Shown in pieces: positions 1 through 64,000 of a stretch of DNA of 64,000 nucleotides. Made by a program: the position numbers and the translations under genes. The stretch's first letter is position 1. Each line of letters begins with the position of its first letter. The notes under the pieces are model-generated. The model worked only from the letters and a program-made list of their open reading frames with translations, did no database searches and was not told where the DNA came from. The stretch spans positions 6,864 through 70,863 of the IMG/VR virus record IMGVR_UViG_3300045806_000119; one strand, written 5' to 3'. Source of the DNA: a virus.

Positions 1-2708
1 ATCATCTGCTTCGCGTCTTCGTGGGAGATACGCAGCTGGTCACCAAGCTTCTTGTGGCCGACCCCATAGATGATCTCGAAGTTGAGCGTGTTGTGGGTGA
101 CTAACCCGTTAGCGCAATAGACATGACCCTTGACGTTCAGATCGACACACGGAGCCTTCCCGTACGGAATGAGCGCAGTAACCTCATTAGCCTCTGGCTG
201 GTAGCTGCGCGAACCTGGAAGCAGGCGATCCCGTTTATGGGGAAGACGGAGGAGCCTTTTCATGAACCTGTGCCCATCTGCCTTAGACAAGAACACCCTG
301 TAATAGTGACGTTCATACGTCTTGTTGAGCGTGGCCTCCACGCTGCACGACACCCCACACGCCCTGAGCAGCGTGGCAAGTTGCCCAGCGTAGGTGGGCC
401 ACTTCGTTGTAATCGAAAGCCGCCCATCCTTGCCCACGGTGCCGTCGGTATCTGCCAACCCAGCGAAGTAGTGTGGGAACAGCTCCAATGACATTGCCCA
501 GGTAGGAACCGACATCTTCTTCCGCTTGCCGCCGGGCTGCGCTAGCCCGAGGCTCTCAAGCCATCTGAGCACGACACGGCTGCCAAAGTACGTGAAAGTT
601 CGCTTCGCCTCGGGGGCGAGCCCGAGTCCACGGCACAGAGACACCAGCTCCTGCTGCCAAGCACGGTAAATCGGGCGGTCCACTGGCCCATGCGTGATCG
701 ACGCAGAAGACTCGTTGTTAGTGCCGGCTCCGTGAAACACACCCGCGAAGTAGGCCAGGTCCGGCGTGCAGTACTGCATGGTCTCGGGGACATCCTCCCA
801 CAGCTTCACGGGCAGCCAAGGGTTTTCCTCTAACCGAAGCGGCTCAACGGTGGCCTCCTCAAGCTCCCAACCAAGGTGCAGATGGTCCGCCCTAACCATC
901 GTCCCGGATGTGGTCTGAAACAGATGCTCCGGTCGGCAAACAATCGCGTTATGCCGAGTTACGACCACAAGCTGGTCAACCTCCTGCCCTACGTACCCGG
1001 CGTTGATGCGCAATGGGCCGCTAGGGGTCTGGACCTGGCGTGCATCAGGACGGGTGAACGAATCCGCGGAGCCAGCGCCAACCACATCCCCAACGGTGCG
1101 GTAGCCTGTCTCGGTGTGAATGAGCGTGTCCGGGTGAACGCACTTCCCCTTCTTCCGCTCGTTCGGGTACGTCTCGGCCACCCACTTGAGAGCCTCGGCC
1201 GTGATGCCTCCGAAGCGCGTTTCCACCTCCCGCTTGATGTGCGGAAAGATGTTAGCGGTCGTGAGCGAGTGCATGTCCCACCCCTCCACGAACATCTTCA
1301 GGAGCGTCGGGTCTTGACTGTAGTGCGCGAGCAGCCGGTATTCGAGCTGCGCCCAGTCGGCCACGATGAGCAAGAACCCCGGCGGTGCCGTGAAGCAGTC
1401 GCGCAGGTGGTAGACGTCCTTTTCACCCGTCGTGATGTTCTGCAGGTTGGGATCTGAGGCGGAAAAGCGACTAGATGTTGTTCCGATCTGGTTGATGCGC
1501 CCGTGAATGCGCCCGTTCCTCTGCTTCGTCACCATCCCATCGAGGAAGGTGCTCTTCTGCGTAGAGAACTTCGAGTAATTGAGAATCCAGTCGAAGCCTT
1601 CGAGGTCCCCCTTCGGCACCCTCACGAGCCTCGTCCGGTTAGTTCCCGCCTCGGGCACCTTGATGCCCTTCTCTAGCTCTCGCCGAAGCTCTACGAGCGC
1701 CTCCGCCGACGTCGATGGAGCGCCACCAGGCGTTCGCTTCAGGACAGGCCAGCCCTTGCCAGGGATAGAGAACAGCGTTCGCTTACCCTTCATGATGGGC
1801 AGCGTGCCGTGGCCGTAGAGCAGGTGACCCAGCTGCTTGTCGCTCCCAACGTTGAACGGAGCCCCCGCCCACTCACACGCCTTCGCGAGCATCTGCTCAA
1901 GGTCCTCCCCGCACACCTCCGACATCTCACGCAGGAAGGGGACATCCAGCGTCATACCCTTTCGCTCCATCTTGCAGATGATGCGCGTGATCGGCGAGTC
2001 AACCGCCATGTAGTAGTCCCACATGGTCTTCTCGCCGAACCACGGCGTAGCCTCCAGCGTAGCGCGGTGCCGCTTGTAAAGCATTAGAGCATCCCACACG
2101 TCGTCGCAGGAGTATTCCAGGTGCTTCTGCCAGGTAACCGGATCGCTCATGTCAACCTCATCGAGAGGCGGAACAATGAGCTGCCCCGAGGCGTACGGCA
2201 GCCCGTCCTTAGTCAGCTTCGGAGCACCATACGTCTCGTTGAAGCTCTTGCGGTGGACGCCGAAGTAGTCCCGCACACACTCCTTCAAGCCATGCTCGTT
2301 CTCGCGGTTCTCGTCGACAAGGTGGTCGAGCACCATCGTGTCAACGGTGACCCCCTCCATCACGATTCCCTCGTTCGCAATGACGTGCCAGTCCACCGGC
2401 GCGTTGTGAGCAAGCTTCGGGTGAGCCGCGCTTCGCAACCACGGCGCCAACGCGTGGATGTTGCCGGCGCTCTCGCCGTGGTTGTGAACGTACGCTAACT
2501 GAATTTCTGAGTCGCTGTCCCGCTCCCACCCAAGCTGGATGCAGAAAGCCGACGCGTTGAACGCCGGGCCTCGCTTGCGGTCGTAGTTGTACCACTCCGT
2601 ATCAATGCTGTTGATGCCGCTCTCCGCGAGCAGCTCCTCGCAGAGAGACTCGACCGAGCTGCGGTCGAGGAAGACACGTATCTCAGGTCGGTCGAGTCTC
2701 TTCGTCAT
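1..2708 (-). CDS. polA: Family A DNA polymerase (3'-5' exonuclease + polymerase, no 5'-3' exonuclease domain), intein-containing, truncated at window edge
   Basis: Translated by hand; absent from the ORF track because it has no stop in the window. ATG at 2708 after GAGAGG. Exo I IDTEW, Exo II AHNAPVD, GTTSSRFSASDPNLQNI, motif A VADWAQLEYRLLAHYS, DMHS, motif B RKKGK/TLNFEIIYG. Confidence 0.95.
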   Translation of the reverse strand, partial: MTKRLDRPEIRVFLDRSSVESLCEELLAESGINSIDTEWYNYDRKRGPAFNASAFCIQLGWERDSDSEIQLAYVHNHGESAGNIHALAPWLRSAAHPKLAHNAPVDWHVIANEGIVMEGVTVDTMVLDHLVDENRENEHGLKECVRDYFGVHRKSFNETYGAPKLTKDGLPYASGQLIVPPLDEVDMSDPVTWQKHLEYSCDDVWDALMLYKRHRATLEATPWFGEKTMWDYYMAVDSPITRIICKMERKGMTLDVPFLREMSEVCGEDLEQMLAKACEWAGAPFNVGSDKQLGHLLYGHGTLPIMKGKRTLFSIPGKGWPVLKRTPGGAPSTSAEALVELRRELEKGIKVPEAGTNRTRLVRVPKGDLEGFDWILNYSKFSTQKSTFLDGMVTKQRNGRIHGRINQIGTTSSRFSASDPNLQNITTGEKDVYHLRDCFTAPPGFLLIVADWAQLEYRLLAHYSQDPTLLKMFVEGWDMHSLTTANIFPHIKREVETRFGGITAEALKWVAETYPNERKKGKCVHPDTLIHTETGYRTVGDVVGAGSADSFTRPDARQVQTPSGPLRINAGYVGQEVDQLVVVTRHNAIVCRPEHLFQTTSGTMVRADHLHLGWELEEATVEPLRLEENPWLPVKLWEDVPETMQYCTPDLAYFAGVFHGAGTNNESSASITHGPVDRPIYRAWQQELVSLCRGLGLAPEAKRTFTYFGSRVVLRWLESLGLAQPGGKRKKMSVPTWAMSLELFPHYFAGLADTDGTVGKDGRLSITTKWPTYAGQLATLLRACGVSCSVEATLNKTYERHYYRVFLSKADGHRFMKRLLRLPHKRDRLLPGSRSYQPEANEVTALIPYGKAPCVDLNVKGHVYCANGLVTHNTLNFEIIYGVGHKKLGDQLRISHEDAKQM
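90..1142 (-). mobile_element. Intein (351 aa) with LAGLIDADG-type homing endonuclease domain in polymerase motif B
   Basis: In-frame insert that begins CVHPDT and ends YCANGLVTHN, with Thr at +1. Block B-like CRPEHLF. LAGLIDADG-like FAGVFHGAG and FAGLADTDG. Removing it restores K-T-L-N-F-x-x-x-Y-G. Confidence 0.95.
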
Positions 2709-2718
2709 GGTCTACCTC

Positions 2719-3894
2719 TCAGCGTCCGGGGAGACGGAAAGCGGGCCGAGCAGCGGGCGCCTTGGGGGCCGCGGTCCTCGGAGACGGCCTGGCAACCGGC
2801 TTCGCTGAAGGGCTCTCGTACGGGATGTCGTCGTCCGGGCCGGGGAGCGCCTCCGTGGCAACCTGCGCGTCGGGCTCATCCGGCGAAGAGTCATACTCCT
2901 GCGCGCCGTGCCCCTCCGAGCGGAAGTGCGGAGGTACCCCCAGCACGCTCGCCTGCATTTCAGGCGGGTCCGGCCTGCTGATGGACTCGAAGTCGGGGAC
3001 GTTCTCCGCCGCCTCCTTCAACTCCTCCTCGGTCGGCGACTTGCACGGGTGAATCGGCTCGAAGTTGTACGTAGGAGGGCCGTTACCCGCAGCGCCGATA
3101 CGAGTCACCTTGAAGTAGAAGTCCGTTAGTCCGCAGCGCTGCGCGTCCTGACCGCAGCTGGAGCAGCTGAAGTCCTCGACGGGCGGGAGCGTCTGCTGGC
3201 ATGAATGGCACTTCGCCACGGGCCTCCCGCTCTCAGGGAAGAATTCCACGGGCTCCGAGCAGTTGACGTTCCCGCAGAGGTACCTGTCGACAGAGATGGT
3301 GCCCTCGCCCTCCTCGCCGCGAGCGCCGCAGCGGCAGTAGTTTCGCACCTCCTGGCTCTGGCTGACGACCTGATCCGCGTACATCGCCGCGAGCTTCCAG
3401 TAGCGATGGCCGACGACCTTCGCCTCGTTCTTCTGCGCGCAAAACTGACAACGCTTCGACGCTCCGACGCACGGCGGGTACTTGGTCTTGATGAAGTCAG
3501 AGTCGGGGTTCGTCTTGCCGGGAACGAAGACGGCGCCGGGCTTGAGCACGCGCACCTCGTTATCCAGCTTGTGCTGCTTGCGGCAGTCCTTCAGACGGAA
3601 GAGCGCCTTCTGACCCGTCTTGATGTCCTTGTCGCCGTTCTTCCTCATGTAGCAGAACTCGCACGGCTGCTCGGGCTCCGCGTTGCAGCCGCAATTCTGG
3701 TACTTCGCCGATCCCTGCAGGCGGTTGATGGTGTGCTCCGTCATGATGACGGGGTCCTGCTCACTCTCGAAGTCGCCGTAGAAGCGAACGATCGCCGACT
3801 CTCCATCCTTGATGATGAATTGCAAACCGCTGCGATCCCCGCCGCCGCTGGTCTTGATGTCTCGCACCGCTGCGAGTCCTCTTCGTAGTCCCAT
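2719..3894 (-). CDS. Putative single-stranded DNA-binding protein (gp32-like) with many Cys pairs
   Basis: Lies between primase and polymerase. IKDGESAIVRF N-terminus, FKVTRIG..TYNF C-terminal OB-like segment, acidic/Pro-rich tail, several CxxC motifs. Confidence 0.6.
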   Translation of the reverse strand: MGLRRGLAAVRDIKTSGGGDRSGLQFIIKDGESAIVRFYGDFESEQDPVIMTEHTINRLQGSAKYQNCGCNAEPEQPCEFCYMRKNGDKDIKTGQKALFRLKDCRKQHKLDNEVRVLKPGAVFVPGKTNPDSDFIKTKYPPCVGASKRCQFCAQKNEAKVVGHRYWKLAAMYADQVVSQSQEVRNYCRCGARGEEGEGTISVDRYLCGNVNCSEPVEFFPESGRPVAKCHSCQQTLPPVEDFSCSSCGQDAQRCGLTDFYFKVTRIGAAGNGPPTYNFEPIHPCKSPTEEELKEAAENVPDFESISRPDPPEMQASVLGVPPHFRSEGHGAQEYDSSPDEPDAQVATEALPGPDDDIPYESPSAKPVARPSPRTAAPKAPAARPAFRLPGR

Positions 3895-3903
3895 GAATTC
3901 CTC

Positions 3904-4905
3904 CTAGTGGTGAGGGTGAAACAGTCTAACAGAATTGCTCGCCGGTGTCATTAGCAGCTTTGTGGAGTGAATAGAAACGACCCTCGTCTTGCTCCTGTCC
4001 GTCAGCTCGCCGGGGTCCTTCGTGTCGTACTCCATGACAGCCAGCTTCGGTCCGAACCTCGTCTTGTGCAGCCTCCTGGCCGCGGACAGCGTCACCACCT
4101 GCCCCGCCTCATCGTTGTCGAACGCGAGCACGAGCCTGTTCACCTGCGCGTGCCTCACGAGCACATCCGTCTGCTCCGCGCTCAGGTTGTCTCCCATCAC
4201 GGCCACCGCGTGCTTGCCGAGCTGGTACATCCTCACAACGTCTAGCTGACCCTCTACGAGGTAGAGAGCGTCGATCTCTTTCCCCGCCCACTTCTGCATC
4301 CCGTACAGGTGGAGCGCCTTCTGGAATTCGCTGTGACGGTACTTCGACATCTGGAACTTGTCGTGGTCGAAGTCGAGACGCTCGGTGATCCCAACGAGCT
4401 TCCCGCGAACATCGCGAACCGGAATAATGATTTTGCAGTTCTGAAGGTCGTACCCGATCTCGTAGAACTTCAGCGACGCCTTGCTGAAGCCTCGGCCGAG
4501 CAGGTACTCCGCGCAGAATTTCCTGTACGGCCCAAGAACGGCCTCGCTCAGCGTCGGATACTGGTCCTTCCTCGCCCGGTTCTTCCAGTCGGGCAGCTGC
4601 GGGAGCGCCTCTATGTTGAGCAGCGGTACGGGCGCCGTACCGACGAAGTCGTGCGCCTGCTGGAGCGTCAGGTGCTTGATGACCATGACGAGCCGCGCCA
4701 TGTCTCCGCTCGCCTTGCAGCGGAAGCAGTGCCACCGGCCATTCGAGAAGACCGAAAAGCTAGTGGCATTGTCTCCTTTATGCACAGGACAGGCAGACCG
4801 CCAACGCCCATCGCCCGCTTTCCACGCAGAGTACGGGGCGAGGAGAGACTCGATGAGCGCTGTGTAGTCTGCCCTCTTCTCATCCTTGCCACCCGTACGG
4901 TTCAC
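3904..4905 (-). CDS. DNA primase (CHC2 zinc finger + TOPRIM)
   Basis: CPVH...WHCFRC zinc finger; LVEGQLD and AFDNDEAG TOPRIM motifs; KDPGE. Confidence 0.93.
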   Translation of the reverse strand: MNRTGGKDEKRADYTALIESLLAPYSAWKAGDGRWRSACPVHKGDNATSFSVFSNGRWHCFRCKASGDMARLVMVIKHLTLQQAHDFVGTAPVPLLNIEALPQLPDWKNRARKDQYPTLSEAVLGPYRKFCAEYLLGRGFSKASLKFYEIGYDLQNCKIIIPVRDVRGKLVGITERLDFDHDKFQMSKYRHSEFQKALHLYGMQKWAGKEIDALYLVEGQLDVVRMYQLGKHAVAVMGDNLSAEQTDVLVRHAQVNRLVLAFDNDEAGQVVTLSAARRLHKTRFGPKLAVMEYDTKDPGELTDRSKTRVVSIHSTKLLMTPASNSVRLFHPHH

Positions 4906-6218
4906 GGAGCGCCCCCGTCTTCGGGCAGCCGCTCATCAACCTCCGCGTCCATCGCGTCGATGGCTTCCTGCTCCTCGATGTCGTCCCCCTCTTCGACCAT
5001 GCTCTCGACGCTCTTCTGCGTCATGTCCTCGCACAGCCTCGCGTTCACCGTAAACAGCGTCTGCATGCCCTCACGAATAGCAGCCGTAAACAGCTTCACC
5101 TGCCTCTGTTTCCGGTCCTCGATGTCGACGGTGCAGCGTACGGCAACGTCGCACACCTGATAGAACGAGTCGCCGTACGCGAAGTCGTCAGCACCGTCCT
5201 GCGCCGAGGCGTCCTTCTTGTTCCGCGAGCGGTTCGCGTGAGTCGTCGCCACGATGGGCACCTTGCGCGACTTGCACGTCCGCTTCATCGCCCGAAGGAT
5301 GACCGCAAGCTCCTTCCAGTCAGCCGACAGGTAGTTGACGGAGTCGATGAGCACGACGTCCGGCTTGTACTCGTCGATCTGCGCCTGCAAGTCCGTGATG
5401 GACGCCTCACCTGCGCACAGCTGGCTCACGATGAGATCCTCGTGATGCGCCAGCGACTGCATCGTCTCGAAGAACGTGGCCTCCGCCTCCTCGCCCAGCA
5501 TGCCACGCGTAAACTGCGTGTAATTCACATTGGACGCGAGCGCGACGAAGCGGCGCTTGATCTCAAGGTCACTCAGCTCCTGCGACAGGAACAGGACGCG
5601 AAGGCCGTTAGAGTGAAGCAGCCGAGCGATCTCGACGAGCAGCCACGTTTTGAGGCACTTCGGGCGGCCGTAGAAGAACACCAGGTGCTCCCGCTGGATG
5701 CCTAGTGTGCTGACGTTGAGGGCCTCCCACGGGTACGGGTACCCCTTCAGCTTGGTGTCTCCGTCCCGCATCATGAGGTACTCGCTCTGCAGGTCGTCGA
5801 GCGAAGACTTGAGCGTGCTGCTCTCGTCCACGGTGTGCGCCTCGGCAAGAGTCACCACGGTCTTCTTCAGCTTCTCGAAGCCCGCCGTCGGATCGCCGGC
5901 CGTCAGCTCTCCGACCTCCTGGAGCACGCTCGCGATGTCCCCGTACAACTTCTGCTGCCGCAGCTTGTCGCAAAGGGAAATGAGGCTGTCCTCCGTCCGC
6001 ACCGGCTCGAACGCCTGGAACGAGTCCGCGAAGCTCTCCCAGCTCGGGACGTCGTTGTACTTCGGGTTGTTGTACCACTGCACGAGGAAGATGAACGCCG
6101 CCTTCGTCGTCGACTCGAAGAAGAACGTGTGATCAATCTTGTGCTTGAGCACGGTTTTCAGGTCCCGCTGGTCAATAATGGCGCTAATCAGCGCGCTCTC
6201 GAAAAGTTCCATCGCCAT
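4902..6218 (-). CDS. DnaB-like replicative helicase
   Basis: GYPYPWEALN, P-loop GRPKCLKT, FLSQEL, VLIDSVNYL, ATTHANR; 4-nt overlap with primase. Confidence 0.88.
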   Translation of the reverse strand: MAMELFESALISAIIDQRDLKTVLKHKIDHTFFFESTTKAAFIFLVQWYNNPKYNDVPSWESFADSFQAFEPVRTEDSLISLCDKLRQQKLYGDIASVLQEVGELTAGDPTAGFEKLKKTVVTLAEAHTVDESSTLKSSLDDLQSEYLMMRDGDTKLKGYPYPWEALNVSTLGIQREHLVFFYGRPKCLKTWLLVEIARLLHSNGLRVLFLSQELSDLEIKRRFVALASNVNYTQFTRGMLGEEAEATFFETMQSLAHHEDLIVSQLCAGEASITDLQAQIDEYKPDVVLIDSVNYLSADWKELAVILRAMKRTCKSRKVPIVATTHANRSRNKKDASAQDGADDFAYGDSFYQVCDVAVRCTVDIEDRKQRQVKLFTAAIREGMQTLFTVNARLCEDMTQKSVESMVEEGDDIEEQEAIDAMDAEVDERLPEDGGAP

Positions 6219-6248
6219 ACTCGCATCTCCGTTTGTGTACTAGTGAAG

Positions 6249-6292
6249 AAAAAAGCCCTAAGCCGCCCCCCCTCTCAGGGACAGCTTAGGGC
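6249..6292 (-). terminator. Rho-independent terminator after the DUF932 gene
   Basis: GCCCTAAGC...GCTTAGGGC stem followed by TTTTTT on the minus strand. Confidence 0.75.
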
Positions 6293-6310
6293 CTCGTGCA
6301 ACTGCTAGTC

Positions 6311-7465
6311 CTAGTTCTCGGGATTGACGATCTCCCCGTCAGTGTCGATCGTCTCGGGCACGTTCCGGCGGCTGCGCACCATAGCGCCGGCTCCGAAAAT
6401 GGCACGACCGATGGTCAGCTCCAACTTGACGCGGTCGTCGATGGGCAGGCTCTGCGCGGCCTCCGTGTACGCCTGCATCACGTCGAACCGGCTGTACTCC
6501 TCCTTCTTGTGGGTCCGGGCGATCTCAACGGCGCGCTCCTTGATGAAGTCGCTCACCTTCGTCTTCGCCCCGAGGAGCAGCAGCTCTCCCTCGAAGTCGC
6601 GCACGGGCTCGGTGTACTTGCGCTCCAGCAGCTCCTTCACGGCCGCCTCCTGCCTCACGGCAGAGAGCACGCCCTCTTGCAGCCGAGGCGTCACCTCGTG
6701 CGAGGCGAAGTTCCGGTGCCGGATCTTGAGCACCTCGCTGTCCCCAAACCCCATCATCCCGTTCTTGCAGACGAGGCGCCACACGAGCGCGTTCAGCACC
6801 AGGTCGCTGTAGCCGACCTCCGACGTGAAGCAGTGGTAGCCGATGCGGTGCGGGTCATCGATCCCGATGCCGTCGAAGTTGAACCCCGTCTGCCGGAGAA
6901 AGCGCAGATGGAACACCTGCTCCATGCTCCGCGGGTCGTGGGCGTTGGTCAGCTCCAGCTGAAAGCCACCGCCCGCCTCCTGATTCGCCCGCTGCACCGC
7001 GGTGAGCAGGTGGCGGTTGTCGAACGGGGTGAAGAGCCCCGGCAGGACGGCGCGGATCACGCCGCTCACCCCCTCGACGGTGTCCGTGTTGCGGAAGCGC
7101 ACCAACTGCTCCTTGTTCCCGCGCTCCGCGAGCCGCAGGTCGATCTGCGCCTTCATGCCACCCGGTCCTCCCACGGGGCAGCTCTCCAGGTACTTCGTCG
7201 GGATCTTGAGCATCCCGGAAAACTGATCAAACGAGTACGGCGTGAAGCTGTATTCCTTCGTCCCCTCAGCAGTGGGGATGGCGAGCGTTTTGCGGTTAGT
7301 GAATTCGAGCTTGCTGGCCTCGACCAGCTTCTCAGACTTGTTCTTGTCGTCGGCGTTCACGAACGCCCAGATCCCCTTCAAGTCAGACCCTGCCAGGTTG
7401 GGACTGGCAGCCAGCATGGCCCCGCCACGGGGCATCACTCTCGTCGGCAATCGAAAAGCAGTCAT
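6311..7465 (-). CDS. DUF932/DUF945-like phage protein
   Basis: Signature WRLVCKNGM followed by KIRH; FTPFDN motif. Confidence 0.7.
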   Translation of the reverse strand: MTAFRLPTRVMPRGGAMLAASPNLAGSDLKGIWAFVNADDKNKSEKLVEASKLEFTNRKTLAIPTAEGTKEYSFTPYSFDQFSGMLKIPTKYLESCPVGGPGGMKAQIDLRLAERGNKEQLVRFRNTDTVEGVSGVIRAVLPGLFTPFDNRHLLTAVQRANQEAGGGFQLELTNAHDPRSMEQVFHLRFLRQTGFNFDGIGIDDPHRIGYHCFTSEVGYSDLVLNALVWRLVCKNGMMGFGDSEVLKIRHRNFASHEVTPRLQEGVLSAVRQEAAVKELLERKYTEPVRDFEGELLLLGAKTKVSDFIKERAVEIARTHKKEEYSRFDVMQAYTEAAQSLPIDDRVKLELTIGRAIFGAGAMVRSRRNVPETIDTDGEIVNPEN

Positions 7466-7507
7466 TTGTCGGATTCCTTTTGTGCTGCGTTTGCAGCGGA
7501 AAACAGC

Positions 7508-7536
7508 ATAGTACAGCGTAGATTCCGTTTTGTCAC
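7508..7536 (-). promoter_or_regulatory. Sigma70-like promoter upstream of the DUF932/replication genes
   Basis: GTGACA-17 bp-TACTAT on the minus strand, about 40 bp before the start codon. Confidence 0.55.
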
Positions 7537-7559
7537 GTCACGAAACGCTTGTTTTTCAG

Positions 7560-7895
7560 TCTTTTCTCACTCTCTCCCTTACCTCCCAGGCAAGGCTCGG
7601 AGGGGCCGAGGTAAACCGATTAGCAGGCGGCCGAAGGCCGAGCCCGAAGGGCGTCCTGCTAACTCGGTTTGCCGAGTGCTCCCGGAGAGCCGCAGCCGGT
7701 TTACCGTTTATTGAAATTATTACTCTCACGCGTACGCACGTACGTACACGCCAGCGCGATCCCGCTCGTAAGAATAAAAGCATCTTAGCCTTATCAAAAT
7801 CATCTAATAAGATACTCTTACGCGCGCGCGAGGACTCCGCACCACGTCGCCCCCCGCTGCCCCGAAAACGGGAGGCGAATTCGATTAGCGCTATC
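7560..7895. other. AT-rich non-coding region, candidate replication origin
   Basis: Longest intergenic stretch seen in the window, locally AT-rich, with CGTACG and CGCGCG runs, directly upstream of the replication genes. Confidence 0.35.
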
Positions 7896-7899
7896 TCGT

Positions 7900-8334
7900 C
7901 TAACGCCTTTTAGGGTCGTAGAAGTGCGCGTTCACCTCTTCGGCCATCGCCTGAATCTGCTCATCAATAATCTCGTCAATGAGCACGTACGCCGCTGCGA
8001 ATCCAACCGGCGTTGGCGCACAAGGCATGCAGGCGATGACGCCGATGTGCGCGCTCTTGTACGACCGCTCGGGTCCCGGGATGGTCAGCTCGAACACCTT
8101 CCCCGCCCAGCCTGCCCCCTCTCCGGGGAGGCTGCCCTCGACGACCTTTTCGTGTGCCACGGTCTTGCTCCTGTCTCGCTCGTGCTGGGTGACGGTGGCG
8201 TGCGCCCGCAGTTGGCCAGAACCGGCCCTAGAAGGCGCCGACGTCATCGCGGACAGGGTAGCGGGGCTCTCTCCCCCCTTCGGCGCGTTTACGGGCATCC
8301 TGAGCGGACGCGGCGGAAGACGGAGCACAGTCAC
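7900..8334 (-). CDS. Hypothetical protein
   Basis: Part of a tightly coupled minus-strand ORF series. Confidence 0.6.
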   Translation of the reverse strand: MTVLRLPPRPLRMPVNAPKGGESPATLSAMTSAPSRAGSGQLRAHATVTQHERDRSKTVAHEKVVEGSLPGEGAGWAGKVFELTIPGPERSYKSAHIGVIACMPCAPTPVGFAAAYVLIDEIIDEQIQAMAEEVNAHFYDPKRR

Positions 8335-8546
8335 GGTCGCCTCCGAGGACCAGGCACGGTAGGCCCGGCGAGGGTGCGCGCGTAGTCGAGCGCGGCACCC
8401 ATGAGCGTCTTCGTGTCCATGAACGTGAGAGACTGGTTCTCCAACGCGATCTTGTACGCGACGGCCGCCTGCGCGAGGAGTTCCAGCTTTGCTTTCACCG
8501 CGCGCTTCTTGTCGTCAGAGCCGGTTGATCGTCCCGCGCTAGGCAT
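8331..8546 (-). CDS. Hypothetical protein
   Basis: Overlap-coupled with its neighbours; GAGGTGG RBS. Confidence 0.55.
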   Translation of the reverse strand: MPSAGRSTGSDDKKRAVKAKLELLAQAAVAYKIALENQSLTFMDTKTLMGAALDYARTLAGPTVPGPRRRP

Positions 8547-9033
8547 CTTCCACCTCTGTGTCCCCTTCCGTGTTCTCTTCCGCGAGCCTGGGCAGGACGA
8601 CGACGGGCTTCATCCACGCGCCTTTACTCCTCGCCGCCGCGATCTTCTCCCCGATCACCCCGCTACTCTTGGCCGCTACGAGGAGGTCGAGCATCTCCGT
8701 GCTAACCGCCATCACGACGCCTGGAATAGTGAGAATGTCATTCGGCAGCTTCGTCGGGTCGTAGAAGTCTGCCTTTTTCTTGTACTGCACCTGAAGCATG
8801 TGCTCCGCGCCCTTCGCCCAGACGAAGCTCTTCTTCCCCTCGGGCACCTCCTTCGGGGGTCCGCTCTTCGTGTAGAAGAGGCGAGACAGCTCGTCCTTCA
8901 CCTTGGCCATGCCGGCTTCGATCTGTTCGAGCCGGGAGAAAACCGGCTCGTGCCTCCTGATGTAGGAGCGCCTCTCCGTCTCCAGAGCTTCGTACTCAGC
9001 GAGCTTCGCCTTCGCATCTTCACGCAGTCCCAT
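8539..9033 (-). CDS. Hypothetical protein with coiled-coil N-terminus
   Basis: Likely start MGLREDA after GGAGG RBS. Confidence 0.6.
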   Translation of the reverse strand: MGLREDAKAKLAEYEALETERRSYIRRHEPVFSRLEQIEAGMAKVKDELSRLFYTKSGPPKEVPEGKKSFVWAKGAEHMLQVQYKKKADFYDPTKLPNDILTIPGVVMAVSTEMLDLLVAAKSSGVIGEKIAAARSKGAWMKPVVVLPRLAEENTEGDTEVEDA

Positions 9034-9322
9034 TGTCAGCCTCCGATCCCGGCTTGCACGACTCGCATTCGACGCGCGCAAACGTGGGAAGTCCATTACA
9101 CAGATTTTTCAGCTTTTGCAGCTCGGCGTGCGTGTCTGGAGTCACGCTCGATCCGCCGATCCAAACCACCGACTGCTTCCGCCCGAAGCGCGAGCGGCAG
9201 CCCGAACACACGACGGGGTACTGGTCGTGTTCGATGCGCAGGCTACAGGCCGCGCAGACAGCCCTTCCGTGAATCGGGGATGACTCGCAGAAAGAGCATT
9301 GCACTTCGGGGTCAATCGTCAC
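9020..9322 (-). CDS. Small Cys-rich zinc-finger protein
   Basis: CSFC, CAAC, CSGC, CESC; GTG start at 9322 inferred. Confidence 0.55.
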   Translation of the reverse strand: MTIDPEVQCSFCESSPIHGRAVCAACSLRIEHDQYPVVCSGCRSRFGRKQSVVWIGGSSVTPDTHAELQKLKNLCNGLPTFARVECESCKPGSEADNGTA

Positions 9323-9854
9323 ACGACACCTGCTCTCCCTTGCTCGTCGCCCGCGCCGGCCGCGCCTCCGCCTCGTCGCGGTGGACGATTGCCTCCAGCG
9401 CCAGCCGTACGTTCTCGTAGCCAGCGCTGGCAAGCGCTTGATTGATCACCTGCCGCAGGCTATCCGGGACGCGCGAGGGGGCAGTCCAGAGCAGGCCCGG
9501 AGTAGCCACCGCTTCGCCGCTGGCCAGCCGCTGCACAGCCTTGCGGGCTTCCTCAACAGCTTCGGCCGGCGGGGTGGGGTCGGCAACCAGTAGCTTCTCC
9601 TCTCGCTCGGCGATGCGGAGAAGGATGAGGTACCCGATGAGATCGAGCACAACATCCTCGTCTTCACCACCCTGGTTCCTCATGCGCTTCAGCTTGTCGT
9701 CGATGCGCACCCGAATCGACTGCGCCGGCGTCAAGTTCGGGGCGAAGACGCCGAGGGGCTCTAGCGCCGAGTCTCCATACTTCCTGTTCTTCTCCAGCAG
9801 CATCATCTTGATCGCTCGGCACTCGATCACGATCTGGTCAACGTGGTTACTCAT
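9312..9854 (-). CDS. DUF1599 / nucleotide-modification-associated domain 1 (Nmad1) protein
   Basis: EKNRKYGDSA...RIDDKLKR...EDVVLDLIGYLIL pattern. Confidence 0.75.
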   Translation of the reverse strand: MSNHVDQIVIECRAIKMMLLEKNRKYGDSALEPLGVFAPNLTPAQSIRVRIDDKLKRMRNQGGEDEDVVLDLIGYLILLRIAEREEKLLVADPTPPAEAVEEARKAVQRLASGEAVATPGLLWTAPSRVPDSLRQVINQALASAGYENVRLALEAIVHRDEAEARPARATSKGEQVSCDD

Positions 9855-10308
9855 TTTCAGCCTTCCTTTCGCGCTGCTCTATTGGAATATCAATGGTGAA
9901 AAAACGGGTCTTCACGGATTCGATGAACTGCTTCAGCTTGTCTCGGTTCGGCCCCTTCAGCCGGCCGTAGTGGTTGAAAAGAGCCTGGATGAACAGCAAC
10001 TGCGCTCGGCTGTAATACCGATTGCAGCGGCTGTCGTCCCGGTTTCGCCAGAGCGCCCGGGGAAACCCGAAGCGTAGCTCCCAGGCGTACAACGTCCTGA
10101 GTTCCTTGTGCATTATCGCACAAAGAACGGCAGAGGGGAAAAGCTCAATAGTGACGCCATCGACGACGAAACGCTTACCCTTGCCCTGCTTCTTCGTGCC
10201 GTCCTTCGCTTGGTACTCGAACACGCAGTCCCATCCACGGCGTCTCCACCCTGCCCGGTTCTGCTTCGTGGTCACGACCTTCTCAGGTAGTAGACCTTGA
10301 TTAGTCAT
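9847..10308 (-). CDS. MerR-like HTH DNA-binding protein
   Basis: KELRTLYAWE..GFP...NRYYSRAQL pattern. Confidence 0.55.
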   Translation of the reverse strand: MTNQGLLPEKVVTTKQNRAGWRRRGWDCVFEYQAKDGTKKQGKGKRFVVDGVTIELFPSAVLCAIMHKELRTLYAWELRFGFPRALWRNRDDSRCNRYYSRAQLLFIQALFNHYGRLKGPNRDKLKQFIESVKTRFFTIDIPIEQRERKAENE

Positions 10309-10393
10309 TTTGGAAAGGTTCCGTTTCTCTGCGAGTAGTGGACGCCACCCATATCTGTAGAGTCAATCACAGGGCGGGACCAGAGCAGGGTTC

Positions 10394-10681
10394 TCATCGG
10401 CGCCCCGGTGGCCGCTTAGGCAGAGGACCCACGTTCAAGACGACGGGCTCGCCAACAGGAATCTTCCCCGACGAGAACTCGTTCTTGTACGTCTCCTCCG
10501 GCTCGTATCGATCCCCGCTGATCGCCGCCTGCACCCACGTCTTCTGCGCTGGCGTGAGCGGGCGCCCGAAACGGTCGAGCTTAGCCAGCATGTCGTCGAA
10601 CGCCTCTTTTACCGCTGGCCGCAGCACTTCGCTGTCCAGCGCTTCCTCCAGCAGCTCCCTGTCCTCTTCAAGCCCCATCAC
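10394..10681 (-). CDS. Hypothetical protein
   Basis: Coupled to the helicase stop; plausible composition. Confidence 0.55.
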   Translation of the reverse strand: MMGLEEDRELLEEALDSEVLRPAVKEAFDDMLAKLDRFGRPLTPAQKTWVQAAISGDRYEPEETYKNEFSSGKIPVGEPVVLNVGPLPKRPPGRR

Positions 10682-12066
10682 GGAACCCTCCTGTTGACGT
10701 GTCGTATCTCAGCCTTCGCATCAATGCTTATAATAGCGGACTCCATGTCGGTCTCTTTCCTCTTCAGAGCGTCGTGACAGAAAACCAGTACAATCGGATT
10801 TCTCTTGTTTGCGTACTCCCTGTCGATACGCCCCACGGCCTGCCGCAGGAAGCCGACGTCATCGGTCGGGTAGAGGAGCACCAGCGTATCGAGCCTCGGG
10901 ATGTTGAGCGCACGACTGGCGATCTTGTCCGTCGCGAAGATCATCTGGCGGTTGAACGCTTCGTCTCGCTCGGCGCCCTTGACTGCCCCGGTGACGAGCC
11001 CGGCGTCAGCGTGCTCCGAGAGCACCTCGGCCAGCATCCCCAGCTGCTCCGTGCGCGAGCCGAGCACGAGGGCCGAGCGCCCTGCCGTGGCCACTTTCAT
11101 CAGCTCCGTGGTGACGATCGCGTTGAACGCCAGGCTACCCGATGCCGCCGTCTCGTAGGCGGGGCGATTGAGGATGTGGCGCCCGAGTCCGGGGGCGTAG
11201 CGCCGACACTTCGCCAGCCGCTGCTCGCTCACGTAGGGCGGGGCGTGAACGAAGTACCACGAGCTGCTGCGCTCTCTCGTTAGGTCGACGTAGCAGGGCT
11301 GCATACCCCCCGCGTGCATCATGAAGACCGCTTCTTGTCCGTCCGCCCGCGCGGGGGTGGCGGACAGGAGGAGGCGCTCCCCTGGAAAGTTAGGCAAAAC
11401 TACTCTAAAGCTTTCGGCGCCCATGCAGTGAGCCTCGTCCACGATGACGAAGCCAAACTGGTCGTAGAACGCCGCGTCGAATTCCTGCTGCGCGAGCGTG
11501 TGGACCAAGGCGATGGTGAAGTGCTCGCCGATTTCACGGCGGCTCGCCTGCACGACCCCCACATCGACGTCGAGCATCGACGGGAAGCACGCGAGTATCT
11601 CCCCGAGCCACTGCGGCACGAGAAAGTCGCGGTCAACGATGATTAGGGTCTTTTTATTCCGTTGTGCAGCGAGCCACAAGGCGCTCGTGGTCTTCCCTTT
11701 TCCACACCCGAGGCAGAGCAGCTTGTCGTAGTGGGGCAGAAGATGAGGAGCGACCTTCTTCTGCAGGGGCGTCAGTTCTCGCGTGAACTGGAGCGGCTCC
11801 GTGGAAGGGAACTCAGGCCGGATGTCCTCGAAGAGAACCCGGTCCTTGCTCAGCATCGCCGCCGCGATGTTGTATCCGCGCGGCAAGATGACGTGGTCGC
11901 CATCCTCTTCCCACAAAGCAACGCCAGACGCCGCGTCGGCTGCGTAGCCGAGCATCGCCTGTACCTCTGCTCCCTTGTTGTCGACCCACAGCTCGTGACG
12001 GATGCGGTCAAAGTCGACTGCGCTCTTTTTCACGCGGTAGTGGCTGCCTAGCTCTACGATTTCCAT
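10678..12066 (-). CDS. Superfamily 2 DEAH helicase (XPB/UvsW-like)
   Basis: GCGKGKT, IVDEAH, LSATP.RADG, LNIPRLD, QAVGRIDR. Confidence 0.9.
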   Translation of the reverse strand: MEIVELGSHYRVKKSAVDFDRIRHELWVDNKGAEVQAMLGYAADAASGVALWEEDGDHVILPRGYNIAAAMLSKDRVLFEDIRPEFPSTEPLQFTRELTPLQKKVAPHLLPHYDKLLCLGCGKGKTTSALWLAAQRNKKTLIIVDRDFLVPQWLGEILACFPSMLDVDVGVVQASRREIGEHFTIALVHTLAQQEFDAAFYDQFGFVIVDEAHCMGAESFRVVLPNFPGERLLLSATPARADGQEAVFMMHAGGMQPCYVDLTRERSSSWYFVHAPPYVSEQRLAKCRRYAPGLGRHILNRPAYETAASGSLAFNAIVTTELMKVATAGRSALVLGSRTEQLGMLAEVLSEHADAGLVTGAVKGAERDEAFNRQMIFATDKIASRALNIPRLDTLVLLYPTDDVGFLRQAVGRIDREYANKRNPIVLVFCHDALKRKETDMESAIISIDAKAEIRHVNRRVP

Positions 12067-12074
12067 TATTGCGA

Positions 12075-12103
12075 ATAGTCGCACGTATGCTCAGCTATGG
12101 CAA
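12075..12103 (-). promoter_or_regulatory. Sigma70-like promoter of the SF2 helicase
   Basis: TTGCCA-17 bp-GACTAT with extended TGn, just downstream of a terminator. Confidence 0.45.
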
Positions 12104-12112
12104 GCGCCAGGC

Positions 12113-12146
12113 AAAGAAAAGCCCCGGCAGCCGAAGCTACCGAGGC
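12113..12146 (-). terminator. Terminator ending the structural operon
   Basis: GCCTCGGTAGC-TTCG-GCTGCCGGGGC hairpin (cUUCGg loop) followed by TTTTCTTT. Confidence 0.85.
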
Positions 12147-12165
12147 CTGTCCTACCGAGCCGAGC

Positions 12166-12579
12166 TCAGGAGTGCTCGGGGTCCTCCACGCCGGCCACCG
12201 GCGCCGGAACGACGGGAGCCACCGGCGCCGGCGCCGGAACGACGGCCGCGGGGGCGGGGCTCGCGGGCGTGTTGGCAGCGACGGCCGCACCGAGCGCTGC
12301 GGCAACGGTGCCGAGCTGAGAGGTGAGGGCAGCAAGCTTCACCGGGTCCGTCCCCGCCGAGGTGATCTGGGCAGCGAGGCCCTGGATGAGGGCTTCGGCC
12401 GAGGCCGCGACCGTGGTGATTTGGTTCACTTCCGCGATGAGGGCTGAGAGGTCGGCCATGATGTGTGCTCCGTCTTTTCTGTAGTTGAGTTTCAGGTCGA
12501 GGACCAGCCGAAGGATTTCGTCCAGCCGCTTCGTCACATGCGTCTCGAATTCATTACTCACAGCGTGCTCCTCCGTCAA
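12166..12579 (-). CDS. Ala-rich coiled-coil hypothetical protein
   Basis: Helical heptads and a Pro/Ala tail; possible internal start MADLS after GGAG. Confidence 0.6.
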   Translation of the reverse strand: MTEEHAVSNEFETHVTKRLDEILRLVLDLKLNYRKDGAHIMADLSALIAEVNQITTVAASAEALIQGLAAQITSAGTDPVKLAALTSQLGTVAAALGAAVAANTPASPAPAAVVPAPAPVAPVVPAPVAGVEDPEHS

Positions 12580-13220
12580 CTGTTGGGCCAGCCCATGCGC
12601 TCTCCGTCCTCTTGCTGGAAGAGGCCAAGCGCTTCACCGCGCAGCTGCGGGAGGTCACGGATGTTGATGGGACCCGCCTTCGCCGGAACCTCGAATGTCC
12701 ACGAGAAGTCGATTGACGGAATCTCGACGCGGCAGTAGGCGCCGTACACAAGAGACACCTGCCACATGCCATTTGCGTCCGGGTACACCCTCCGGTGCGA
12801 CGGCGTGACGGCGAGCCCCATCGGGGCCTGCGAGAGCAGCCCAGCCGTCGAGGGCACCCAGCGCTCCCCCTTCGTCCCCATGCTGTTCACGTTGATGACC
12901 GTGTTCTGGTCCACGCCGCCGAAGGGGTCCTTCAGGTATCCGATAACCTTACAGAGCTGTGGGGCTGCGGGAGGAGCAATGAGCATGACGGGGAGGCTGG
13001 TTCCAGCGCTCCCCACGGCCACCACTTCGTAGATGTCCCCTGGGTTGCCAGCAGCATCGGCGTAGAAGAACTGCTGCGTCTGCGGATTGAAGTTGGCCCC
13101 CGTGACGCTGAAGGCGACGGTGGCGAGCGCCGAGAACGTAGAGCCCCCGTCTGTGCTCTTCGTGATGACCCAGCTGGTGACAGCGGGGGAGGCAACGTAC
13201 CCCCATGTGAGCGTGTTCAT
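12576..13220 (-). CDS. Putative virion protein (FnIII/Ig-like beta domains)
   Basis: Beta-rich sequence, downstream of the tail fibre gene. Confidence 0.5.
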   Translation of the reverse strand: MNTLTWGYVASPAVTSWVITKSTDGGSTFSALATVAFSVTGANFNPQTQQFFYADAAGNPGDIYEVVAVGSAGTSLPVMLIAPPAAPQLCKVIGYLKDPFGGVDQNTVINVNSMGTKGERWVPSTAGLLSQAPMGLAVTPSHRRVYPDANGMWQVSLVYGAYCRVEIPSIDFSWTFEVPAKAGPINIRDLPQLRGEALGLFQQEDGERMGWPNS

Positions 13221-13462
13221 TCGACTCCTCCATCTACGATTCCAGGCTGGGTGACGACAACGAGGGTACCGCTCAGTGCTCCCGGCTGGCTCAGCACGCC
13301 GACGTTGGCACCAAAAGGGGGCGGCTGGGTCGGCAGAGCGATAGCTCCGCCTACGAGGCCGGGCTGTGCTGCCACCAAGATCACTCCGCCGGCAGCCATG
13401 GGCTGCAGCGAAGAGGGGGCGACATACGGGTTAGTGGGGCCAGGCTGAACCGCGGTGGGCAT
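13217..13462 (-). CDS. Small QPG-repeat hypothetical protein
   Basis: Start MPTAVQPG; repeated QPG/QP units. Confidence 0.45.
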   Translation of the reverse strand: MPTAVQPGPTNPYVAPSSLQPMAAGGVILVAAQPGLVGGAIALPTQPPPFGANVGVLSQPGALSGTLVVVTQPGIVDGGVE

Positions 13463-13481
13463 CGGAAAGCTCCTGCGCAGC

Positions 13482-16400
13482 TCACGGGAAGTTAGAGTTA
13501 GTCCCCGGGGCCGTGTAGAAGACGACCCCAACAGTACCGCTCTGCTCTGTGCCACCGTTGATGTAATTATCCGAAATGTAGATGTAGTTAGACCCCGTGC
13601 TCGCAGTGCCGACGGCGTAAACAGCGCCTAGCGTGTTTCCCGACACATGGACGCGGTAGTTCTGAGGCCCAGAGAGGTCAACCGCTCGGATACCCGCCGC
13701 AGCAAGGTAGAGGTCAACAACATTGCCGACGATCCGACTAGTGTAAAGATCCATCGCAGCGATGCCCGCCCCAGAGCAGCCGAGGGCGAAGTAAGAGCCG
13801 TTGTAGGAGCAGCCAAACGCCTGGGCAGTGATGATATTTTCACTGATGAGGACATCTGCCATTCGCGGGCTGCCGGAACCAAACCCGCCGTCTCCCGAAG
13901 CCAGGGCGATTGCGACGAAGCACCAGTACGCGTTCGCCGCTACAGGGGTGTTTGTGTTGCAGGCCACGGCGTTTTGCTGGAAGCTGCCGGGAGACGGGGT
14001 ATTGAGTGCCAGCTGTGCGCGCTGGTAGACCTTGTTTCTGGAGATTCGGATCCCAGTCGAAGACACCAGCGCGTACGGCGTGGCGACGGGCGTGTAGTTC
14101 CGAAGAACGATGCCGATGAGCACCGTCGTGTCGGTCAGCACGCCCGTTGCGGCGGGGAAAGTTCCGCCGCTACCGCCGCTACCACCCGCAATAGAACGCC
14201 AGCCTTGGGGGATGCTGGCGGCTGTTGCAAACCCAATGTCGAACGTGTTGTCGGTCACGCTGATGTTCGACACGGGGCCGGTAACGTTCACCCCATCTTG
14301 CAGCAGGCGGGAGAGGTAGAAGCCGTACAGCGACGGGGCCGTCGTCCCGGACCACCCTGTCGTGCTGTCCGTCGACATGTTGTGGTGGTTTTCGCGGTAC
14401 GTGATGTTCTGGAACGACGTGGAGTACGACCCAAGAACCCCGTTTACGGAAAGTCCACTAAAGACGGCGAGGCACGCCCCCCACAGCGTGTAGCCGGCCG
14501 CCACGCCACCGCAGTAGGAAAAGTCGAAGTAGTTGTCCTCGATGAGCGTCCTCGACGTCTTGTCGCGACCCACAGTCATCGAGATGTACGCCGTGGCAAC
14601 GCAGACACCGGAGCCGGAGAAGTAGTGCATCGGGGCGCCGGTGTAGTCACCGTTGAACGGCAACGCTGACGTGACGCTGTTGTTGCCGGTCTTGCCCATC
14701 GCGCCCGTGGCGTTGATGAACTTGTTCTCCGCGATCTGCAGCAGGCTCTTGGTGCCGAGCACATGAATAGAGGGAATGTTCTGACCGAGGTTCGTCGGAG
14801 CGACCGCAGCTCCGTCGAACACGTTCCCCACGAGGCGCACTTTCCCGTCCGCCGTCGTCTTGAGCACGACGTTCGCGGCGTAGGGGGGCTGGGTCGAGCC
14901 AGTCACCGCAGTCGAGGGAATACCTTGGCAGAAGAAGTAGCTGTCCCGAACGTCCCAGAGCACGTTCTTCGTGCTGCCGTACTCGTTCAAGCCCCCGTTG
15001 GGGGCGAGGAAGAGGAGCGCCGCGCCAGGGTTGACGTTCACGGAGCCGCCCAGCATCGGCGGGCTCACCATCGTGTTGTTGTACGAGTACGGGTTCAAGA
15101 ACCGACAATTCTTGATAATGATGTTATCGGCCTGGACGTAGACAGGGCCGAAGAAGGTGCAGTCCTCCAAGATGACCGTGTCGCCAACGAACGCGGCCAG
15201 ATAGTTGGACTGCGTCCCGGAGCCGAGGTCGTCCATCGCGAAGTTCAGGCTCTTGAGCTTCAGGCAGTTCGCGTAGAACTGAAGCAAGGCGTTCCTGGTC
15301 CCTGACCCACCAAACGCCGGGTTCTGCCCTCGGATGGCGGGCCGCGTCCCGATGGAGTTCCCGGACGTCGTGCCACTGGCGTTCGCGGCGAGCCCGGAAG
15401 CCCCCTCCTCGCCCTCGATAACGATAGACGACCCCGCGTTGCCACCGCTGTCCGCCCCCGCGTTCCAGTCTCCCCACACCTTCGTTCCGCCGAGCATCTG
15501 GTAGGTACCAGAGCGGAGAAAAAGCCGAATATTGCGGGGCTGTCCGCTGCCCTGGATGGCCGGGGCCGCGTAGCCCGGCACAGCCACCGACCAGTTGAGC
15601 GCGCGCTCCAGCGCATCAGCGCCTGTAATCGTGTTGCTCCCTGGAGCGTACTTGTTTCCGTTCGCCGCGAGCACGGCGCGGTACGGCATCGGCGCCTCGC
15701 CTGGCGGGGCCATGCCGGGGTAGTTCACAACGGACGCACCGGCCCCGCGGGTGACGGTACCGTCGAACCACACGAGGTCCTGCCCGATACGCACGACAAG
15801 ACAGAAACTGGCCGGGTCTGCCTGGAAGTTCGTCGTGGGCACCACAGCGAGCTTCTGCCCGAGGATGGCTTGCGTGGGAGAGAGGGTAAAAGCGTTAGTG
15901 GAAAAGTCGAAGACGAAAGGGAGGTCGCTCTTCCCGAGGTACTGGTTGTTGTGCAGCGTCGGGCCGCTCGCCAGCCAGCCAAGCCCGGAACCATCCGGGA
16001 TAGACCACCCCCAGGCGCCAACCGCGGGGAGGGGAGGAGTCGCCCCTCCGTTCGCGACGTACTGGCTGTTCAACGCGTAGACGTCGGGCGAGGACGCTCC
16101 GGTTACCCCGTTCCCGCCAGTAGAGCGAACGATCATCCCACCAGCGCTTGGACCGCTCGCGCTGTAGCTTCCGATCTGCAGGTAGCCCGTGTTCACGTCC
16201 CAGGACACCATCCCGTCCGCGTTGCTGCCGTCCGTCTGGCTGGAGCGGAACGTCTTCAGGAACCACTGCTTCGTCATCCGTTCGACGGGCATCAGCTCGA
16301 CAAGATTCTGGAGCTGGAGCGTGGTCATGATGTTGTAGCCGCTCGTGACCAGCCCGCCCGTCGACATGAGCCCGGTGCCGCCAGAGCACCCGGTAAGCTG

Positions 16401-17198
16401 CGTCCCGCCGAACAGCCCCGTGTACGTGACAGCTTGCGGCCCCGCAGCGGTCGTCACGTACGCCGTACCGGCCCCGGGGAGGCCCGCCGTGGTGGCCACG
16501 TTGATGACCGACTGCGGAAGAGAAAGGCCATTAGAAAGGGCCGCTATGGTGGTAGACACCTCGGCCGGCAGGACGTAGCGGAAGAGGTGGACACGCGCCG
16601 TGTTCCCCAACCACGGCCGAGCCGGAGCAGAGGCAGAGAGCACGGGGATGAGAGCTTCCGCAGCCTCGAAGCTGGTGGTGCTGGACACTTGGTGAAACGT
16701 TGGCGTCCACACCTCCCGTACAGTCGTCTGCCCGTTCAGGGGGGTGGAGATCGTCGGGTCCTGCGTCGCGTTCACTTCCGTCAACACGAAATCGACGTAG
16801 ACGACGCCGTAAACCACACTAGCGGTGGGGTTCGAGAAGGTCAGCGAGCCACCAGCGACAGACGTGAGGTCGAGGTCCGCGGCGAGGTAGTAGCGGACGC
16901 CGTCCACGTACAGGTACCCAGCCGTGACGTACACGCTCGTCGTTCCGTTCGCGTACGGTCGCCAGTCGGTGCCCATGGCACAACCAAAGCGAGTGTAGGG
17001 GCCGCCGGTGTCCGTTGCTCGGAACTGGCTCATCGACGCATGGGCCGCCTCGGAGATGTCGGCGAAGGCAATCTCTTGCGCCTCGTTCAACTCGTTGTCG
17101 ATAGCCGGCTGGCCGAGCTGAAACTCAACGCGCTTCCTGTTGGCTGAGTCGGTGAACGTGTCACGGGTGATGCTAGCGAATAGACCGAGGAATCGCAT
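13482..17198 (-). CDS. Tail fibre/tailspike with DUF6519-like N-terminus and right-handed beta-helix
   Basis: RVEFQLGQPAIDNELNE and YVTAGYLYVDG N-terminal motifs; IxxNxF beta-helix repeats; starts with the MRFLGLF leader. Confidence 0.75.
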   Translation of the reverse strand: MRFLGLFASITRDTFTDSANRKRVEFQLGQPAIDNELNEAQEIAFADISEAAHASMSQFRATDTGGPYTRFGCAMGTDWRPYANGTTSVYVTAGYLYVDGVRYYLAADLDLTSVAGGSLTFSNPTASVVYGVVYVDFVLTEVNATQDPTISTPLNGQTTVREVWTPTFHQVSSTTSFEAAEALIPVLSASAPARPWLGNTARVHLFRYVLPAEVSTTIAALSNGLSLPQSVINVATTAGLPGAGTAYVTTAAGPQAVTYTGLFGGTQLTGCSGGTGLMSTGGLVTSGYNIMTTLQLQNLVELMPVERMTKQWFLKTFRSSQTDGSNADGMVSWDVNTGYLQIGSYSASGPSAGGMIVRSTGGNGVTGASSPDVYALNSQYVANGGATPPLPAVGAWGWSIPDGSGLGWLASGPTLHNNQYLGKSDLPFVFDFSTNAFTLSPTQAILGQKLAVVPTTNFQADPASFCLVVRIGQDLVWFDGTVTRGAGASVVNYPGMAPPGEAPMPYRAVLAANGNKYAPGSNTITGADALERALNWSVAVPGYAAPAIQGSGQPRNIRLFLRSGTYQMLGGTKVWGDWNAGADSGGNAGSSIVIEGEEGASGLAANASGTTSGNSIGTRPAIRGQNPAFGGSGTRNALLQFYANCLKLKSLNFAMDDLGSGTQSNYLAAFVGDTVILEDCTFFGPVYVQADNIIIKNCRFLNPYSYNNTMVSPPMLGGSVNVNPGAALLFLAPNGGLNEYGSTKNVLWDVRDSYFFCQGIPSTAVTGSTQPPYAANVVLKTTADGKVRLVGNVFDGAAVAPTNLGQNIPSIHVLGTKSLLQIAENKFINATGAMGKTGNNSVTSALPFNGDYTGAPMHYFSGSGVCVATAYISMTVGRDKTSRTLIEDNYFDFSYCGGVAAGYTLWGACLAVFSGLSVNGVLGSYSTSFQNITYRENHHNMSTDSTTGWSGTTAPSLYGFYLSRLLQDGVNVTGPVSNISVTDNTFDIGFATAASIPQGWRSIAGGSGGSGGTFPAATGVLTDTTVLIGIVLRNYTPVATPYALVSSTGIRISRNKVYQRAQLALNTPSPGSFQQNAVACNTNTPVAANAYWCFVAIALASGDGGFGSGSPRMADVLISENIITAQAFGCSYNGSYFALGCSGAGIAAMDLYTSRIVGNVVDLYLAAAGIRAVDLSGPQNYRVHVSGNTLGAVYAVGTASTGSNYIYISDNYINGGTEQSGTVGVVFYTAPGTNSNFP

Positions 17199-17208
17199 GG
17201 GTTTTCCT

Positions 17209-19476
17209 TTAGAACGTCTCGAATTTCACCAGTGGACGAACATCGACGGGAACAAAGCTGTTTAGTACCTGAACAAGCCGAGAGTACTTGAGCGCGTCAG
17301 TCTCCGCCAGGATGACGTACGACGAGCCCGCTATAGATACCGTGTTAGCTCCTCCGCCCTCGGCCACGTCGAGGTAGAGGTTCGTCGCGTCATTAGCCAC
17401 GATTCGGAACAGATTCGTCTGATTCCAGTTGGCCAGCAGGAAGTACCCTGCCCACTGGTTCGTGATCCACGCCTGCGTTGAGTCGGTAGCCTGCGTCGTA
17501 GCGACAGACGTCAGCGTCCCGTACACCTGCGCGACGTTGTGTACCCACACAGTGACATCTGCCGACGTCGCAGCGAACGGCCCCGCCAGCATCGAGCCGA
17601 GCCCCGAGAAGAACGACCACGGCCCCGCAGCTCCGTCTGCCGTCAGGCGCAGATCCCACCGCGGGTTGAGCGTGTAGCTAAAGCTACCAATGACCATTTC
17701 CGCTTGGAAGAGTGGGGCCAGAGTCACGGAGTCAAACGCAGCGGCTAGCGTGAAGGCCCCCGACGCCGGAGCCCCTCCCACCATAGTCAAGACAGTGGTG
17801 CCTCCCGACGTGGCAGCGCTCGACTTCACGGTGTACGTGTTGCTGAGGCTGTCTTTCACCACGTAGCCAGCCCACGCGTTCTGCCCCCATTGCGGCGCTG
17901 CCGCTGGATACGGGTACTGCCACGGGTAGCTGGCGTGGTCGATGGACGTGATGGTGAAGGTGTACGGCCCGGTACCCGCTCCAACGCCCGTTCCTGTGAT
18001 GGCGCTCCGCATCTGCGCCGCAGAGTTCGTCAGCGTCAGCACCTGTGCCCCCGCGGAGGCTGCTCCCACGTTAGAGACGCACGCGAACGTCCCCATGGCG
18101 TCCATGATGCACGCCACCGTAGGCGAGCCGGACGCAGTCGTGGGCAGAGCAGAGAGGGGATAGGCCGTACCGTTCCCCTGGTAGAGGCTGCTGGTCTGCA
18201 CAGAGAGCGAGCCTGTTCCGAGGGTGGCGTTCTGCGCAGCGATGGTGGCTTGCACCGTGTCGCGGTAGCTCACGCCATCCCACGTCGTCAGCACCCGATC
18301 GATGCCGCACGAAGGAAGGATCGTCTCGACGCAGTTTGAGTCCCACGTCGTGAACATCTTCGTCAGCGACACCAGTCCGGGGCAGGTCCCTTTCTGCTTC
18401 AGCACGACGGTGAGCCCAGCTGCGATGCGCCGGAGCACCCCCGCGTCGTAGCCCTGCGTCGGCGGCATGCCGAGGTCCCACGACCGAGCGGCCAAAAAGC
18501 CGTTGATGTTCCCGGTGTCTCCGATACGACCTGCCGGCATGTTGTCTGGGTCGTTGAGGAGCGGGATGGATTCAAGCCAGCCGCGGTACACGTTCACCGC
18601 GCACTGAAGCATCGCGCAGTAGTCGCGCATCAGGAACCTGTCCGCCCCCCGTGTCGGGTCCGCGTCTCGCTTCCTGAAGGTGCTCGGCAACAGGTTGTAG
18701 ACGTAGTTACCGTACAGCGTCGTGTAGGGCTTGATGGACAGCCCCGACACCTGGCAGCCCGGCGTCCAGCACCACCTATACGTGGCCCCAGACGAGAAGG
18801 AGATGAAAATCGTGTAATAGTAGAACGTACCGGCTTGAAGCGCCGTCGTGCTCTGCACGGTTCCTGTCGGGTAGCTCGCTGGCACCGGCCCAGGCCCGTC
18901 CACGAACGCCGAGATGGGCGCCCCCTGGTACACGTCTACCCCCGGGTCCGTCACGAAGCGGCAGTAGGAATACTGCGAGCGCCTCACGCGCACCTGCGTC
19001 ACGCCGGCAGGAAGCGTCCAAAACAGGTCAATGCGGTTTCCATCGCACCACGTCTTCGTCAGCAGGGCCGTGAGCCGGGAGACGACGAGGGTGAACTTGA
19101 AGATCAGGTTCCCCTTGTTCCCGCTCCCGTCGAGCACCTGAATGAAGCCATACACGGTGCCGACGGAGAACGACGGATGTGTCGTCACGCTCACAGTGAC
19201 AGACCCGTCCGGGTTCGTGGTGAGCGAGCCGGCATAGCCTGCCAGGAACGTGCCACCCACGATGGCCTGCTGCCCGTCGAGGGTGAAATTCAGACTAGTC
19301 GTGTCTATGCCGGCAGGGGCCGCCACAGTGAACGTGACGGGCGCCGTTATCGCCACGCCCGCCGCTCCGTTCGAGGGAGAGCTAGAAACCAGGTACGGGG
19401 CGCTCAGCATGAGCGCCGGGGCGCCGCCGCCGTACGGGCCGCCTCCGTACAGTCCGTACCCGAAAGACATCGTCAT
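17209..19476 (-). CDS. Baseplate wedge / tail protein I-like protein with Ig-like domains
   Basis: YNLLPSTFR..D, DPDNMP, KQKGT motif, FVP C-terminus; GYGLYGGGPYG N-terminus. Confidence 0.7.
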   Translation of the reverse strand: MTMSFGYGLYGGGPYGGGAPALMLSAPYLVSSSPSNGAAGVAITAPVTFTVAAPAGIDTTSLNFTLDGQQAIVGGTFLAGYAGSLTTNPDGSVTVSVTTHPSFSVGTVYGFIQVLDGSGNKGNLIFKFTLVVSRLTALLTKTWCDGNRIDLFWTLPAGVTQVRVRRSQYSYCRFVTDPGVDVYQGAPISAFVDGPGPVPASYPTGTVQSTTALQAGTFYYYTIFISFSSGATYRWCWTPGCQVSGLSIKPYTTLYGNYVYNLLPSTFRKRDADPTRGADRFLMRDYCAMLQCAVNVYRGWLESIPLLNDPDNMPAGRIGDTGNINGFLAARSWDLGMPPTQGYDAGVLRRIAAGLTVVLKQKGTCPGLVSLTKMFTTWDSNCVETILPSCGIDRVLTTWDGVSYRDTVQATIAAQNATLGTGSLSVQTSSLYQGNGTAYPLSALPTTASGSPTVACIMDAMGTFACVSNVGAASAGAQVLTLTNSAAQMRSAITGTGVGAGTGPYTFTITSIDHASYPWQYPYPAAAPQWGQNAWAGYVVKDSLSNTYTVKSSAATSGGTTVLTMVGGAPASGAFTLAAAFDSVTLAPLFQAEMVIGSFSYTLNPRWDLRLTADGAAGPWSFFSGLGSMLAGPFAATSADVTVWVHNVAQVYGTLTSVATTQATDSTQAWITNQWAGYFLLANWNQTNLFRIVANDATNLYLDVAEGGGANTVSIAGSSYVILAETDALKYSRLVQVLNSFVPVDVRPLVKFETF

Positions 19477-19494
19477 GGCTCAGCCCTCTTACGA

Positions 19495-19758
19495 CTACGG
19501 AATAACGCCTTTTACGAGCTGCGCCCCGCTAACGATGCCGGCCACGGCTCCGAACACCTCCGCGGTCAGCAGTAGCACCTTCAGCACGTCGCCCCAGTAG
19601 TCGGTAGGGGGCGGCTCGGCGGAGAGGACGAGCGTGTCGATGACCCTCTTCTGCACGTCCGGCGGAGAGCGCAGCCACGACACCCACTCCTCCGCCGTTA
19701 GGTGGGTTCCGAGCTGCGCCAGCTGCACAGCCGTCGCCTCCTCTTGCTCGGGAGTCAC
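19495..19758 (-). CDS. Small protein with C-terminal hydrophobic helix
   Basis: GTG start overlapping the upstream TGA; hydrophobic C-terminus. Confidence 0.5.
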   Translation of the reverse strand: MTPEQEEATAVQLAQLGTHLTAEEWVSWLRSPPDVQKRVIDTLVLSAEPPPTDYWGDVLKVLLLTAEVFGAVAGIVSGAQLVKGVIP

Positions 19759-20021
19759 TGTGGGCAGCCCATCGCTGCGTCGGGGACGTCCACGCCGGCC
19801 CTCTTCGCGATGCCTCGCGCGCCGCAGAGGCACGACTTCGCTTCGATGCGTGCGGGCACGAGAGACGGGGGGAGCCCGGCGCCTGCGTCAGCAAGGCGGA
19901 GTGAGATGTCCGCGCAAGTGTCTACCTGCAGCTGCACGGCCTTCGCGTCCTGCGAGGTGAGGCGAGTGGAGCACGCGGCGGACAGCGCCACCAGGCAGGC
20001 ATAGAAGTGTCGACGGTTCAT
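19755..20021 (-). CDS. Small lipoprotein
   Basis: MNRRHF-hydrophobic-LSAAC lipobox. Confidence 0.65.
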   Translation of the reverse strand: MNRRHFYACLVALSAACSTRLTSQDAKAVQLQVDTCADISLRLADAGAGLPPSLVPARIEAKSCLCGARGIAKRAGVDVPDAAMGCPQ

Positions 20022-20043
20022 GGTGTCTCCTCAGACGCAAGAT

Positions 20044-20090
20044 AGCACTCAGCCGCGACTGCCTTCCGTGGACGGTCGCGGCTGAGTGCT
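20044..20090. other. 16-bp perfect inverted repeat (hairpin)
   Basis: AGCACTCAGCCGCGAC...GTCGCGGCTGAGTGCT; no clear U-tract. Confidence 0.6.
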
Positions 20091-20095
20091 CGCAG

Positions 20096-20989
20096 TCACT
20101 TCACCTGCTCTAGTGCCTCCACGACAGCCGCCGTCGCCGCGGTGGGGGTGGCCAGGAGGAGCGGGTGAAGCTCCCAGCACGCCACTACCCACGCGGTGGA
20201 CGCCCAGCACTCGCCGTTCTCGTCCCACGTCTCGCCCCAGCTGTTCTGGATCAGCCAGTCGTACGTACCGTCCGCGTTGGTTCGGTGGCCGACGATGAGC
20301 AGCGCGTGACCTCCTCCGCTCGTGTCGTTCGCCGGGTCGGGCTGGGCGATCATCCCGTTGCCGAGGTTCTCGAACGCCGAGCCCACCTGCGTGCCGAGGT
20401 AGATCGACGAGCCGAGCGCGAGGGTTGCGATCAGCTTCTTCTCGAACCCGGGCACGGCCGGGTCGATGCGCAGCTGCAGCAGCTGGAACTTGTGCTCCAG
20501 CGCCGCCTTCGTCTCCTCGAAGGTAGGGGGCGTGGTCGCGTTGGCCGTCGAAATGTCACTATGGCGACCCTCGACGTCGCCCTCGAAGGGGGCCAGCCCC
20601 TGCGTGATGGCCACGATGATGTTGTCCGACAGCTGACGACCGTCATCTGAGAGGTCGCCCTGCCGCTGACCCGTGAGGCCGTACAGGACGTGCATCGAGC
20701 CGAAAAACCCGATTAGAATCTCGACGCCCTTGACGAGCGCGTGCGCTGTGCAGCTCGACGTAGGACCCTGGTCCGTCTTCGGGTCCTTCGTGTTGTTCGT
20801 TGCCGCCGGCAGGTTACCCTGCGCGATTCGGTCCGCGATGGGGTCCTGCGCGGCTAGGCTCGCCACCATCCCAACAGCGTAGGCCGCTCTCGCGCGGCGA
20901 ACGCCTGGGCGGGGGCGAAGAGCCACGGCATGCGCCGGGCTCTGCACGGTGACCCCGTTGATCCTGTGGTGCGGATTGTGATGGCTCAT
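20096..20989 (-). CDS. Papain-like (C1 family) cysteine peptidase
   Basis: DQGPTSSCTAHA (Gln, Cys), GGHALLIVG (His), IQNSWGETW (Asn). Confidence 0.9.
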   Translation of the reverse strand: MSHHNPHHRINGVTVQSPAHAVALRPRPGVRRARAAYAVGMVASLAAQDPIADRIAQGNLPAATNNTKDPKTDQGPTSSCTAHALVKGVEILIGFFGSMHVLYGLTGQRQGDLSDDGRQLSDNIIVAITQGLAPFEGDVEGRHSDISTANATTPPTFEETKAALEHKFQLLQLRIDPAVPGFEKKLIATLALGSSIYLGTQVGSAFENLGNGMIAQPDPANDTSGGGHALLIVGHRTNADGTYDWLIQNSWGETWDENGECWASTAWVVACWELHPLLLATPTAATAAVVEALEQVK

Positions 20990-21231
20990 TTACTCTCGGG
21001 CCGCTTGTCGAAGCCCTTCTCCTTCAGCATGGCCACGACGTCGTCGACGTGGAGGCAGTCGACCAGGCAGGCGCCGGCTCCGATCGCTTGGATCGATGCG
21101 ACCTGGCCGTTGCAGAAATTGTTGCCAGGCTGGGCATCGTGAAGGATGCCGATCCCCGCGGGCTTGCCTGTCGAGTCCAGCTGAATCACGCGGTCACCGT
21201 TCTTCGCTTCTCGTCCGTTTCGGTAATGCAT
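20986..21231 (-). CDS. Small hypothetical protein (MHYRNGREAKNGD...)
   Basis: TGATG coupling to the upstream gene defines the start. Confidence 0.6.
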   Translation of the reverse strand: MHYRNGREAKNGDRVIQLDSTGKPAGIGILHDAQPGNNFCNGQVASIQAIGAGACLVDCLHVDDVVAMLKEKGFDKRPESK

Positions 21232-21758
21232 CAGTGCACCGCCTTGAGCGCGTCGATGAGAGCCGCCTTTGCCGGGGTCGCCGGAGCCCCCGCTACCGCC
21301 GCGTCGCCGGGGGCAGTCAGCGTGGTCAAGAACTGCGTCACGAACGACAGGACGTCGAAGCCCGCCGGCGCCCCGCACTTCAAGCCGATCTGCGCCGCCG
21401 AGGTCTGCCCGGAGAGGGCCTGCCCGATGATGCAGCTCACCAGCGCCGTCCCGTCTGCGGTCAGGACGGCAGTCTGCGACGGGGTGAAGAAGCCGCACGC
21501 CGAGGTCACCGCCATGAACACGAAGAGGAACACGGCGAGCATCGAGCCGACAACCTTCGTCGCAGCCGTCTTCACCGCCGCCGTGACGTTCGCTCCCGGG
21601 AAGATGCTCGGTTTCGCAGCGCTCAGCGCGGAGATGAGCAAGCCCACCCCCATCGCAGCGACGGAAGTTGCGCTGAACGAGCCCTGGAGCGCGGTCAGAC
21701 CGGCGATGAGAGCGGGGTAGGCGAAGATGAGGATGTAATGCTGCCAGTCGATTTTCAT
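21231..21758 (-). CDS. Multi-pass membrane protein, holin candidate
   Basis: Two to three hydrophobic helices, the last ending in lipobox-like VTSAC. Confidence 0.45.
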   Translation of the reverse strand: MKIDWQHYILIFAYPALIAGLTALQGSFSATSVAAMGVGLLISALSAAKPSIFPGANVTAAVKTAATKVVGSMLAVFLFVFMAVTSACGFFTPSQTAVLTADGTALVSCIIGQALSGQTSAAQIGLKCGAPAGFDVLSFVTQFLTTLTAPGDAAVAGAPATPAKAALIDALKAVH

Positions 21759-21772
21759 GGGAGACACCTCTT

Positions 21773-22471
21773 TCATTGGTGGTGGTTGCCAGAGACGAGA
21801 GTCGTAACGAACGACACGAGCTTATACCAGAGCCCAGCGGCGAGCCCAGCAGCGGCCGTCAGCCCGACTCCCTTGAGCACATGAGGAAGAAGCTGGGCGC
21901 GGACGAAACGCACGGGAGCCGCGTCCTTATTCACCTGCGTCTCTTCCATCATCCGGGTGTACTCTATTCGCATTTTCGCCCGCAGCGCCTCTTCCGTGTA
22001 CGTGAAGGTCCGCGTCCCGTGCTCCGTGACACCCTCGACGGCCTCCTCGAAGGTAATGTCACTAACGGACTGAAGTTTGGCGCGTGGGGGAGGAAGCTGG
22101 TGGTGGCCGCTGGGGGACGCCTCCTGCGTCTCCTTGATAACCCCACTAGCCACCATCGCCTTCTGAAGCAGTGTGTGGTTCGCGCTCAGCTTTCTCACCT
22201 CGGAAAGCAAGGAGTCCTGCCCGCGCTGAAGCCGCAGCAGAGCCTGCCCGTGCGTCTCTTGCACCGTAATCGTGCGGTGGTGCATCCCGTGCAGCTCCAG
22301 GATCGTCCGCTCTATGCGGTCCCGCTGCGTCTCACGGGTGTTCACCGCGCCGCGTTCGGCAGACGGAGTGACCTGATCCCTGCGCGGGTCATGGCCATTG
22401 CCATTAGAGGTTTCGGACTCGGCTCCCTGCAGGCCGGGGCGTGTCGGTGTTTTCTCATCGTGGTCGTACAT
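21773..22471 (-). CDS. Coiled-coil protein with C-terminal membrane anchor
   Basis: Hydrophilic N-terminus, hydrophobic C-terminal helix. Confidence 0.5.
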   Translation of the reverse strand: MYDHDEKTPTRPGLQGAESETSNGNGHDPRRDQVTPSAERGAVNTRETQRDRIERTILELHGMHHRTITVQETHGQALLRLQRGQDSLLSEVRKLSANHTLLQKAMVASGVIKETQEASPSGHHQLPPPRAKLQSVSDITFEEAVEGVTEHGTRTFTYTEEALRAKMRIEYTRMMEETQVNKDAAPVRFVRAQLLPHVLKGVGLTAAAGLAAGLWYKLVSFVTTLVSGNHHQ

Positions 22472-22501
22472 GGGGGCTTCCGCGATACCTGAGAGGGTAA
22501 G

Positions 22502-24385
22502 TCAGTTCACCAGCACGTCAGCGGCGACGGTCCAGTCGATCGTGGTTGCGAGGATGCCCGCAACGTTCACGAGGACGTTTGTCCCCGAGACCGTGCAGGT
22601 AACGGCCGCTCCGCTGTAGGCGGTGTCGTATGACTTCGCGATCGAGATGCCCGTCGTCGTCGCAGCGGCAAGCGTGCCTGCGCTGTTCTCGATGAGGCAC
22701 TCGTAGGTCTGGGCGAAGGATGTGGCCCCCGAGTGGAGCCGACCGACCGCATGCACGACGAAGTCCCCGTTCGTGCCCGAGGTCGCAAGTGGGATGGTGA
22801 GTGCCGTGACGGCGGCCGTGCTGGTCGTCTGAACGTTTGCGAGGAACTTGAGGATCTTGTCTTGCTGCCCCGTGGCCGCGCCCTGCAACACCGGAGCGAC
22901 GACCGTGTTCACGAGGGTGGTGCTGCTCGCCGCGTTTGTCGTGTTGACGTGGAGGCCGGCGGAGTCGCTGACTAGCGACGCCATGCCGATCGCGGGCGCG
23001 GATGTGATCTCGGTCCCCGCGTTCAGGTTGAGCGTGTTGGAGCCTCCGTACGCGCTCCCGGTCGAGCTGAAGAGGTTGTAATAGCCGCTCCCCCCGTAGG
23101 TGAGGAACGTCGCGTTGCCGAGTAGCTGGCCAACATTCGACGTCGCGTTCAGGTACGTGTACCCGGAGCCGGCCAGGATGCTCATGTTGTTCGCGGTCGG
23201 TGTGGCCCCACCGTAGAGGTAGATCGCTCCGGTGCCAGCCCCCTGTCGCTGGAGCCACATGACCGGCGAACCGCCGTTGGTGATCTCCAGCGCAGGCTCG
23301 GTCCCGGTACCCGTCGGTCCGAGGTTGAGCACGACGCTCCCTGCGGCGTTCGTCGCTGCGGGCGCCCACATGCTCAGGTTGTTGCCGTAGCTCTGGATGA
23401 TCGATCCGGTGGACACTCCGGCGGTAGGCGCTGCGCTGCCGTTCGTCAGCCCGAGCACTCCGCCCGTGGCGCCCCCGAACGCCGTAGTCAGCGCCCCGAT
23501 CTGCAAGCCATATCCGGGCGCCGTGAGCAATGCCGCCTGCGTCGCATCCCACTTCCCGAGCGTGTTGCTGGAGGCCGACCTGAACTGGATCGTTCCGCTC
23601 GACGTGGGGACATTGAGCAACAGCGACGTATTCGGGTTATCGACGAGTAGCGAGTAGTTCAGCTGCCCTGCCGTCGCCGCAGCATTGCCCAGATAGAGCC
23701 CGGAATAGGTGCTCCCTCCGCCCCCCTGATATGGACCCATGCTGAGAATGGGCGACCCCGCACGGGAGACGACGAACTGGCCCTCGCTCCCCGTCCCCGT
23801 GGGCGCCCCGAACAGGGCCGTTACCGACCCCGGTGTCCCGCTCACCGTCGCCGCGCTCGTGCCGCCCTGGAGGACGACGCCGCCGCCCGTGGTCGTGATG
23901 GCGCCACCCGCGGACGCGCCGCCCGCGAGCGTGAGGGTGGCCCCGTTGGGGTTGACCGTCGCGCTCGCGAATGCGCTCTGAGCCTGGATGCTCATCGCGT
24001 TCGTCGCCGTGTCGGACGCCTTCGTCGCCTGCTTGAACTGGCAGTTCGTCATGCCGGTCGAGCACGCGACCTGCCCGGTCGAGGAGAACGAGATCGCGCC
24101 GGACTGGGCCTGCGTGACGACGCCCCCCGTCGCGAGGTCCCCGCCCGCCGACAAGAGGTTCGCAGGAAGACCGGCGGGTCCTCCGAGCTTCCGCCCGGTC
24201 GAGGCCACCGGAGCTACGCCCTTAGGGTGCAGCATGACAGTGGGGGCCTGCATCCCTGGCGTGTAGACACCCGAAGGCGTCGGGCTATCCCCAGGCATCG
24301 CGGGTTCGACGGTGAGGTGAACGCCGTAGCAGGCGGGAAGTACCGTGCAGAGGAGCGCGAATGCGATTAGACGGAGGTTGGTCAT
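22502..24385 (-). CDS. Gly/Thr-rich fibre-like beta protein with N-terminal lipoprotein-like signal
   Basis: MTNLRLIAFALLCTVLPAC signal; repetitive G/A/T beta strands. Confidence 0.55.
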   Translation of the reverse strand: MTNLRLIAFALLCTVLPACYGVHLTVEPAMPGDSPTPSGVYTPGMQAPTVMLHPKGVAPVASTGRKLGGPAGLPANLLSAGGDLATGGVVTQAQSGAISFSSTGQVACSTGMTNCQFKQATKASDTATNAMSIQAQSAFASATVNPNGATLTLAGGASAGGAITTTGGGVVLQGGTSAATVSGTPGSVTALFGAPTGTGSEGQFVVSRAGSPILSMGPYQGGGGSTYSGLYLGNAAATAGQLNYSLLVDNPNTSLLLNVPTSSGTIQFRSASSNTLGKWDATQAALLTAPGYGLQIGALTTAFGGATGGVLGLTNGSAAPTAGVSTGSIIQSYGNNLSMWAPAATNAAGSVVLNLGPTGTGTEPALEITNGGSPVMWLQRQGAGTGAIYLYGGATPTANNMSILAGSGYTYLNATSNVGQLLGNATFLTYGGSGYYNLFSSTGSAYGGSNTLNLNAGTEITSAPAIGMASLVSDSAGLHVNTTNAASSTTLVNTVVAPVLQGAATGQQDKILKFLANVQTTSTAAVTALTIPLATSGTNGDFVVHAVGRLHSGATSFAQTYECLIENSAGTLAAATTTGISIAKSYDTAYSGAAVTCTVSGTNVLVNVAGILATTIDWTVAADVLVN

Positions 24386-25188
24386 GACCTAAACTTCCAT
24401 AGGTTGTTGGGCACGTAGTAGTCCCAGGTGTAGGAGGTACGCGGAACCCCCGTGAATCCAGACAGGGTGAGTGAGGACGGGTTTGTCACGATGGCTCCGG
24501 TCAGCGGGTTCTCGATGCTCACTCCGCTGGGGGGTGTGAGAGTCGGTGGGTTCGCGTTGAACGTGCCGAGGTAGTCCTGAACGGTCAGCCCCTGACCCGC
24601 AGCAGCCGCCGGGATGTTGACGTTGAATGCCCCCGCAGTCGTGTTGATGCCGACTAGCGTCATCGCCCCTGTGAACGAGAGAGTACCGGCCGCAGCGATG
24701 AGTTGCTGCGCCGTGGCGCCTGTCGACGAGTCGAGCGCCTTCAGGTAGGCACCCAGCATCTTGGCCGTCGTGCTCGGCAGGTCACCCGAAGCCCAGCCCC
24801 GTGTCTGCCCGGCAAAGTTGACATGCCGCGCGGTCACCCCAAACGCCGGGTGCATCAGGCCGGTCGAGGCGCTAGGCACGCCGAAGCAGAGTGTGTCGCT
24901 CGCTACCGTCCCGTCCGACGCCGTCGTGATGAGCTGGATGAACACCATCCCCGTGTCCGCATCGGGCGTGAAGGTCCACGTCGGGGAGTTGCCGTTCTGC
25001 TTCGACCCCGCCGTGAGGGCGCTCCCTGGCATCGACACGTCGAGCACGATGAACTGCCAGTTGACAATAGTGCCATTGTCAAGCCAGTTGCCGACAATGA
25101 CGGGCAGCGCCGTTACCCCCGTCATGGCCTGCCCCGCCGTGTTTGACACGGCGTTCTGAGTGAACTTGAGCTGCGCAGCTGCGGACAT
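24382..25188 (-). CDS. Putative tail fibre-associated protein
   Basis: Follows baseplate J; INTTAGAFNVNIPAA..G..LTVQDYLGTFNANP fibre-type repeat. Confidence 0.55.
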   Translation of the reverse strand: MSAAAQLKFTQNAVSNTAGQAMTGVTALPVIVGNWLDNGTIVNWQFIVLDVSMPGSALTAGSKQNGNSPTWTFTPDADTGMVFIQLITTASDGTVASDTLCFGVPSASTGLMHPAFGVTARHVNFAGQTRGWASGDLPSTTAKMLGAYLKALDSSTGATAQQLIAAAGTLSFTGAMTLVGINTTAGAFNVNIPAAAAGQGLTVQDYLGTFNANPPTLTPPSGVSIENPLTGAIVTNPSSLTLSGFTGVPRTSYTWDYYVPNNLWKFRS

Positions 25189-25197
25189 GGTGTTCTC

Positions 25198-27225
25198 CTA
25201 CGCCCTCGACCCGCCCGACGTCCTGGTGACGAAGTTGGCGTCGAGCAGCTGGGGGTACTCGTCAACGGCCATGAGTATGTCGCCGACGAGCGGGAAGACG
25301 TCGATGATGAAGGAGTCACCCGCCACGAAGCGAGAGGTCCCCGCGGTAACCTGAAAGCTTACAGCCCCGTCTGTAGACGTGTATGCCGCCCCCCCGACAA
25401 CGCCCGTGAGCGCGGCAGGGTTGTAGAGGTAGTAGTTAGACCCGATTTCTGTCAGCGAAAAGAGGCTAGACAGGGACGACGTCGTGACATACGAGCCCGC
25501 CGCCCCGGTCACCGCCACTAGCGTGCTGCTCGTGGCATCCGGCGCCAGCTTCCAGCCGTTGAAGTAACCGGAGGTGCCGGTGGGGACACTCTCGTTGTCG
25601 AAAATCTGATTAGCGTCTGACAGCACGAGGTCCGTCAGCCCGGTCACCTGCCCCACGAGCCTTTCGTAGACGGTGAACGCCGAGGCGCTCGTCAGCAGAA
25701 CGAAATACTGCCGTCTCCGCTGCCGGGAAGTCGTCGTGATGTTCGTTACGGAGCCGTTGCCCGTGTTCCCCGACTGCGGGGCGCGCGCAACGGGCATCAC
25801 GTCGAGCTGCTGGATCTCTGCACGGTCCAACCCCGACGACGACAGGCTGGCGAAGTAGCTCTGGAGACGCGTCTGAGACAGCAGCAACTCCGGGTTCCCG
25901 TTCGCGTCGAACGTCACGGCGCCGAAGTTGAGTTGCGGAAAGTCGAGGAACCCTGACAGCTGCGGGTTGATGACTCCAGCCCTCACCGCCGGTGCCACGT
26001 CCTGAGCGCGGAACGAAGAGTTGATGTGAAGCAGGACGTTCAACCGAACGGCTTTGTAGAACGGGGGGTACAGGCGGAGCTTGTTCCCTATCATCTTGTT
26101 CGGCTGGGCAACCGCCGAGATGGTGGAGAGCAGGGCGGGGGTCGGGGCGCCGCCGCCAGACGGGGCTACCCACGCCTGGATGACACGCGATCCGCTTGGC
26201 CCCCCGCTCGCACGCACGTTAGCCACACCAGCAATGCTGCTAATGCCGTTCTGGTAGTCGAGTGGAGTCACCCAACGCTGCTGCGTCGAGAGCGAGGCAA
26301 GGATGCCGTTTCGGGCCGCGTACATCGACTCAACGTCGCTTCCTCCGGTCGAGGCGGCCGGATTAGTGACGCTCAGTACAGCCGAGTTCACCGCCGTCTT
26401 CACGGTGATCGCCCCTGCGCCTTGGTTCCCGCGCTGCCCGCCACCCACGTTGAACGTGGCCGTGATCTGCGCGTTGAGCGGGGGGACGGCTCCGAACACT
26501 CCATCCCCGAACAGCACGAAGGTGTTCCCGTCGTCCGTCGAGACGATCTTGAACACCTGCGCCGTGGAGACGCTGGTCGCCAGGTTCGTCGTCGCAGTCC
26601 ACGTCGAGGCGGAGACGACGACAGACAGCGTCGTCGGGTCTACCCCCGTCTGCGGCAGCTGCCAACGCTGGTTCGGCGCCCCGGTCGAGACCCCGATGAG
26701 CACCTGCTCATAGAACGTCCCCTCTGCCGCCAGGATGGTGACGGTTCCTCCCGCTGGGTAACTCGCAACGACGGTGTCGACGAGCGGATGGAAGTTCACC
26801 TGGCTCGTGCCCGAGCCCTGTGTCGAATACTGGTCCGTTCGCAGAATGGTGATGGGGTACGAGGACAGCGGGTTCAGGGTGAGCACGAGCGACACCGTCG
26901 CAGACACGGCCCCTGGCAGCGTGTAGCCAAGCCCCTTGCCGATGTTCGCGAGGTTCTGCCGCCGGATGACCGTCGCCGCGAACGTCTCCCGAATCTCGCT
27001 ATTCACCATGTACGTCAGCTGGTCGCCGACGTAAGCGATTAGCTCTTTGAAGACGACGGCGAACTGGTTGGGGTTGAAGTCCGTCCACCTGTCCGAGAAC
27101 GTAGCCTGTGCATACGTCGTCAGGTCATCGTTGATGGAGTCGAAGTCGGCCGACGTGAAGTCGACTACCGGGCCTGCTCGTCCTGTTGAGAGGTCTGTTC
27201 CGTTACCTGCGATGGGCGGGCTCAT
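25198..27225 (-). CDS. Baseplate wedge protein (gpJ / T4 gp6-like)
   Basis: DFTSADFDSI, WTDFNPN, STGAPNQ, FGDGVFGAVP, GGSDVES, RWVTPLDY. Confidence 0.9.
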   Translation of the reverse strand: MSPPIAGNGTDLSTGRAGPVVDFTSADFDSINDDLTTYAQATFSDRWTDFNPNQFAVVFKELIAYVGDQLTYMVNSEIRETFAATVIRRQNLANIGKGLGYTLPGAVSATVSLVLTLNPLSSYPITILRTDQYSTQGSGTSQVNFHPLVDTVVASYPAGGTVTILAAEGTFYEQVLIGVSTGAPNQRWQLPQTGVDPTTLSVVVSASTWTATTNLATSVSTAQVFKIVSTDDGNTFVLFGDGVFGAVPPLNAQITATFNVGGGQRGNQGAGAITVKTAVNSAVLSVTNPAASTGGSDVESMYAARNGILASLSTQQRWVTPLDYQNGISSIAGVANVRASGGPSGSRVIQAWVAPSGGGAPTPALLSTISAVAQPNKMIGNKLRLYPPFYKAVRLNVLLHINSSFRAQDVAPAVRAGVINPQLSGFLDFPQLNFGAVTFDANGNPELLLSQTRLQSYFASLSSSGLDRAEIQQLDVMPVARAPQSGNTGNGSVTNITTTSRQRRRQYFVLLTSASAFTVYERLVGQVTGLTDLVLSDANQIFDNESVPTGTSGYFNGWKLAPDATSSTLVAVTGAAGSYVTTSSLSSLFSLTEIGSNYYLYNPAALTGVVGGAAYTSTDGAVSFQVTAGTSRFVAGDSFIIDVFPLVGDILMAVDEYPQLLDANFVTRTSGGSRA

Positions 27226-27650
27226 TTCACTCCTCCAACAGCGGGCTCAAGGTAGTACGGGTAGACGAGGCTGCCCGGGGTTCCCGTGGCACGCAGAACG
27301 TACCTGATGGACAGCTCGATGGTGCTCAGCTGGATGATGGCCGCCGTCGCCTGCACGCGACTCACGCGCGGCTCGTAGCGGACGATGGTGTCGACGGCGA
27401 TCTTCGGCAGCACCACAACGAGCCCCTCCGCGTTCTCGAAGACGAGGGGCGGAAACGGCGACCCGTCGTCCTCCCGCATGACACGCTCGCCGACGCGAAT
27501 GCTCAGGATGTCCCGGATGCACTGGTTCACATCCTCCGCTCCGCTCACGGTGGCGAAGTCTCCCGTCGCCGGGTCTGTCGTGAGAGGAGAGACGAGCCCG
27601 ATACCGAGTACCTGCTGTTCGAGGAGCTGATTAGACAGAACAATAGCCAT
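27222..27650 (-). CDS. Baseplate gp25/GPW-like protein
   Basis: ILSIRVGERVMR..G, YEPRV, LVYPYY. Confidence 0.9.
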   Translation of the reverse strand: MAIVLSNQLLEQQVLGIGLVSPLTTDPATGDFATVSGAEDVNQCIRDILSIRVGERVMREDDGSPFPPLVFENAEGLVVVLPKIAVDTIVRYEPRVSRVQATAAIIQLSTIELSIRYVLRATGTPGSLVYPYYLEPAVGGVK

Positions 27651-27660
27651 TAGTCAGCTC

Positions 27661-28485
27661 CTAGCAGGTAGGGGGCGGGCAGGAAGAAGCACCCGAGCAG
27701 ATGGGGGTCACGAGCGAAATAATCGCCTGTAGAGCACCCGTCACAACGGCCACTTCCTGCTGCAGCGCTGTGATGCCGACAGAGGTGTTCAGGTTGAGCG
27801 TGATGCAGGTCTTGCTAACGTCGACGCCGACCTGCGAGAGCGGGGCCGTCATCGTCTTGAGGATGCCGTTGAGAATTGTGAATACACAATTGAGAGCGGT
27901 CATCTGATTCTGGAGCGCACCCTGCATCGCGGTGCTCTGCAAGTTCAAGCAGCGACCCATGGCCTGCAGCGACAGGTCGGAGGATCCGAGGCACACCTGC
28001 GCGTCGACGCTCAGAGTCAGCAGGTGAACGAGAAAGCTCATAATGCAATTGAGCAAGCCGATCAAAAACTGGCAGATGCCAACGATGAAGCACACGACCT
28101 GGATGACAGCGCCGATGGGCGTGAGCGTCAGCAAGAACGGGATGCACTGCGTGACGAATGTCTCTACGTCCTGCACGAGCTGGATGACCTTCGACGGGCT
28201 CGGCGGCGGCCCCATCGCATCGGGAATCCCAATAGCGATGTCCACCAGCTTCATCGCGCACGCTGCGAGTTGCAGGAGCGGGAACACGGGGTTCAGGAGG
28301 TCCTGCACGGCCTTGATCGACTCATCGAGGCCCCCGCCCGCGTAGCACGGGTCCGGGATGTTCACGACGGTCCCGACGAACGGAACGGTGACCTTCACAG
28401 GAAACGAAGTACCTGGGGCAGTGCTGTTGCAGCCGCTGCTCCCGGGGTCGGTCGTCGGAAAGGTCGGAAAGGTCGGTGTACTCAC
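27661..28485 (-). CDS. Cys-rich helical hydrophobic protein between spike and gp25
   Basis: Amphipathic and hydrophobic helices with many Cys; gene position. Confidence 0.55.
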   Translation of the reverse strand: MSTPTFPTFPTTDPGSSGCNSTAPGTSFPVKVTVPFVGTVVNIPDPCYAGGGLDESIKAVQDLLNPVFPLLQLAACAMKLVDIAIGIPDAMGPPPSPSKVIQLVQDVETFVTQCIPFLLTLTPIGAVIQVVCFIVGICQFLIGLLNCIMSFLVHLLTLSVDAQVCLGSSDLSLQAMGRCLNLQSTAMQGALQNQMTALNCVFTILNGILKTMTAPLSQVGVDVSKTCITLNLNTSVGITALQQEVAVVTGALQAIISLVTPICSGASSCPPPTC

Positions 28486-28519
28486 AGGAATCTCTCCCTA
28501 TTTGATACCACGAACGGCC

Positions 28520-29320
28520 TCATGTGACGGTCCTGCCATTGGGCGCTACAGCACGACCGAGGATGGATGCCTGGTGACCAGAGACATGCACGCCGTCCGC
28601 TCCAACGCTGATCCCGCTCCCGCCGTTGTAGATCACCTTGAACGTAGCCCCCGGCTTGAGCGCGATGACGTGGTCCCCTGCCGACTCCTGGAAGATGGCC
28701 CCAGCGGACGAAAGGCGAACAGAGCCGTTACTGTCGATGAGGATCGTCGTCCCGCTCGGATGATAGAAGCGCGCCCGCTGCGCGCTCGGCGAGTCGTCCA
28801 CTTCCAGGATCATCCCTCCTTCGGATTGCCACACCTTGTTGTATGGGTACTGCGGAAGGTTCGCTACGGCGGGGTCAGCCGTCAGCGTGTGCTTGATGGT
28901 CGGCCCCTGACTGCCCCCCGTCGCGTACGTCACGTCCGTCTGGAGCCACGTCGGGTCCACCGCGTTGCCGAGCGCAGCCGTAGGCCCGGAGCTGTTGTCG
29001 GCGCTGTCCCCCATCACCCACCCCCAGCAGTAGACGCCGTGCGTGATCATCCCGTGCTCGAACATGACGAACACAGGCGCGTCTACCGGAGGAACAACGA
29101 GGTTCTGGCTCCCGCTCATCGGCAGGCACCAGTCGAGCCAGTTCTCCTCCGAGTTGTCGTCGGCCGTGAGCGCGGGAACATGGATACGAGCGCGACCCGT
29201 CCGCGTGGGGTCGGATCGGTCGCGGACGAAGCCAAGGTACAGCCCGTGGTAGCGACCCTTCGCCTTCTCCACAGCCGGGTCCTGCCAGGGCAGGACGTGC
29301 GCAATCGCTCCAATGGACAC
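28520..29320 (-). CDS. Baseplate spike (gpV/gp5 OB-fold)
   Basis: GLYLGFV..DP..GRARIHVP, PPVDAPVFVMFEHG, LEVDDSP, YHPSGT. Confidence 0.88.
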   Translation of the reverse strand: MSIGAIAHVLPWQDPAVEKAKGRYHGLYLGFVRDRSDPTRTGRARIHVPALTADDNSEENWLDWCLPMSGSQNLVVPPVDAPVFVMFEHGMITHGVYCWGWVMGDSADNSSGPTAALGNAVDPTWLQTDVTYATGGSQGPTIKHTLTADPAVANLPQYPYNKVWQSEGGMILEVDDSPSAQRARFYHPSGTTILIDSNGSVRLSSAGAIFQESAGDHVIALKPGATFKVIYNGGSGISVGADGVHVSGHQASILGRAVAPNGRTVT

Positions 29321-29322
29321 GG

Positions 29323-30633
29323 TTACCTCTTCGGTACGGGCTGGGGGTTGGTTGTGCGGGTCGGCGGCGTACCCTTGTTGTAGAAGGTGCCGGCGTCTCC
29401 CGCGGGGTTGGTCACCATGACGCCGACGTACGGGGGCTGACCACCGGCGTCTGCGTTATTCGTGTTAGCCAGCTTTTCTCCGCCCTTCCCCATGGCGTTG
29501 CGCTTCCACTGACACGACGTCGAGGACGAGGTGCCGCTGATCTGGCTGTGCTCCTCGAAGCAGTACCACTTCCCCGCCAGCTGCTTCTCGATGCCAGCCC
29601 ACACGAAGATGTCACCCGGCGTGATGCTCGCCGTCAGCGGGTGGTCGCTCGTCGCCTCGTTGCACTTGTCGAGCATCTGCTGTCGGGCGACGGTGGCAAG
29701 GGCCTTCGTGTTGAGCCCCGAGGGCACCGGCGTCGACACGTCTGCCTTCGGCTGCACGTAGAGCTGAGCCCCACTCGGAGATACCGACAGGTTGTTGGTC
29801 GCAGCGATGCCCACGCCCCCCTTCGTGTGGTCATCCACCACGTCCTTCACGCCCGCGCCCTTCTCGTGGTCCGTGCTCGCCATGCCGGCTTGCGCCGGCC
29901 CAAGGCTCTTCACCTTCGGCCGGAAGCTCTTCACATACGAGTGCTCAGTGGCGTCGCTGTAGTAGGTCAGCGTGGCCTTCGGCGCCGCCCCGTACCTCTT
30001 CTTGCGGAACGTGAGAGTGGCCGGCGAGCCCGTGACGTACACCTCGTAATCAATGAGGACGGCGAGGTCCCGCAAGAACCGAATGTCATTGACGTCGTTC
30101 GGCTGAATCCAGCGCTTCTTCGGCATGTCGTTCGAGGGCTCGACGACGGCCGAGAACCCGTGCTTCGCCGCGATGGCTTTGGCGATGTCGCTAGACGGCA
30201 CCAGCCCCCAGTTCTTCGCCGAGCTTTTCGTGGCCGCCGTGAGCAGAGCGTCGTAGAGGGTGACGGTCACGGTCACCTTCGCCTCGTACACAGGGGCCAC
30301 CTCCCGGATCATCCCGAGGGTGACAGGCGACAGGTCGTTGAAGAACCCGTAGCGAAACTCCCACGTCGTGTTCGGCAGCAGCCGGGGGTCGTCGAGGAGC
30401 TTCCGGTCATCGTTGCGGAAAACGAACTTCGTCTCGGCGCTCTTTGCCAGGGTGCGCTTGTGACTAAAACTCGTAGTAATGCGCAGCAGGTCGTTCGCCG
30501 GCTGCCCCTTGATCGACAGCAGCAGCACCGGCGAGTTGTTCCGCCGGCTCCAGTCTGCCGTTCCTTCCTGCTTCGCCGCCGACCCTGCTCCCGGCCCGCT
30601 TTTCGTTCCGCCGGCTCCTCCCGCGTGAGGCAC
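29323..30633 (-). CDS. Baseplate hub (gpD / late control D-like)
   Basis: SDIAKAIAAKHG, Q..NDIRFLRDLA, GKWY; gene position. Confidence 0.8.
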   Translation of the reverse strand: MPHAGGAGGTKSGPGAGSAAKQEGTADWSRRNNSPVLLLSIKGQPANDLLRITTSFSHKRTLAKSAETKFVFRNDDRKLLDDPRLLPNTTWEFRYGFFNDLSPVTLGMIREVAPVYEAKVTVTVTLYDALLTAATKSSAKNWGLVPSSDIAKAIAAKHGFSAVVEPSNDMPKKRWIQPNDVNDIRFLRDLAVLIDYEVYVTGSPATLTFRKKRYGAAPKATLTYYSDATEHSYVKSFRPKVKSLGPAQAGMASTDHEKGAGVKDVVDDHTKGGVGIAATNNLSVSPSGAQLYVQPKADVSTPVPSGLNTKALATVARQQMLDKCNEATSDHPLTASITPGDIFVWAGIEKQLAGKWYCFEEHSQISGTSSSTSCQWKRNAMGKGGEKLANTNNADAGGQPPYVGVMVTNPAGDAGTFYNKGTPPTRTTNPQPVPKR

Positions 30634-30636
30634 GGC

Positions 30637-31251
30637 TCAGCCCACCAGCGTGGAAAGCGGGTTATCGAAATTCAGTGCGTTGAAGAACGCTCTGTTGGGA
30701 CTCGGGCACACGAGCTGCACGGGCAGCTGGGCCACGCTAGACACACGGGATAGCGCGAACGGGATAGAGCCCACCAGCGTCACGGGCGTGATGGTCACGA
30801 TCAGGTTGTTCGTGTCTACGCCGATGACCGTCGTCGTGAAGCTCACGGGATTGGACGGGTTCAAGTCCTCGACATAGATGGTCATCCCCCGCTGAAACTT
30901 CCCCGCGTCCGCCGCCGAGCGCAGGGAGAGTTGCGTCACGGTACCCGTCGCCGTCGCCGCCAGCTGCGCGAGGTACGTGTTCTGCGTCACCGGCTGCAGG
31001 TCCGTGAATGGGTCTACGATCTCGCTGTAGTCGGCCACGATCCACCACCGGCGGCCGTCTCCGAGCTTCTTCCAGCCGATGCGGCTCCAGTTGTCTCCCG
31101 ACGCGGGCACGAACCGCTGATTGTCCGCCGCATTGATGGTCATGAGTGCGGGCCGGATGTCGAGGTGCTCCCTCTCGACCAGCGCCCCGGCAGCGTTCAC
31201 GACGTGCATGATGACGGCGAGGTTGTTCCTTGATTCTGACCCGATTGCCAT
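30637..31251 (-). CDS. LysM / tail X-like protein
   Basis: GDNWSRIGWKKLGDGRRWWIVADYSEIVDP. Confidence 0.7.
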   Translation of the reverse strand: MAIGSESRNNLAVIMHVVNAAGALVEREHLDIRPALMTINAADNQRFVPASGDNWSRIGWKKLGDGRRWWIVADYSEIVDPFTDLQPVTQNTYLAQLAATATGTVTQLSLRSAADAGKFQRGMTIYVEDLNPSNPVSFTTTVIGVDTNNLIVTITPVTLVGSIPFALSRVSSVAQLPVQLVCPSPNRAFFNALNFDNPLSTLVG

Positions 31252-31802
31252 TAGCTTCTCCTCCAGATGTCAGAGGCGTAGACGGACTCGTCTTGAATGC
31301 GCTTCAGCGTGATGCTCACCTCCGCCTCGGTCAGGTTCAGCTGGTAGTCCCAGCGCTTCTCCTCCACGTCCGCCGACGTGACGAAGACAACCACGCCCGG
31401 GTGGCGGCTCCCGAACGTGAACACGAACCTGTCGAGCCCCCCGTCTCCGCCGAGTGATGGGTCTGTCGGCGAGCAGGCCGCCTCCAAGAAGTCGACCTCC
31501 CCCTTGATGTTGAAGTCCCCAAGCCCGGTGCTGCCGTCAGCTCCGTTAGCGAATTGCCGCTGGTACTGCCGGAGGCGCATCTCGCCGGAGAGCTTCAGCT
31601 TGAACTTGAGGTCCTTCACCTTCCCGCTCGCGAAGCGAACGAGCGGGTCAGAGAACCCCGGAATGTTGTCCTCCGACACGTTCGCGGAGAACGGCGCAGA
31701 GATGCTCTCCGGGTTCATGGTGAAGGTGTACGAGTCACCCGTCCGGTAGTTGGACAGCTGCCCCTTGACGATCTTCGGACCACCGTAGAAGCTAATGGCC
31801 AT
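31251..31802 (-). CDS. Tube initiator / CIS tube-like protein
   Basis: FTMNPESIS..F..N, FVFTFG, AEVSITLK; follows the tape measure gene. Confidence 0.7.
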   Translation of the reverse strand: MAISFYGGPKIVKGQLSNYRTGDSYTFTMNPESISAPFSANVSEDNIPGFSDPLVRFASGKVKDLKFKLKLSGEMRLRQYQRQFANGADGSTGLGDFNIKGEVDFLEAACSPTDPSLGGDGGLDRFVFTFGSRHPGVVVFVTSADVEEKRWDYQLNLTEAEVSITLKRIQDESVYASDIWRRS

Positions 31803-34222
31803 TAGTGGTCTCCTGCCACGCTCATGTTGAGGTCACGCTGCACAGCCCCGACCCGTTCTCCGCTCATGTTGACGTGGCTGACCTTCTCCTTCTCGATGGT
31901 CAGCAACTCCTGCCGCAGGTCCGCCAGCATCTCCTTGTGCGCGGCCATCATCGCCTTTTGGACGTCGTTGGCCTTGCCCTGCTCGTCCGCCACAACCGAC
32001 GCTCGTAGTGCTGCCGTGTCGTCCGTTCCGCCTCCGCCGGCTGCGCCGATGAACGCATCCCTACCCGCATCCCTGGCCGCGTACACGGCCCCCGTGTCCG
32101 CGGAGCCCTTGGGGGCGCTCGCCAGGTTGCCACCCCTCATCGACGCCTCGATCTCCGGCGTCAGGATGCCCGCGTTACGAGACGCCTCCAGGTTACCCTC
32201 GTAGCCCAGCCCCTCGTCGTAGGTGCCCTGCCCCCGCATCCACTTCTCCATCGCCGTGCGCTGACGCTCGCTTTGCAGCGCCTGTCGATGCGAGGACCCA
32301 ACGCCTGAGTCCATGTTCTGAAGCGCGGCCCCGGCTCGGTCGTCCGCGCTCAGGATGTCAGCGTCGGTGCCAAGCTGAGACGCGAAGCTCCCCGTGACGC
32401 TCCAGGCCGTACCGATGTTGCTGACACCCTCTTTGATGACTTTTCCAGCAGCAGCCCAGTCCCCTTTGAGCACGCTATCGAGCGCCATGACGAGCGACGC
32501 CACGGCTTCCACCAGCGTGTAGACAGTGGAGACGATGGTCGAGAGGGCCGTCTCCGTCGCGTGGAAGATGACCGAGCCTACGTCCCACATGACCTTCATC
32601 GCCAGCATGATGCGGCCGAACGCCGAGGCCACCTTCAAGGCCATCGACTCCCACTTCTCCATCGAGTCCGTCTTGCCGTCGACATTGAAGCCGAAGACGT
32701 CGAGCATCGGCGAAAACACGCTAGACAGGTAATCGCCAACGTCCTCCATCGCTGCCCCGAACTCCTGCATCGCGACGTGCGCCTTGTGCACGGTCGACCA
32801 GATGTTCAGGAACGTCTCCTCCATTCCGGCCTTCTTCAGCTTCTCACCCTGCTCGACGGTGATCTGCGAGGTCGTCCCGTCGTAGGTGCGCCACGCCTCG
32901 CTCAGCGCGTCCAGGAGAACCTTCAGCGTCTCCAGCCGGTCCGACACGCCGCCGACGTTGTCCCCCACCTGCTTCGAGCCGATCCACAGCAGCGACAGGA
33001 CACCAGCTAGCAACAACCCACCAGCGACCACTGCCTCTAGCCCAAGCGCAATCGGTGCAAGAGAGAGCATGATCGCGTCGAAAGAGGTGGCAACCAGCAC
33101 GGAGGCCCCCGCGACGGTCATCAGGGAGCCCGCCAGCATGGCCCCCGCGACGGTCATCAGGACCATCCCCATCGCCACCTTCGGCAGCCACGGGGCAGCG
33201 CTCAGCAGGCCGCGCCCCATGTCGATTAGTCCGGCCGCCGTGTGGAACACCCAACCGACTGCCCGCTCGATCATCTGAAACGCATCAGCGATGCCCTTGA
33301 TGGCGTCCTTATCCTCCAGCAACCTCTGGAGCGCGTCCACGAAGTCCTTCAAGCCGATAGTGATTAGCTTGATTCCGCCGTTACCGGCGATGGCCTCCTT
33401 CAGCTGCTCGAACTTGTCCTTCATCAGCTGCAACTGGAACGACAGGTTCAGCTCCTTCATCTTCGTGGCACCGCCGTAGAACTTTCCGAGCGTCTCGATG
33501 ATGCCCTCGAAGCTCTTCTGCATGTCACCAGCCGACCCGGCCATCTTCTTCTTCATCTCTTCGATGAGGTGAGGGCTCATCCCGAGCCCCATCTTGAACT
33601 CGCGAAAGTTGCCGACCATCGCCTCGTGAACACCACGCAGCAGTCGGCCGCTCTCGCTCATCTTCAGGCCGGTCCCGGCCAGAGTGTCCTGGAGCACCTC
33701 CAACGAGTTCGCCATCCCGCCCGTCTTCGTCTTGAACTTGGTGATCTCGCCCGTCAAAAGGGAGTTAGCGCCGAACACGTTGACGCCGGTCTTCCCGAGG
33801 TTGGCCACCGCGTCCGCGGTCTCCTTGAACGTGAAGGCCAGAGTTTGCGACGCCTCCAGCGTCTTCGCGTACATCTCTTGTGAGTGCGCGCCGAAGGAGA
33901 AGTCCAAGGACGACCGGATGTCCTCGAACTCCTCGGCTACCTCAACGAAGCTCTCGACGATCTCCTTCGCGTGCTCGACAACGCCATGGGCGAACTCGCG
34001 CCACTTCGCGCCAGTCTCCATGATCTCCTTGCCAAGCTCCTGCATGCGGGAGCCGTGGGTGGCCTCCCCCACCCTGTCGAGCTTCTCTCCGGCCTCCTCC
34101 ACGCCTTCCGACATCTTCTGCGACTCCCTGGCGACTTTCGAGAGAGCATCAGCAATTCGGACTAGCTGGCCCGCAGGGTCGCCAGATATTCCGAATTCGA
34201 GGGTGTGCTTTGAGCCGGACAT
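31802..34222 (-). CDS. Tape measure protein
   Basis: 806 aa, helical and Ala/Gly-rich with central hydrophobic segments; follows the chaperone. Confidence 0.85.
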   Translation of the reverse strand: MSGSKHTLEFGISGDPAGQLVRIADALSKVARESQKMSEGVEEAGEKLDRVGEATHGSRMQELGKEIMETGAKWREFAHGVVEHAKEIVESFVEVAEEFEDIRSSLDFSFGAHSQEMYAKTLEASQTLAFTFKETADAVANLGKTGVNVFGANSLLTGEITKFKTKTGGMANSLEVLQDTLAGTGLKMSESGRLLRGVHEAMVGNFREFKMGLGMSPHLIEEMKKKMAGSAGDMQKSFEGIIETLGKFYGGATKMKELNLSFQLQLMKDKFEQLKEAIAGNGGIKLITIGLKDFVDALQRLLEDKDAIKGIADAFQMIERAVGWVFHTAAGLIDMGRGLLSAAPWLPKVAMGMVLMTVAGAMLAGSLMTVAGASVLVATSFDAIMLSLAPIALGLEAVVAGGLLLAGVLSLLWIGSKQVGDNVGGVSDRLETLKVLLDALSEAWRTYDGTTSQITVEQGEKLKKAGMEETFLNIWSTVHKAHVAMQEFGAAMEDVGDYLSSVFSPMLDVFGFNVDGKTDSMEKWESMALKVASAFGRIMLAMKVMWDVGSVIFHATETALSTIVSTVYTLVEAVASLVMALDSVLKGDWAAAGKVIKEGVSNIGTAWSVTGSFASQLGTDADILSADDRAGAALQNMDSGVGSSHRQALQSERQRTAMEKWMRGQGTYDEGLGYEGNLEASRNAGILTPEIEASMRGGNLASAPKGSADTGAVYAARDAGRDAFIGAAGGGGTDDTAALRASVVADEQGKANDVQKAMMAAHKEMLADLRQELLTIEKEKVSHVNMSGERVGAVQRDLNMSVAGDH

Positions 34223-34224
34223 AG

Positions 34225-34452
34225 TTACCTCCGCGTGTTCGCTTCCGCTTCCGCCACCGCCTTGTTGTTCTCGCGCTCCCGGCGCTCCTGCAGCTTGGCG
34301 ATGTGAAACATGCGCTCTTCAATCGTCAGGGAGCGGACTTCCGAGGGTGCCCAGCGGTACTCGTGCCCGAGGACTCCGATGTCGTAATAGAGACGCGGTA
34401 GGGGGTCGCCTCCATCTCCGTCTTCGGCGAACCCGCCGCCGGGAAGAAAAAA
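34225..34452 (-). CDS. C-terminal extension of the tail assembly chaperone, reached by -1 frameshift
   Basis: Slippery T TTT TTC at 34452-34446. The -1 frame reads ...LYYDIGVLGHEYRWAPSEVRSLTIEERMFHI...* and stops 2 nt before the tape measure ATG. Confidence 0.8.
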   Translation of the reverse strand, partial: FFLPGGGFAEDGDGGDPLPRLYYDIGVLGHEYRWAPSEVRSLTIEERMFHIAKLQERRERENNKAVAEAEANTRR

Positions 34453-35174
34453 CTTCGCACTTCAATGGGCATCGAGTCCTTGAAGGTCTTCCCGCACGCT
34501 TTGCACTCCATGAGCAGCTCGGTGTCGATGCCGCCGCTCTTCGAGTCCATCACCTGCCGGATGGCGTTCCGGGTGCTCCAGTCGAGGGCCTTGATCGTCG
34601 ACGCATCCGGCACCTCGCCGTTCAGCTGCTGAATCTGCATTAGCAGCTCTTTGGTGGCCTTCTCCTTCGCGTAGTCCGACTTGATGCTGAGCAGCAGATG
34701 CTCGTCGCGGACGAACAGCGGCCGGAACTTCACGGTGACCTTTTCGCCATCTTCGAGATCGATGACCTCGGTGAACGTGTCCTGGCCCCGCGCGGCTTCA
34801 GGCTGCTCGTCGACAACGAGCTTCCGCAGGTCCACCCGGTGCTTCCCGATCTTCTCGCAGCGCGGGCAAGACGCCTCGAAGCGGTAGATAGGCGAGATAC
34901 CCCAGCTCCGAAGGCTGACCAACATGAAGGTCGTGTCCGCCATGAGGAAGCGCTCGTCGAACACCTTCTCGATCATCATCGGATCGGTCACGTTTCCGAC
35001 CCGCACGAGCACGCGCTTGATCAGGCGGTTGAGCACGTTGCCGCGCTTCATCTCCACCTTGTCGAGGATGAAGTCCTCGTCGTTGCCGTCGAGCTTGCGC
35101 AGCTCGATTTCGCGCACGACGCCACCAGCGCCATCAGAGAATCCGTTGGGGAGCATGAACAGAGCAGAACGCAT
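34326..35174 (-). CDS. Tail assembly chaperone (T4 gp26-like, CxxC pairs)
   Basis: CPRC and CKAC, ends EVRSFFFP; lies between tube and tape measure genes. Confidence 0.75.
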   Translation of the reverse strand: MRSALFMLPNGFSDGAGGVVREIELRKLDGNDEDFILDKVEMKRGNVLNRLIKRVLVRVGNVTDPMMIEKVFDERFLMADTTFMLVSLRSWGISPIYRFEASCPRCEKIGKHRVDLRKLVVDEQPEAARGQDTFTEVIDLEDGEKVTVKFRPLFVRDEHLLLSIKSDYAKEKATKELLMQIQQLNGEVPDASTIKALDWSTRNAIRQVMDSKSGGIDTELLMECKACGKTFKDSMPIEVRSFFFPAAGSPKTEMEATPYRVSITTSESSGTSTAGHPRKSAP

Positions 35175-35258
35175 TGGGAATTCCTTTAGTGAAAATGTTA
35201 CGAGCCCCGACCCGCCTCGCCGTTGGAGGGAGCCGGGGCTCGCTTGCCTCCGAAGGTA

Positions 35259-35810
35259 CTACAGGCCGGCCGTCGAGGTCACGAGGCGGTACCCCTCATG
35301 CACGATGGTGAGCTTCTCCAGCACGTTGTTGCTCGACATCGCCTCCAGGTCGGGGAAGGGGACAGAGCCCTTGGGCCACGCCTCCGAGAGCCGCCACCGC
35401 AGCCGCTCCGCGCCGGTCTTGTCGAACATGACGACGTCGATGGAACGGCGGAACGTGCCAGAGCTGCCCGCCGGGGTGGTGGGCGTCGACTGCGTCGAGG
35501 CGTCGTAGACCTGGTTATACCAATTCAGCATGTCCATCGAGCCCTGACCGGCGAGTAGGATGACTCCGCGCTCCAGCGTGACGTCCGCGAAGGTCGTGCG
35601 TCCCGGGCTCTTCTGATCGGTCGAGCTTCCGCCCTCGGCGTACTTGACGACCTCCGTCTCCGCGCTGAGCCCCTTCATCGAGGCGAAGCCGAAACGGGCG
35701 AAGTTGTCGACCTCGATGATGTACCGCCAGGTCTTCAGCGGGTCTTCCTGGTCGGTCCGGTTGAACGCTGCGAGGAAGGGCAGCACCGGCTTGAGGATTC
35801 GTGACTTCAT
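35259..35810 (-). CDS. Tail tube protein (T4 gp19-like)
   Basis: DPLKTWRYIIEV, GLSAETEVVKYAEGG, KSPGRTTFADVTLERG, W.L.EAWP; starts MKSRILKPVLPFLAAF. Confidence 0.92.
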   Translation of the reverse strand: MKSRILKPVLPFLAAFNRTDQEDPLKTWRYIIEVDNFARFGFASMKGLSAETEVVKYAEGGSSTDQKSPGRTTFADVTLERGVILLAGQGSMDMLNWYNQVYDASTQSTPTTPAGSSGTFRRSIDVVMFDKTGAERLRWRLSEAWPKGSVPFPDLEAMSSNNVLEKLTIVHEGYRLVTSTAGL

Positions 35811-35821
35811 GGCTGGCCCTT

Positions 35822-38266
35822 TCACGATCCCACCGCCACGGCGATTGCCTGGTTCTGGGAAACGTTGATAATGAGGTTTTCTACGACGAGCGGGATGCTC
35901 ACCTGTATGTCCTCCAGCATCTGCCCCGCAGCGACGAGGTTCTGCGGGTTGTTGTCCGTGTCGCACTTCGTGAAGTACGCCGCGTTGCGCGTCGTGCCGC
36001 TCAGGGTCCCTCGCTTCCACTCCCCTTCGAGGAAGTTGTCCGTCGCGCGCTTCAGCTTGGCGCGCGTGGCCGGGGTGTTCGGCTCGAAGATGACGAAGCG
36101 CGACCCGGTCTTCAGCGACTGCTCCAGGTAGATCATCGTCCGGCGCACGCTGATCTGCGTGTAGACGCTGTTCTCCATCGTCCGCGAGCCCTCGACGCAG
36201 ATACCCGCGCCGGGGACGTTGAAACTCGCATTGACGTTGAGCGGGTACAGAAGCGCGTAGTCGTCATCAGAGAGATTCCGCTCGACGTCCTGCACGCCGA
36301 GAATTTGCCCCGTGACGTCACCCGCCGGAGCCTTCTGGATGCCCTGCGCGTTGTCCGTCCGGCAGTACATACCCATGATGTACCCCTCGGGCGGGCTCAT
36401 CGCGAGCTGCCCGGTCAGCTTCGAGATGATCTTGTACCAGATGGCGTAGAACGCCGCGTACGATGTGGAGCCCAGCGACTGCCGGTACGTCGCGATGGCC
36501 GTCGTGCTGGCGTTCAGCTGCGAGGCAACGATGCCGAAGAGGAACTTCCACGAGTCGCAGAGCTGGATGAGCGTCTGCGAGATGAACCCGTTCGTCCCCG
36601 ACAGGCCAGGGAGCGCAAGGATACGGAGGTCGCGCATCGCCTTCATGGCGTAGACACCCGTGTACGGCAGCGTCGCATTCTGGCCGATGTAGTCGAGGTC
36701 CGCGAAGGTCGTGCAGTTCGACCCGCCCGACAGGTAGTCACCGGACGAGATCACGTTGACCGGCCGGAGGTCCACGTTCGCCGTGCTCGTGACGCCGAGG
36801 TCTGTCACGGTCACGAGGTACTCCGGGTTGAGCGCGTTCGCCCCGAGGCTTCCCGACAGCACGCCACCGAGGACAGTGGCGAAGTAGTTCTGCGTGGACA
36901 GCGGCGACTGCCGCAGGCCCGTGATGGGTCCCGTGATGGTGCTCCCGCCGTAGAGCACCGTCAGCGCGAACGCCTCCATCGTGACGGTCGTCGTCGCGAC
37001 GTTGAGGGCACCCGTCAGCGTCGGCGCATTCTGGAAGGTGACGACGTTGCCCTGGATGCTCGCCACCACTCCGCGAAGCGTTGCCGAGGTTCCGCTGTCG
37101 AAGAGGCTGACGGTGTCCCCCACCGTCAGCCGGTTGATGGCGTAGCTCGCGAGAGTGACGCTCGCGATGGAGCCAGCCGCCGCAGCCACCGTCAGCGACA
37201 GGCCGAGAACGGAGTTCTGCGGAGTCACGACGACGGAAATGTTGTTAGCGTCGTAGCCTTCTCCGACTGCCGTCAGCGTGAAGAGGTTCGTGGGCGCCGA
37301 CGCCGACCCCGTGTAGGCCGTCAGGTTGAAGCCAGCGACGAGCGACACACCCGTGCCGCTGGTGAACTGAATCTTCGAGGTGGCGCCCGTCGTGTTCGAC
37401 TTGCCCGCGAGGGTCCCTGTCGTGTTGTTGCCGACCCACGTCGAGCCCGGGGTGATGAACGCGGCGTTGAAGATCGTGGCCAGCTCCGTCGCGAGCACCG
37501 CATCGACGTTCGCCACGTTCGATCCGCCCGTGAGCGTGAACGCACCGACCGCGAGGCCGAGGCTCGCGAGAACGTCGGCAGAGCCCGAGACGACAGAGCC
37601 CGAGGACGACGAGCCAGCACGGTCCGCCGTGATCTTGACCTGACCGCCGGAGATGGTGGCGGTGCCACCGCGAATCTGCGCGTTGATGGCAGCGGCGTAG
37701 AGGAGGTTCGTGTTCTCCGTCCCCGCGAAGGTCACCGTCTGGTTCGCGACGCCTGCGAGGGCGAGGACGAGGGTGTGCGCAGCGGTCGGCGCGGCGAAAG
37801 TACCCGCGACACCCGTGATGCTTGCCTGGTTTGCAACGATGGTCGCCGTCTGTGCGACGCCAGCGTCTTCGAGGCAGAGGAACGTAGCACCAGGGAAGAG
37901 CGCGGCCGGGAACGCCCCAGCGCTCGACGACAGGCTACCCGCCGAGGCTGCGCCGCCCGCGCTCGCCATCGTGAGGGCCGCCTTCACGTTCGTACCCGTC
38001 GAGCTTCCGAGGACGCGGCAGACGTAGCAAACCGTGCCGCCGTTCCCGAAGAACGCTTCCACGCTCTCCGTGAGGTAGCTGCTCGGGTCATACGCGCCGA
38101 AGATGCGGACGTACTGCGCGAACGACGTGATTCGGATGGGGACGGCGACAGGGCCGCGCAGCGCGCGCCCGACGAAGCCTCCGATGTTCTTCGTGGCGCC
38201 CCTGATCTGGGGCACCGCCGTTGTGACTTCCCGGACGATGACTCCCGGGATGCTCGTGGTATTCAT
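35822..38266 (-). CDS. Contractile tail sheath protein
   Basis: PGVIVRE, FVGRALRGP, FFGNGG, QKAPAG, NVN, GSRT, ISVRRT, FEPN. Confidence 0.95.
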   Translation of the reverse strand: MNTTSIPGVIVREVTTAVPQIRGATKNIGGFVGRALRGPVAVPIRITSFAQYVRIFGAYDPSSYLTESVEAFFGNGGTVCYVCRVLGSSTGTNVKAALTMASAGGAASAGSLSSSAGAFPAALFPGATFLCLEDAGVAQTATIVANQASITGVAGTFAAPTAAHTLVLALAGVANQTVTFAGTENTNLLYAAAINAQIRGGTATISGGQVKITADRAGSSSSGSVVSGSADVLASLGLAVGAFTLTGGSNVANVDAVLATELATIFNAAFITPGSTWVGNNTTGTLAGKSNTTGATSKIQFTSGTGVSLVAGFNLTAYTGSASAPTNLFTLTAVGEGYDANNISVVVTPQNSVLGLSLTVAAAAGSIASVTLASYAINRLTVGDTVSLFDSGTSATLRGVVASIQGNVVTFQNAPTLTGALNVATTTVTMEAFALTVLYGGSTITGPITGLRQSPLSTQNYFATVLGGVLSGSLGANALNPEYLVTVTDLGVTSTANVDLRPVNVISSGDYLSGGSNCTTFADLDYIGQNATLPYTGVYAMKAMRDLRILALPGLSGTNGFISQTLIQLCDSWKFLFGIVASQLNASTTAIATYRQSLGSTSYAAFYAIWYKIISKLTGQLAMSPPEGYIMGMYCRTDNAQGIQKAPAGDVTGQILGVQDVERNLSDDDYALLYPLNVNASFNVPGAGICVEGSRTMENSVYTQISVRRTMIYLEQSLKTGSRFVIFEPNTPATRAKLKRATDNFLEGEWKRGTLSGTTRNAAYFTKCDTDNNPQNLVAAGQMLEDIQVSIPLVVENLIINVSQNQAIAVAVGS

Positions 38267-38329
38267 TACTCGGTCTCCTCTCGACTGGCTGTAGTTCCCA
38301 AGGGGTCTTCCGCCCCTAGTTGTATCACG

Positions 38330-39136
38330 TCACCCCGTTGGAGAGGGGTCGTCCACGTCGGCGTCGCCGTCAGCAGAGCCCAGGTTGGGCTCCACTGTAA
38401 TGGTCGGCTCCTTGGTGAGGTTCGCGAAGGTGGCCAAATCCGTATTGTCCAGGTAGCCCTCCACCTTGTAGTTCCACACTTTGCAGTATTCGCGCTCGAC
38501 GCCTGGCGAGCCCGAACGCACCGCGTTCCTCTTGTCGAGGTCCGAGTAGCTCTCGTACATCATGTCCCAGTCCCGGTACGACCCGTCGTTCTGCGGCACG
38601 CGCAGGTAGTGACGCGGAGGAAACACGCTGTAGACATAGTTGACCAACAGCGCGCTCTGCACGGGGTCCTTCGCGTACGCACGCACCTCGACGACGATGT
38701 CGAAGGGGTGCTCCACGGGCCGGACCTTCGCCATCCGAGGCAGGCTCATCGTTGTGCCGTCAGAGAGCTGAATCGTCCGGGTCGACGAATTCACCGGAAC
38801 GACGTAGCCGTCCCCCTGATAGCTCGGGCTCTGAAACACGTACTCAGCGTACCGGGGCGTGACGTCGAGAATCTCGAACGTGATTGACGGATATACGCGC
38901 GTGAACAGCTGCCCTTCGACGTCGAAGTACAGGACGGGCACCTGCACGCCGCCCAGACGCACCCCATGGCTCTTGCCGAGGTACGCAGCGATGGTCGCTG
39001 GGGTATTGAGCCCCGCGACCTGGTCGGGCACCCCGCTCCCACGCTCCTTCTGAAGGTCCGCAAGCGACGCCACGAACTCCGCAGGCTTCCCTTCGAGCCG
39101 CGACGCCACGGCCATCATCGTGGCTAAATACGCCAT
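38330..39136 (-). CDS. Putative tail terminator / neck protein
   Basis: Directly upstream of the sheath gene; YPSITF motif; TAATG coupling at 39136. Confidence 0.55.
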   Translation of the reverse strand: MAYLATMMAVASRLEGKPAEFVASLADLQKERGSGVPDQVAGLNTPATIAAYLGKSHGVRLGGVQVPVLYFDVEGQLFTRVYPSITFEILDVTPRYAEYVFQSPSYQGDGYVVPVNSSTRTIQLSDGTTMSLPRMAKVRPVEHPFDIVVEVRAYAKDPVQSALLVNYVYSVFPPRHYLRVPQNDGSYRDWDMMYESYSDLDKRNAVRSGSPGVEREYCKVWNYKVEGYLDNTDLATFANLTKEPTITVEPNLGSADGDADVDDPSPTG

Positions 39137-39570
39137 TAGAGTCCTACTCCCTTGATGACGCGCTGCCAGAACTTCTCTGCCTGCGTCTGAAGCACCCATC
39201 GCACGAGCGGCCGGATGTGCGGACGAGCAGGTACGTTCCCCCACCCGTATTCGAGCAGCTCTCCTAGGTCCGCGTTGGCCATGTTCGTGTTCGTGCCCTT
39301 CGCTTCGATGGAGAGCGTGTTGTCGTCAGACACCTCGGAATCGTAACTATTGATGTACGTCCCCGTGTCGACCAGCGGCGGCTTTCCGTCCGGGTGCCGC
39401 TTCGGGGCGAGGCCAAGCGCCCCGCTCTTCACCTTCTTCTGGAGCCAGAGCACGGCTTCGCCGCCGAGGACAGCCAGCTCCCGCCTCACGACCGGGTCAA
39501 CGGCCTTCGCCGCTAGGCGCAGCTTCAGCTCGCTCTCAGAGAGCCCGGTCATGTGAACACGAATGGCCAT
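39136..39570 (-). CDS. HK97 gp10-like neck / tail completion protein
   Basis: PLVDTGTYINS, LEYG..NVPARPHIRP. Confidence 0.75.
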   Translation of the reverse strand: MAIRVHMTGLSESELKLRLAAKAVDPVVRRELAVLGGEAVLWLQKKVKSGALGLAPKRHPDGKPPLVDTGTYINSYDSEVSDDNTLSIEAKGTNTNMANADLGELLEYGWGNVPARPHIRPLVRWVLQTQAEKFWQRVIKGVGL

Positions 39571-39626
39571 TAGACTAGTGACGGCTTCGTGCACTTGGCC
39601 CAGTCGAAGCGCTGTAGAAATTTCAT
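39570..39626 (-). other. 18-codon mini-ORF MKFLQRFDWAKCTKPSLV (leader-bearing peptide or gene remnant)
   Basis: AAGGTG RBS, ATG at 39626, TAATG coupling to the next gene; near-identical to the start of the 47952-48692 gene. Confidence 0.6.
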
Positions 39627-39634
39627 TGAGCACC

Positions 39635-41200
39635 TTATGGGAGGGTTGGCGTCCAGCCGTTCTGACAGATATCGACTAGGCCGTTTGTACTCGTCAGCAC
39701 GATGTCCTGCGGGTTGTTTGCGAAGTCCATGTTCACCCACGCCGGGGACGTGAACGTCAGCCGTGTGGAGCTGACGATAGTGAGATTCGACACCGGCTTT
39801 CCGCCAACGGTTACGACGAGCCCCACGGTCGGGAAGTTCGTCCCGTTCACGGTCACCGTCGTCCCCCCCTGGATGGTCCCGCTCGTGGGGCTCACAGCCG
39901 TGCCGGACAGCACCCCCGACAAGCCAGTCCCCGTCCGGGCAAAGCGGGCTCGAAGCCCCTTCGTGGTCACCTTCAGCACGCGCGACGGAACGATCTCGCC
40001 GTTCCAATTCACCACGTACACGCGGTAATAGTAGGTCGAGTTCGGCTCCAGAGCTTCCTGCAGCGCGCTCGCAAAGCTCGACCCGGCCCCGTTCGGCAGG
40101 ACGACGCCATCGATGAAGGTGTTGTTAGTGATGTTCGACCCCGCCAGCTCCGCAGCGGTCCAGAAGAAGAAGCCGTCGAAGATGGGAGAAACGCGACTAG
40201 CGGTGGCCCCCAGCACCTGCTTCGAGGTAGACATGCGGCTGAATTGCGTGTTGAGGGGCAACGCGGGGCCGCTCGGCGAGCCGATGATCGCGGACGGGTT
40301 GTTCTGACTCGTCAGACGGCCCGAGATGCTCCGGTCCACCTTCGGCTGCGTGTCCCGCCACACCTCCCAGTACGAGAAGCTCGGCTCGCGGTTCTGGCTC
40401 CAACGCAGCCGCACCAGGACGTCCTCCACATCGTCGTCGGCGGGGTCCATGAGGTCCGGGGGCTGGGGAGGCAGCGCGGCCCTGTACGGGTCCGTGTACC
40501 CCGCCCGAAGGCTCCTCCGCGACATGACGCCGGAGATGACGTCCCCGGCCCCCATCTTCGACTCGTCCGCCTTCGGCACGGGGACGATGCGCTCCTGACG
40601 GCGCATGTCCTTCGAGTATTGGTCCTCCATGTCGCTGGCGAGGCGCACCAACGTGCTCGCATCCGTGTCGAGCCCTCGGCGCTTCGACGCGTCCGAGGCC
40701 AGCGTGCGGAACACCTGCGCCGCCGCCTTCATGATGACGTACGGGTACTCGGGCTTGGGGACGGTCCCGATGGTGGTGTAATTCGGATTATGCAACGAGA
40801 TGGCTTCGAGAAGCAGCTCGTTCAACTCCTCGTCCGCGAACATCCGGTGCTTGAGCGTGTAGCTCCTGCCGTTCGACACGTCCGGGATGCCGTCGACCTG
40901 CATGTCGATAGACGGGTGCCCCGACATAACCCCCGGGTCCGCCGTGATGGCGTAGCCAGTCAGGTTGTCGAGCGCGCTCATCAGCTTCCCGACCGTGTTG
41001 TATCGGGAGTCGCTCAGGTCGTAGCGCACGGGGACCACATACTGTCCCCCTTCGATGGTGACAGTGAAAACGCCGTTAGCGATTTCGAGGTACGCGTTCT
41101 TGCAGTTCGCCGTGACCGTGACGGAGAAGGCAGCAACGGAAGAGCGCTCGTCGGACACACGAGCGCGCAACTTCGAGACGAGGTCGTTCCGTGCTGCCAT
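39635..41200 (-). CDS. Head-tail adaptor-like protein with FnIII and IPT/TIG domains
   Basis: LRARVSD...FADEELNELL adaptor pattern; LEPNSTYYYRV FnIII; VSPTSGTIQGGTTVTVNGTNF TIG. Confidence 0.65.
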   Translation of the reverse strand: MAARNDLVSKLRARVSDERSSVAAFSVTVTANCKNAYLEIANGVFTVTIEGGQYVVPVRYDLSDSRYNTVGKLMSALDNLTGYAITADPGVMSGHPSIDMQVDGIPDVSNGRSYTLKHRMFADEELNELLLEAISLHNPNYTTIGTVPKPEYPYVIMKAAAQVFRTLASDASKRRGLDTDASTLVRLASDMEDQYSKDMRRQERIVPVPKADESKMGAGDVISGVMSRRSLRAGYTDPYRAALPPQPPDLMDPADDDVEDVLVRLRWSQNREPSFSYWEVWRDTQPKVDRSISGRLTSQNNPSAIIGSPSGPALPLNTQFSRMSTSKQVLGATASRVSPIFDGFFFWTAAELAGSNITNNTFIDGVVLPNGAGSSFASALQEALEPNSTYYYRVYVVNWNGEIVPSRVLKVTTKGLRARFARTGTGLSGVLSGTAVSPTSGTIQGGTTVTVNGTNFPTVGLVVTVGGKPVSNLTIVSSTRLTFTSPAWVNMDFANNPQDIVLTSTNGLVDICQNGWTPTLP

Positions 41201-41218
41201 TCTGAGTCACCTTCCTGC

Positions 41219-41617
41219 TCAGCGGTGTGACGTGACGACACGGATGGGGACGACCCACGGGTTCGGACCCTGGGACAGCTCCTCCGCGTGGTTCGGGTCC
41301 ATCATGATCTCCGCCCCCTTCTTGAGCACATACCGCCGACTTCCCATCGTGCAGATGCTCTCGTTCTGGAGACAGGTGACCGGAATGTCCCCTGCGTGCT
41401 TCACGGGCGTCGCGATGGCGGGGGACTTCGGCGAAGCGGCATGGTGAGCGGAGGCGGCCTGCGCCCGCTCCACCATGTCGGCCGCTTCCTTCGCGGCTTT
41501 CTTCGCTTCCTCCTCCTCCTCCATCTGCTTCAGCAAGGCCGCCTCGTCGTCCGCCGGGCTACGGGTCGGACTGACGACGGGTCTACCGGGCTTCGTGGTC
41601 TGCGTGTCGGTTGCCAT
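41219..41617 (-). CDS. Hypothetical head-region protein
   Basis: Gene order after the capsid genes. Confidence 0.55.
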   Translation of the reverse strand: MATDTQTTKPGRPVVSPTRSPADDEAALLKQMEEEEEAKKAAKEAADMVERAQAASAHHAASPKSPAIATPVKHAGDIPVTCLQNESICTMGSRRYVLKKGAEIMMDPNHAEELSQGPNPWVVPIRVVTSHR

Positions 41618-41665
41618 TCGAGCTGTTCCTTTGCTTAGAAAATGAACTATTCAGTTTGACGAGAG

Positions 41666-42040
41666 TTACCCGTTGATGGCCGCAATCGGGGCGTAGGGGA
41701 TCGAGAGGATCGCCCCGGCCGGGATGGCGCCAGACGCCGTGAGGATAGTGACACCCGTCGACACGTTGTGGCTCGTGACCGCAAGCTGCGTAGCCTGCGT
41801 CGAGTAGGTGCTGCCTGCCAGCGTGTAGACAGGCAGCGGCGAGTCGACAGGGAGGAGCCCCGCCGCCTGACCCGGCGGCACAGTGACAGCGAGGGTGTCG
41901 GCCGCCGCCATCGTGGTACCCACGGTGACCTGAACCCACTGGAGATTCGCATCATTGACGCCGCGTCCCGTCGCGACGCCCTGGGCGGTGTAGGCGGTGT
42001 ACGCCTGGAGAAACTTCTTGATGACCTTCTTGAGTCGCAT
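41666..42040 (-). CDS. Putative capsid decoration protein
   Basis: Directly after the major capsid gene; beta-rich; leader MRLKKVIKKFLQAY. Confidence 0.55.
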   Translation of the reverse strand: MRLKKVIKKFLQAYTAYTAQGVATGRGVNDANLQWVQVTVGTTMAAADTLAVTVPPGQAAGLLPVDSPLPVYTLAGSTYSTQATQLAVTSHNVSTGVTILTASGAIPAGAILSIPYAPIAAING

Positions 42041-42074
42041 GGCTGTTAGTCCTTTTTCTTGCTCGGGTTGAAGG

Positions 42075-43058
42075 TCAGGCAGTCTCGATCACGAGACTGT
42101 TCTTCGTCTCCAGGAGGCCCTGGCCCCAGATGGCGTACCAGGCGAGCGCGTGCTCGCGGCCGAAGTCCTGGATGCCGTTGTCGCGCAGCTCGACGGGGAG
42201 CGCGATGGCGTGGCCGTACGCGTACTCCCCGAAGACGACCGCCTGGTAGATGGTCGTGAGGAGGCCGCCCGTGGCGAGCGGGTCGAGCAGCGGGTCGTAA
42301 CCCGGGTCGGCGTAGTCGCCGCTCGGGTCGAGGACGCTGTTCTTGCCGTTCGCCATCATCGACGTGCTGACGAAGCGGAAGTCGTTGAACCGACCGACCT
42401 CGCCGTAGAAGATCGGCATGGCGCCCGCGTAGTGCGCGGCGTTGATCCACCCCGCCGACTTGCGCAGCCCGGTGAGCTGGTGCGGGTGAGCGAAGGCGAC
42501 GTAGAAGTCGTTCCCCCACTTCGGCGCGTTGTTCGTCTCCATCGCCTCGTTCGCGTTCAGCACCTCATTGGTGGTGAACACGTCGCCAGTGGCGAGCGCG
42601 CCGCGCGACGTCTTGTCGTTCGCGTACACCTTCGTCGTGCCGTAGCGCACGACGTCGCGCAGCTCGGTGTCGAGCACGATCGCCATGTCGCGACCGAGCA
42701 TCATCGCCGCCGCCGCGAGGTTGTCGTAGAACGACGTCTGGAGCAGGCGCTCCGTAAGGCCGATCGCGTTGCCCTGCTCGGCGACCGTAATATTGATGGT
42801 GGACATCGCCATCGACTTGGTCTGGAGCCTGACGCCTTCCGTCAGCTGCCCGCCTCGCTTGATGTTGCCGAACTTCGGCATGACGATGTTCGCGCCAGGT
42901 GCTGTCCCCAGCTCCTCCTTGCGCGTGGCGAACTGGTCGAACCGGAGGTTCGGCTGCGCCTGGAAGTAGATTTCCGCGCTGTAGACGTCGCGGGTGGCCG
43001 TGAGCAGGGCAGAGAACCCCGGTCCGGTCGTCTGTGCAGTGGTCAGCACTGAGGGCAT
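42075..43058 (-). CDS. Major capsid protein (N4 gp56-like, HK97 fold)
   Basis: LRFDQFA, LTEG, EQGNAI, YVAFAHPHQ..LR, GEVGRFNDFRFV, DFGREH.LAWY. Confidence 0.9.
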   Translation of the reverse strand: MPSVLTTAQTTGPGFSALLTATRDVYSAEIYFQAQPNLRFDQFATRKEELGTAPGANIVMPKFGNIKRGGQLTEGVRLQTKSMAMSTINITVAEQGNAIGLTERLLQTSFYDNLAAAAMMLGRDMAIVLDTELRDVVRYGTTKVYANDKTSRGALATGDVFTTNEVLNANEAMETNNAPKWGNDFYVAFAHPHQLTGLRKSAGWINAAHYAGAMPIFYGEVGRFNDFRFVSTSMMANGKNSVLDPSGDYADPGYDPLLDPLATGGLLTTIYQAVVFGEYAYGHAIALPVELRDNGIQDFGREHALAWYAIWGQGLLETKNSLVIETA

Positions 43059-43119
43059 CGCTTTTTCCTCTTCTCTCGATTGTTGGGTTGGTTGGCCTAC
43101 CGCTCAGTGGTTGAGACGG

Positions 43120-44190
43120 TCATTGTCCCCCTGCCCTACGACCGGACAGGGATGCTTCTGCTGCTGCCCGAGCGGCGGCCATGTCGGCTTGGCTCGGCTG
43201 TCCCGTGGCCTGGTACTGCCCCGGGGCTACCTCCTGCTGAAAGTGGGCTGGCTGTGGAGCCCGACCAGGAAATCCTGCTGATGGAACGCCGCGTGTTGGT
43301 GCCTGCGCAGGAGCACCCTGCGGCGACATCTGCGGAGCCGAGACGCCAGCGAACGGATTCGCCGAGGCCACAGCCGGCCCACGCGACTGCGACGGGGGGA
43401 CGAGGCCGGGTAGGCTCTGCCCGGACAGGGAAAACTGCCCCGGCGGTCCCTGCATCCCCGAACGAAGCGCGGCGTGCAGGGCCTGGCGGTTCTTCGCGTA
43501 GTCACCGTTCCGAATCGCGTCGGAGCTGGTGAAGTACGCGAGCTGCTCCTGCGAAATCGCGTTAGGACCCGTGTCAGCGACGCCGGGAGCCGATACGAAG
43601 CCGGGAAGGCTCGGCGCCGGGGGCGCAACCTGCGTCGAAGTCACGGTCCCCTGCGGGACAGCCGGAGGAGGCGCTTCGACCGGAGCTGCAGCAGCAGGAA
43701 CGGCGGGGGGCGGCGGAGGCGGGGGGTTCTTCTCCGCGAACTGCCGATGCAGCTGCTCGTACTCCGCCGTGGCAATGAGAATGCTCTGGTCGATCTCCGC
43801 CGTCGTGTTACCCCGCACGATTGCGTCAATGAGGTTCTTGCCGTTGGCCCGAACCGCGTTGATCGCCTGCGCCTGGTACGTGTCAAGGCGCATGCGCTCC
43901 AGCTGCAGGGTCAGGCGCGCGTTATCCGCCTGCACCTGCGTGATGGCCGCCGCCTGCTCGGGGGAGAGCGCGGGAGCGACAACGGTGATGGGGGCCGCCG
44001 GCGCCGGTGCGGACGGCGCGGGAGCCTGCTGTGCAGCCAGCACCCTCGCCAGCTCGTACACCATCCCCGCGGGGACGGTGGACGAGGGGGAGTAGGGGGT
44101 CGGCTGTGCTGCGGGTGGAGAAGGCGTCTGGCCCTCCGCACCTTCGGGATCGAATCTCTTGAGGAAGCGAAACATGTTAGTCGAGTTCAT
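43120..44190 (-). CDS. Capsid scaffolding protein
   Basis: Upstream of the capsid gene; Pro/Ala-rich with coiled coil; leader MFRFLKRF. Confidence 0.7.
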   Translation of the reverse strand: MNSTNMFRFLKRFDPEGAEGQTPSPPAAQPTPYSPSSTVPAGMVYELARVLAAQQAPAPSAPAPAAPITVVAPALSPEQAAAITQVQADNARLTLQLERMRLDTYQAQAINAVRANGKNLIDAIVRGNTTAEIDQSILIATAEYEQLHRQFAEKNPPPPPPPAVPAAAAPVEAPPPAVPQGTVTSTQVAPPAPSLPGFVSAPGVADTGPNAISQEQLAYFTSSDAIRNGDYAKNRQALHAALRSGMQGPPGQFSLSGQSLPGLVPPSQSRGPAVASANPFAGVSAPQMSPQGAPAQAPTRGVPSAGFPGRAPQPAHFQQEVAPGQYQATGQPSQADMAAARAAAEASLSGRRAGGQ

Positions 44191-44223
44191 TTGAGCAGAT
44201 TTCCTTTCTTCACCCGCAGTTGT

Positions 44224-44478
44224 TCAGATCCGGCCCGTCTTGCGAACGGACTGGTCGGGGACCGGGAGCATCCCCGTGTTGGCGCTCGGGTGCATCGGCC
44301 CCCCGTTGCGGTTGAGGCTCTGGTTCGGCCACTCCCTGATCGCCGTGCGATGCACGGCCGAGGGACCCATCTTTTCGCCGAGCGACTGCTCGCCCTGCGC
44401 GACATCGGCGGTGCCGTTCCCGGTCCGCGTGATGTCCTTCTCCTTGGTTGCTGCACGCGAGTGAATCTCTCCGGCCAT
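44224..44478 (-). CDS. Hypothetical protein
   Basis: Start MAGEIH after GAGG. Confidence 0.5.
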   Translation of the reverse strand: MAGEIHSRAATKEKDITRTGNGTADVAQGEQSLGEKMGPSAVHRTAIREWPNQSLNRNGGPMHPSANTGMLPVPDQSVRKTGRI

Positions 44479-44553
44479 GTGGAACCTCTTCTGGTTGGTT
44501 GTTGTAGGAAAAACGGTAGCTGGGTTGCTAAACCTCGGCAACCAGTGGTGCTT

Positions 44554-44967
44554 TCACTGCGAAATCCAGAACGCGACGAGCCCTGCCGGCGTGTTAGCGG
44601 AGGCCGTCACCTGCACGTAGTACGTGAGGTACGCCCCGCCGATTTCCTGGACAACGGCATTGCCCTCGGTGACGACGAGTCCCGCCTTCACGCACACCCA
44701 CGTAGGGCTGCTCGGGTTCGACCAGTCGAGAATCCAGATGTTGACGGTCGCCGTCGATGTCCCGCCCGCCGTGTTCTTCATGGCGAACATGAGCGCGCCC
44801 TTGATCGGGAAGTACCAGTCCGGCGAAGTGGCTGGCGCCCCCTCGACCATCCCCGCCGTGCCGCCTGCCGGCAGCACTCCCGGCGGGAACGCCGGCAGGA
44901 GGGTGTTCGGGTTGGCGTCGACTGAGAAGTTCGTGCGCTGGAAGACGCTGCTGCGCTGCATACCCAT
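44554..44967 (-). CDS. Putative virion protein
   Basis: TAATG-coupled to the portal gene; beta-rich. Confidence 0.55.
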   Translation of the reverse strand: MGMQRSSVFQRTNFSVDANPNTLLPAFPPGVLPAGGTAGMVEGAPATSPDWYFPIKGALMFAMKNTAGGTSTATVNIWILDWSNPSSPTWVCVKAGLVVTEGNAVVQEIGGAYLTYYVQVTASANTPAGLVAFWISQ

Positions 44968-47222
44968 TAGACCTTGACTCCTGGCTTGGCGTTGGGCGGC
45001 GTAGCGGGCTTGCTTGCCGCGTTGTCTCCGGGCACGGCCTTGTTCCCTCGACCAGGTCCCGGCCCTGGGGGCGGCGGCGCTCCGTTGTTGCTCCCGCCCG
45101 GCCCGGAGCCGGTGGCCCCCGGCGTCTGCGCAACCTGCGCCGCGAGCGGGTCCTCGATGGGCTTCCCGGTGAGCGCGGCGAGGAAGGGAATGTCATTAGC
45201 AATTTCCTCGTCCAGCTTCGGACCGTCCATCTCCTCATCGAGATGATCCCGAATCCAACGCCGGCTCGACCAGCCATTCGTCTGGTACACCGCGTACAGA
45301 TTCGCGTCCTCCTGCTTGTTCCGAGGGAGGGGGGTGCGCAGGGAGCAAGTCGTGCTGTACGGACTCAGGTATACCGGACGGCTGCAGCCGGACGGGACGA
45401 TCTTCAGCTCGCCAAGGTCCTCCGTCACGAACTGCTTCGCGTTGGCGTCCCACGTCTTCACGATGACGCGCACCGTCTCCGGCTCCTCCGGGACGTCCAT
45501 ATCGTGATTAGCTAGCTGCTCAGGCTTCACCTCGGGTGCCTTGTCCAGCTCCTTCGGCAGCGGACCCGCTCTGGGCTGTGGCGGCGGGGGCAGGACATCT
45601 TTCGGCGCAGGCTTGCTGGCTTCCGCTACGGCGTGCTCGTGCTCGTCTGCCGCCTGCTGCTCACCCGCGTGGTGGGCCTGCACGGCACGAGCACGGTCGT
45701 GGTCATCCTGCGCCTTCTCCTCCAGGTCCACCTTCGGTGCCGGGTCCCAGTAGCTCGCCGACTCCTTGAGGAACGTCTCCTTCACGTCCCCGTACTTCAT
45801 CTCCTTCGTCTCGACGCCGAACGAGAACTTCCGACGCCACTTCACGAGGACGTCGTCGGGGTCCATGAAGTCGAGCGTCTGCGGGTCGATGAGGTAGCAC
45901 TTCTTCTTTTTCCTCCCCTTCCGCAGCGGGATGACGTTCCCCTTCGGCGAGTCTTCAACCTCGATGATTCGCCCGCCGCAATTCTTGCAGATGTCGACGG
46001 GGTAGCTCGTCCCGTTCACCAGCTGGTCGAAGCGGAGAATAAAATAGTTGATTTTCTCCACCGCAAGCTGGAACGACGCCTTCTTCCGCTCGATTGCCTC
46101 GACGAGCGGCTGAAACTGCACCTGCAGTGCGGCGGCGCTCGTGTTGCTCACGGGCTGTATCCGCCCCAGCGACCCCTCCGGGATGCTCGACACGTCCATC
46201 ATCATCTGACGGATCGTCTCGATGTACTTCGTCGAAGCCGGCAGGTCGGAGCCCAGCGTCAGGTTGAACACCTTCGCGTCCGCGGGCAGCCCGGCCCACA
46301 TGCTCTTCGGCCCGCGCTCCAGGTTCTTCGCCTTCGCACCCGTGATGATGGTCACGGGCGCCGCGTGGTAGTTCACAATGTCACTAACATCGGTCATCTT
46401 CTCGTTCAGCTCGCGCTGAAGGTCGATGACTCCGTCGAGGTCCGACATCCCGTAATACTCATTAGGGAACGATTCGTTCACCCAGTGAACGAGTGGAATC
46501 TCCCCAAGGTCGTTCGGTCGACGCGTCGGCGCCCCGTCCTCTTCCCACCCCTCCACGATCTCCGTGGCCGTGATGTTCTCGATGTAGCGACGGCGACGCG
46601 ACACGCCGAGCGACCCCTGCACCATCGGCGTGCGGCGGCCGTCCTCTGGCCCGACAGGGCCGAAGTCCGGCACCTCCGTGATGATGCGAACAGAGAGCAG
46701 CTCCTCTGAGTTCAGCGGGTTCCAGTACGGGAACACCTGGTGCGAGCCCAGCAGACGCAGGCGGATCTTGCCCTGCGTGTACGGGTTCACCGCCATCATC
46801 GCGTCGCTCGGCGGCTGGTACGTCACGAGGATGAACCCGTCCCCCGTCACGCCGCTCGTCACGGCCATGTTGTTCAGCAGGACAGGCTCGGCGTTGTACT
46901 TCCACACCTCGTCGATCTTCGGCTTCGTGATCTCCTGCAACGCCTCGGGGACGGAGTTCACCATCCCCTTGCCCACCAGCCAGCTCGCCTTCTTGTGGAC
47001 GATGGTCTTGCAGTAGTTCGCGGTGACGAGCGGCTCGCCGTCCTCCCGCGTGAAGCTCCAGTGCAGCCCCTGGAAGAAACGCCACGACTCCTCGTACCGC
47101 TTCAGGCGCATCGCGTCCTGCGGGTTGAGGGCGATGCTGTTCAGCGTGTACGGAGCGTTCCTCCGCTCGTACGGAACGGCCGACCCTCCATTCCCCTGCA
47201 GTGCGAGTAGCTGGACGGGCAC
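44967..47222 (-). CDS. Portal protein (SPP1 gp6-like) with large insertion
   Basis: NYCKTIV, GVTGDG, LGEIPLVHW.N, G.SDL..VIDLQ, SNTSAAAL, PLPRN. Confidence 0.88.
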   Translation of the reverse strand: MPVQLLALQGNGGSAVPYERRNAPYTLNSIALNPQDAMRLKRYEESWRFFQGLHWSFTREDGEPLVTANYCKTIVHKKASWLVGKGMVNSVPEALQEITKPKIDEVWKYNAEPVLLNNMAVTSGVTGDGFILVTYQPPSDAMMAVNPYTQGKIRLRLLGSHQVFPYWNPLNSEELLSVRIITEVPDFGPVGPEDGRRTPMVQGSLGVSRRRRYIENITATEIVEGWEEDGAPTRRPNDLGEIPLVHWVNESFPNEYYGMSDLDGVIDLQRELNEKMTDVSDIVNYHAAPVTIITGAKAKNLERGPKSMWAGLPADAKVFNLTLGSDLPASTKYIETIRQMMMDVSSIPEGSLGRIQPVSNTSAAALQVQFQPLVEAIERKKASFQLAVEKINYFILRFDQLVNGTSYPVDICKNCGGRIIEVEDSPKGNVIPLRKGRKKKKCYLIDPQTLDFMDPDDVLVKWRRKFSFGVETKEMKYGDVKETFLKESASYWDPAPKVDLEEKAQDDHDRARAVQAHHAGEQQAADEHEHAVAEASKPAPKDVLPPPPQPRAGPLPKELDKAPEVKPEQLANHDMDVPEEPETVRVIVKTWDANAKQFVTEDLGELKIVPSGCSRPVYLSPYSTTCSLRTPLPRNKQEDANLYAVYQTNGWSSRRWIRDHLDEEMDGPKLDEEIANDIPFLAALTGKPIEDPLAAQVAQTPGATGSGPGGSNNGAPPPPGPGPGRGNKAVPGDNAASKPATPPNAKPGVKV

Positions 47223-47225
47223 GGG

Positions 47226-47432
47226 CTACTTGCTCCTGGGGAGGCCGCCGGGAAGGCGCAGGTACCGCGACTCGGTTCCGAGCCCGAAGTCCATCTGACG
47301 CAGGGCCTTCGTCGGGTTCACGGCGGCGGGCGGCGCGGCAGCGTGCGCGGGACAGAACTCAACGCCCTCCGCCGCCGGCATGGGGCATTGGAACGCGTGG
47401 CACTTGGGGGGCGAGGTAAGTGTATCAGTCAT
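47226..47432 (-). CDS. Small zinc-binding-like protein
   Basis: C-x4-C...FCPAH; GGAGG RBS. Confidence 0.5.
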   Translation of the reverse strand: MTDTLTSPPKCHAFQCPMPAAEGVEFCPAHAAAPPAAVNPTKALRQMDFGLGTESRYLRLPGGLPRSK

Positions 47433-47949
47433 TTTTCCCTCCTGACTCTGGTCCAACAGCGATGATGCCGTCTCCGTCGATGACGACCTGGTGCAGCCGG
47501 CCTCCCGCGTAGCGGGCGCTCCGGTCACGCTTCTTTGCTTCCTCGGCGAACGTGAAGTGCATACCACGCTCAAGCGGCACGGGTCTGTCGTAGGTCTTGT
47601 CGTTCGCCCGCCCCGGCGCATACCGCAGCTCCGCCTTCGCGTGCAGCGTCTCATACAGGGCCGGAATCTTGTCCCGGAGCAGCACCTTCCGCTCTCTCCG
47701 CTTCTCCGCCGGCTTGACGAAGTCGGGCTGGAAATACGGATTAGAACTGGCCTGCTCCAGGACGTGACCCGTCTCGCTCTTCGATGCCCCAGCCCTTCGA
47801 CATTCCAGGATGAGGATGTGCCGGGCCACCCGTGTCTCCAACCACGCTCGCACGCGGTTGAGCACGTTCAGCCAGACACCCCGAACGCCGAAGCCCACGC
47901 GGTAATCGCGAGGGTCGACGAGCCGGTCGAAAAAGCGAGTAGTGAGCAT
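47425..47949 (-). CDS. Hypothetical basic protein
   Basis: Coupled ORF between head genes. Confidence 0.55.
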   Translation of the reverse strand: MLTTRFFDRLVDPRDYRVGFGVRGVWLNVLNRVRAWLETRVARHILILECRRAGASKSETGHVLEQASSNPYFQPDFVKPAEKRRERKVLLRDKIPALYETLHAKAELRYAPGRANDKTYDRPVPLERGMHFTFAEEAKKRDRSARYAGGRLHQVVIDGDGIIAVGPESGGKND

Positions 47950-47951
47950 TA

Positions 47952-48692
47952 CTAGCGCTTCGGCGTGTTGCCGCGCGGGTAACGACCCGCAGCGCCCTGC
48001 GGCTTGTAGGTGGCCGCAGAGGGGGTGCCGTTGTCCTTGGGGCCGCCGCTGCCCCTCTTCGACGAGGACCCGATGCCAACCCTCTGCGCTGTGTCGTCCA
48101 TCGCCTTCTTGCTCGGCTTCGCGCTGCCGTGCGTTCCATCGCCGCCAGCGAGGTACTCATGAGCGAAGTTCCGCGTCGCGCCCTTGAAGTGCTCGCTCTC
48201 GCCCAGCTGCTTCATCGCCCGCTCGGTCATCTCCTTCTTGTCGACCGGCTTGCCGATGCTCTTGATGATTTTCTCCTGCTCCGTGGAGTGATACTCCGAC
48301 TTGCCCTCGTGTATGCGTGCGGACCCCTGGTGGGAAAACACGCTCTTCCGATGCGCCTCGGCCAGCGCGGCGTGGTTGGCGGCGTCGACGGTGTTCCCCG
48401 CAGTCGTAGCCATGCGAGATGCAGTGGCGTGCGCCACCTGCGCGTCCCTGTGCGCCTGCTGCGCGTTCCTGTGCGCCCAGGCACCGCCTACCCGATTCGC
48501 GTTTCCCGTGCTGTCGTGCGCCTTCTGGCTGGTGTACGACGCGTGGCTCGAAGCTTCGAGGTACTTCTTGTACCCCTCCGTCGCCGACTGGCGAGACGGG
48601 TGGCCGAAGGCGGACTTCGCCCCCTCCCCGGTCTTCCCGGTCTTGCGCGCGGCGTCGTACTTCTCCCAGTTGAATCGCTGTAGGAATTTCAT
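47952..48692 (-). CDS. His/Ala/Lys-rich protein, candidate internal head protein
   Basis: Start MKFLQRF at 48692 after GGAG; repeated AHxxA helices. Confidence 0.6.
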   Translation of the reverse strand: MKFLQRFNWEKYDAARKTGKTGEGAKSAFGHPSRQSATEGYKKYLEASSHASYTSQKAHDSTGNANRVGGAWAHRNAQQAHRDAQVAHATASRMATTAGNTVDAANHAALAEAHRKSVFSHQGSARIHEGKSEYHSTEQEKIIKSIGKPVDKKEMTERAMKQLGESEHFKGATRNFAHEYLAGGDGTHGSAKPSKKAMDDTAQRVGIGSSSKRGSGGPKDNGTPSAATYKPQGAAGRYPRGNTPKR

Positions 48693-48709
48693 TGATTGGC
48701 TCCGATGGT

Positions 48710-49201
48710 TCAGGGTCGAACGAGGCACCACCGGATAGTCGACGTTTCCGTCCCCGATGTGCTGGTAATGGTGAACTGCGTGTTGCTCACGCGGGTACAC
48801 GAAATGACGCCAGTCGTGCCACCCGCCGCCTGCACGGTCGCGTACAGCGTCGTGCCGACAGGGACGGGGAGCCCGCCATCCGTAGGCGCCGGCACGGTGA
48901 CCGTGGTGCTACCGGCAACGAGCGTCGCCGTTCCCTGCGCTCCGTCGATGTTCTGCGCCCCGCTCGTCGCGACAGAAAGCATCTGAGGGGTGACCTGCTG
49001 GTCAACCGCCGAGCCCCCTCCGCTGTTGAGGTTCATCAGGTTCGCGTACACAGACTGCCCGTTGCTGAAGCTATGGATGAGCAGCTTGAAGTCCTGATCC
49101 TTGATGACCACCCCGCTGAGCCCGAGGCTCGTCAGCACCGACTGAATCAGGCTGACGATGCTCGGGTGCGTCTTCGCGTTCGTGACTACCGTGGTGGTCA
49201 T
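48710..49201 (-). CDS. Putative virion protein
   Basis: Thr-rich beta C-terminus (GTATLVAG...FTITSTSG). Confidence 0.55.
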   Translation of the reverse strand: MTTTVVTNAKTHPSIVSLIQSVLTSLGLSGVVIKDQDFKLLIHSFSNGQSVYANLMNLNSGGGSAVDQQVTPQMLSVATSGAQNIDGAQGTATLVAGSTTVTVPAPTDGGLPVPVGTTLYATVQAAGGTTGVISCTRVSNTQFTITSTSGTETSTIRWCLVRP

Positions 49202-49740
49202 CAGATGCCTCCGAATTTGTCGTAATCGAGAACTCCGCCGTCGACAGTGTCGACCGGCATCATCTCTGTCCGCTTGCCGTCCGTGCGGCCCGTGGGACGA
49301 GCGGGGCTGTTGAGGGTCGGCACAGGACGAACCTGGTGGTGCCCGTCCGCGTTCGACGGGAGTATCTCGCCGTACGTACCGTCCTGCTCCGACTGGTACT
49401 CGTACGCCGTCTCCGGGTCCTTCTGTCCGAGACGGTCAAAGCGCCCGCGGTCGAAGTTGCGCAGCTCGGTCTGCCCGACCCGTCCGCTCTCCACGACGTT
49501 GTTGTGGGCCGCGCTCTCTCCCGCCTCGAACGACTCTCGCAGCGAGGTCTGTTCCGCCCGTCCGACGAGCGGCGCGTTACCTCGCAGGTTCGTGCGCGTC
49601 TCCAGATTCGGACCAGCCGCGAAGGGCGGCTGCATCCCCTGAGTCGTGGGCAGCACAGGTGTCATCGGACTCGCCGTGGGCACGCCGGCCGCATTGCCAC
49701 CCTTCGGTGGCCTGCGAAAAAGTGCATTGAGATTTCGCAT
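49201..49740 (-). CDS. Hypothetical protein
   Basis: GGAGG RBS; TGATG coupling. Confidence 0.55.
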   Translation of the reverse strand: MRNLNALFRRPPKGGNAAGVPTASPMTPVLPTTQGMQPPFAAGPNLETRTNLRGNAPLVGRAEQTSLRESFEAGESAAHNNVVESGRVGQTELRNFDRGRFDRLGQKDPETAYEYQSEQDGTYGEILPSNADGHHQVRPVPTLNSPARPTGRTDGKRTEMMPVDTVDGGVLDYDKFGGI

Positions 49741-49758
49741 GGCTGCCTCCGAACTCGA

Positions 49759-50259
49759 TTAGGAGTTGGTGATGTAGGGACGGATGGTGGGCTCCAGCAC
49801 GAACAGGAACGACACCAGCGTCGAGCCGCTCACGAGAGTGGTGACGACGCGGAAGCGGTCGCCAGGGTTGAACGACTTCGAGAGGGGCGCGATGAGCCCC
49901 ATCCCCGCCAGCGACTGCTGGTCGTTCGTCGGCTGGTTCGCGTTGCTGATGACGTACGGCGCCGTGAGCACCGACGCGAAGCCGCCTCCGGCCACGGGCG
50001 CCTTCTGCAGGTCGATGGTGTACGTCTCCGCCGCCGCCGCCGCACCCGTGATGATGAAGTAGGCGTCGCCGATGAGCCCAGCGAAGTCCACCATCCCCAG
50101 CTCGGTCCCGGCAGTGGTCGCGATGGCCGGCTGCTCGAACCGCATCTGGTTCATCTTGCCGATGTGCTTGCCGATCGCCTTGTCGTTGAGCGGCTGATCG
50201 AAGTCCTGGATGACCGAGAGCTTCGAGAACGTCTGGAGAAAGCGCTTCATGTTCCGCAT
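49759..50259 (-). CDS. Putative virion protein (beta-sandwich)
   Basis: Start MRNMKRFLQTF after GAGGA; TIDLQK...GDRFRV. Confidence 0.6.
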   Translation of the reverse strand: MRNMKRFLQTFSKLSVIQDFDQPLNDKAIGKHIGKMNQMRFEQPAIATTAGTELGMVDFAGLIGDAYFIITGAAAAAETYTIDLQKAPVAGGGFASVLTAPYVISNANQPTNDQQSLAGMGLIAPLSKSFNPGDRFRVVTTLVSGSTLVSFLFVLEPTIRPYITNS

Positions 50260-50266
50260 GTTTTCC

Positions 50267-51925
50267 TCATCGCCGGTACCTGTCGGCTCTGCTGGGGTTG
50301 AAGTCCTGCCTACCCCCTCTTGTAGCATAAAAGGGGTTGTCAACTGCTTCCGCGCCTGCATCAACGCGTGGCTGCGCCGCCGCCCAGCAGCACAGGGCCG
50401 CTGAGTCGCAGTAGTCGTCATGATCCCCCTCTGGCGCGAAGCACCGAATGAACACGCCGACGCGGTCCTTGAGCAGCTCCTCGTGCTCATGGACGAACTG
50501 CTGAAACTCCGTGCTCTTGCGCATCTCCTCGCCCGCGGCGTAGCGCATCCGGCCGGCTTCCAGCTCCTGAATGTAATACTTGTACGCCTTGTCGTTGCCA
50601 ACGTGCGACATCATGAACGGGACCACCTGCATCCCCGGCACGAGCCCTTGCAGTTGCTCGGTCAACGGGTCGCCGATGCCTGTAGCGTCGCACACGACCG
50701 TGTCGACGGAGTACCGCCCCAGCGCCTCCACGACGGCAGCGAGGATGTCGTGCCATTTTCGACCAGGTATCTCGTACCATGCCACAATTCGTTTAGTGTG
50801 GTAGGTCGGCGTGTCTTCGCCCGGCCGGATGACGGCGCGCATGTCAATGATGGGCACATCGTCCACCTCGGCGATGGTCAGGATGGTGCAGTCGCGCTTC
50901 CGCCCGTAGTCGAGCCCCGCGACGTAGCGTCGTGAATACCCGCTAGTGACGGCCTCCAGCAGGTAGTCTCCCGCCTCCGCGAACGCGTCGCGGTCAATGG
51001 CACCCGCGTTGGCCTCTTGCCACAGCAGGCGGAAGTTCTGGCGGAACTCCTCGTTCTCGATGTTCCCGCCGAGGCGCTTCAACTCCCCGCTCACCCACTT
51101 CTCGTAGGCCAGATGCTTCGGGTCCTTCGTCTCCTCGTAGCGCCTCCGCTTGTCGACGATGACGTGCGTGTACGGGAACTCGAAGTGGTTCCGCTTCCCC
51201 GTCAGCTTCTCCGTCTCGACGTTGTAGATAATCGACTTCCGAAAGTTCCCACGCAGCGCGTTGGCCGTGCCAATCTTTATCATTGACCCATTTGTAGCGG
51301 CCAGCATCGGCGCGATCTCTTTCGACAGCTTCACCTCTCCTACGAGCTGCGCCTCGTCGATGATGATGAGGTGAAAAGTCAGCCCTTCCACCGTGCTGCT
51401 CTCGCTCGCCGTCTGCGCAGTGACGAAGCTCCCGTTCGTCCAGGACACAAGGTCGCCTCGACTGGCAGCCACGGCCACGTTGATGTCCGGGTCGGAGTAA
51501 ATCTCTAACGAAGACTCACGCTGAGCCCTCTGCCGGATGCGTCCGTAGATGATGCCCGACTGCTGCTGCTTCGGCGCGAAGATGCCGATCCAGAACCCCT
51601 CCCTGTAGCGGCTCAGCCGAGGGTCGTCCGGGAACGCCTTTGCGAGTGCGGGCAAGATGATGCAGAGAGACGACGCCAGCGACGCGACGGCCTCACTTTT
51701 CCCGCTCTGCCGGCACCATAGCGCCGTGAGCACAGCTCCCTCATCTGCGAGGATGGCCTCCACCGAGCGGTGCATGAACACCAGCTGGTAGTTGTAGAGC
51801 TGGATGCCGGCGGGCTCGTTGTAGACCCGTACAAATTGCATTATCACGTCTGCCAGCCGCTTGTTGTCGAGCGGGCAGACGGACTTGAGCTTCTCTACAG
51901 GGACATTTCCACTAATTGGTTCCAT
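50267..51925 (-). CDS. terL: Terminase large subunit
   Basis: LYNYQ, WCRQSGKS Walker A, IIIDEAQ Walker B, IGT, GLDYGRKRD, DATGIG, HDDYCDS. Confidence 0.93.
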   Translation of the reverse strand: MEPISGNVPVEKLKSVCPLDNKRLADVIMQFVRVYNEPAGIQLYNYQLVFMHRSVEAILADEGAVLTALWCRQSGKSEAVASLASSLCIILPALAKAFPDDPRLSRYREGFWIGIFAPKQQQSGIIYGRIRQRAQRESSLEIYSDPDINVAVAASRGDLVSWTNGSFVTAQTASESSTVEGLTFHLIIIDEAQLVGEVKLSKEIAPMLAATNGSMIKIGTANALRGNFRKSIIYNVETEKLTGKRNHFEFPYTHVIVDKRRRYEETKDPKHLAYEKWVSGELKRLGGNIENEEFRQNFRLLWQEANAGAIDRDAFAEAGDYLLEAVTSGYSRRYVAGLDYGRKRDCTILTIAEVDDVPIIDMRAVIRPGEDTPTYHTKRIVAWYEIPGRKWHDILAAVVEALGRYSVDTVVCDATGIGDPLTEQLQGLVPGMQVVPFMMSHVGNDKAYKYYIQELEAGRMRYAAGEEMRKSTEFQQFVHEHEELLKDRVGVFIRCFAPEGDHDDYCDSAALCCWAAAQPRVDAGAEAVDNPFYATRGGRQDFNPSRADRYRR

Positions 51926-52242
51926 TGCTTGGGTTCCTTGAAGCACGTATCGCGGAGGTCGAACTCGAAGTGACCATCATACGCGCACGCAATCAAGTGC
52001 AAGCCCATCAGCACGAACTCCAGCTGCGGCAGCCGGTGGAACGGTACGTCGAGGACCATGTCCCCGCAGCCATCGACATCCCGGTCCTTGTACGCTTCGA
52101 CCGGCACGAGGTACGCGTTGAGCGTCATCATCAGCGCGCTCGTCCCAGCGCACACAAGCGGACCCTCATCCGTCTGCTCTGCGTGGCCGAGGACGCTGAG
52201 TCGTACGCCCTCCTTCGTGTCCTCTGTCGTGACCTGGATCAT
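51895..52242 (-). CDS. prp: Prp-family (DUF464/YsxB) ribosomal-processing cysteine protease
   Basis: 115 aa; MIQVT...LSVLGHA(His20)...LVC(Cys31)AGTSAL...N.L...GL..IA..Y matches the Prp pattern. Confidence 0.85.
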   Translation of the reverse strand: MIQVTTEDTKEGVRLSVLGHAEQTDEGPLVCAGTSALMMTLNAYLVPVEAYKDRDVDGCGDMVLDVPFHRLPQLEFVLMGLHLIACAYDGHFEFDLRDTCFKEPKQWNQLVEMSL

Positions 52243-52307
52243 CTAAACTCCGCTAGAGACTAGGCTTGTAGGAGTGCTGGGTGACAAGCCCGAAGAAACC
52301 CTGCTGC

Positions 52308-52553
52308 TCAGCGGACCATGGACCCGATGCGTGCCCCGATGCGCCTGGCGCCAGCGACGACGCGAGCGATGATGCCGCGGTTCGGGTTGTTACCCCCGCG
52401 GCCAGTGCCAGCCGCGGTGCGAACGCCGAGGTTGCCGCCGCGGGGTCCGCGGGGAGCCGTGGTCGTGATGCGCTGGGGGCCGCGCTGCCCCCGGCCGGGC
52501 TGGTTGCCGTTGGCGGGGGAAGATCCACCACCGAACGTCTTGAGGAACTTCAT
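52308..52553 (-). CDS. Arg/Gly-rich mini-protein 2 (MKFLKTFGGGSS...)
   Basis: TGATG coupling to mini-protein 1; 81 aa, no acidic residues. Confidence 0.65.
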   Translation of the reverse strand: MKFLKTFGGGSSPANGNQPGRGQRGPQRITTTAPRGPRGGNLGVRTAAGTGRGGNNPNRGIIARVVAGARRIGARIGSMVR

Positions 52554-52768
52554 CAGCGCACCCGTGCCCCGGCGCGCGGAGGCGGCTGGTTGCCGCGCCG
52601 ATACGGGGGGGCGCCGCGCTTCCCGCGCTCGGCGTTCGTCTCCGCGCCGAAGCTCTGCCCGGGACGGTTGCCGGGGCGGAGCGGGCGACCCGACGCCGAG
52701 AATCGGGACGGGGGCTGGTTGCCGTTGGCGGGGGAAGATCCACCACCGAACGTCTTGAGGAACTTCAT
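52497..52768. repeat. 57-bp perfect direct repeat (52497-52553 and 52712-52768)
   Basis: Identical copies cover exactly the first 19 codons of both mini-proteins. Confidence 0.95.
52553..52768 (-). CDS. Arg/Gly/Pro-rich mini-protein 1 (MKFLKTFGGGSS...)
   Basis: AAGGAG RBS; 71 aa. Confidence 0.7.
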   Translation of the reverse strand: MKFLKTFGGGSSPANGNQPPSRFSASGRPLRPGNRPGQSFGAETNAERGKRGAPPYRRGNQPPPRAGARVR

Positions 52769-52847
52769 GGTCTGTCTCCTTGGTTGATGGGCGCCCGAGG
52801 CGCCCTTGACAACCCGGAGTCTGACACACGCGAGCCTCTAACGAAAG

Positions 52848-53570
52848 TCAACTAGTGGGTAATACCTCTGCACGGATGAGGCATTGGTGACATTTTCCGC
52901 ACGCCGGGAAGAACTCGCACGAATACGACATCGACAAGTCGACGCCGAGTTGCACCCCAAGCCCCACGATCTGCCGCTTCGTTTTGTGCGTGTCGAGAAA
53001 CGGCGCCACCACGGTTAGCGGCTTTGAGAAGCCTCCCGAGACGGAGAGCGTATTGAACGCCTTCACGAACCCAGGTGCCGTGTCGCAGCCTGGTCCCACA
53101 AAGTCGTCCCTCCACCCGTTTGCTTCCCACTCCGGTTCATCGAATTGAAACGCCGTGTAGACGTACCGCATTCCGCGTGAAATGGCGTAGGCGCCCGCTC
53201 TCGCAAGGAACGCCACGTTCCTCCCCTGGATGATGTCCCACTTGTTGTCCAGGTAGTCCTGGTACTCCTCGGGGCTCATCTTGAGCGCTTCGTAAGCATC
53301 GTCCATCGCCTCGGGGTAGCTCTTCTCGTTGAAGATGTGACCCCGCCCGCGGGCATACTCAGGCCAGTCGATCTTCTCCCGCCGGTATCGGAGCCCCAGC
53401 TCCAAGCAATGATGAGCAACCAGGGCCTCCTGGTGGTCCGCGCTCGCTTGTCCATAGTCGCAGAACATGACCTCTGTCTTCGCTCCGCCTCCGGCTGCTC
53501 TGTCCCGGCAGGCCAGAAAGTGCATTAGCACGGTAGAGTCGATACCTCCGCTCGCGAGAAGGAGCTTCAT
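52848..53570 (-). CDS. Divergent QueC-family PP-loop ATPase (second paralogue)
   Basis: ASGGIDS, DYGQ, GRNVAF, SCEFFPACGKCHQCLIR; YPDC replaced by GCDT. Confidence 0.85.
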   Translation of the reverse strand: MKLLLASGGIDSTVLMHFLACRDRAAGGGAKTEVMFCDYGQASADHQEALVAHHCLELGLRYRREKIDWPEYARGRGHIFNEKSYPEAMDDAYEALKMSPEEYQDYLDNKWDIIQGRNVAFLARAGAYAISRGMRYVYTAFQFDEPEWEANGWRDDFVGPGCDTAPGFVKAFNTLSVSGGFSKPLTVVAPFLDTHKTKRQIVGLGVQLGVDLSMSYSCEFFPACGKCHQCLIRAEVLPTS

Positions 53571-54346
53571 AGGACTTCTTTCAGCCCTGCCAACATGCCC
53601 TCATCGAGTAGGTCACGGTAGTCGCACCTCTTAGGGAAGGCGAAAGGAGCCACTACATCTACGTCGAGCATGTGCAGCCCCTCCCGGATGTCGTGTTGCA
53701 GCATGTCTGAGTAGACGACCAATTTTTCGTACGGGCGCTCTGAGAAATACTGTTTCACGCTCGAGGCCACGCGGTCAAAGTACGGCAGCCCCGCGTCGTA
53801 CTTTGGGAGCGCGTCCCACGCCCCCTCCGGCGCGCAGCCGACAACGCTAGACACGACGATCAACTCGTAGTCGTGTCCGGCCAGTTCCCGCACTCTCTTG
53901 TGTAACGGGCTGGGGTACGGCTTGTCCGCCGCGCAGGGGAGGAGGATGCACTTGGTCTTCCCCGACAACGGCATGTCCCGGACGAGGTGCATGAAGCCAA
54001 GGATCTCTGGCCGCCAGAACCCCGAGTACGTCGCGATGGGGAACGCCTCCTCGTAAATGTGCCGGCGTGTGCCTCCCCACCGCATGTCTGCCCGCCACAA
54101 AGCGTCGACGAGCACGGGCTCCGCCGCGCACGCAGCTTCCACTTCGTGCCGCCGGAAAGGCGCCCTGCTGTCGGCATCGAACTGCTTCTCGCCGAGGTAC
54201 CACAGCAGCGGGTGCCAGCTTCCAGGTGCTCCTACGAGCATCAGCTCTCCGTCCGGTGCCTCGGCTACCGCCTGGAGCTGCTTCAGCCAGCCGCCGTACG
54301 TGTCTTCATAGGTCTTCCCTGACTTAGCGAACTGTATAGTCGTCAT
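53567..54346 (-). CDS. DUF5591 / ArcS-like protein
   Basis: LLPCAADKPYPSPLH, VVSSVVG.AP, PKYD. Confidence 0.7.
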   Translation of the reverse strand: MTTIQFAKSGKTYEDTYGGWLKQLQAVAEAPDGELMLVGAPGSWHPLLWYLGEKQFDADSRAPFRRHEVEAACAAEPVLVDALWRADMRWGGTRRHIYEEAFPIATYSGFWRPEILGFMHLVRDMPLSGKTKCILLPCAADKPYPSPLHKRVRELAGHDYELIVVSSVVGCAPEGAWDALPKYDAGLPYFDRVASSVKQYFSERPYEKLVVYSDMLQHDIREGLHMLDVDVVAPFAFPKRCDYRDLLDEGMLAGLKEVL

Positions 54347-54402
54347 TTCTCAGATTCCTAACGTGAAAGGTTCCTTTTTCAGTCGCCGGTACCAGCTGGA
54401 GC

Positions 54403-55101
54403 TTACCCATGGAGCACCTCCGCCGGGTCGTCGATGCCCAGGTCAGAGAACGCCTTCGCCCGGATGATGCACGAATCGCACGCCTTGCAGCTGCCTCCCT
54501 TCCCACCGGCGTAGCAGCTCCACGTCAAGTGCAGGGGAGCGCCCACTTCAAGCGCCTTCTCGATGACCTCTCTCTTCGTAGAGTTCACGATGGGTGCTCG
54601 CAGAGCTATCGGGCTCCCTCTCACACCCCGCACGGTGCCGAGCGCGAGCGAGCGTTCCATCGCCTCGACGTACTCGGGCCGGCAGTCCGGGTATCCGCTG
54701 TAATCGAGTGCGTTGAACCCAGCCCACACTTCGTCCGCCCCGATAGCCTCTGCGAACGCTGTACCGATGCTCAGGAAGATGCTGTTCCGCGCCGGCACGT
54801 AAGTCACGGGAATGTCGGCGTTCATCGTCGACTCGTCCCGGTTCTGAGGAACCTCCAGGTTCGACGTCAGCGCCGAAGTATCGAAGTCGAGGCCGGCCAA
54901 CCCCACTATGCGCAGCGAAAAGGTCGCCTTCCCTTCCCGCGCGTAGTGGTGGACCACCTTCGCGGCCGAGTCCAGCTCTCGCCGGTGCCTCTGCGCGTAG
55001 TCGAAAGCGACGGGATAGACCTCTCTCCCCTCCGACAACGCGATGCCCATGGCAGTCGTGGAATCCAGACCACCGGAAATGAGAACAATAGCCTTCTTCA
55101 T
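54403..55101 (-). CDS. queC: 7-cyano-7-deazaguanine synthase
   Basis: ISGGLDS, FDYAQRH, SALT, TYVPARN, DYSGYPDCRPEY, TWSCY..CKACDSC. Confidence 0.95.
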   Translation of the reverse strand: MKKAIVLISGGLDSTTAMGIALSEGREVYPVAFDYAQRHRRELDSAAKVVHHYAREGKATFSLRIVGLAGLDFDTSALTSNLEVPQNRDESTMNADIPVTYVPARNSIFLSIGTAFAEAIGADEVWAGFNALDYSGYPDCRPEYVEAMERSLALGTVRGVRGSPIALRAPIVNSTKREVIEKALEVGAPLHLTWSCYAGGKGGSCKACDSCIIRAKAFSDLGIDDPAEVLHG

Positions 55102-55123
55102 TTTGTGGGTTCCTTTCTACTAG

Positions 55124-55684
55124 TCAGTTTTCGTTGAAGGGGTGTGACCGCAGCCAGCGCTCCGCGCGATTCCAGCGGTTCCTCGACAGGCTCTTGGCCA
55201 CCGCAAGCTGCTCCTCGGTGAACTTCTCAGAGACGTGGCATTGCCCCGCGGCGTACATCGCCAGTCGCTCCGACTGCGGCAGGTCTTTGCACTGCTTCAG
55301 CGAGGTCTGGATGATGTCCAGCGACGTTTTCGCCGCGCTCAGGCGCGACGCGCACGCCACCACCTTGGGTGTCCATGGCTCCTGCAGCTGGAACAGCGAC
55401 CACGATCGCCTCCCGTCCCCTCCCGTCTTGCAGGTGTCGACGTCCTCCCGCAGACCACCGCTCTCGAACGTTGCCACGGACGCGTCGAGCAAGGCTGTCT
55501 CCAGGACACCCTGGCTACCCGCAAAGAGCGGGTGATCCAACGCAGCCTCGGCGATGTCCCGTGCGATGTCCCTGTACCGGCCGAGGGTGCTCGCTTCAGT
55601 GGCTCCCGTGAAGTTGTGCGCGGACACGGGGGCGAAGTGCAGAAGGAAGACGAGAAGGTACTGCGAAAGGCTTGCGATGTTCAT
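55124..55684 (-). CDS. Secreted lysozyme/transglycosylase-like protein
   Basis: Hydrophobic N-terminus, ATFESG, GD.GRS.SLFQL. Confidence 0.55.
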   Translation of the reverse strand: MNIASLSQYLLVFLLHFAPVSAHNFTGATEASTLGRYRDIARDIAEAALDHPLFAGSQGVLETALLDASVATFESGGLREDVDTCKTGGDGRRSWSLFQLQEPWTPKVVACASRLSAAKTSLDIIQTSLKQCKDLPQSERLAMYAAGQCHVSEKFTEEQLAVAKSLSRNRWNRAERWLRSHPFNEN

Positions 55685-55693
55685 TAGAGTCTC

Positions 55694-56056
55694 CTAACCA
55701 CCCGCTAGGTACGGGCAGTGGTGTCCGGGCTCAGCTTTCATCGGGTGACCCTCGTACTTCAGCCCGCAGATGCAGTATTCCGCGTCGCGGTCCGTCGTGG
55801 TCGAGCCTCCCCAGTGCATGCCGGCCGGGGGTTCAGTTAGCCGCGGTCGTAGAGAACCAGCTCTCTCTCCCGTGGCTCGGTTTGCTAGTGACTTCGCTAG
55901 TGTCTTATCTGATTCGTTTAGTGACCCTCCTCGCGCCTTTTCTAGCGCCTTTTCTAGCGCCTTTACGCTTGCCTCGACTATCGAGGCTTTCTGCGAGCTG
56001 TGATGCTCCTGCGCTAATTCCGCCAAGAACTCTTGCTTCGTCCGGTACTCGCGCAT
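55694..56056 (-). CDS. Hypothetical protein with C-terminal Cys/His motif
   Basis: CICG...H...HHC. Confidence 0.5.
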   Translation of the reverse strand: MREYRTKQEFLAELAQEHHSSQKASIVEASVKALEKALEKARGGSLNESDKTLAKSLANRATGERAGSLRPRLTEPPAGMHWGGSTTTDRDAEYCICGLKYEGHPMKAEPGHHCPYLAGG

Positions 56057-56423
56057 GGCTGTAGTCCTTCACATCTGGGACGTCTCGCACGGGCTCGGGC
56101 TTGACCAGGGCTGTCTTCCGCAGCGCGACGAGCGCCCGCTTCATGAACAGAATGGCAGCCGTCCTGCACCTGTCGTCGCACACCAGGTCGTCCCCGCTCT
56201 TCAGTCGTCGCTTACAGCGGGGGTTCAGGCAGAGCGGGCGCTTGACGCCTCCCCCCAGCATCGCCCCCTTGTAGGCCCGCCACGGCCGAGCATCGGTCCG
56301 CGCTTTCGGCCGCCCCGGCTTCCCTTTCGGCGCGTGAGACTGGGCTAAATCCGCGTTAGACAGCGTGACGGCCGGGTCTTCACCGGCCGCCAACGCCTCA
56401 CGGATGCGCGCCCACACTCCCAT
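55905..56423 (-). CDS. Basic zinc-finger hypothetical protein
   Basis: CLNPRC...CDDRC; overlaps the next gene by 152 nt. Confidence 0.5.
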   Translation of the reverse strand: MGVWARIREALAAGEDPAVTLSNADLAQSHAPKGKPGRPKARTDARPWRAYKGAMLGGGVKRPLCLNPRCKRRLKSGDDLVCDDRCRTAAILFMKRALVALRKTALVKPEPVRDVPDVKDYSHARVPDEARVLGGISAGASQLAESLDSRGKRKGARKGARKGARRVTKRIR

Positions 56424-56425
56424 TG

Positions 56426-56872
56426 CTACGGCGTCGGCGGGTAGAAGTACGGGGGCTGGTCAGTGCTCGTCGCCAGCGACCCGATGCTCACGCCGAGGTT
56501 CACGCTCACGAGCAGGCTCGGGTTCACCACCGAGATCCCCGTGAGGCCCTCCCCCGGCTGCATGACGAGCAGGAGCGGGCCATTGATGCCGACCGTGAAC
56601 GGCCCGCCGTGCGTCGCATCGCTACTCGTCAGCGTGAGCTTCAGCGGTGACGAGCACTCCAGAAAGACGACGAGCGCCTCCGTCACGCCGGGGGAGAAGT
56701 TCATCGGCACCGCGAAAGGCGAGCCCGAGTTGGCAGGCGGGATGTTGTACTCGTTGCTCTTCGCCTCGATCTGGTCGACGGTCACCGTCAGCGCCATTTC
56801 CGTGTCTCGTGTGGGCGTAGCTACCTCGACGTTGCCGCTGATGTTGAACGCACTGGCTCCCGTGTTCGTCAT
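56426..56872 (-). CDS. Hypothetical beta-rich protein
   Basis: ATGA coupling. Confidence 0.55.
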   Translation of the reverse strand: MTNTGASAFNISGNVEVATPTRDTEMALTVTVDQIEAKSNEYNIPPANSGSPFAVPMNFSPGVTEALVVFLECSSPLKLTLTSSDATHGGPFTVGINGPLLLVMQPGEGLTGISVVNPSLLVSVNLGVSIGSLATSTDQPPYFYPPTP

Positions 56873-57129
56873 GTCTTCTTCTCCGGCTCTGGCTGCTGGT
56901 CAGGGACGATAAACCCCCGAACGATACCGAGGATCGCGTTCGGATGATACACGGCAGCAACCTCCCCCTCCTCGTCAACGAGTCGGATGGGGGTGTCCCA
57001 CCGCCCCGATTTCCGCATCTTCCCGATCTGCTCTTCGTAGGACGCGATGAGGTCCACGGTCGACCCCATGTTCTGCGGCGGGTTGTTGGCGACAAAGATG
57101 ATGTAGTGCCTGTTTTTCGTTTCACCCAT
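56869..57129 (-). CDS. Hypothetical protein
   Basis: Coupled ORF. Confidence 0.55.
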   Translation of the reverse strand: MGETKNRHYIIFVANNPPQNMGSTVDLIASYEEQIGKMRKSGRWDTPIRLVDEEGEVAAVYHPNAILGIVRGFIVPDQQPEPEKKT

Positions 57130-57421
57130 AGTTCGGCTCCTCGGCCACCCAGAGAATCTTGCAGTGCGGGCAGTAGCCGGAGCGCGACACAGCCTCCATC
57201 GGCTGCTCCAGCTCCACCCTCACGTCCGTCGTCACGATGTGCTTCAGGAAGTCCGCCATCACCGGAGCTGCGACGGCTGCCAGCTTCTGCGCTCCCGCCG
57301 ACCCGATGCAGCTGTGGACGACAGCTCGAGCAGACGCCCCCACGGCAACGGGCTTGGACGCCGGCTTCACTTGGTCTGCGAACGAGTGCCAGCGGCTCAC
57401 GTACTCACTAACGGGTTTCAT
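57122..57421 (-). CDS. Hypothetical protein with CPHC motif
   Basis: Coupled ORF. Confidence 0.5.
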   Translation of the reverse strand: MKPVSEYVSRWHSFADQVKPASKPVAVGASARAVVHSCIGSAGAQKLAAVAAPVMADFLKHIVTTDVRVELEQPMEAVSRSGYCPHCKILWVAEEPNYG

Positions 57422-57710
57422 CGGACTTTTTCTCCGACCCGCGGCCCTCGGCGGCGCGCTTGCTGGCCAACGCGTTGCGCACCACCACCAGCTCCTTGAC
57501 GGTCATGGTCGGAATCTCGCCTCCCAGCTCCGCCCGCAGTCGCTTCCCGAGCCCCTGGTCCATCAGCGTCACTTGCAACAGCCGGTTCAGCACGCTCCGC
57601 TCCTCCGCTGTCTCGCACTGATCGAGCGTAGTGCGAAATATCCGCACTAAATCGCGCACGGTTACCGAGGCCGTCAGCCCCGCCACATCGTCTGCTGTAA
57701 CTTCCTGCAT
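57408..57710 (-). CDS. Hypothetical helical protein
   Basis: AAGGGA RBS; helical composition. Confidence 0.5.
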   Translation of the reverse strand: MQEVTADDVAGLTASVTVRDLVRIFRTTLDQCETAEERSVLNRLLQVTLMDQGLGKRLRAELGGEIPTMTVKELVVVRNALASKRAAEGRGSEKKSDETR

Positions 57711-57928
57711 TTTGGGGGTCCCTTTGCCAGGTCATTGCGCACTGCCAGCAGAGCCGGCTGTGCTGAGTGATGAGGTAAATCCTTCTAGTCGGGTGATTCG
57801 AGCACCGCATTGCGTCCAGCATGTCGGTCACCTGCCCGTAACCTTCCAGTGCTCCGAGCAGGGGCGACGTGTCCAGCAGCTGCGGCAACTGCTCTAGCAG
57901 CTTGACGGACGCGAAGTTCATTTCATGC

Positions 57929-58660
57929 TTACCCGGTTGACGCACTTTGACCTCCGAACCGTGGATCGCTGTCCCATCCAACGAACCTCCTACTTTCCGC
58001 TACTGCGGCCCGGCCTACACTTCCGCTGCCGGCGAACGGGTCGATTACAAGATCGTCCGGTTTCGAGTACGACCGCACGCACCATCGCATGAGGTCCTCT
58101 GGTTTCTGCTGCGGATGTCTGCGGCGTGGATCACGAGTGCCAAGCGAGGCGAACGAAAGCACCGACCACGGGAATCGATCGGTGGCACCGGCACGGCTTC
58201 GTCCTGCGCCAGCACCCCCGCTCTCGTTGTAGTTCTCCCCGCTCGACCCGCGCCCCGCATTGGAGTGTACGGGCCCCAATCCCTGTCGCATCTGAGGCGT
58301 GTAAGTGCCCGTCTCTCGACAGAAAACCAGAATGAACTCGTGAGCCCTCAGAGGCCGATGACGGGCGTTCAAGAACCCACCCGCGATGCTCTTGTGCCAG
58401 ATCAGGTCATATCGATAGTGGGCCGGCTCAGAGGCAATAATCTGAGCAGCAAAGCGGATATTGGACGCCATAAGCACCGCAACTCCGTCATCGCGAAGAG
58501 CCGACCACGCCACTGCCCAGAATTGCCGAAGATTAGGAACCTTGTCGAACGGCGCACGCGTTTCTCCAGACGGGAGGTCAGACAAGATGAGGCCGACACT
58601 GCCAGGCTCGCACAAGGCTAGCCCGTCAATTCCGTCGCCAGCAAACACGAGATCACTCAT
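57929..58660 (-). CDS. N6-adenine/N4-cytosine DNA methyltransferase (beta class), atypical catalytic motif
   Basis: ILSDLPSG, YDLIWHK, HEFILVF, HPQQKP, VIDPFAGSGS. Confidence 0.85.
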   Translation of the reverse strand: MSDLVFAGDGIDGLALCEPGSVGLILSDLPSGETRAPFDKVPNLRQFWAVAWSALRDDGVAVLMASNIRFAAQIIASEPAHYRYDLIWHKSIAGGFLNARHRPLRAHEFILVFCRETGTYTPQMRQGLGPVHSNAGRGSSGENYNESGGAGAGRSRAGATDRFPWSVLSFASLGTRDPRRRHPQQKPEDLMRWCVRSYSKPDDLVIDPFAGSGSVGRAAVAESRRFVGWDSDPRFGGQSASTG

Positions 58661-58685
58661 GGTGCGTCAACCGGATAAGCATGGT

Positions 58686-59078
58686 TCATTTCCTGCTGAG
58701 CGCCAACGCCATCGCCCACACCGCGGAAGTGAACAGGAGGTCCTTTACCTGCTGCGCCTCGGGCAGCTCCGCATAGGGGACGAAGCACGGGTGCTCTTTC
58801 TTCTCGGGGTCCTTCACCGGGCCGTACTTCCATCCCGTCTCACGCTTCTCTGCGAGCCAGCTCTCATGGCTCTCTTCCGGCGTGGCCCCATTGATGGCTC
58901 CCAAGACACCGTTGCAGGCTGACGTTTTCTGCCACTCCGGCGCCTCCTCCCAAGACGGCTGTGACGTGTCACCAATGGTGAGGCAGTAGGCCCGGTTCAC
59001 CTCGTGTGCAGCTCGCGCGCAGGCTTCGATTACTTTCGTGTCAATCTGGTTCATGGTCATGCTCCTTTCAGTCCACAC
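58686..59078 (-). CDS. Stand-alone RyR-domain protein
   Basis: HESWLAEK..GWKYGPVKD..KKEHPCFVPYAELP..Q.KD. Confidence 0.85.
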   Translation of the reverse strand: MWTERSMTMNQIDTKVIEACARAAHEVNRAYCLTIGDTSQPSWEEAPEWQKTSACNGVLGAINGATPEESHESWLAEKRETGWKYGPVKDPEKKEHPCFVPYAELPEAQQVKDLLFTSAVWAMALALSRK

Positions 59079-59367
59079 CCTTGATGAGTGACAGGCTCGG
59101 CTGCGGGGGCATCAGAATCAGCTTGCCCTCCTTCTCCTGCACCTTCCCGAGCGCCTCGACGCCGAGCAGCTTGGCGAAGAAGTCGTAGACCACCGCCTTC
59201 GGCGCCCCTGTCTGTGCGAAGTAGCGGAGGCTCAGCTGCATGAGCGCAACGGCCACCATCGCGGTCATGTTCGCTTCCTGTTCCACCGGCGGCCCGTACT
59301 TTTTCCGCAACGCGCGGAGCACCCCGTCGTTGCACGTCTCGAACACCTGCTGCGGCTTCACGCTCAT
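59068..59367 (-). CDS. Hypothetical protein
   Basis: Start MSVKP after GAGGA. Confidence 0.5.
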   Translation of the reverse strand: MSVKPQQVFETCNDGVLRALRKKYGPPVEQEANMTAMVAVALMQLSLRYFAQTGAPKAVVYDFFAKLLGVEALGKVQEKEGKLILMPPQPSLSLIKGVD

Positions 59368-59514
59368 TTGGTTCCTCGCTTGTGGTAAACTTCGATAGTA
59401 ACTTTTACCGATGGCCAGGCGCTCTCCGCCTTCGTCTTCCACTCGTCCGCCACCTCCGACGGCACGACGTTGTGCCAACGCCTGTATCCCCACTCGTACT
59501 GGAGAACGACGAAC

Positions 59515-59940
59515 TCAGGAGTCCTTGTCGTCGTCCATGCTTTCGCCCCCAGCCTCGGCGTTCTGAACCTGCTCCGCATATTCCGCTCCAATTACTCTCG
59601 CGAGTTGAACGATTGTGGGCACCGAACGCTGGTCGGAGACACAGGCAGGCAGCGCCGCCATCGACGCCTCGTGTCGCATCTTCGACAACCTGTCTTTGAC
59701 CTGATCGCGCTCGGCCGCCTGCAGCCTCCTCTTCAGCCCTTCGATCTCCGTGTCCCGCACATCGAGCGTGTGGAAGGCCCCTTCCATGGCTTGGACCACT
59801 TCGATGACCATGCGAGCGCCGATGTCTCCGCTGTTCGCTCGCGCCGCGAGACCCTCCATCGCCTCTTGCATGCCCGCGAGCGCCTGGTCGGGGGGAATAC
59901 CGTCAATCGCGCTAACGAGCCCTTCGAGGTACTTGTTCAT
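59515..59940 (-). CDS. Hypothetical coiled-coil protein
   Basis: ATGA coupling. Confidence 0.55.
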   Translation of the reverse strand: MNKYLEGLVSAIDGIPPDQALAGMQEAMEGLAARANSGDIGARMVIEVVQAMEGAFHTLDVRDTEIEGLKRRLQAAERDQVKDRLSKMRHEASMAALPACVSDQRSVPTIVQLARVIGAEYAEQVQNAEAGGESMDDDKDS

Positions 59941-60446
59941 CGCGACCCCCCCGTCTGGGTGTCCTTCTTCCAGTCACGCTTCGAGACGCCCTCCCACGTC
60001 TCCTCTGCCACAGCGACGAGGTCCCACCCGTACGCGTCCGCGACGAAGGAGCAGTAGCGCAAGACGTTTACCAGCGCCTGCCGCAGGTCTACCTCCGACA
60101 CGCTCCGAATGCCCTGCTCCAGCTTGAGCGCGCAGTGGGCGAGGCGCCCCGTGATGCGGCCGATCGCCGACTCCTGCGTGGTGCCGAGCATCGCCGACTT
60201 CTGGATGCCCCCGATGTCCATCCCCCGCTGGTTGCACAGGTCGAGCATGAAGATCACCGTGTCGCCGAGCGCGTCCTTCACCTTCTCCCGGTCGAACGCC
60301 TCCCGAGCCTCGTCCAGCTCGCCCAGCTCTTCGATGATCCCGAGCACCGGCATGAACCACTTGCGGTTCGGGAAGTTATGGTCCGCCCAGGGCTTGTGGA
60401 CCTTCTGCAGGTGAACGTACCGGCTTTCTGCTGATTGAATAATCAT
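59937..60446 (-). CDS. MazG-like nucleotide pyrophosphohydrolase
   Basis: IEELGELDEA...DALGD; degenerate second repeat; KRDW. Confidence 0.75.
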   Translation of the reverse strand: MIIQSAESRYVHLQKVHKPWADHNFPNRKWFMPVLGIIEELGELDEAREAFDREKVKDALGDTVIFMLDLCNQRGMDIGGIQKSAMLGTTQESAIGRITGRLAHCALKLEQGIRSVSEVDLRQALVNVLRYCSFVADAYGWDLVAVAEETWEGVSKRDWKKDTQTGGSR

Positions 60447-61045
60447 TTTTCCGCCTCCTTGAGTGCTTCCTGAACGGGTTTGTACGACCTGCGGTGATGT
60501 AGGGAGGCACCGTACTTCAGCAGAAGTCTCTTGTGCTCCGGGGTCGGGTACCCCTTGTTCGACGCGAGCTTGTAGAGGTCGGGCTCCATCAACCTCCGCA
60601 TGATGCTGTCTCGGTGCGCCTTGCCGATGATGCTCGCCGCCATAACGGCGGGAACGATCCCGTCTGCTTTGACCATAGCCTCCGTGGGCCACTTTGACGG
60701 CACAGCCGTTGTCCCGTCCGTGATGACTCTTGCTTGCGCAAACGGGGTCTTGTGCGCAGCGAGCGAAGCTTGCTCCTCTACTGACGAGTGCGCGAACCTG
60801 AGGGCTTCCGCCGGGCCAAGCCTGTCAATGGTTTCCGGTTGCACCACTGCAGCCCAGTACCGCACGCAAGAGTTGGTCCGCAGCTTCCAAGACAGCTCCC
60901 CGGCCCGCTTCTCGCTCAGCTCTTTAGAGTCCCGCAGAACGACAGGCGGTACCCAGTCTTCCGGCACGAGTACGGCGCACGCGACGAGCGGCCCGGCGAT
61001 GCAGCCCCATCCCGTTTCGTCAATTCCAATGATGTATCTAACCAC
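60443..61045 (-). CDS. rnhB: Ribonuclease HII
   Basis: IGIDETGWGCIAGPLV, DSK.L, ITDG, KADG, AASIIGK..RD, NKGYPT.EH, HRRSY. Confidence 0.9.
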   Translation of the reverse strand: MVRYIIGIDETGWGCIAGPLVACAVLVPEDWVPPVVLRDSKELSEKRAGELSWKLRTNSCVRYWAAVVQPETIDRLGPAEALRFAHSSVEEQASLAAHKTPFAQARVITDGTTAVPSKWPTEAMVKADGIVPAVMAASIIGKAHRDSIMRRLMEPDLYKLASNKGYPTPEHKRLLLKYGASLHHRRSYKPVQEALKEAEK

Positions 61046-61232
61046 TGTCTTCCTTTCGGCGCACCTCTGCAGAGCGTCCTGCAGCGGCTCGCGCCTCTTC
61101 CGTTGTGAACCGATGCGCGGTCCCCGCAGCCTGTACGGCCTTGCCACCCTTGCTAGCGGCTTCGCGTCGCTTCTCCGGCGACATACCAGCGAATCCGCGC
61201 TTCTTCGCGGGAGGCTTTTTCGTGCTCGCCAT
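61038..61232 (-). CDS. KGG-repeat stress-induced protein
   Basis: RGFAGMSPEKRREAASKGGK...AHRFTTEEAR.AGR. Confidence 0.85.
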   Translation of the reverse strand: MASTKKPPAKKRGFAGMSPEKRREAASKGGKAVQAAGTAHRFTTEEARAAAGRSAEVRRKEDSG

Positions 61233-61262
61233 TCTAGTGCTCTTTTCGAATTATTGCAATCC

Positions 61263-61937
61263 TCACGGAGCGTTGATGAGCGCCGCGAACTGCTCCGACG
61301 TGCCGTTGAACACGTCGCGGTCCGTCTTGCCGCACCCCTTCGGGTACACCTCCGACCCCGTCTGCTGCCAGAAGGTCCAGTCGCTCCACGGTTCGAGGAT
61401 GACCGGCGCGCTACCCGCAATGAACAGCGGGAAGTCCTTGAAGTAGCCGCAGTCGCCGGCCACCAGCATCGACTTCCAGAACCACGGTTCCGTGTAGATG
61501 ACGGGGGTGCGGCCCCACAGCAGCTTGATCCGCTCCAGCGCCGAGATGCACTTGTCTCGGATGAGCGGAGCCGTGTCTTTCCACTTGCTCCAGTCCGTGG
61601 GCGGGGGCCACTCGATGTCGATCATGAAGGGAAGCTCACCCGGCTTTGCTCCCAGGCCCTGCGTCATCTTGAACGCCGCGTTCACCTGGTCTTCCGGGCT
61701 CCGCCCCGGGTGGTTCGGGTCGTCGGCGAGCGGGTAGAAGAAGATGTACGCACCCGGGACCAGGTCCTCGGCCTGCGTCCCCGCTACAAACTCGTCGTAA
61801 TCCGGGTCCGGCTTGTCGTTGCCGATCGTTGCCTCGGTCCACACGAAGTCGAAACCCTGGTTCTTGACCCAGCCGAAGTCGATACCCTTCTGCGCCGCCG
61901 AGATGTCGATACCCTGCGTAATTCCGTTGATGCTCAT
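61263..61937 (-). CDS. GH25 muramidase (endolysin)
   Basis: GIDISAAQ, GAYIF, IDIE, PVIYT, WTFWQ, DRDVFNG. Confidence 0.9.
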   Translation of the reverse strand: MSINGITQGIDISAAQKGIDFGWVKNQGFDFVWTEATIGNDKPDPDYDEFVAGTQAEDLVPGAYIFFYPLADDPNHPGRSPEDQVNAAFKMTQGLGAKPGELPFMIDIEWPPPTDWSKWKDTAPLIRDKCISALERIKLLWGRTPVIYTEPWFWKSMLVAGDCGYFKDFPLFIAGSAPVILEPWSDWTFWQQTGSEVYPKGCGKTDRDVFNGTSEQFAALINAP

Positions 61938-62512
61938 GAAATGCTCCCTGTTCCCGTACCCGTCAGCGTCTTCGCAACGGTCGGGTGTGTCGTTGCGGTA
62001 CCCGCAGCCTGCGACGTCTGGAGCCCGTCTCCGGCCGTCGTTGCGGGGACGGTCACCGTGTCCGCCGTCGTCACCACAGCGTTCCCTGTCAGGTACGGGA
62101 TGAGGCTCGACAGAGCCGTAGCCTGCCTCGCGTACTCCTGAAGCGCGTTCGTAATGCTGATTAGCGCTACCCAGCGCCACTGTTGCGCTGCCGTCAGCAG
62201 CGCCCAGGCGGCATCGGCGAGCGGGTACGGCCACTGCGCGTGCTTCAGTTGCGCCTGCGATGCCGTTGGTGCGGGCGGAGACAGAAACCCGTTAGCCGTT
62301 TGCCATGCCAGGGGAGACTGCGTCGTCGCCACGTACGTCGAGGGTACGGTAGTGGGGTCCGGCAGGTACCCTTGGTACGCGCTGCAGAGGCCGGCCATGA
62401 TGGCCCCCGCTGCCCCCGACCCCGTGAACAGGGTCGAGAGCACTCCCGTGTATCCCGTCACGACGGCGGGAGTCAGAGAAACTACGCTAACAGAACCTGC
62501 TGCCAGCGTCAC
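61934..62512 (-). CDS. Hypothetical Ala/Thr-rich protein
   Basis: Coupled to both neighbours by 4-nt overlaps. Confidence 0.55.
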   Translation of the reverse strand: MTLAAGSVSVVSLTPAVVTGYTGVLSTLFTGSGAAGAIMAGLCSAYQGYLPDPTTVPSTYVATTQSPLAWQTANGFLSPPAPTASQAQLKHAQWPYPLADAAWALLTAAQQWRWVALISITNALQEYARQATALSSLIPYLTGNAVVTTADTVTVPATTAGDGLQTSQAAGTATTHPTVAKTLTGTGTGSIS

Positions 62513-62781
62513 AGCTCGTCCGCCCGCTCGCGAGTCAGCCCACCCATGCTCCCGAGCCCGGCCACGGTTGCCGTCGCCACGCTCTCACCCGGGAAGTCCT
62601 TCAGCGTCTCCCCTCCGTCGATCTTGTACTCGCAGCCCTGGGTGGCGCATCGAAACGCCACACGACTCGGGTCATCGCTCCCCGGCAGCACGTCCTTGAG
62701 CGGCAAGAGGACTACCGTCCCCCCGCATTCCGAGCACACACGCGTCTGCTTCACCAGCTGATACTTGAGCTTCGGTTCCAT
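62509..62781 (-). CDS. Zinc-ribbon protein
   Basis: CSEC...CATQGC; GGAGG RBS. Confidence 0.6.
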   Translation of the reverse strand: MEPKLKYQLVKQTRVCSECGGTVVLLPLKDVLPGSDDPSRVAFRCATQGCEYKIDGGETLKDFPGESVATATVAGLGSMGGLTRERADEL

Positions 62782-62844
62782 TAGTTCGACCTCCGACGTT
62801 TAGCTCTGCCATAGCGTGGCTGAGCATGTCAACTCACAAGGCAC

Positions 62845-62893
62845 AAAAAAGCCCGCCCCCGCCTAGCTGGGAGAGAGACTAGGCGAGGGCGGG
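62845..62893 (-). terminator. Rho-independent terminator
   Basis: GC-rich stem (CCCGCCC/CGCCTAG arms) followed by TTTTTT on the minus strand. Confidence 0.65.
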
Positions 62894-63098
62894 GGGTCCA
62901 TTATCGTCTTTTTTCAATACTTCTCTGGCTCCTCCTGGGGGTAGCTCAGGTCATCTTCTGACTCAGGGCAGACTAACTGGCTGTCCTCCTGGCGGGCGGA
63001 GTGCGTGAGGCTTCCGCAGATTAGGCACCAGTGCTGGGTCCGCGAGAGCGCGAGAGCGCGAGAGCCCCCCCTTTCGGGGGGGCTCTTCTCCGTTCCCT

Positions 63099-63326
63099 TC
63101 ACGGCACGGCCGTTGCGTGAGTGCATCGCGCATCGTAGCAAAGCCGGGCGGCTCGACGCCCGTCCGGTGCGCCTCCGGTCACGTCCGCTAGTAGCGCGTC
63201 ACACGAGACGCCCGCCGCACATTCGCCAGCGTCGCCAGCGTCGCCAGCGTCGCCAGCGTCGACGCTCCCCCCGCATGCCGCGAAGGCTAGTAGCACGATT
63301 GTTGCTCGCATGTCCGCTCCTCTCAC
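63099..63326 (-). CDS. Small lipoprotein with DAG repeats
   Basis: MRATIVLLAFAACGG lipobox; DAGDAGDAG from a 9-bp tandem repeat. Confidence 0.55.
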   Translation of the reverse strand: MRGADMRATIVLLAFAACGGSVDAGDAGDAGDAGECAAGVSCDALLADVTGGAPDGRRAARLCYDARCTHATAVP

Positions 63327-63330
63327 GCCA

Positions 63331-63362
63331 AAAGGCTCCGATCCACGTGGATCGGAGCCTTT
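63331..63362. terminator. Perfect 32-bp palindrome, probable terminator
   Basis: AAAGGCTCCGATCCACGTGGATCGGAGCCTTT. Confidence 0.65.
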
Positions 63363-63378
63363 CGCGTGCTAGCGGTTC

Positions 63379-64000
63379 TCAGTCAATCCAGAGTGCCGCA
63401 AGCTCTTCCTCAGTGATGTACGAGGGAACGCCGCGGTACGTCCCGTCGGCTCGCCTTCCGGCGTAGACGGCAATGCATCCGAGCGCTCTCCAGCTTGCCC
63501 CATCCAGCCCCCCCTTGTGTGTGGGGGCGTCGTCGCACGGGATGGCCAACAGAACGTTGGCGACGTAGGTGCCCGGGACGAGCTTGTCATTCTTGTCGTG
63601 AGAGAACGTCCGGAGTTTCAGCGCGGCGCCGTGATAGGGGAGGCGCCAGTCGTCCGCATCAACGGTGTTGGCATAGGCGAGGATTGTCGCCTCGCTCAGC
63701 ACATCGGTCGGCTGCAGCTTGGCGAGCAACACGCCAAGCTTGGCGATCTCCGCTCGTTGCGCATCGATCGTCGCGGACAGTGCCGCGACGTCGACGGACG
63801 GTGCGGCCGGTGCAGCCGCAACGGTGCTGCCAGCCGGTCGGCCCGGCCGCTGGGGAGCGGACGGTGCGGCCGGTGCAGCCGCAACGGTGCTGCCAGCCGG
63901 TCGGCCCGGCCGCTGGGGAGCGGACGGTGCGGCCGGTGCAGCCGCAACGGTGCTGCCAGCCGGTCGGCCCGGCCGCTGGGGAGCGGACGGTGCGGCCGGT
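63379..64000 (-). CDS. Hypothetical protein with 21-aa Pro/Ala repeats, 5' end outside window
   Basis: The frame of ORF 63379-63732 stays open to the window edge through the tandem repeat. Confidence 0.55.
   Translation of the reverse strand, partial: PAAPSAPQRPGRPAGSTVAAAPAAPSAPQRPGRPAGSTVAAAPAAPSAPQRPGRPAGSTVAAAPAAPSVDVAALSATIDAQRAEIAKLGVLLAKLQPTDVLSEATILAYANTVDADDWRLPYHGAALKLRTFSHDKNDKLVPGTYVANVLLAIPCDDAPTHKGGLDGASWRALGCIAVYAGRRADGTYRGVPSYITEEELAALWID
63795..64000. repeat. 63-bp perfect tandem repeat (at least 3.2 copies)
   Basis: Units start at 63795, 63858, 63921 and 63984. Confidence 0.95.

Follow-up and report, generated by a model that had tools for sequence, protein, structure and literature searches.

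In this work, we analyzed the structural genes of an uncultured, contractile-tailed phage of 63% G+C, represented by a contig that is part of its genome; the window, the whole stretch of DNA analyzed, comprises 64,000 nucleotides. Between positions 13482 and 52768 it carries the features listed below, in which "leader" denotes a short N-terminal sequence motif shared by nine of the reading frames. The labels "decoration" (for the protein encoded right after the capsid gene), "scaffold" and "tail fibre" are putative and were given by gene position only.

52553..52768, minus strand: small basic Gly/Arg/Pro-rich protein 1, 71 aa; 7-residue leader at 52748-52768
52308..52553, minus strand: small basic Gly/Arg-rich protein 2, 81 aa; 7-residue leader at 52533-52553
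51895..52242, minus strand: Prp-family cysteine protease, 115 aa, His20/Cys31 (Pfam, PHROGs, subfamily profile, AF2/Foldseek)
50267..51946, minus strand: terminase large subunit, terL, no leader (phrog_2, E 5.3e-23)
49759..50259, minus strand: 166-aa protein, function not assigned; 11-residue leader at 50227-50259
47952..48692, minus strand: His/Ala-rich protein, 246 aa; 7-residue leader at 48672-48692
44967..47222, minus strand: portal protein, no leader (PF05133 SPP1_portal, E 4e-17)
43120..44190, minus strand: scaffold-like protein (putative, named by position), 356 aa; 13-residue leader at 44152-44190
42075..43058, minus strand: major capsid protein, no leader (PF13252, PF25209)
41666..42040, minus strand: 124-aa beta-sandwich protein, right after the capsid gene; 14-residue leader at 41999-42040
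39570..39626, minus strand: leader-first mini-ORF, 18 codons; 7-residue leader; stop codon overlapping the ATG of the gene that follows
39136..39573, minus strand: tail completion/Neck1-like protein, no leader of its own (phrog_5, E 3.7e-11)
35822..38266, minus strand: tail sheath, no leader (PF17482, PF04984)
35259..35810, minus strand: tail tube protein, 183 aa; 16-residue leader at 35763-35810 (PF06841 T4_gp19, E 2.7e-28)
13482..17198, minus strand: fibre-like protein (putative), 1238 aa; 7-residue leader at 17178-17198

The product of 51895-52242 is a Prp-family cysteine protease, as concluded from profile matches, the invariant His20/Cys31 pair and the AF2 fold. A sequence-only reading of this DNA had placed a Prp/DUF464-like gene with this pair directly upstream of terL, and the reading frame was indeed found there, with GH at residues 19-20, VCAG at residues 30-33 and terL adjoining it on the downstream side with a slight overlap. 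Taken by itself, the 115-aa sequence matches PF04327 in Pfam over residues 1-45 only, its 25.4 bits (E 1.7e-5) lying just below the cut-off of 27 bits, and matches phrog_4478, "peptidase", in PHROGs over residues 1-92 (E 7e-9); PF04327 is matched by 15/15 members of its Prp subfamily, in which neither H20 nor C31 varies. The subfamily profile (A1) matches five solved Prp-family sequences, best of all S. aureus Prp (4peo; E 3.7e-8), whose full-length alignment (positions 1-97) brings the GH and CA.S motifs into register. The AF2 model has a pLDDT of 87.9 and a pTM of 0.80, and of the chains listed by Foldseek the 11 best (ranks 1-13) all belong to the Prp family, with probabilities of 0.99-1.00. 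Profile, catalytic pair and fold thus all bear out the Prp-like assignment. The same reading had seen no S78/S49-type prohead protease in the head module, and neither Pfam nor PHROGs revealed a prohead-protease family in the proteins from terL to the capsid gene; nor was an L27 gene found on the contig.

The nine N-termini claimed to share a motif are all present, at starts 17198, 35810, 39626, 42040, 44190, 48692, 50259, 52768 and 52553. Their consensus is [KR]-[FY]-L-x-x-[FY], whose last position lies 7-16 residues from the start and is followed by a small or polar residue, and every one of these starts is accompanied either by a purine run resembling a Shine-Dalgarno site or by a TGATG overlap of stop and start. 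For the tube gene and those beginning at 48692 and 50259, the start was put at the motif-bearing ATG, 7-17 nt past the previous stop, and not at that of the longest reading frame; in the scaffold-like gene a second Met at 44175 precedes the motif, and a leader counted from there has 8 residues. Small protein 1 has a strong AAGGAG ribosome site and its stop overlaps the start of protein 2 (TGATG), the two having their first 57 nt in common and their first 19 residues identical. The mini-ORF is a stand-alone reading frame and not a structural gene; its 5' DNA is similar to that of the gene starting at 48692, and in L131, a related contig, the portal gene is preceded by another mini-ORF of this leader-first kind, with 19 codons and a strong ribosome site.

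Among 16 occurrences of FL..[FY] in the three minus-strand frames, 9 lie 2-11 residues past an in-frame Met at the nine gene starts. Enrichment was tested with the pattern [FY]L..[FY] in 69 curated genes (19,480 aa), comparing the first 20 residues with all other positions: 11 matches in 10/69 genes fell within the first 20 residues, against 0.49 expected (Poisson P 5.9e-12), and 8 in the 18,102 positions beyond. One of the ten genes, starting at 55684, is of a different type, with a hydrophobic, signal-peptide-like N-terminus. The eight internal matches include a perfect copy inside the fibre-like protein (residues 313-317), so the five-residue pattern alone is not sufficient. The N-terminal motif occurs in 9/40 genes inside 13482-52768 and in 1/29 outside (Fisher P 0.037), a strong enrichment at virion-module N-termini, and is absent from the N-termini of the major capsid protein, sheath, portal and replication genes; its reported absence from the replication genes and the capsid protein thus held in this gene set.

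Positions outside the search pattern are also constrained: the 26 leaders compared, taken from 7 contigs, have Lys or Arg at P6 in 23/26 cases, Thr at P2 in 17/26 and one of G/N/D/S/T/A/V at P1' in 26/26. The sequence-only reading had stressed Phe rather than Asn at P5, and this position is indeed Phe or Tyr here, compared with Asp or Asn in L27 as given in PMC9405229. Synonymous differences (TTC/TTT, CTC/CTA) occur among the leader codons, the motif lies 2-11 codons from the ATG on this contig and up to about 16 in relatives, and no common upstream DNA was found across the leader genes. These comparisons place the selection at the level of the protein.

A close Prp homologue was found in five related contigs (G000, G001, G002, G006 and L131) and leader-bearing genes in 5/5 of them, although on the capsid tree all Prp-plus-leader contigs group in a single well-supported clade (100/98), so that this co-occurrence amounts to about one evolutionary event, not five. 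The leaders are restricted to Prp-carrying relatives: in ten others (G003, G004, G005, G008-G010 and G012-G015), 5/10 of them 92-100% complete according to CheckV, neither Prp nor leaders on orthologous genes were found, a comparison that the sequence-only reading had suggested as a check. In the five Prp-carrying relatives, the motif lies on the small Gly-rich basic protein adjacent to Prp (directly upstream of it in G001, with two genes, G002, G006 and L131), the scaffold-like protein, the post-capsid beta-sandwich and the tail tube, and it is kept at orthologous genes at 24-51% protein identity. The claim of a wide leader set thus stands for the nine starts of this contig, whereas the core in relatives is confined to those four kinds of protein; a leader on the 48692, 50259 or fibre gene was found on this contig only, among the contigs compared, and tblastn found no homologue of the 48692 gene in relatives.

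Leaderless orthologues of the tube, fibre-like, post-capsid and 50259 proteins have their first residue at the predicted cut or only a few residues away from it. Tail tube orthologues carry the leader in G002, G006, G007 and L008, while the leaderless tubes (G003, G004, G005 and G011) start about 6 residues ahead of a shared E-D-P motif; the PF06841 match on the tube begins at residue 27. The fibre-like protein, whose sole PHROGs match is phrog_877, of unknown function, has leaderless orthologues in G002, G003, G005 and G007 that start at the predicted cut. Counterparts of the 50259 gene lack the leader in G005, G006 and L131, and that of G005 begins at the predicted cut. In the 124-aa protein, the leader is an N-terminal extension in 4/9 orthologues (alignment A5), and the fold of its AF2 model (pLDDT 82.9) begins at residue 16, with a mean pLDDT of 54 over the first 10 residues; this fold had no structural match at E <= 0.001. 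The scaffold-like protein, which matched neither Pfam nor PHROGs, has the leader in G001, G002, G006 and G007 and lacks it in G003 and G011. The N-terminus of the capsid protein, in turn, shows conservation from residue 1 onwards, whether or not the relative carries Prp. These comparative data support the view of the leader as a modular extension of a removable type.

The three suggested checks that gave an answer, on protease type, motif enrichment and Prp-less relatives, all favoured the sequence-only interpretation. Taken together, these results point towards a phage that encodes its own Prp-family protease where the late structural gene block begins, and probably uses it to cleave shared leaders on many virion proteins. 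The leader, which like the L27/Prp motif has Leu at P4 and Phe at P1, is very probably a Prp cutting site. The enzyme would cut after the last aromatic residue of the leader and release mature proteins with N-termini matching those of the leaderless orthologues; candidate substrates are the two small basic Gly-rich proteins, the two proteins encoded between terminase and portal, the scaffold-like, beta-sandwich, tube and fibre-like proteins and the mini-ORF product. We infer both that cleavage occurs and that the phage rather than the host enzyme performs it. As to purpose, our best guess, tentative even if cleavage is accepted, is that self-assembling or DNA-binding virion parts might be held inactive until the late protease is present. 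Since cleavage in phage 80alpha is described as dispensable for viability (PMC5744158), the benefit of the leaders may be subtle.

Three other explanations were weighed. It is rather unlikely that the leader is an uncleaved recognition tag, serving as a handle for a phage chaperone or as an assembly-site or capsid-targeting signal, with the Prp-like protein acting otherwise or only on the adjacent small basic protein. PMC5744158 describes the N-terminal sequence of the 80alpha scaffold as needed for assembly, its cleavage not, and discusses a common chaperone; and in the related contig G011, where a divergent Prp-like gene occupies the same position, the scaffold-like, tube and post-capsid proteins are leaderless and solely the small basic protein paired with that gene has a variant N-terminus (Phe, then Gly-Gly). 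However, leaderless orthologues work without any tag, P4 Leu and P1 Phe are common to the motif and the proven Prp sites (PMC9405229), and the same features (P6 Lys/Arg, P2 Thr, small P1') occur on the Prp-adjacent protein and on structural proteins, for which one reader of the motif is the simplest assumption. Cutting of the leaders by the host Prp, as in 80alpha, with the phage copy serving as a spare, as a variant in specificity or in host takeover, seems quite improbable: among bacterial genome assemblies, the nearest capsid relatives come from MAG contigs that bear the labels Thermosipho (48%) and Bacillota (46%), and Prp is native to both phyla according to PMC9405229, but leaders occur only in contigs with a phage Prp or with the Prp region outside coverage, Phe/Tyr at P5 in place of the Asp/Asn of L27 suggests a matched, separate specificity, and no close prophage that would point to a host was found in those assemblies. 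Finally, a DNA or mRNA pattern or chance (start-codon preference, a repeated promoter/ribosome-site cassette, a gene-calling artefact) is very hard to credit and already disfavoured, since, although two leader pairs (the two small genes; the mini-ORF and the 48692 gene) are near-identical in DNA and some copies thus arose by duplication, the enrichment (P about 6e-12), the synonymous codon differences, the variable distance from the ATG and the conservation in distant orthologues speak against it, as does the lack of the motif in the capsid and sheath genes, expected to be the most highly expressed.

Among the closest parallels to a phage Prp that would cleave shared leaders, two are known precedents: host Prp with its 80alpha targets, and phage Cp-1 with a Prp-family protease of its own. 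S. aureus Prp (MEROPS C108), the enzyme of L27 and 80alpha, resembles the protease described here in family, His/Cys pair and fold, and likewise serves short N-terminal extensions with one motif on unrelated proteins (P4 Leu, P1 Phe, small P1'). In 80alpha, the host enzyme cleaves capsid and scaffold proteins at F|A, and the occurrence of the motif on a tail protein of phi13 is a parallel to the tube leader (PMC5744158). In contrast, the protease gene belongs here to the phage itself and sits next to terL in the late block; the capsid protein does not count among the candidate substrates; the motif is borne by four to nine genes, those for small basic proteins, tube and fibre-like protein among them; and P5 Phe/Tyr with P6 Lys/Arg replaces the (D/N) preceded by x of the L27 motif, MLxx(D/N)LQ(F/L)F'A(S/H)KK (PMC9405229). 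The Cp-1 protease (orf13), assigned like Prp to clan CR, family C108, is likewise a phage-encoded homologue, scores 35.4 bits on the subfamily profile with its GH and CA.VS motifs aligned, and processes a virion protein at its N-terminus (PMC12445089, PMC9405229), as proposed here. However, Cp-1, a phage of a Firmicute, is a small podovirus of the phi29-like type and our phage is contractile-tailed; the sole substrate described for the Cp-1 enzyme, the major head protein, is shortened by 48 residues (PMC12445089), whereas here the capsid protein is leaderless and the leaders, of 7-16 residues, lie on many proteins. By count, the Cp-1 cut falls after His48 and not after Phe, and specificity in the family is thus not uniform.

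Beyond L27, bacterial Prp substrates have been proposed bioinformatically, namely an N-terminal extension of FlhB, which in the Thermotoga group ends in a basic-hydrophobic stretch followed by F'A, much like the leaders described here (PMC9405229). One Prp would in that proposal, as in ours, serve several unrelated proteins with a matching N-terminal motif, the substrates being cellular there and viral here. In phage T4, the dedicated prohead protease gp21, of a family unrelated to Prp, acts in the prohead only and trims N-terminal pieces of several head-associated proteins, including small basic internal proteins. With its capsid-targeted internal proteins, T4 likewise combines one phage protease with several short N-terminal leaders, but the tag is found here also on tail tube and fibre-like proteins. 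A Prp-type leader on up to nine particle-building genes would thus represent a wider use of Prp than that described in these sources.

The 115-aa ORF immediately upstream of the terminase large subunit gene terL (51895-52242, minus strand) had been taken for a Prp-like protease on sequence alone, and its profile, His20/Cys31 pair and AF2 fold all agree with that assignment. By itself, the ORF matches PF04327 over its N-terminal half only (residues 1-45; 25.4 bits, E 1.7e-5, against a cut-off of 27 bits), with a clearer match among the PHROGs (phrog_4478, 'peptidase', E 7e-9), and a word-indexed homologue search returned the query itself and nothing else. An exhaustive search of 1.8 billion representatives gave 16 proteins at E <= 0.001, and the subfamily alignment and profile were built on 15 of them, leaving out P0008, a 2130-aa SdrD-B repeat protein whose match was spurious. 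All 15 match PF04327 at E <= 0.01 and all keep M1, I2, G19, H20, C31, A32, S35, G60 and Y88; the GH/CA region aligns to GHA and VCAGAS in S. aureus Prp, whose catalytic pair is His22/Cys34 according to PMC9405229. The 15-member profile matches S. aureus Prp over its full length (4peo/7kld, E 3.7e-8) and four further solved Prp-family sequences (7jvs, 1s12, 2idl and 2g0i). Furthermore, in a Foldseek search of the PDB with the AF2 model (pLDDT 87.9, pTM 0.80), the best 11 chains listed all belong to the Prp family (probability 0.99-1.00, TM 0.50-0.70). The Cp-1 protease, which reviews assign to the MEROPS cysteine-protease family of Prp (C108; PMC12445089 and PMC9405229), scores 35.4 bits against the subfamily profile. 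From sequence and predicted structure we conclude that the ORF represents a divergent phage subfamily of Prp with its catalytic pair intact.

The window comprises 64 kb of a 70,863-bp IMG/VR virus record with a CheckV completeness of 58%; its G+C content is 60-67%, and the minus strand holds almost all of its genes. HMM searches identified a series of baseplate proteins and the following genes.

Structural and packaging genes of the window identified by HMM search
50267-51946, minus strand: terminase large subunit (terL)
44967-47222, minus strand: SPP1-type portal
42075-43058, minus strand: HK97-type major capsid protein
39136-39573, minus strand: Neck1-type protein
35822-38266, minus strand: tail sheath
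35259-35810, minus strand: T4 gp19-type tube

The portal, capsid, neck, sheath, tube and baseplate genes mark the source, by homology, as a contractile-tailed phage. Among cultured phages there was no DNA match to the window and no tblastn match for Prp, and the nearest capsid relative is that of Bacillus phage BCD7 (43% identity). A search for a close prophage found none, and cluster look-ups returned metagenome singletons or 'YsxB (DUF464)' labels only.

Several other genes deserve mention. A 163-aa protein between terL and portal (48710-49201, minus strand) carries a K1-lyase C-terminal domain (PF24146, E 2e-11), a 521-aa protein 3' of the capsid module (39635-41200, minus strand) a TIG/IPT domain (PF01833, E 3e-10), and a 297-aa protein of the tail/lysis region (20096-20989, minus strand) matches phrog_16701, 'peptidase' (E 1e-8), bearing no relation to Prp. 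Upstream of the small basic proteins beside Prp (52848-55101, minus strand) lie genes whose N-termini we take by eye to be QueC-like (SGGxDS motif); relatives without Prp have what are presumably QueC-like and QueF-like genes, again by eye, immediately before terL. Such genes would suggest 7-deazaguanine DNA modification. The portal ORF is 751 aa long here; its last ~190 residues correspond to a separate 214-aa gene in the related contig G002 (L003 206-3468), where two small basic genes stand between it and the portal proper, and G001 (L002 4657-7924) has a matching gap of ~1.1 kb between two portal blocks. An intron in the G002 portal gene was considered and rejected, as the gap holds two ordinary small genes and has no Rfam match.

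The second element of the system is a leader, that is, an N-terminus of 7-16 residues ending in [KR]-[FY]-L-x-x-[FY], with the predicted cut after the last aromatic residue (P1). All nine leader-bearing N-termini claimed by the sequence-only reading were found in the window, each with a normal initiation context, and the enrichment over background that it called for is pronounced: within the first 20 residues of 69 curated genes, [FY]L..[FY] occurs 11 times in 10 genes against 0.49 expected (P 5.9e-12), compared with 8 matches in 18,102 positions elsewhere. These ten genes are the nine with basic leaders and one of hydrophobic, signal-like type, a 186-aa protein outside the structural block (55124-55684, minus strand) which resembles a signal peptide at its start, has the bare pattern twice, lacks the basic P6 and was entered in the statistics as a non-leader match. 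For three genes the motif-bearing ATG, 7-17 nt past the preceding stop, was taken instead of the longest-ORF start. Across 26 leaders from seven contigs, positions outside the search pattern are also constrained, with Lys or Arg at P6 in 23, Thr at P2 in 17 and a small or polar P1' in every one. The leader pattern is thus real and far beyond chance. Since the proteins of the window also contain eight internal pattern matches, one of them inside the fibre-like protein, the N-terminal context must matter. At residues 308-317 of the fibre-like protein (16248-16277, minus strand), an internal Met precedes a sequence that matches the leader motif of the small proteins beside Prp perfectly; in the G002 and G007 homologues the corresponding segment is similar without matching, and this copy may be either a further cut site or a product of chance. 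In addition, two independent mini-ORFs start with a leader and have good ribosome sites: one of 18 codons (39570-39626, minus strand) abutting the Neck1-type gene through a TGATG overlap, and one of 19 codons in contig L131 (8626-8685, plus strand), 30 nt before the portal gene. They may be failed insertions of a leader cassette or sources of short free peptides.

Related contigs were collected as a graded series by capsid- and terminase-anchored IMG/VR searches, and a terL-anchored scan of viral contigs added L131, whose Prp is the subfamily member P0003 (same sequence). The corresponding metagenome scan returned only distant relatives (<= 43% identity), none with Prp or leaders, and a locus search of viral and metagenome contigs with a 6-sequence Prp alignment found no relative. 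G001, G002, G006 and L131 each encode a close Prp homologue, always directly upstream of terL, and immediately upstream of it a leader-bearing, small, Gly-rich basic protein (two in G001), as in the window, where a pair of such genes adjoins Prp (52553-52768 and 52308-52553). G007 and L008 carry leaders as well; neither contig covers the Prp region.

Leaders on virion genes, counted over the contigs that reach the given gene
Scaffold-like protein (43120-44190 in the window): leader in 5/5
Tube: leader in 5/5
Post-capsid beta-sandwich protein (41666-42040): leader in 4/5, G006 being leaderless
Fibre-like protein (13482-17198): leader in 1/3, window contig only
50259 protein (named by its start): leader in 1/3, window contig only

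No Prp match was found in ten relatives (G003, G004, G005, G008-G010 and G012-G015), five of them rated 92-100% complete, and none of the ten has leaders on the orthologous genes, so that the proposal that Prp-less phages should also lack the leaders holds in all ten. Leaderless orthologues of the fibre-like, post-capsid and 50259 proteins start either at the predicted cut or no more than a few residues from it; leaderless tubes start ~6 residues before a Glu-Asp-Pro that lies 6 residues past the predicted cut in tagged tubes. One motif-like N-terminus in G003 was rejected as a leader since it sits inside an N-terminal region that a G000 protein of comparable length (start 27650), itself leaderless, apparently has too, a comparison made by eye and assuming no orthology. 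Contigs that have Prp and leaders group as a single clade in the capsid tree (support 100/98); the co-occurrence therefore counts as about one gain, not five independent ones, and the independent part is the gene-by-gene gain and loss of leaders inside the clade.

G011 (contig L112) falls among the Prp-less relatives, outside the leader clade; a Prp-like gene of divergent sequence, in which GH and CAAVS are present (E 6e-5), occupies the same position before terL. Its only candidate substrate is the adjacent 76-aa protein, rich in Lys, Gly, Ala and Pro, whose N-terminus ends in Phe before Gly-Gly (the two genes occupy L112 2430-2660 and 2740-3024); no tag is present on its scaffold-like, tube or post-capsid protein. 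G003, which lacks Prp, encodes a comparable small basic protein (L020 5709-5933) with no N-terminus of this kind. G011 is a single case; it is compatible with the system having arisen as a Prp paired with a small basic protein. Taken together, these comparisons show what family the protease belongs to, what the motif is, that it is modular and how it is distributed.

As the leaders agree with the sites of L27 and of the 80alpha proteins at P4 (Leu), P1 (Phe) and P1' (small), we propose that the phage Prp would remove these 7-16 residues by cutting after the aromatic residue; we infer this cleavage from these P4 and P1 residues of the motif and from the leaderless orthologues, and the interpretation is well supported comparatively, at the level of sequence. 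Because relatives assemble the same proteins leaderless, the leader would be an added layer of control and not part of the fold; AF2 models the post-capsid protein with low confidence over residues 1-10 and places the start of its beta-sandwich at residue 16. Co-folding of two Prp copies with residues 1-32 of the second small protein (52308-52553) scored 0.17 against a mark of 0.32, in a run without controls, and weighs neither way on binding. An alternative is that the leader is a tag read but not cut; the leaderless starts near the predicted cut speak for removal, and we consider an uncut tag unlikely. Cutting by the host's own Prp, which has 80alpha as its precedent, sits poorly with a phage gene found beside tagged proteins and with ten relatives lacking both, and is in our view quite improbable. 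That the pattern is a DNA-level feature or chance is scarcely credible: apart from two recent duplicate pairs (the small genes are identical over their first 57 nt, and the window mini-ORF is similar in sequence to the 48692 gene at its 5' end), Phe and Leu in the leaders are encoded by differing synonymous codons, the distance of the motif from the ATG ranges from 2 to 11 codons and a ribosome site is the sole common element of the upstream DNA, and by these comparisons the signal resides in the protein, not in the DNA.

For removal by the phage Prp, both the enzyme and the purpose are what we infer; our guess is that self-assembling or DNA-binding parts would be held back until the late protease is made. 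Tentatively, the leader might be a portable 'licence tag', a ribosome-site-plus-leader cassette spreading by duplication to new virion genes in a lineage that owns Prp, the late protease acting as a master switch for the joint release of head, tail-tube, fibre and DNA-associated proteins. Its original client would have been the Gly-rich small basic protein encoded next to Prp, a pairing that mirrors L27 and Prp in bacteria; G011, with Prp and that client only, would be an early state, the window contig with its nine tagged frames the most expanded one, and the two leader-first mini-ORFs would represent cassettes whose insertion failed, or else supply free peptides of 11-12 residues.

In Firmicutes, Prp is essential for ribosome maturation, and staphylococcal phages exploit it as a host factor; to our knowledge, one phage-encoded relative has been described, that of Cp-1, with one substrate. 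If our reading is true, (i) a phage supplies the enzyme plus a matched, distinct recognition motif, (ii) the motif lies on proteins of every virion sub-assembly, beyond the head alone, and (iii) the gene-by-gene gain of tags within the clade is a natural series on N-terminal licensing in self-assembly, of relevance to both the phage assembly and Prp fields. A 115-aa protease with a short, apparently portable site of 6-7 residues would be a candidate orthogonal tool for tag removal, and the findings suggest that similar leader motifs may be sought in any phage genome with a PF04327 gene.

In searches of the literature outside subscription journals, we came across no account of a phage that encodes a Prp and tags several of its virion proteins. 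The L27 site is given as MLxx(D/N)LQ(F/L)F'A(S/H)KK in PMC9405229; the leaders described here differ from it and from the 80alpha sites in having Phe or Tyr at P5, as the sequence-only reading had proposed for Phe in place of Asn, and Lys or Arg at P6. The window contig has no match to L27 (PF01016), and the neighbours of Prp are two small basic proteins and terL. Because the contig has no L27 gene, the phage Prp is a member of the family by sequence and fold and not a ribosomal processing enzyme by context. Mimicry of L27 by the small basic proteins was rejected, as none of eight had a meaningful Pfam match at E <= 1 and the contig lacks an L27 match.

Among phages, host Prp cuts the capsid and scaffold proteins of 80alpha at F|A, removing 13-14 residues, and the motif was noted on the phage 80 capsid protein and the phi13 major tail protein, according to PMC5744158. 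The sequence-only reading also saw no S78/S49-type prohead protease in the head module; accordingly, the terL-to-capsid proteins have no Pfam or PHROG match to classical prohead proteases (S78/U35, S49/ClpP-like, T4 gp21-like), in a type of search where HMMs can miss very divergent members. The post-capsid protein, which that reading had labelled 'decoration', has no Pfam or PHROG match, and its confident beta-sandwich model matches nothing at E <= 0.001 in PDB or BFVD. The major capsid protein, rightly listed there as leaderless, has a motif-free N-terminus, and its conservation begins at residue 1 in Prp-carrying and Prp-less relatives alike. In the Cp-1-type arrangement the propeptide is on the major head protein, whereas here the capsid protein is untagged, and for that reason the phage Prp is unlike the Cp-1 enzyme in its choice of substrates.
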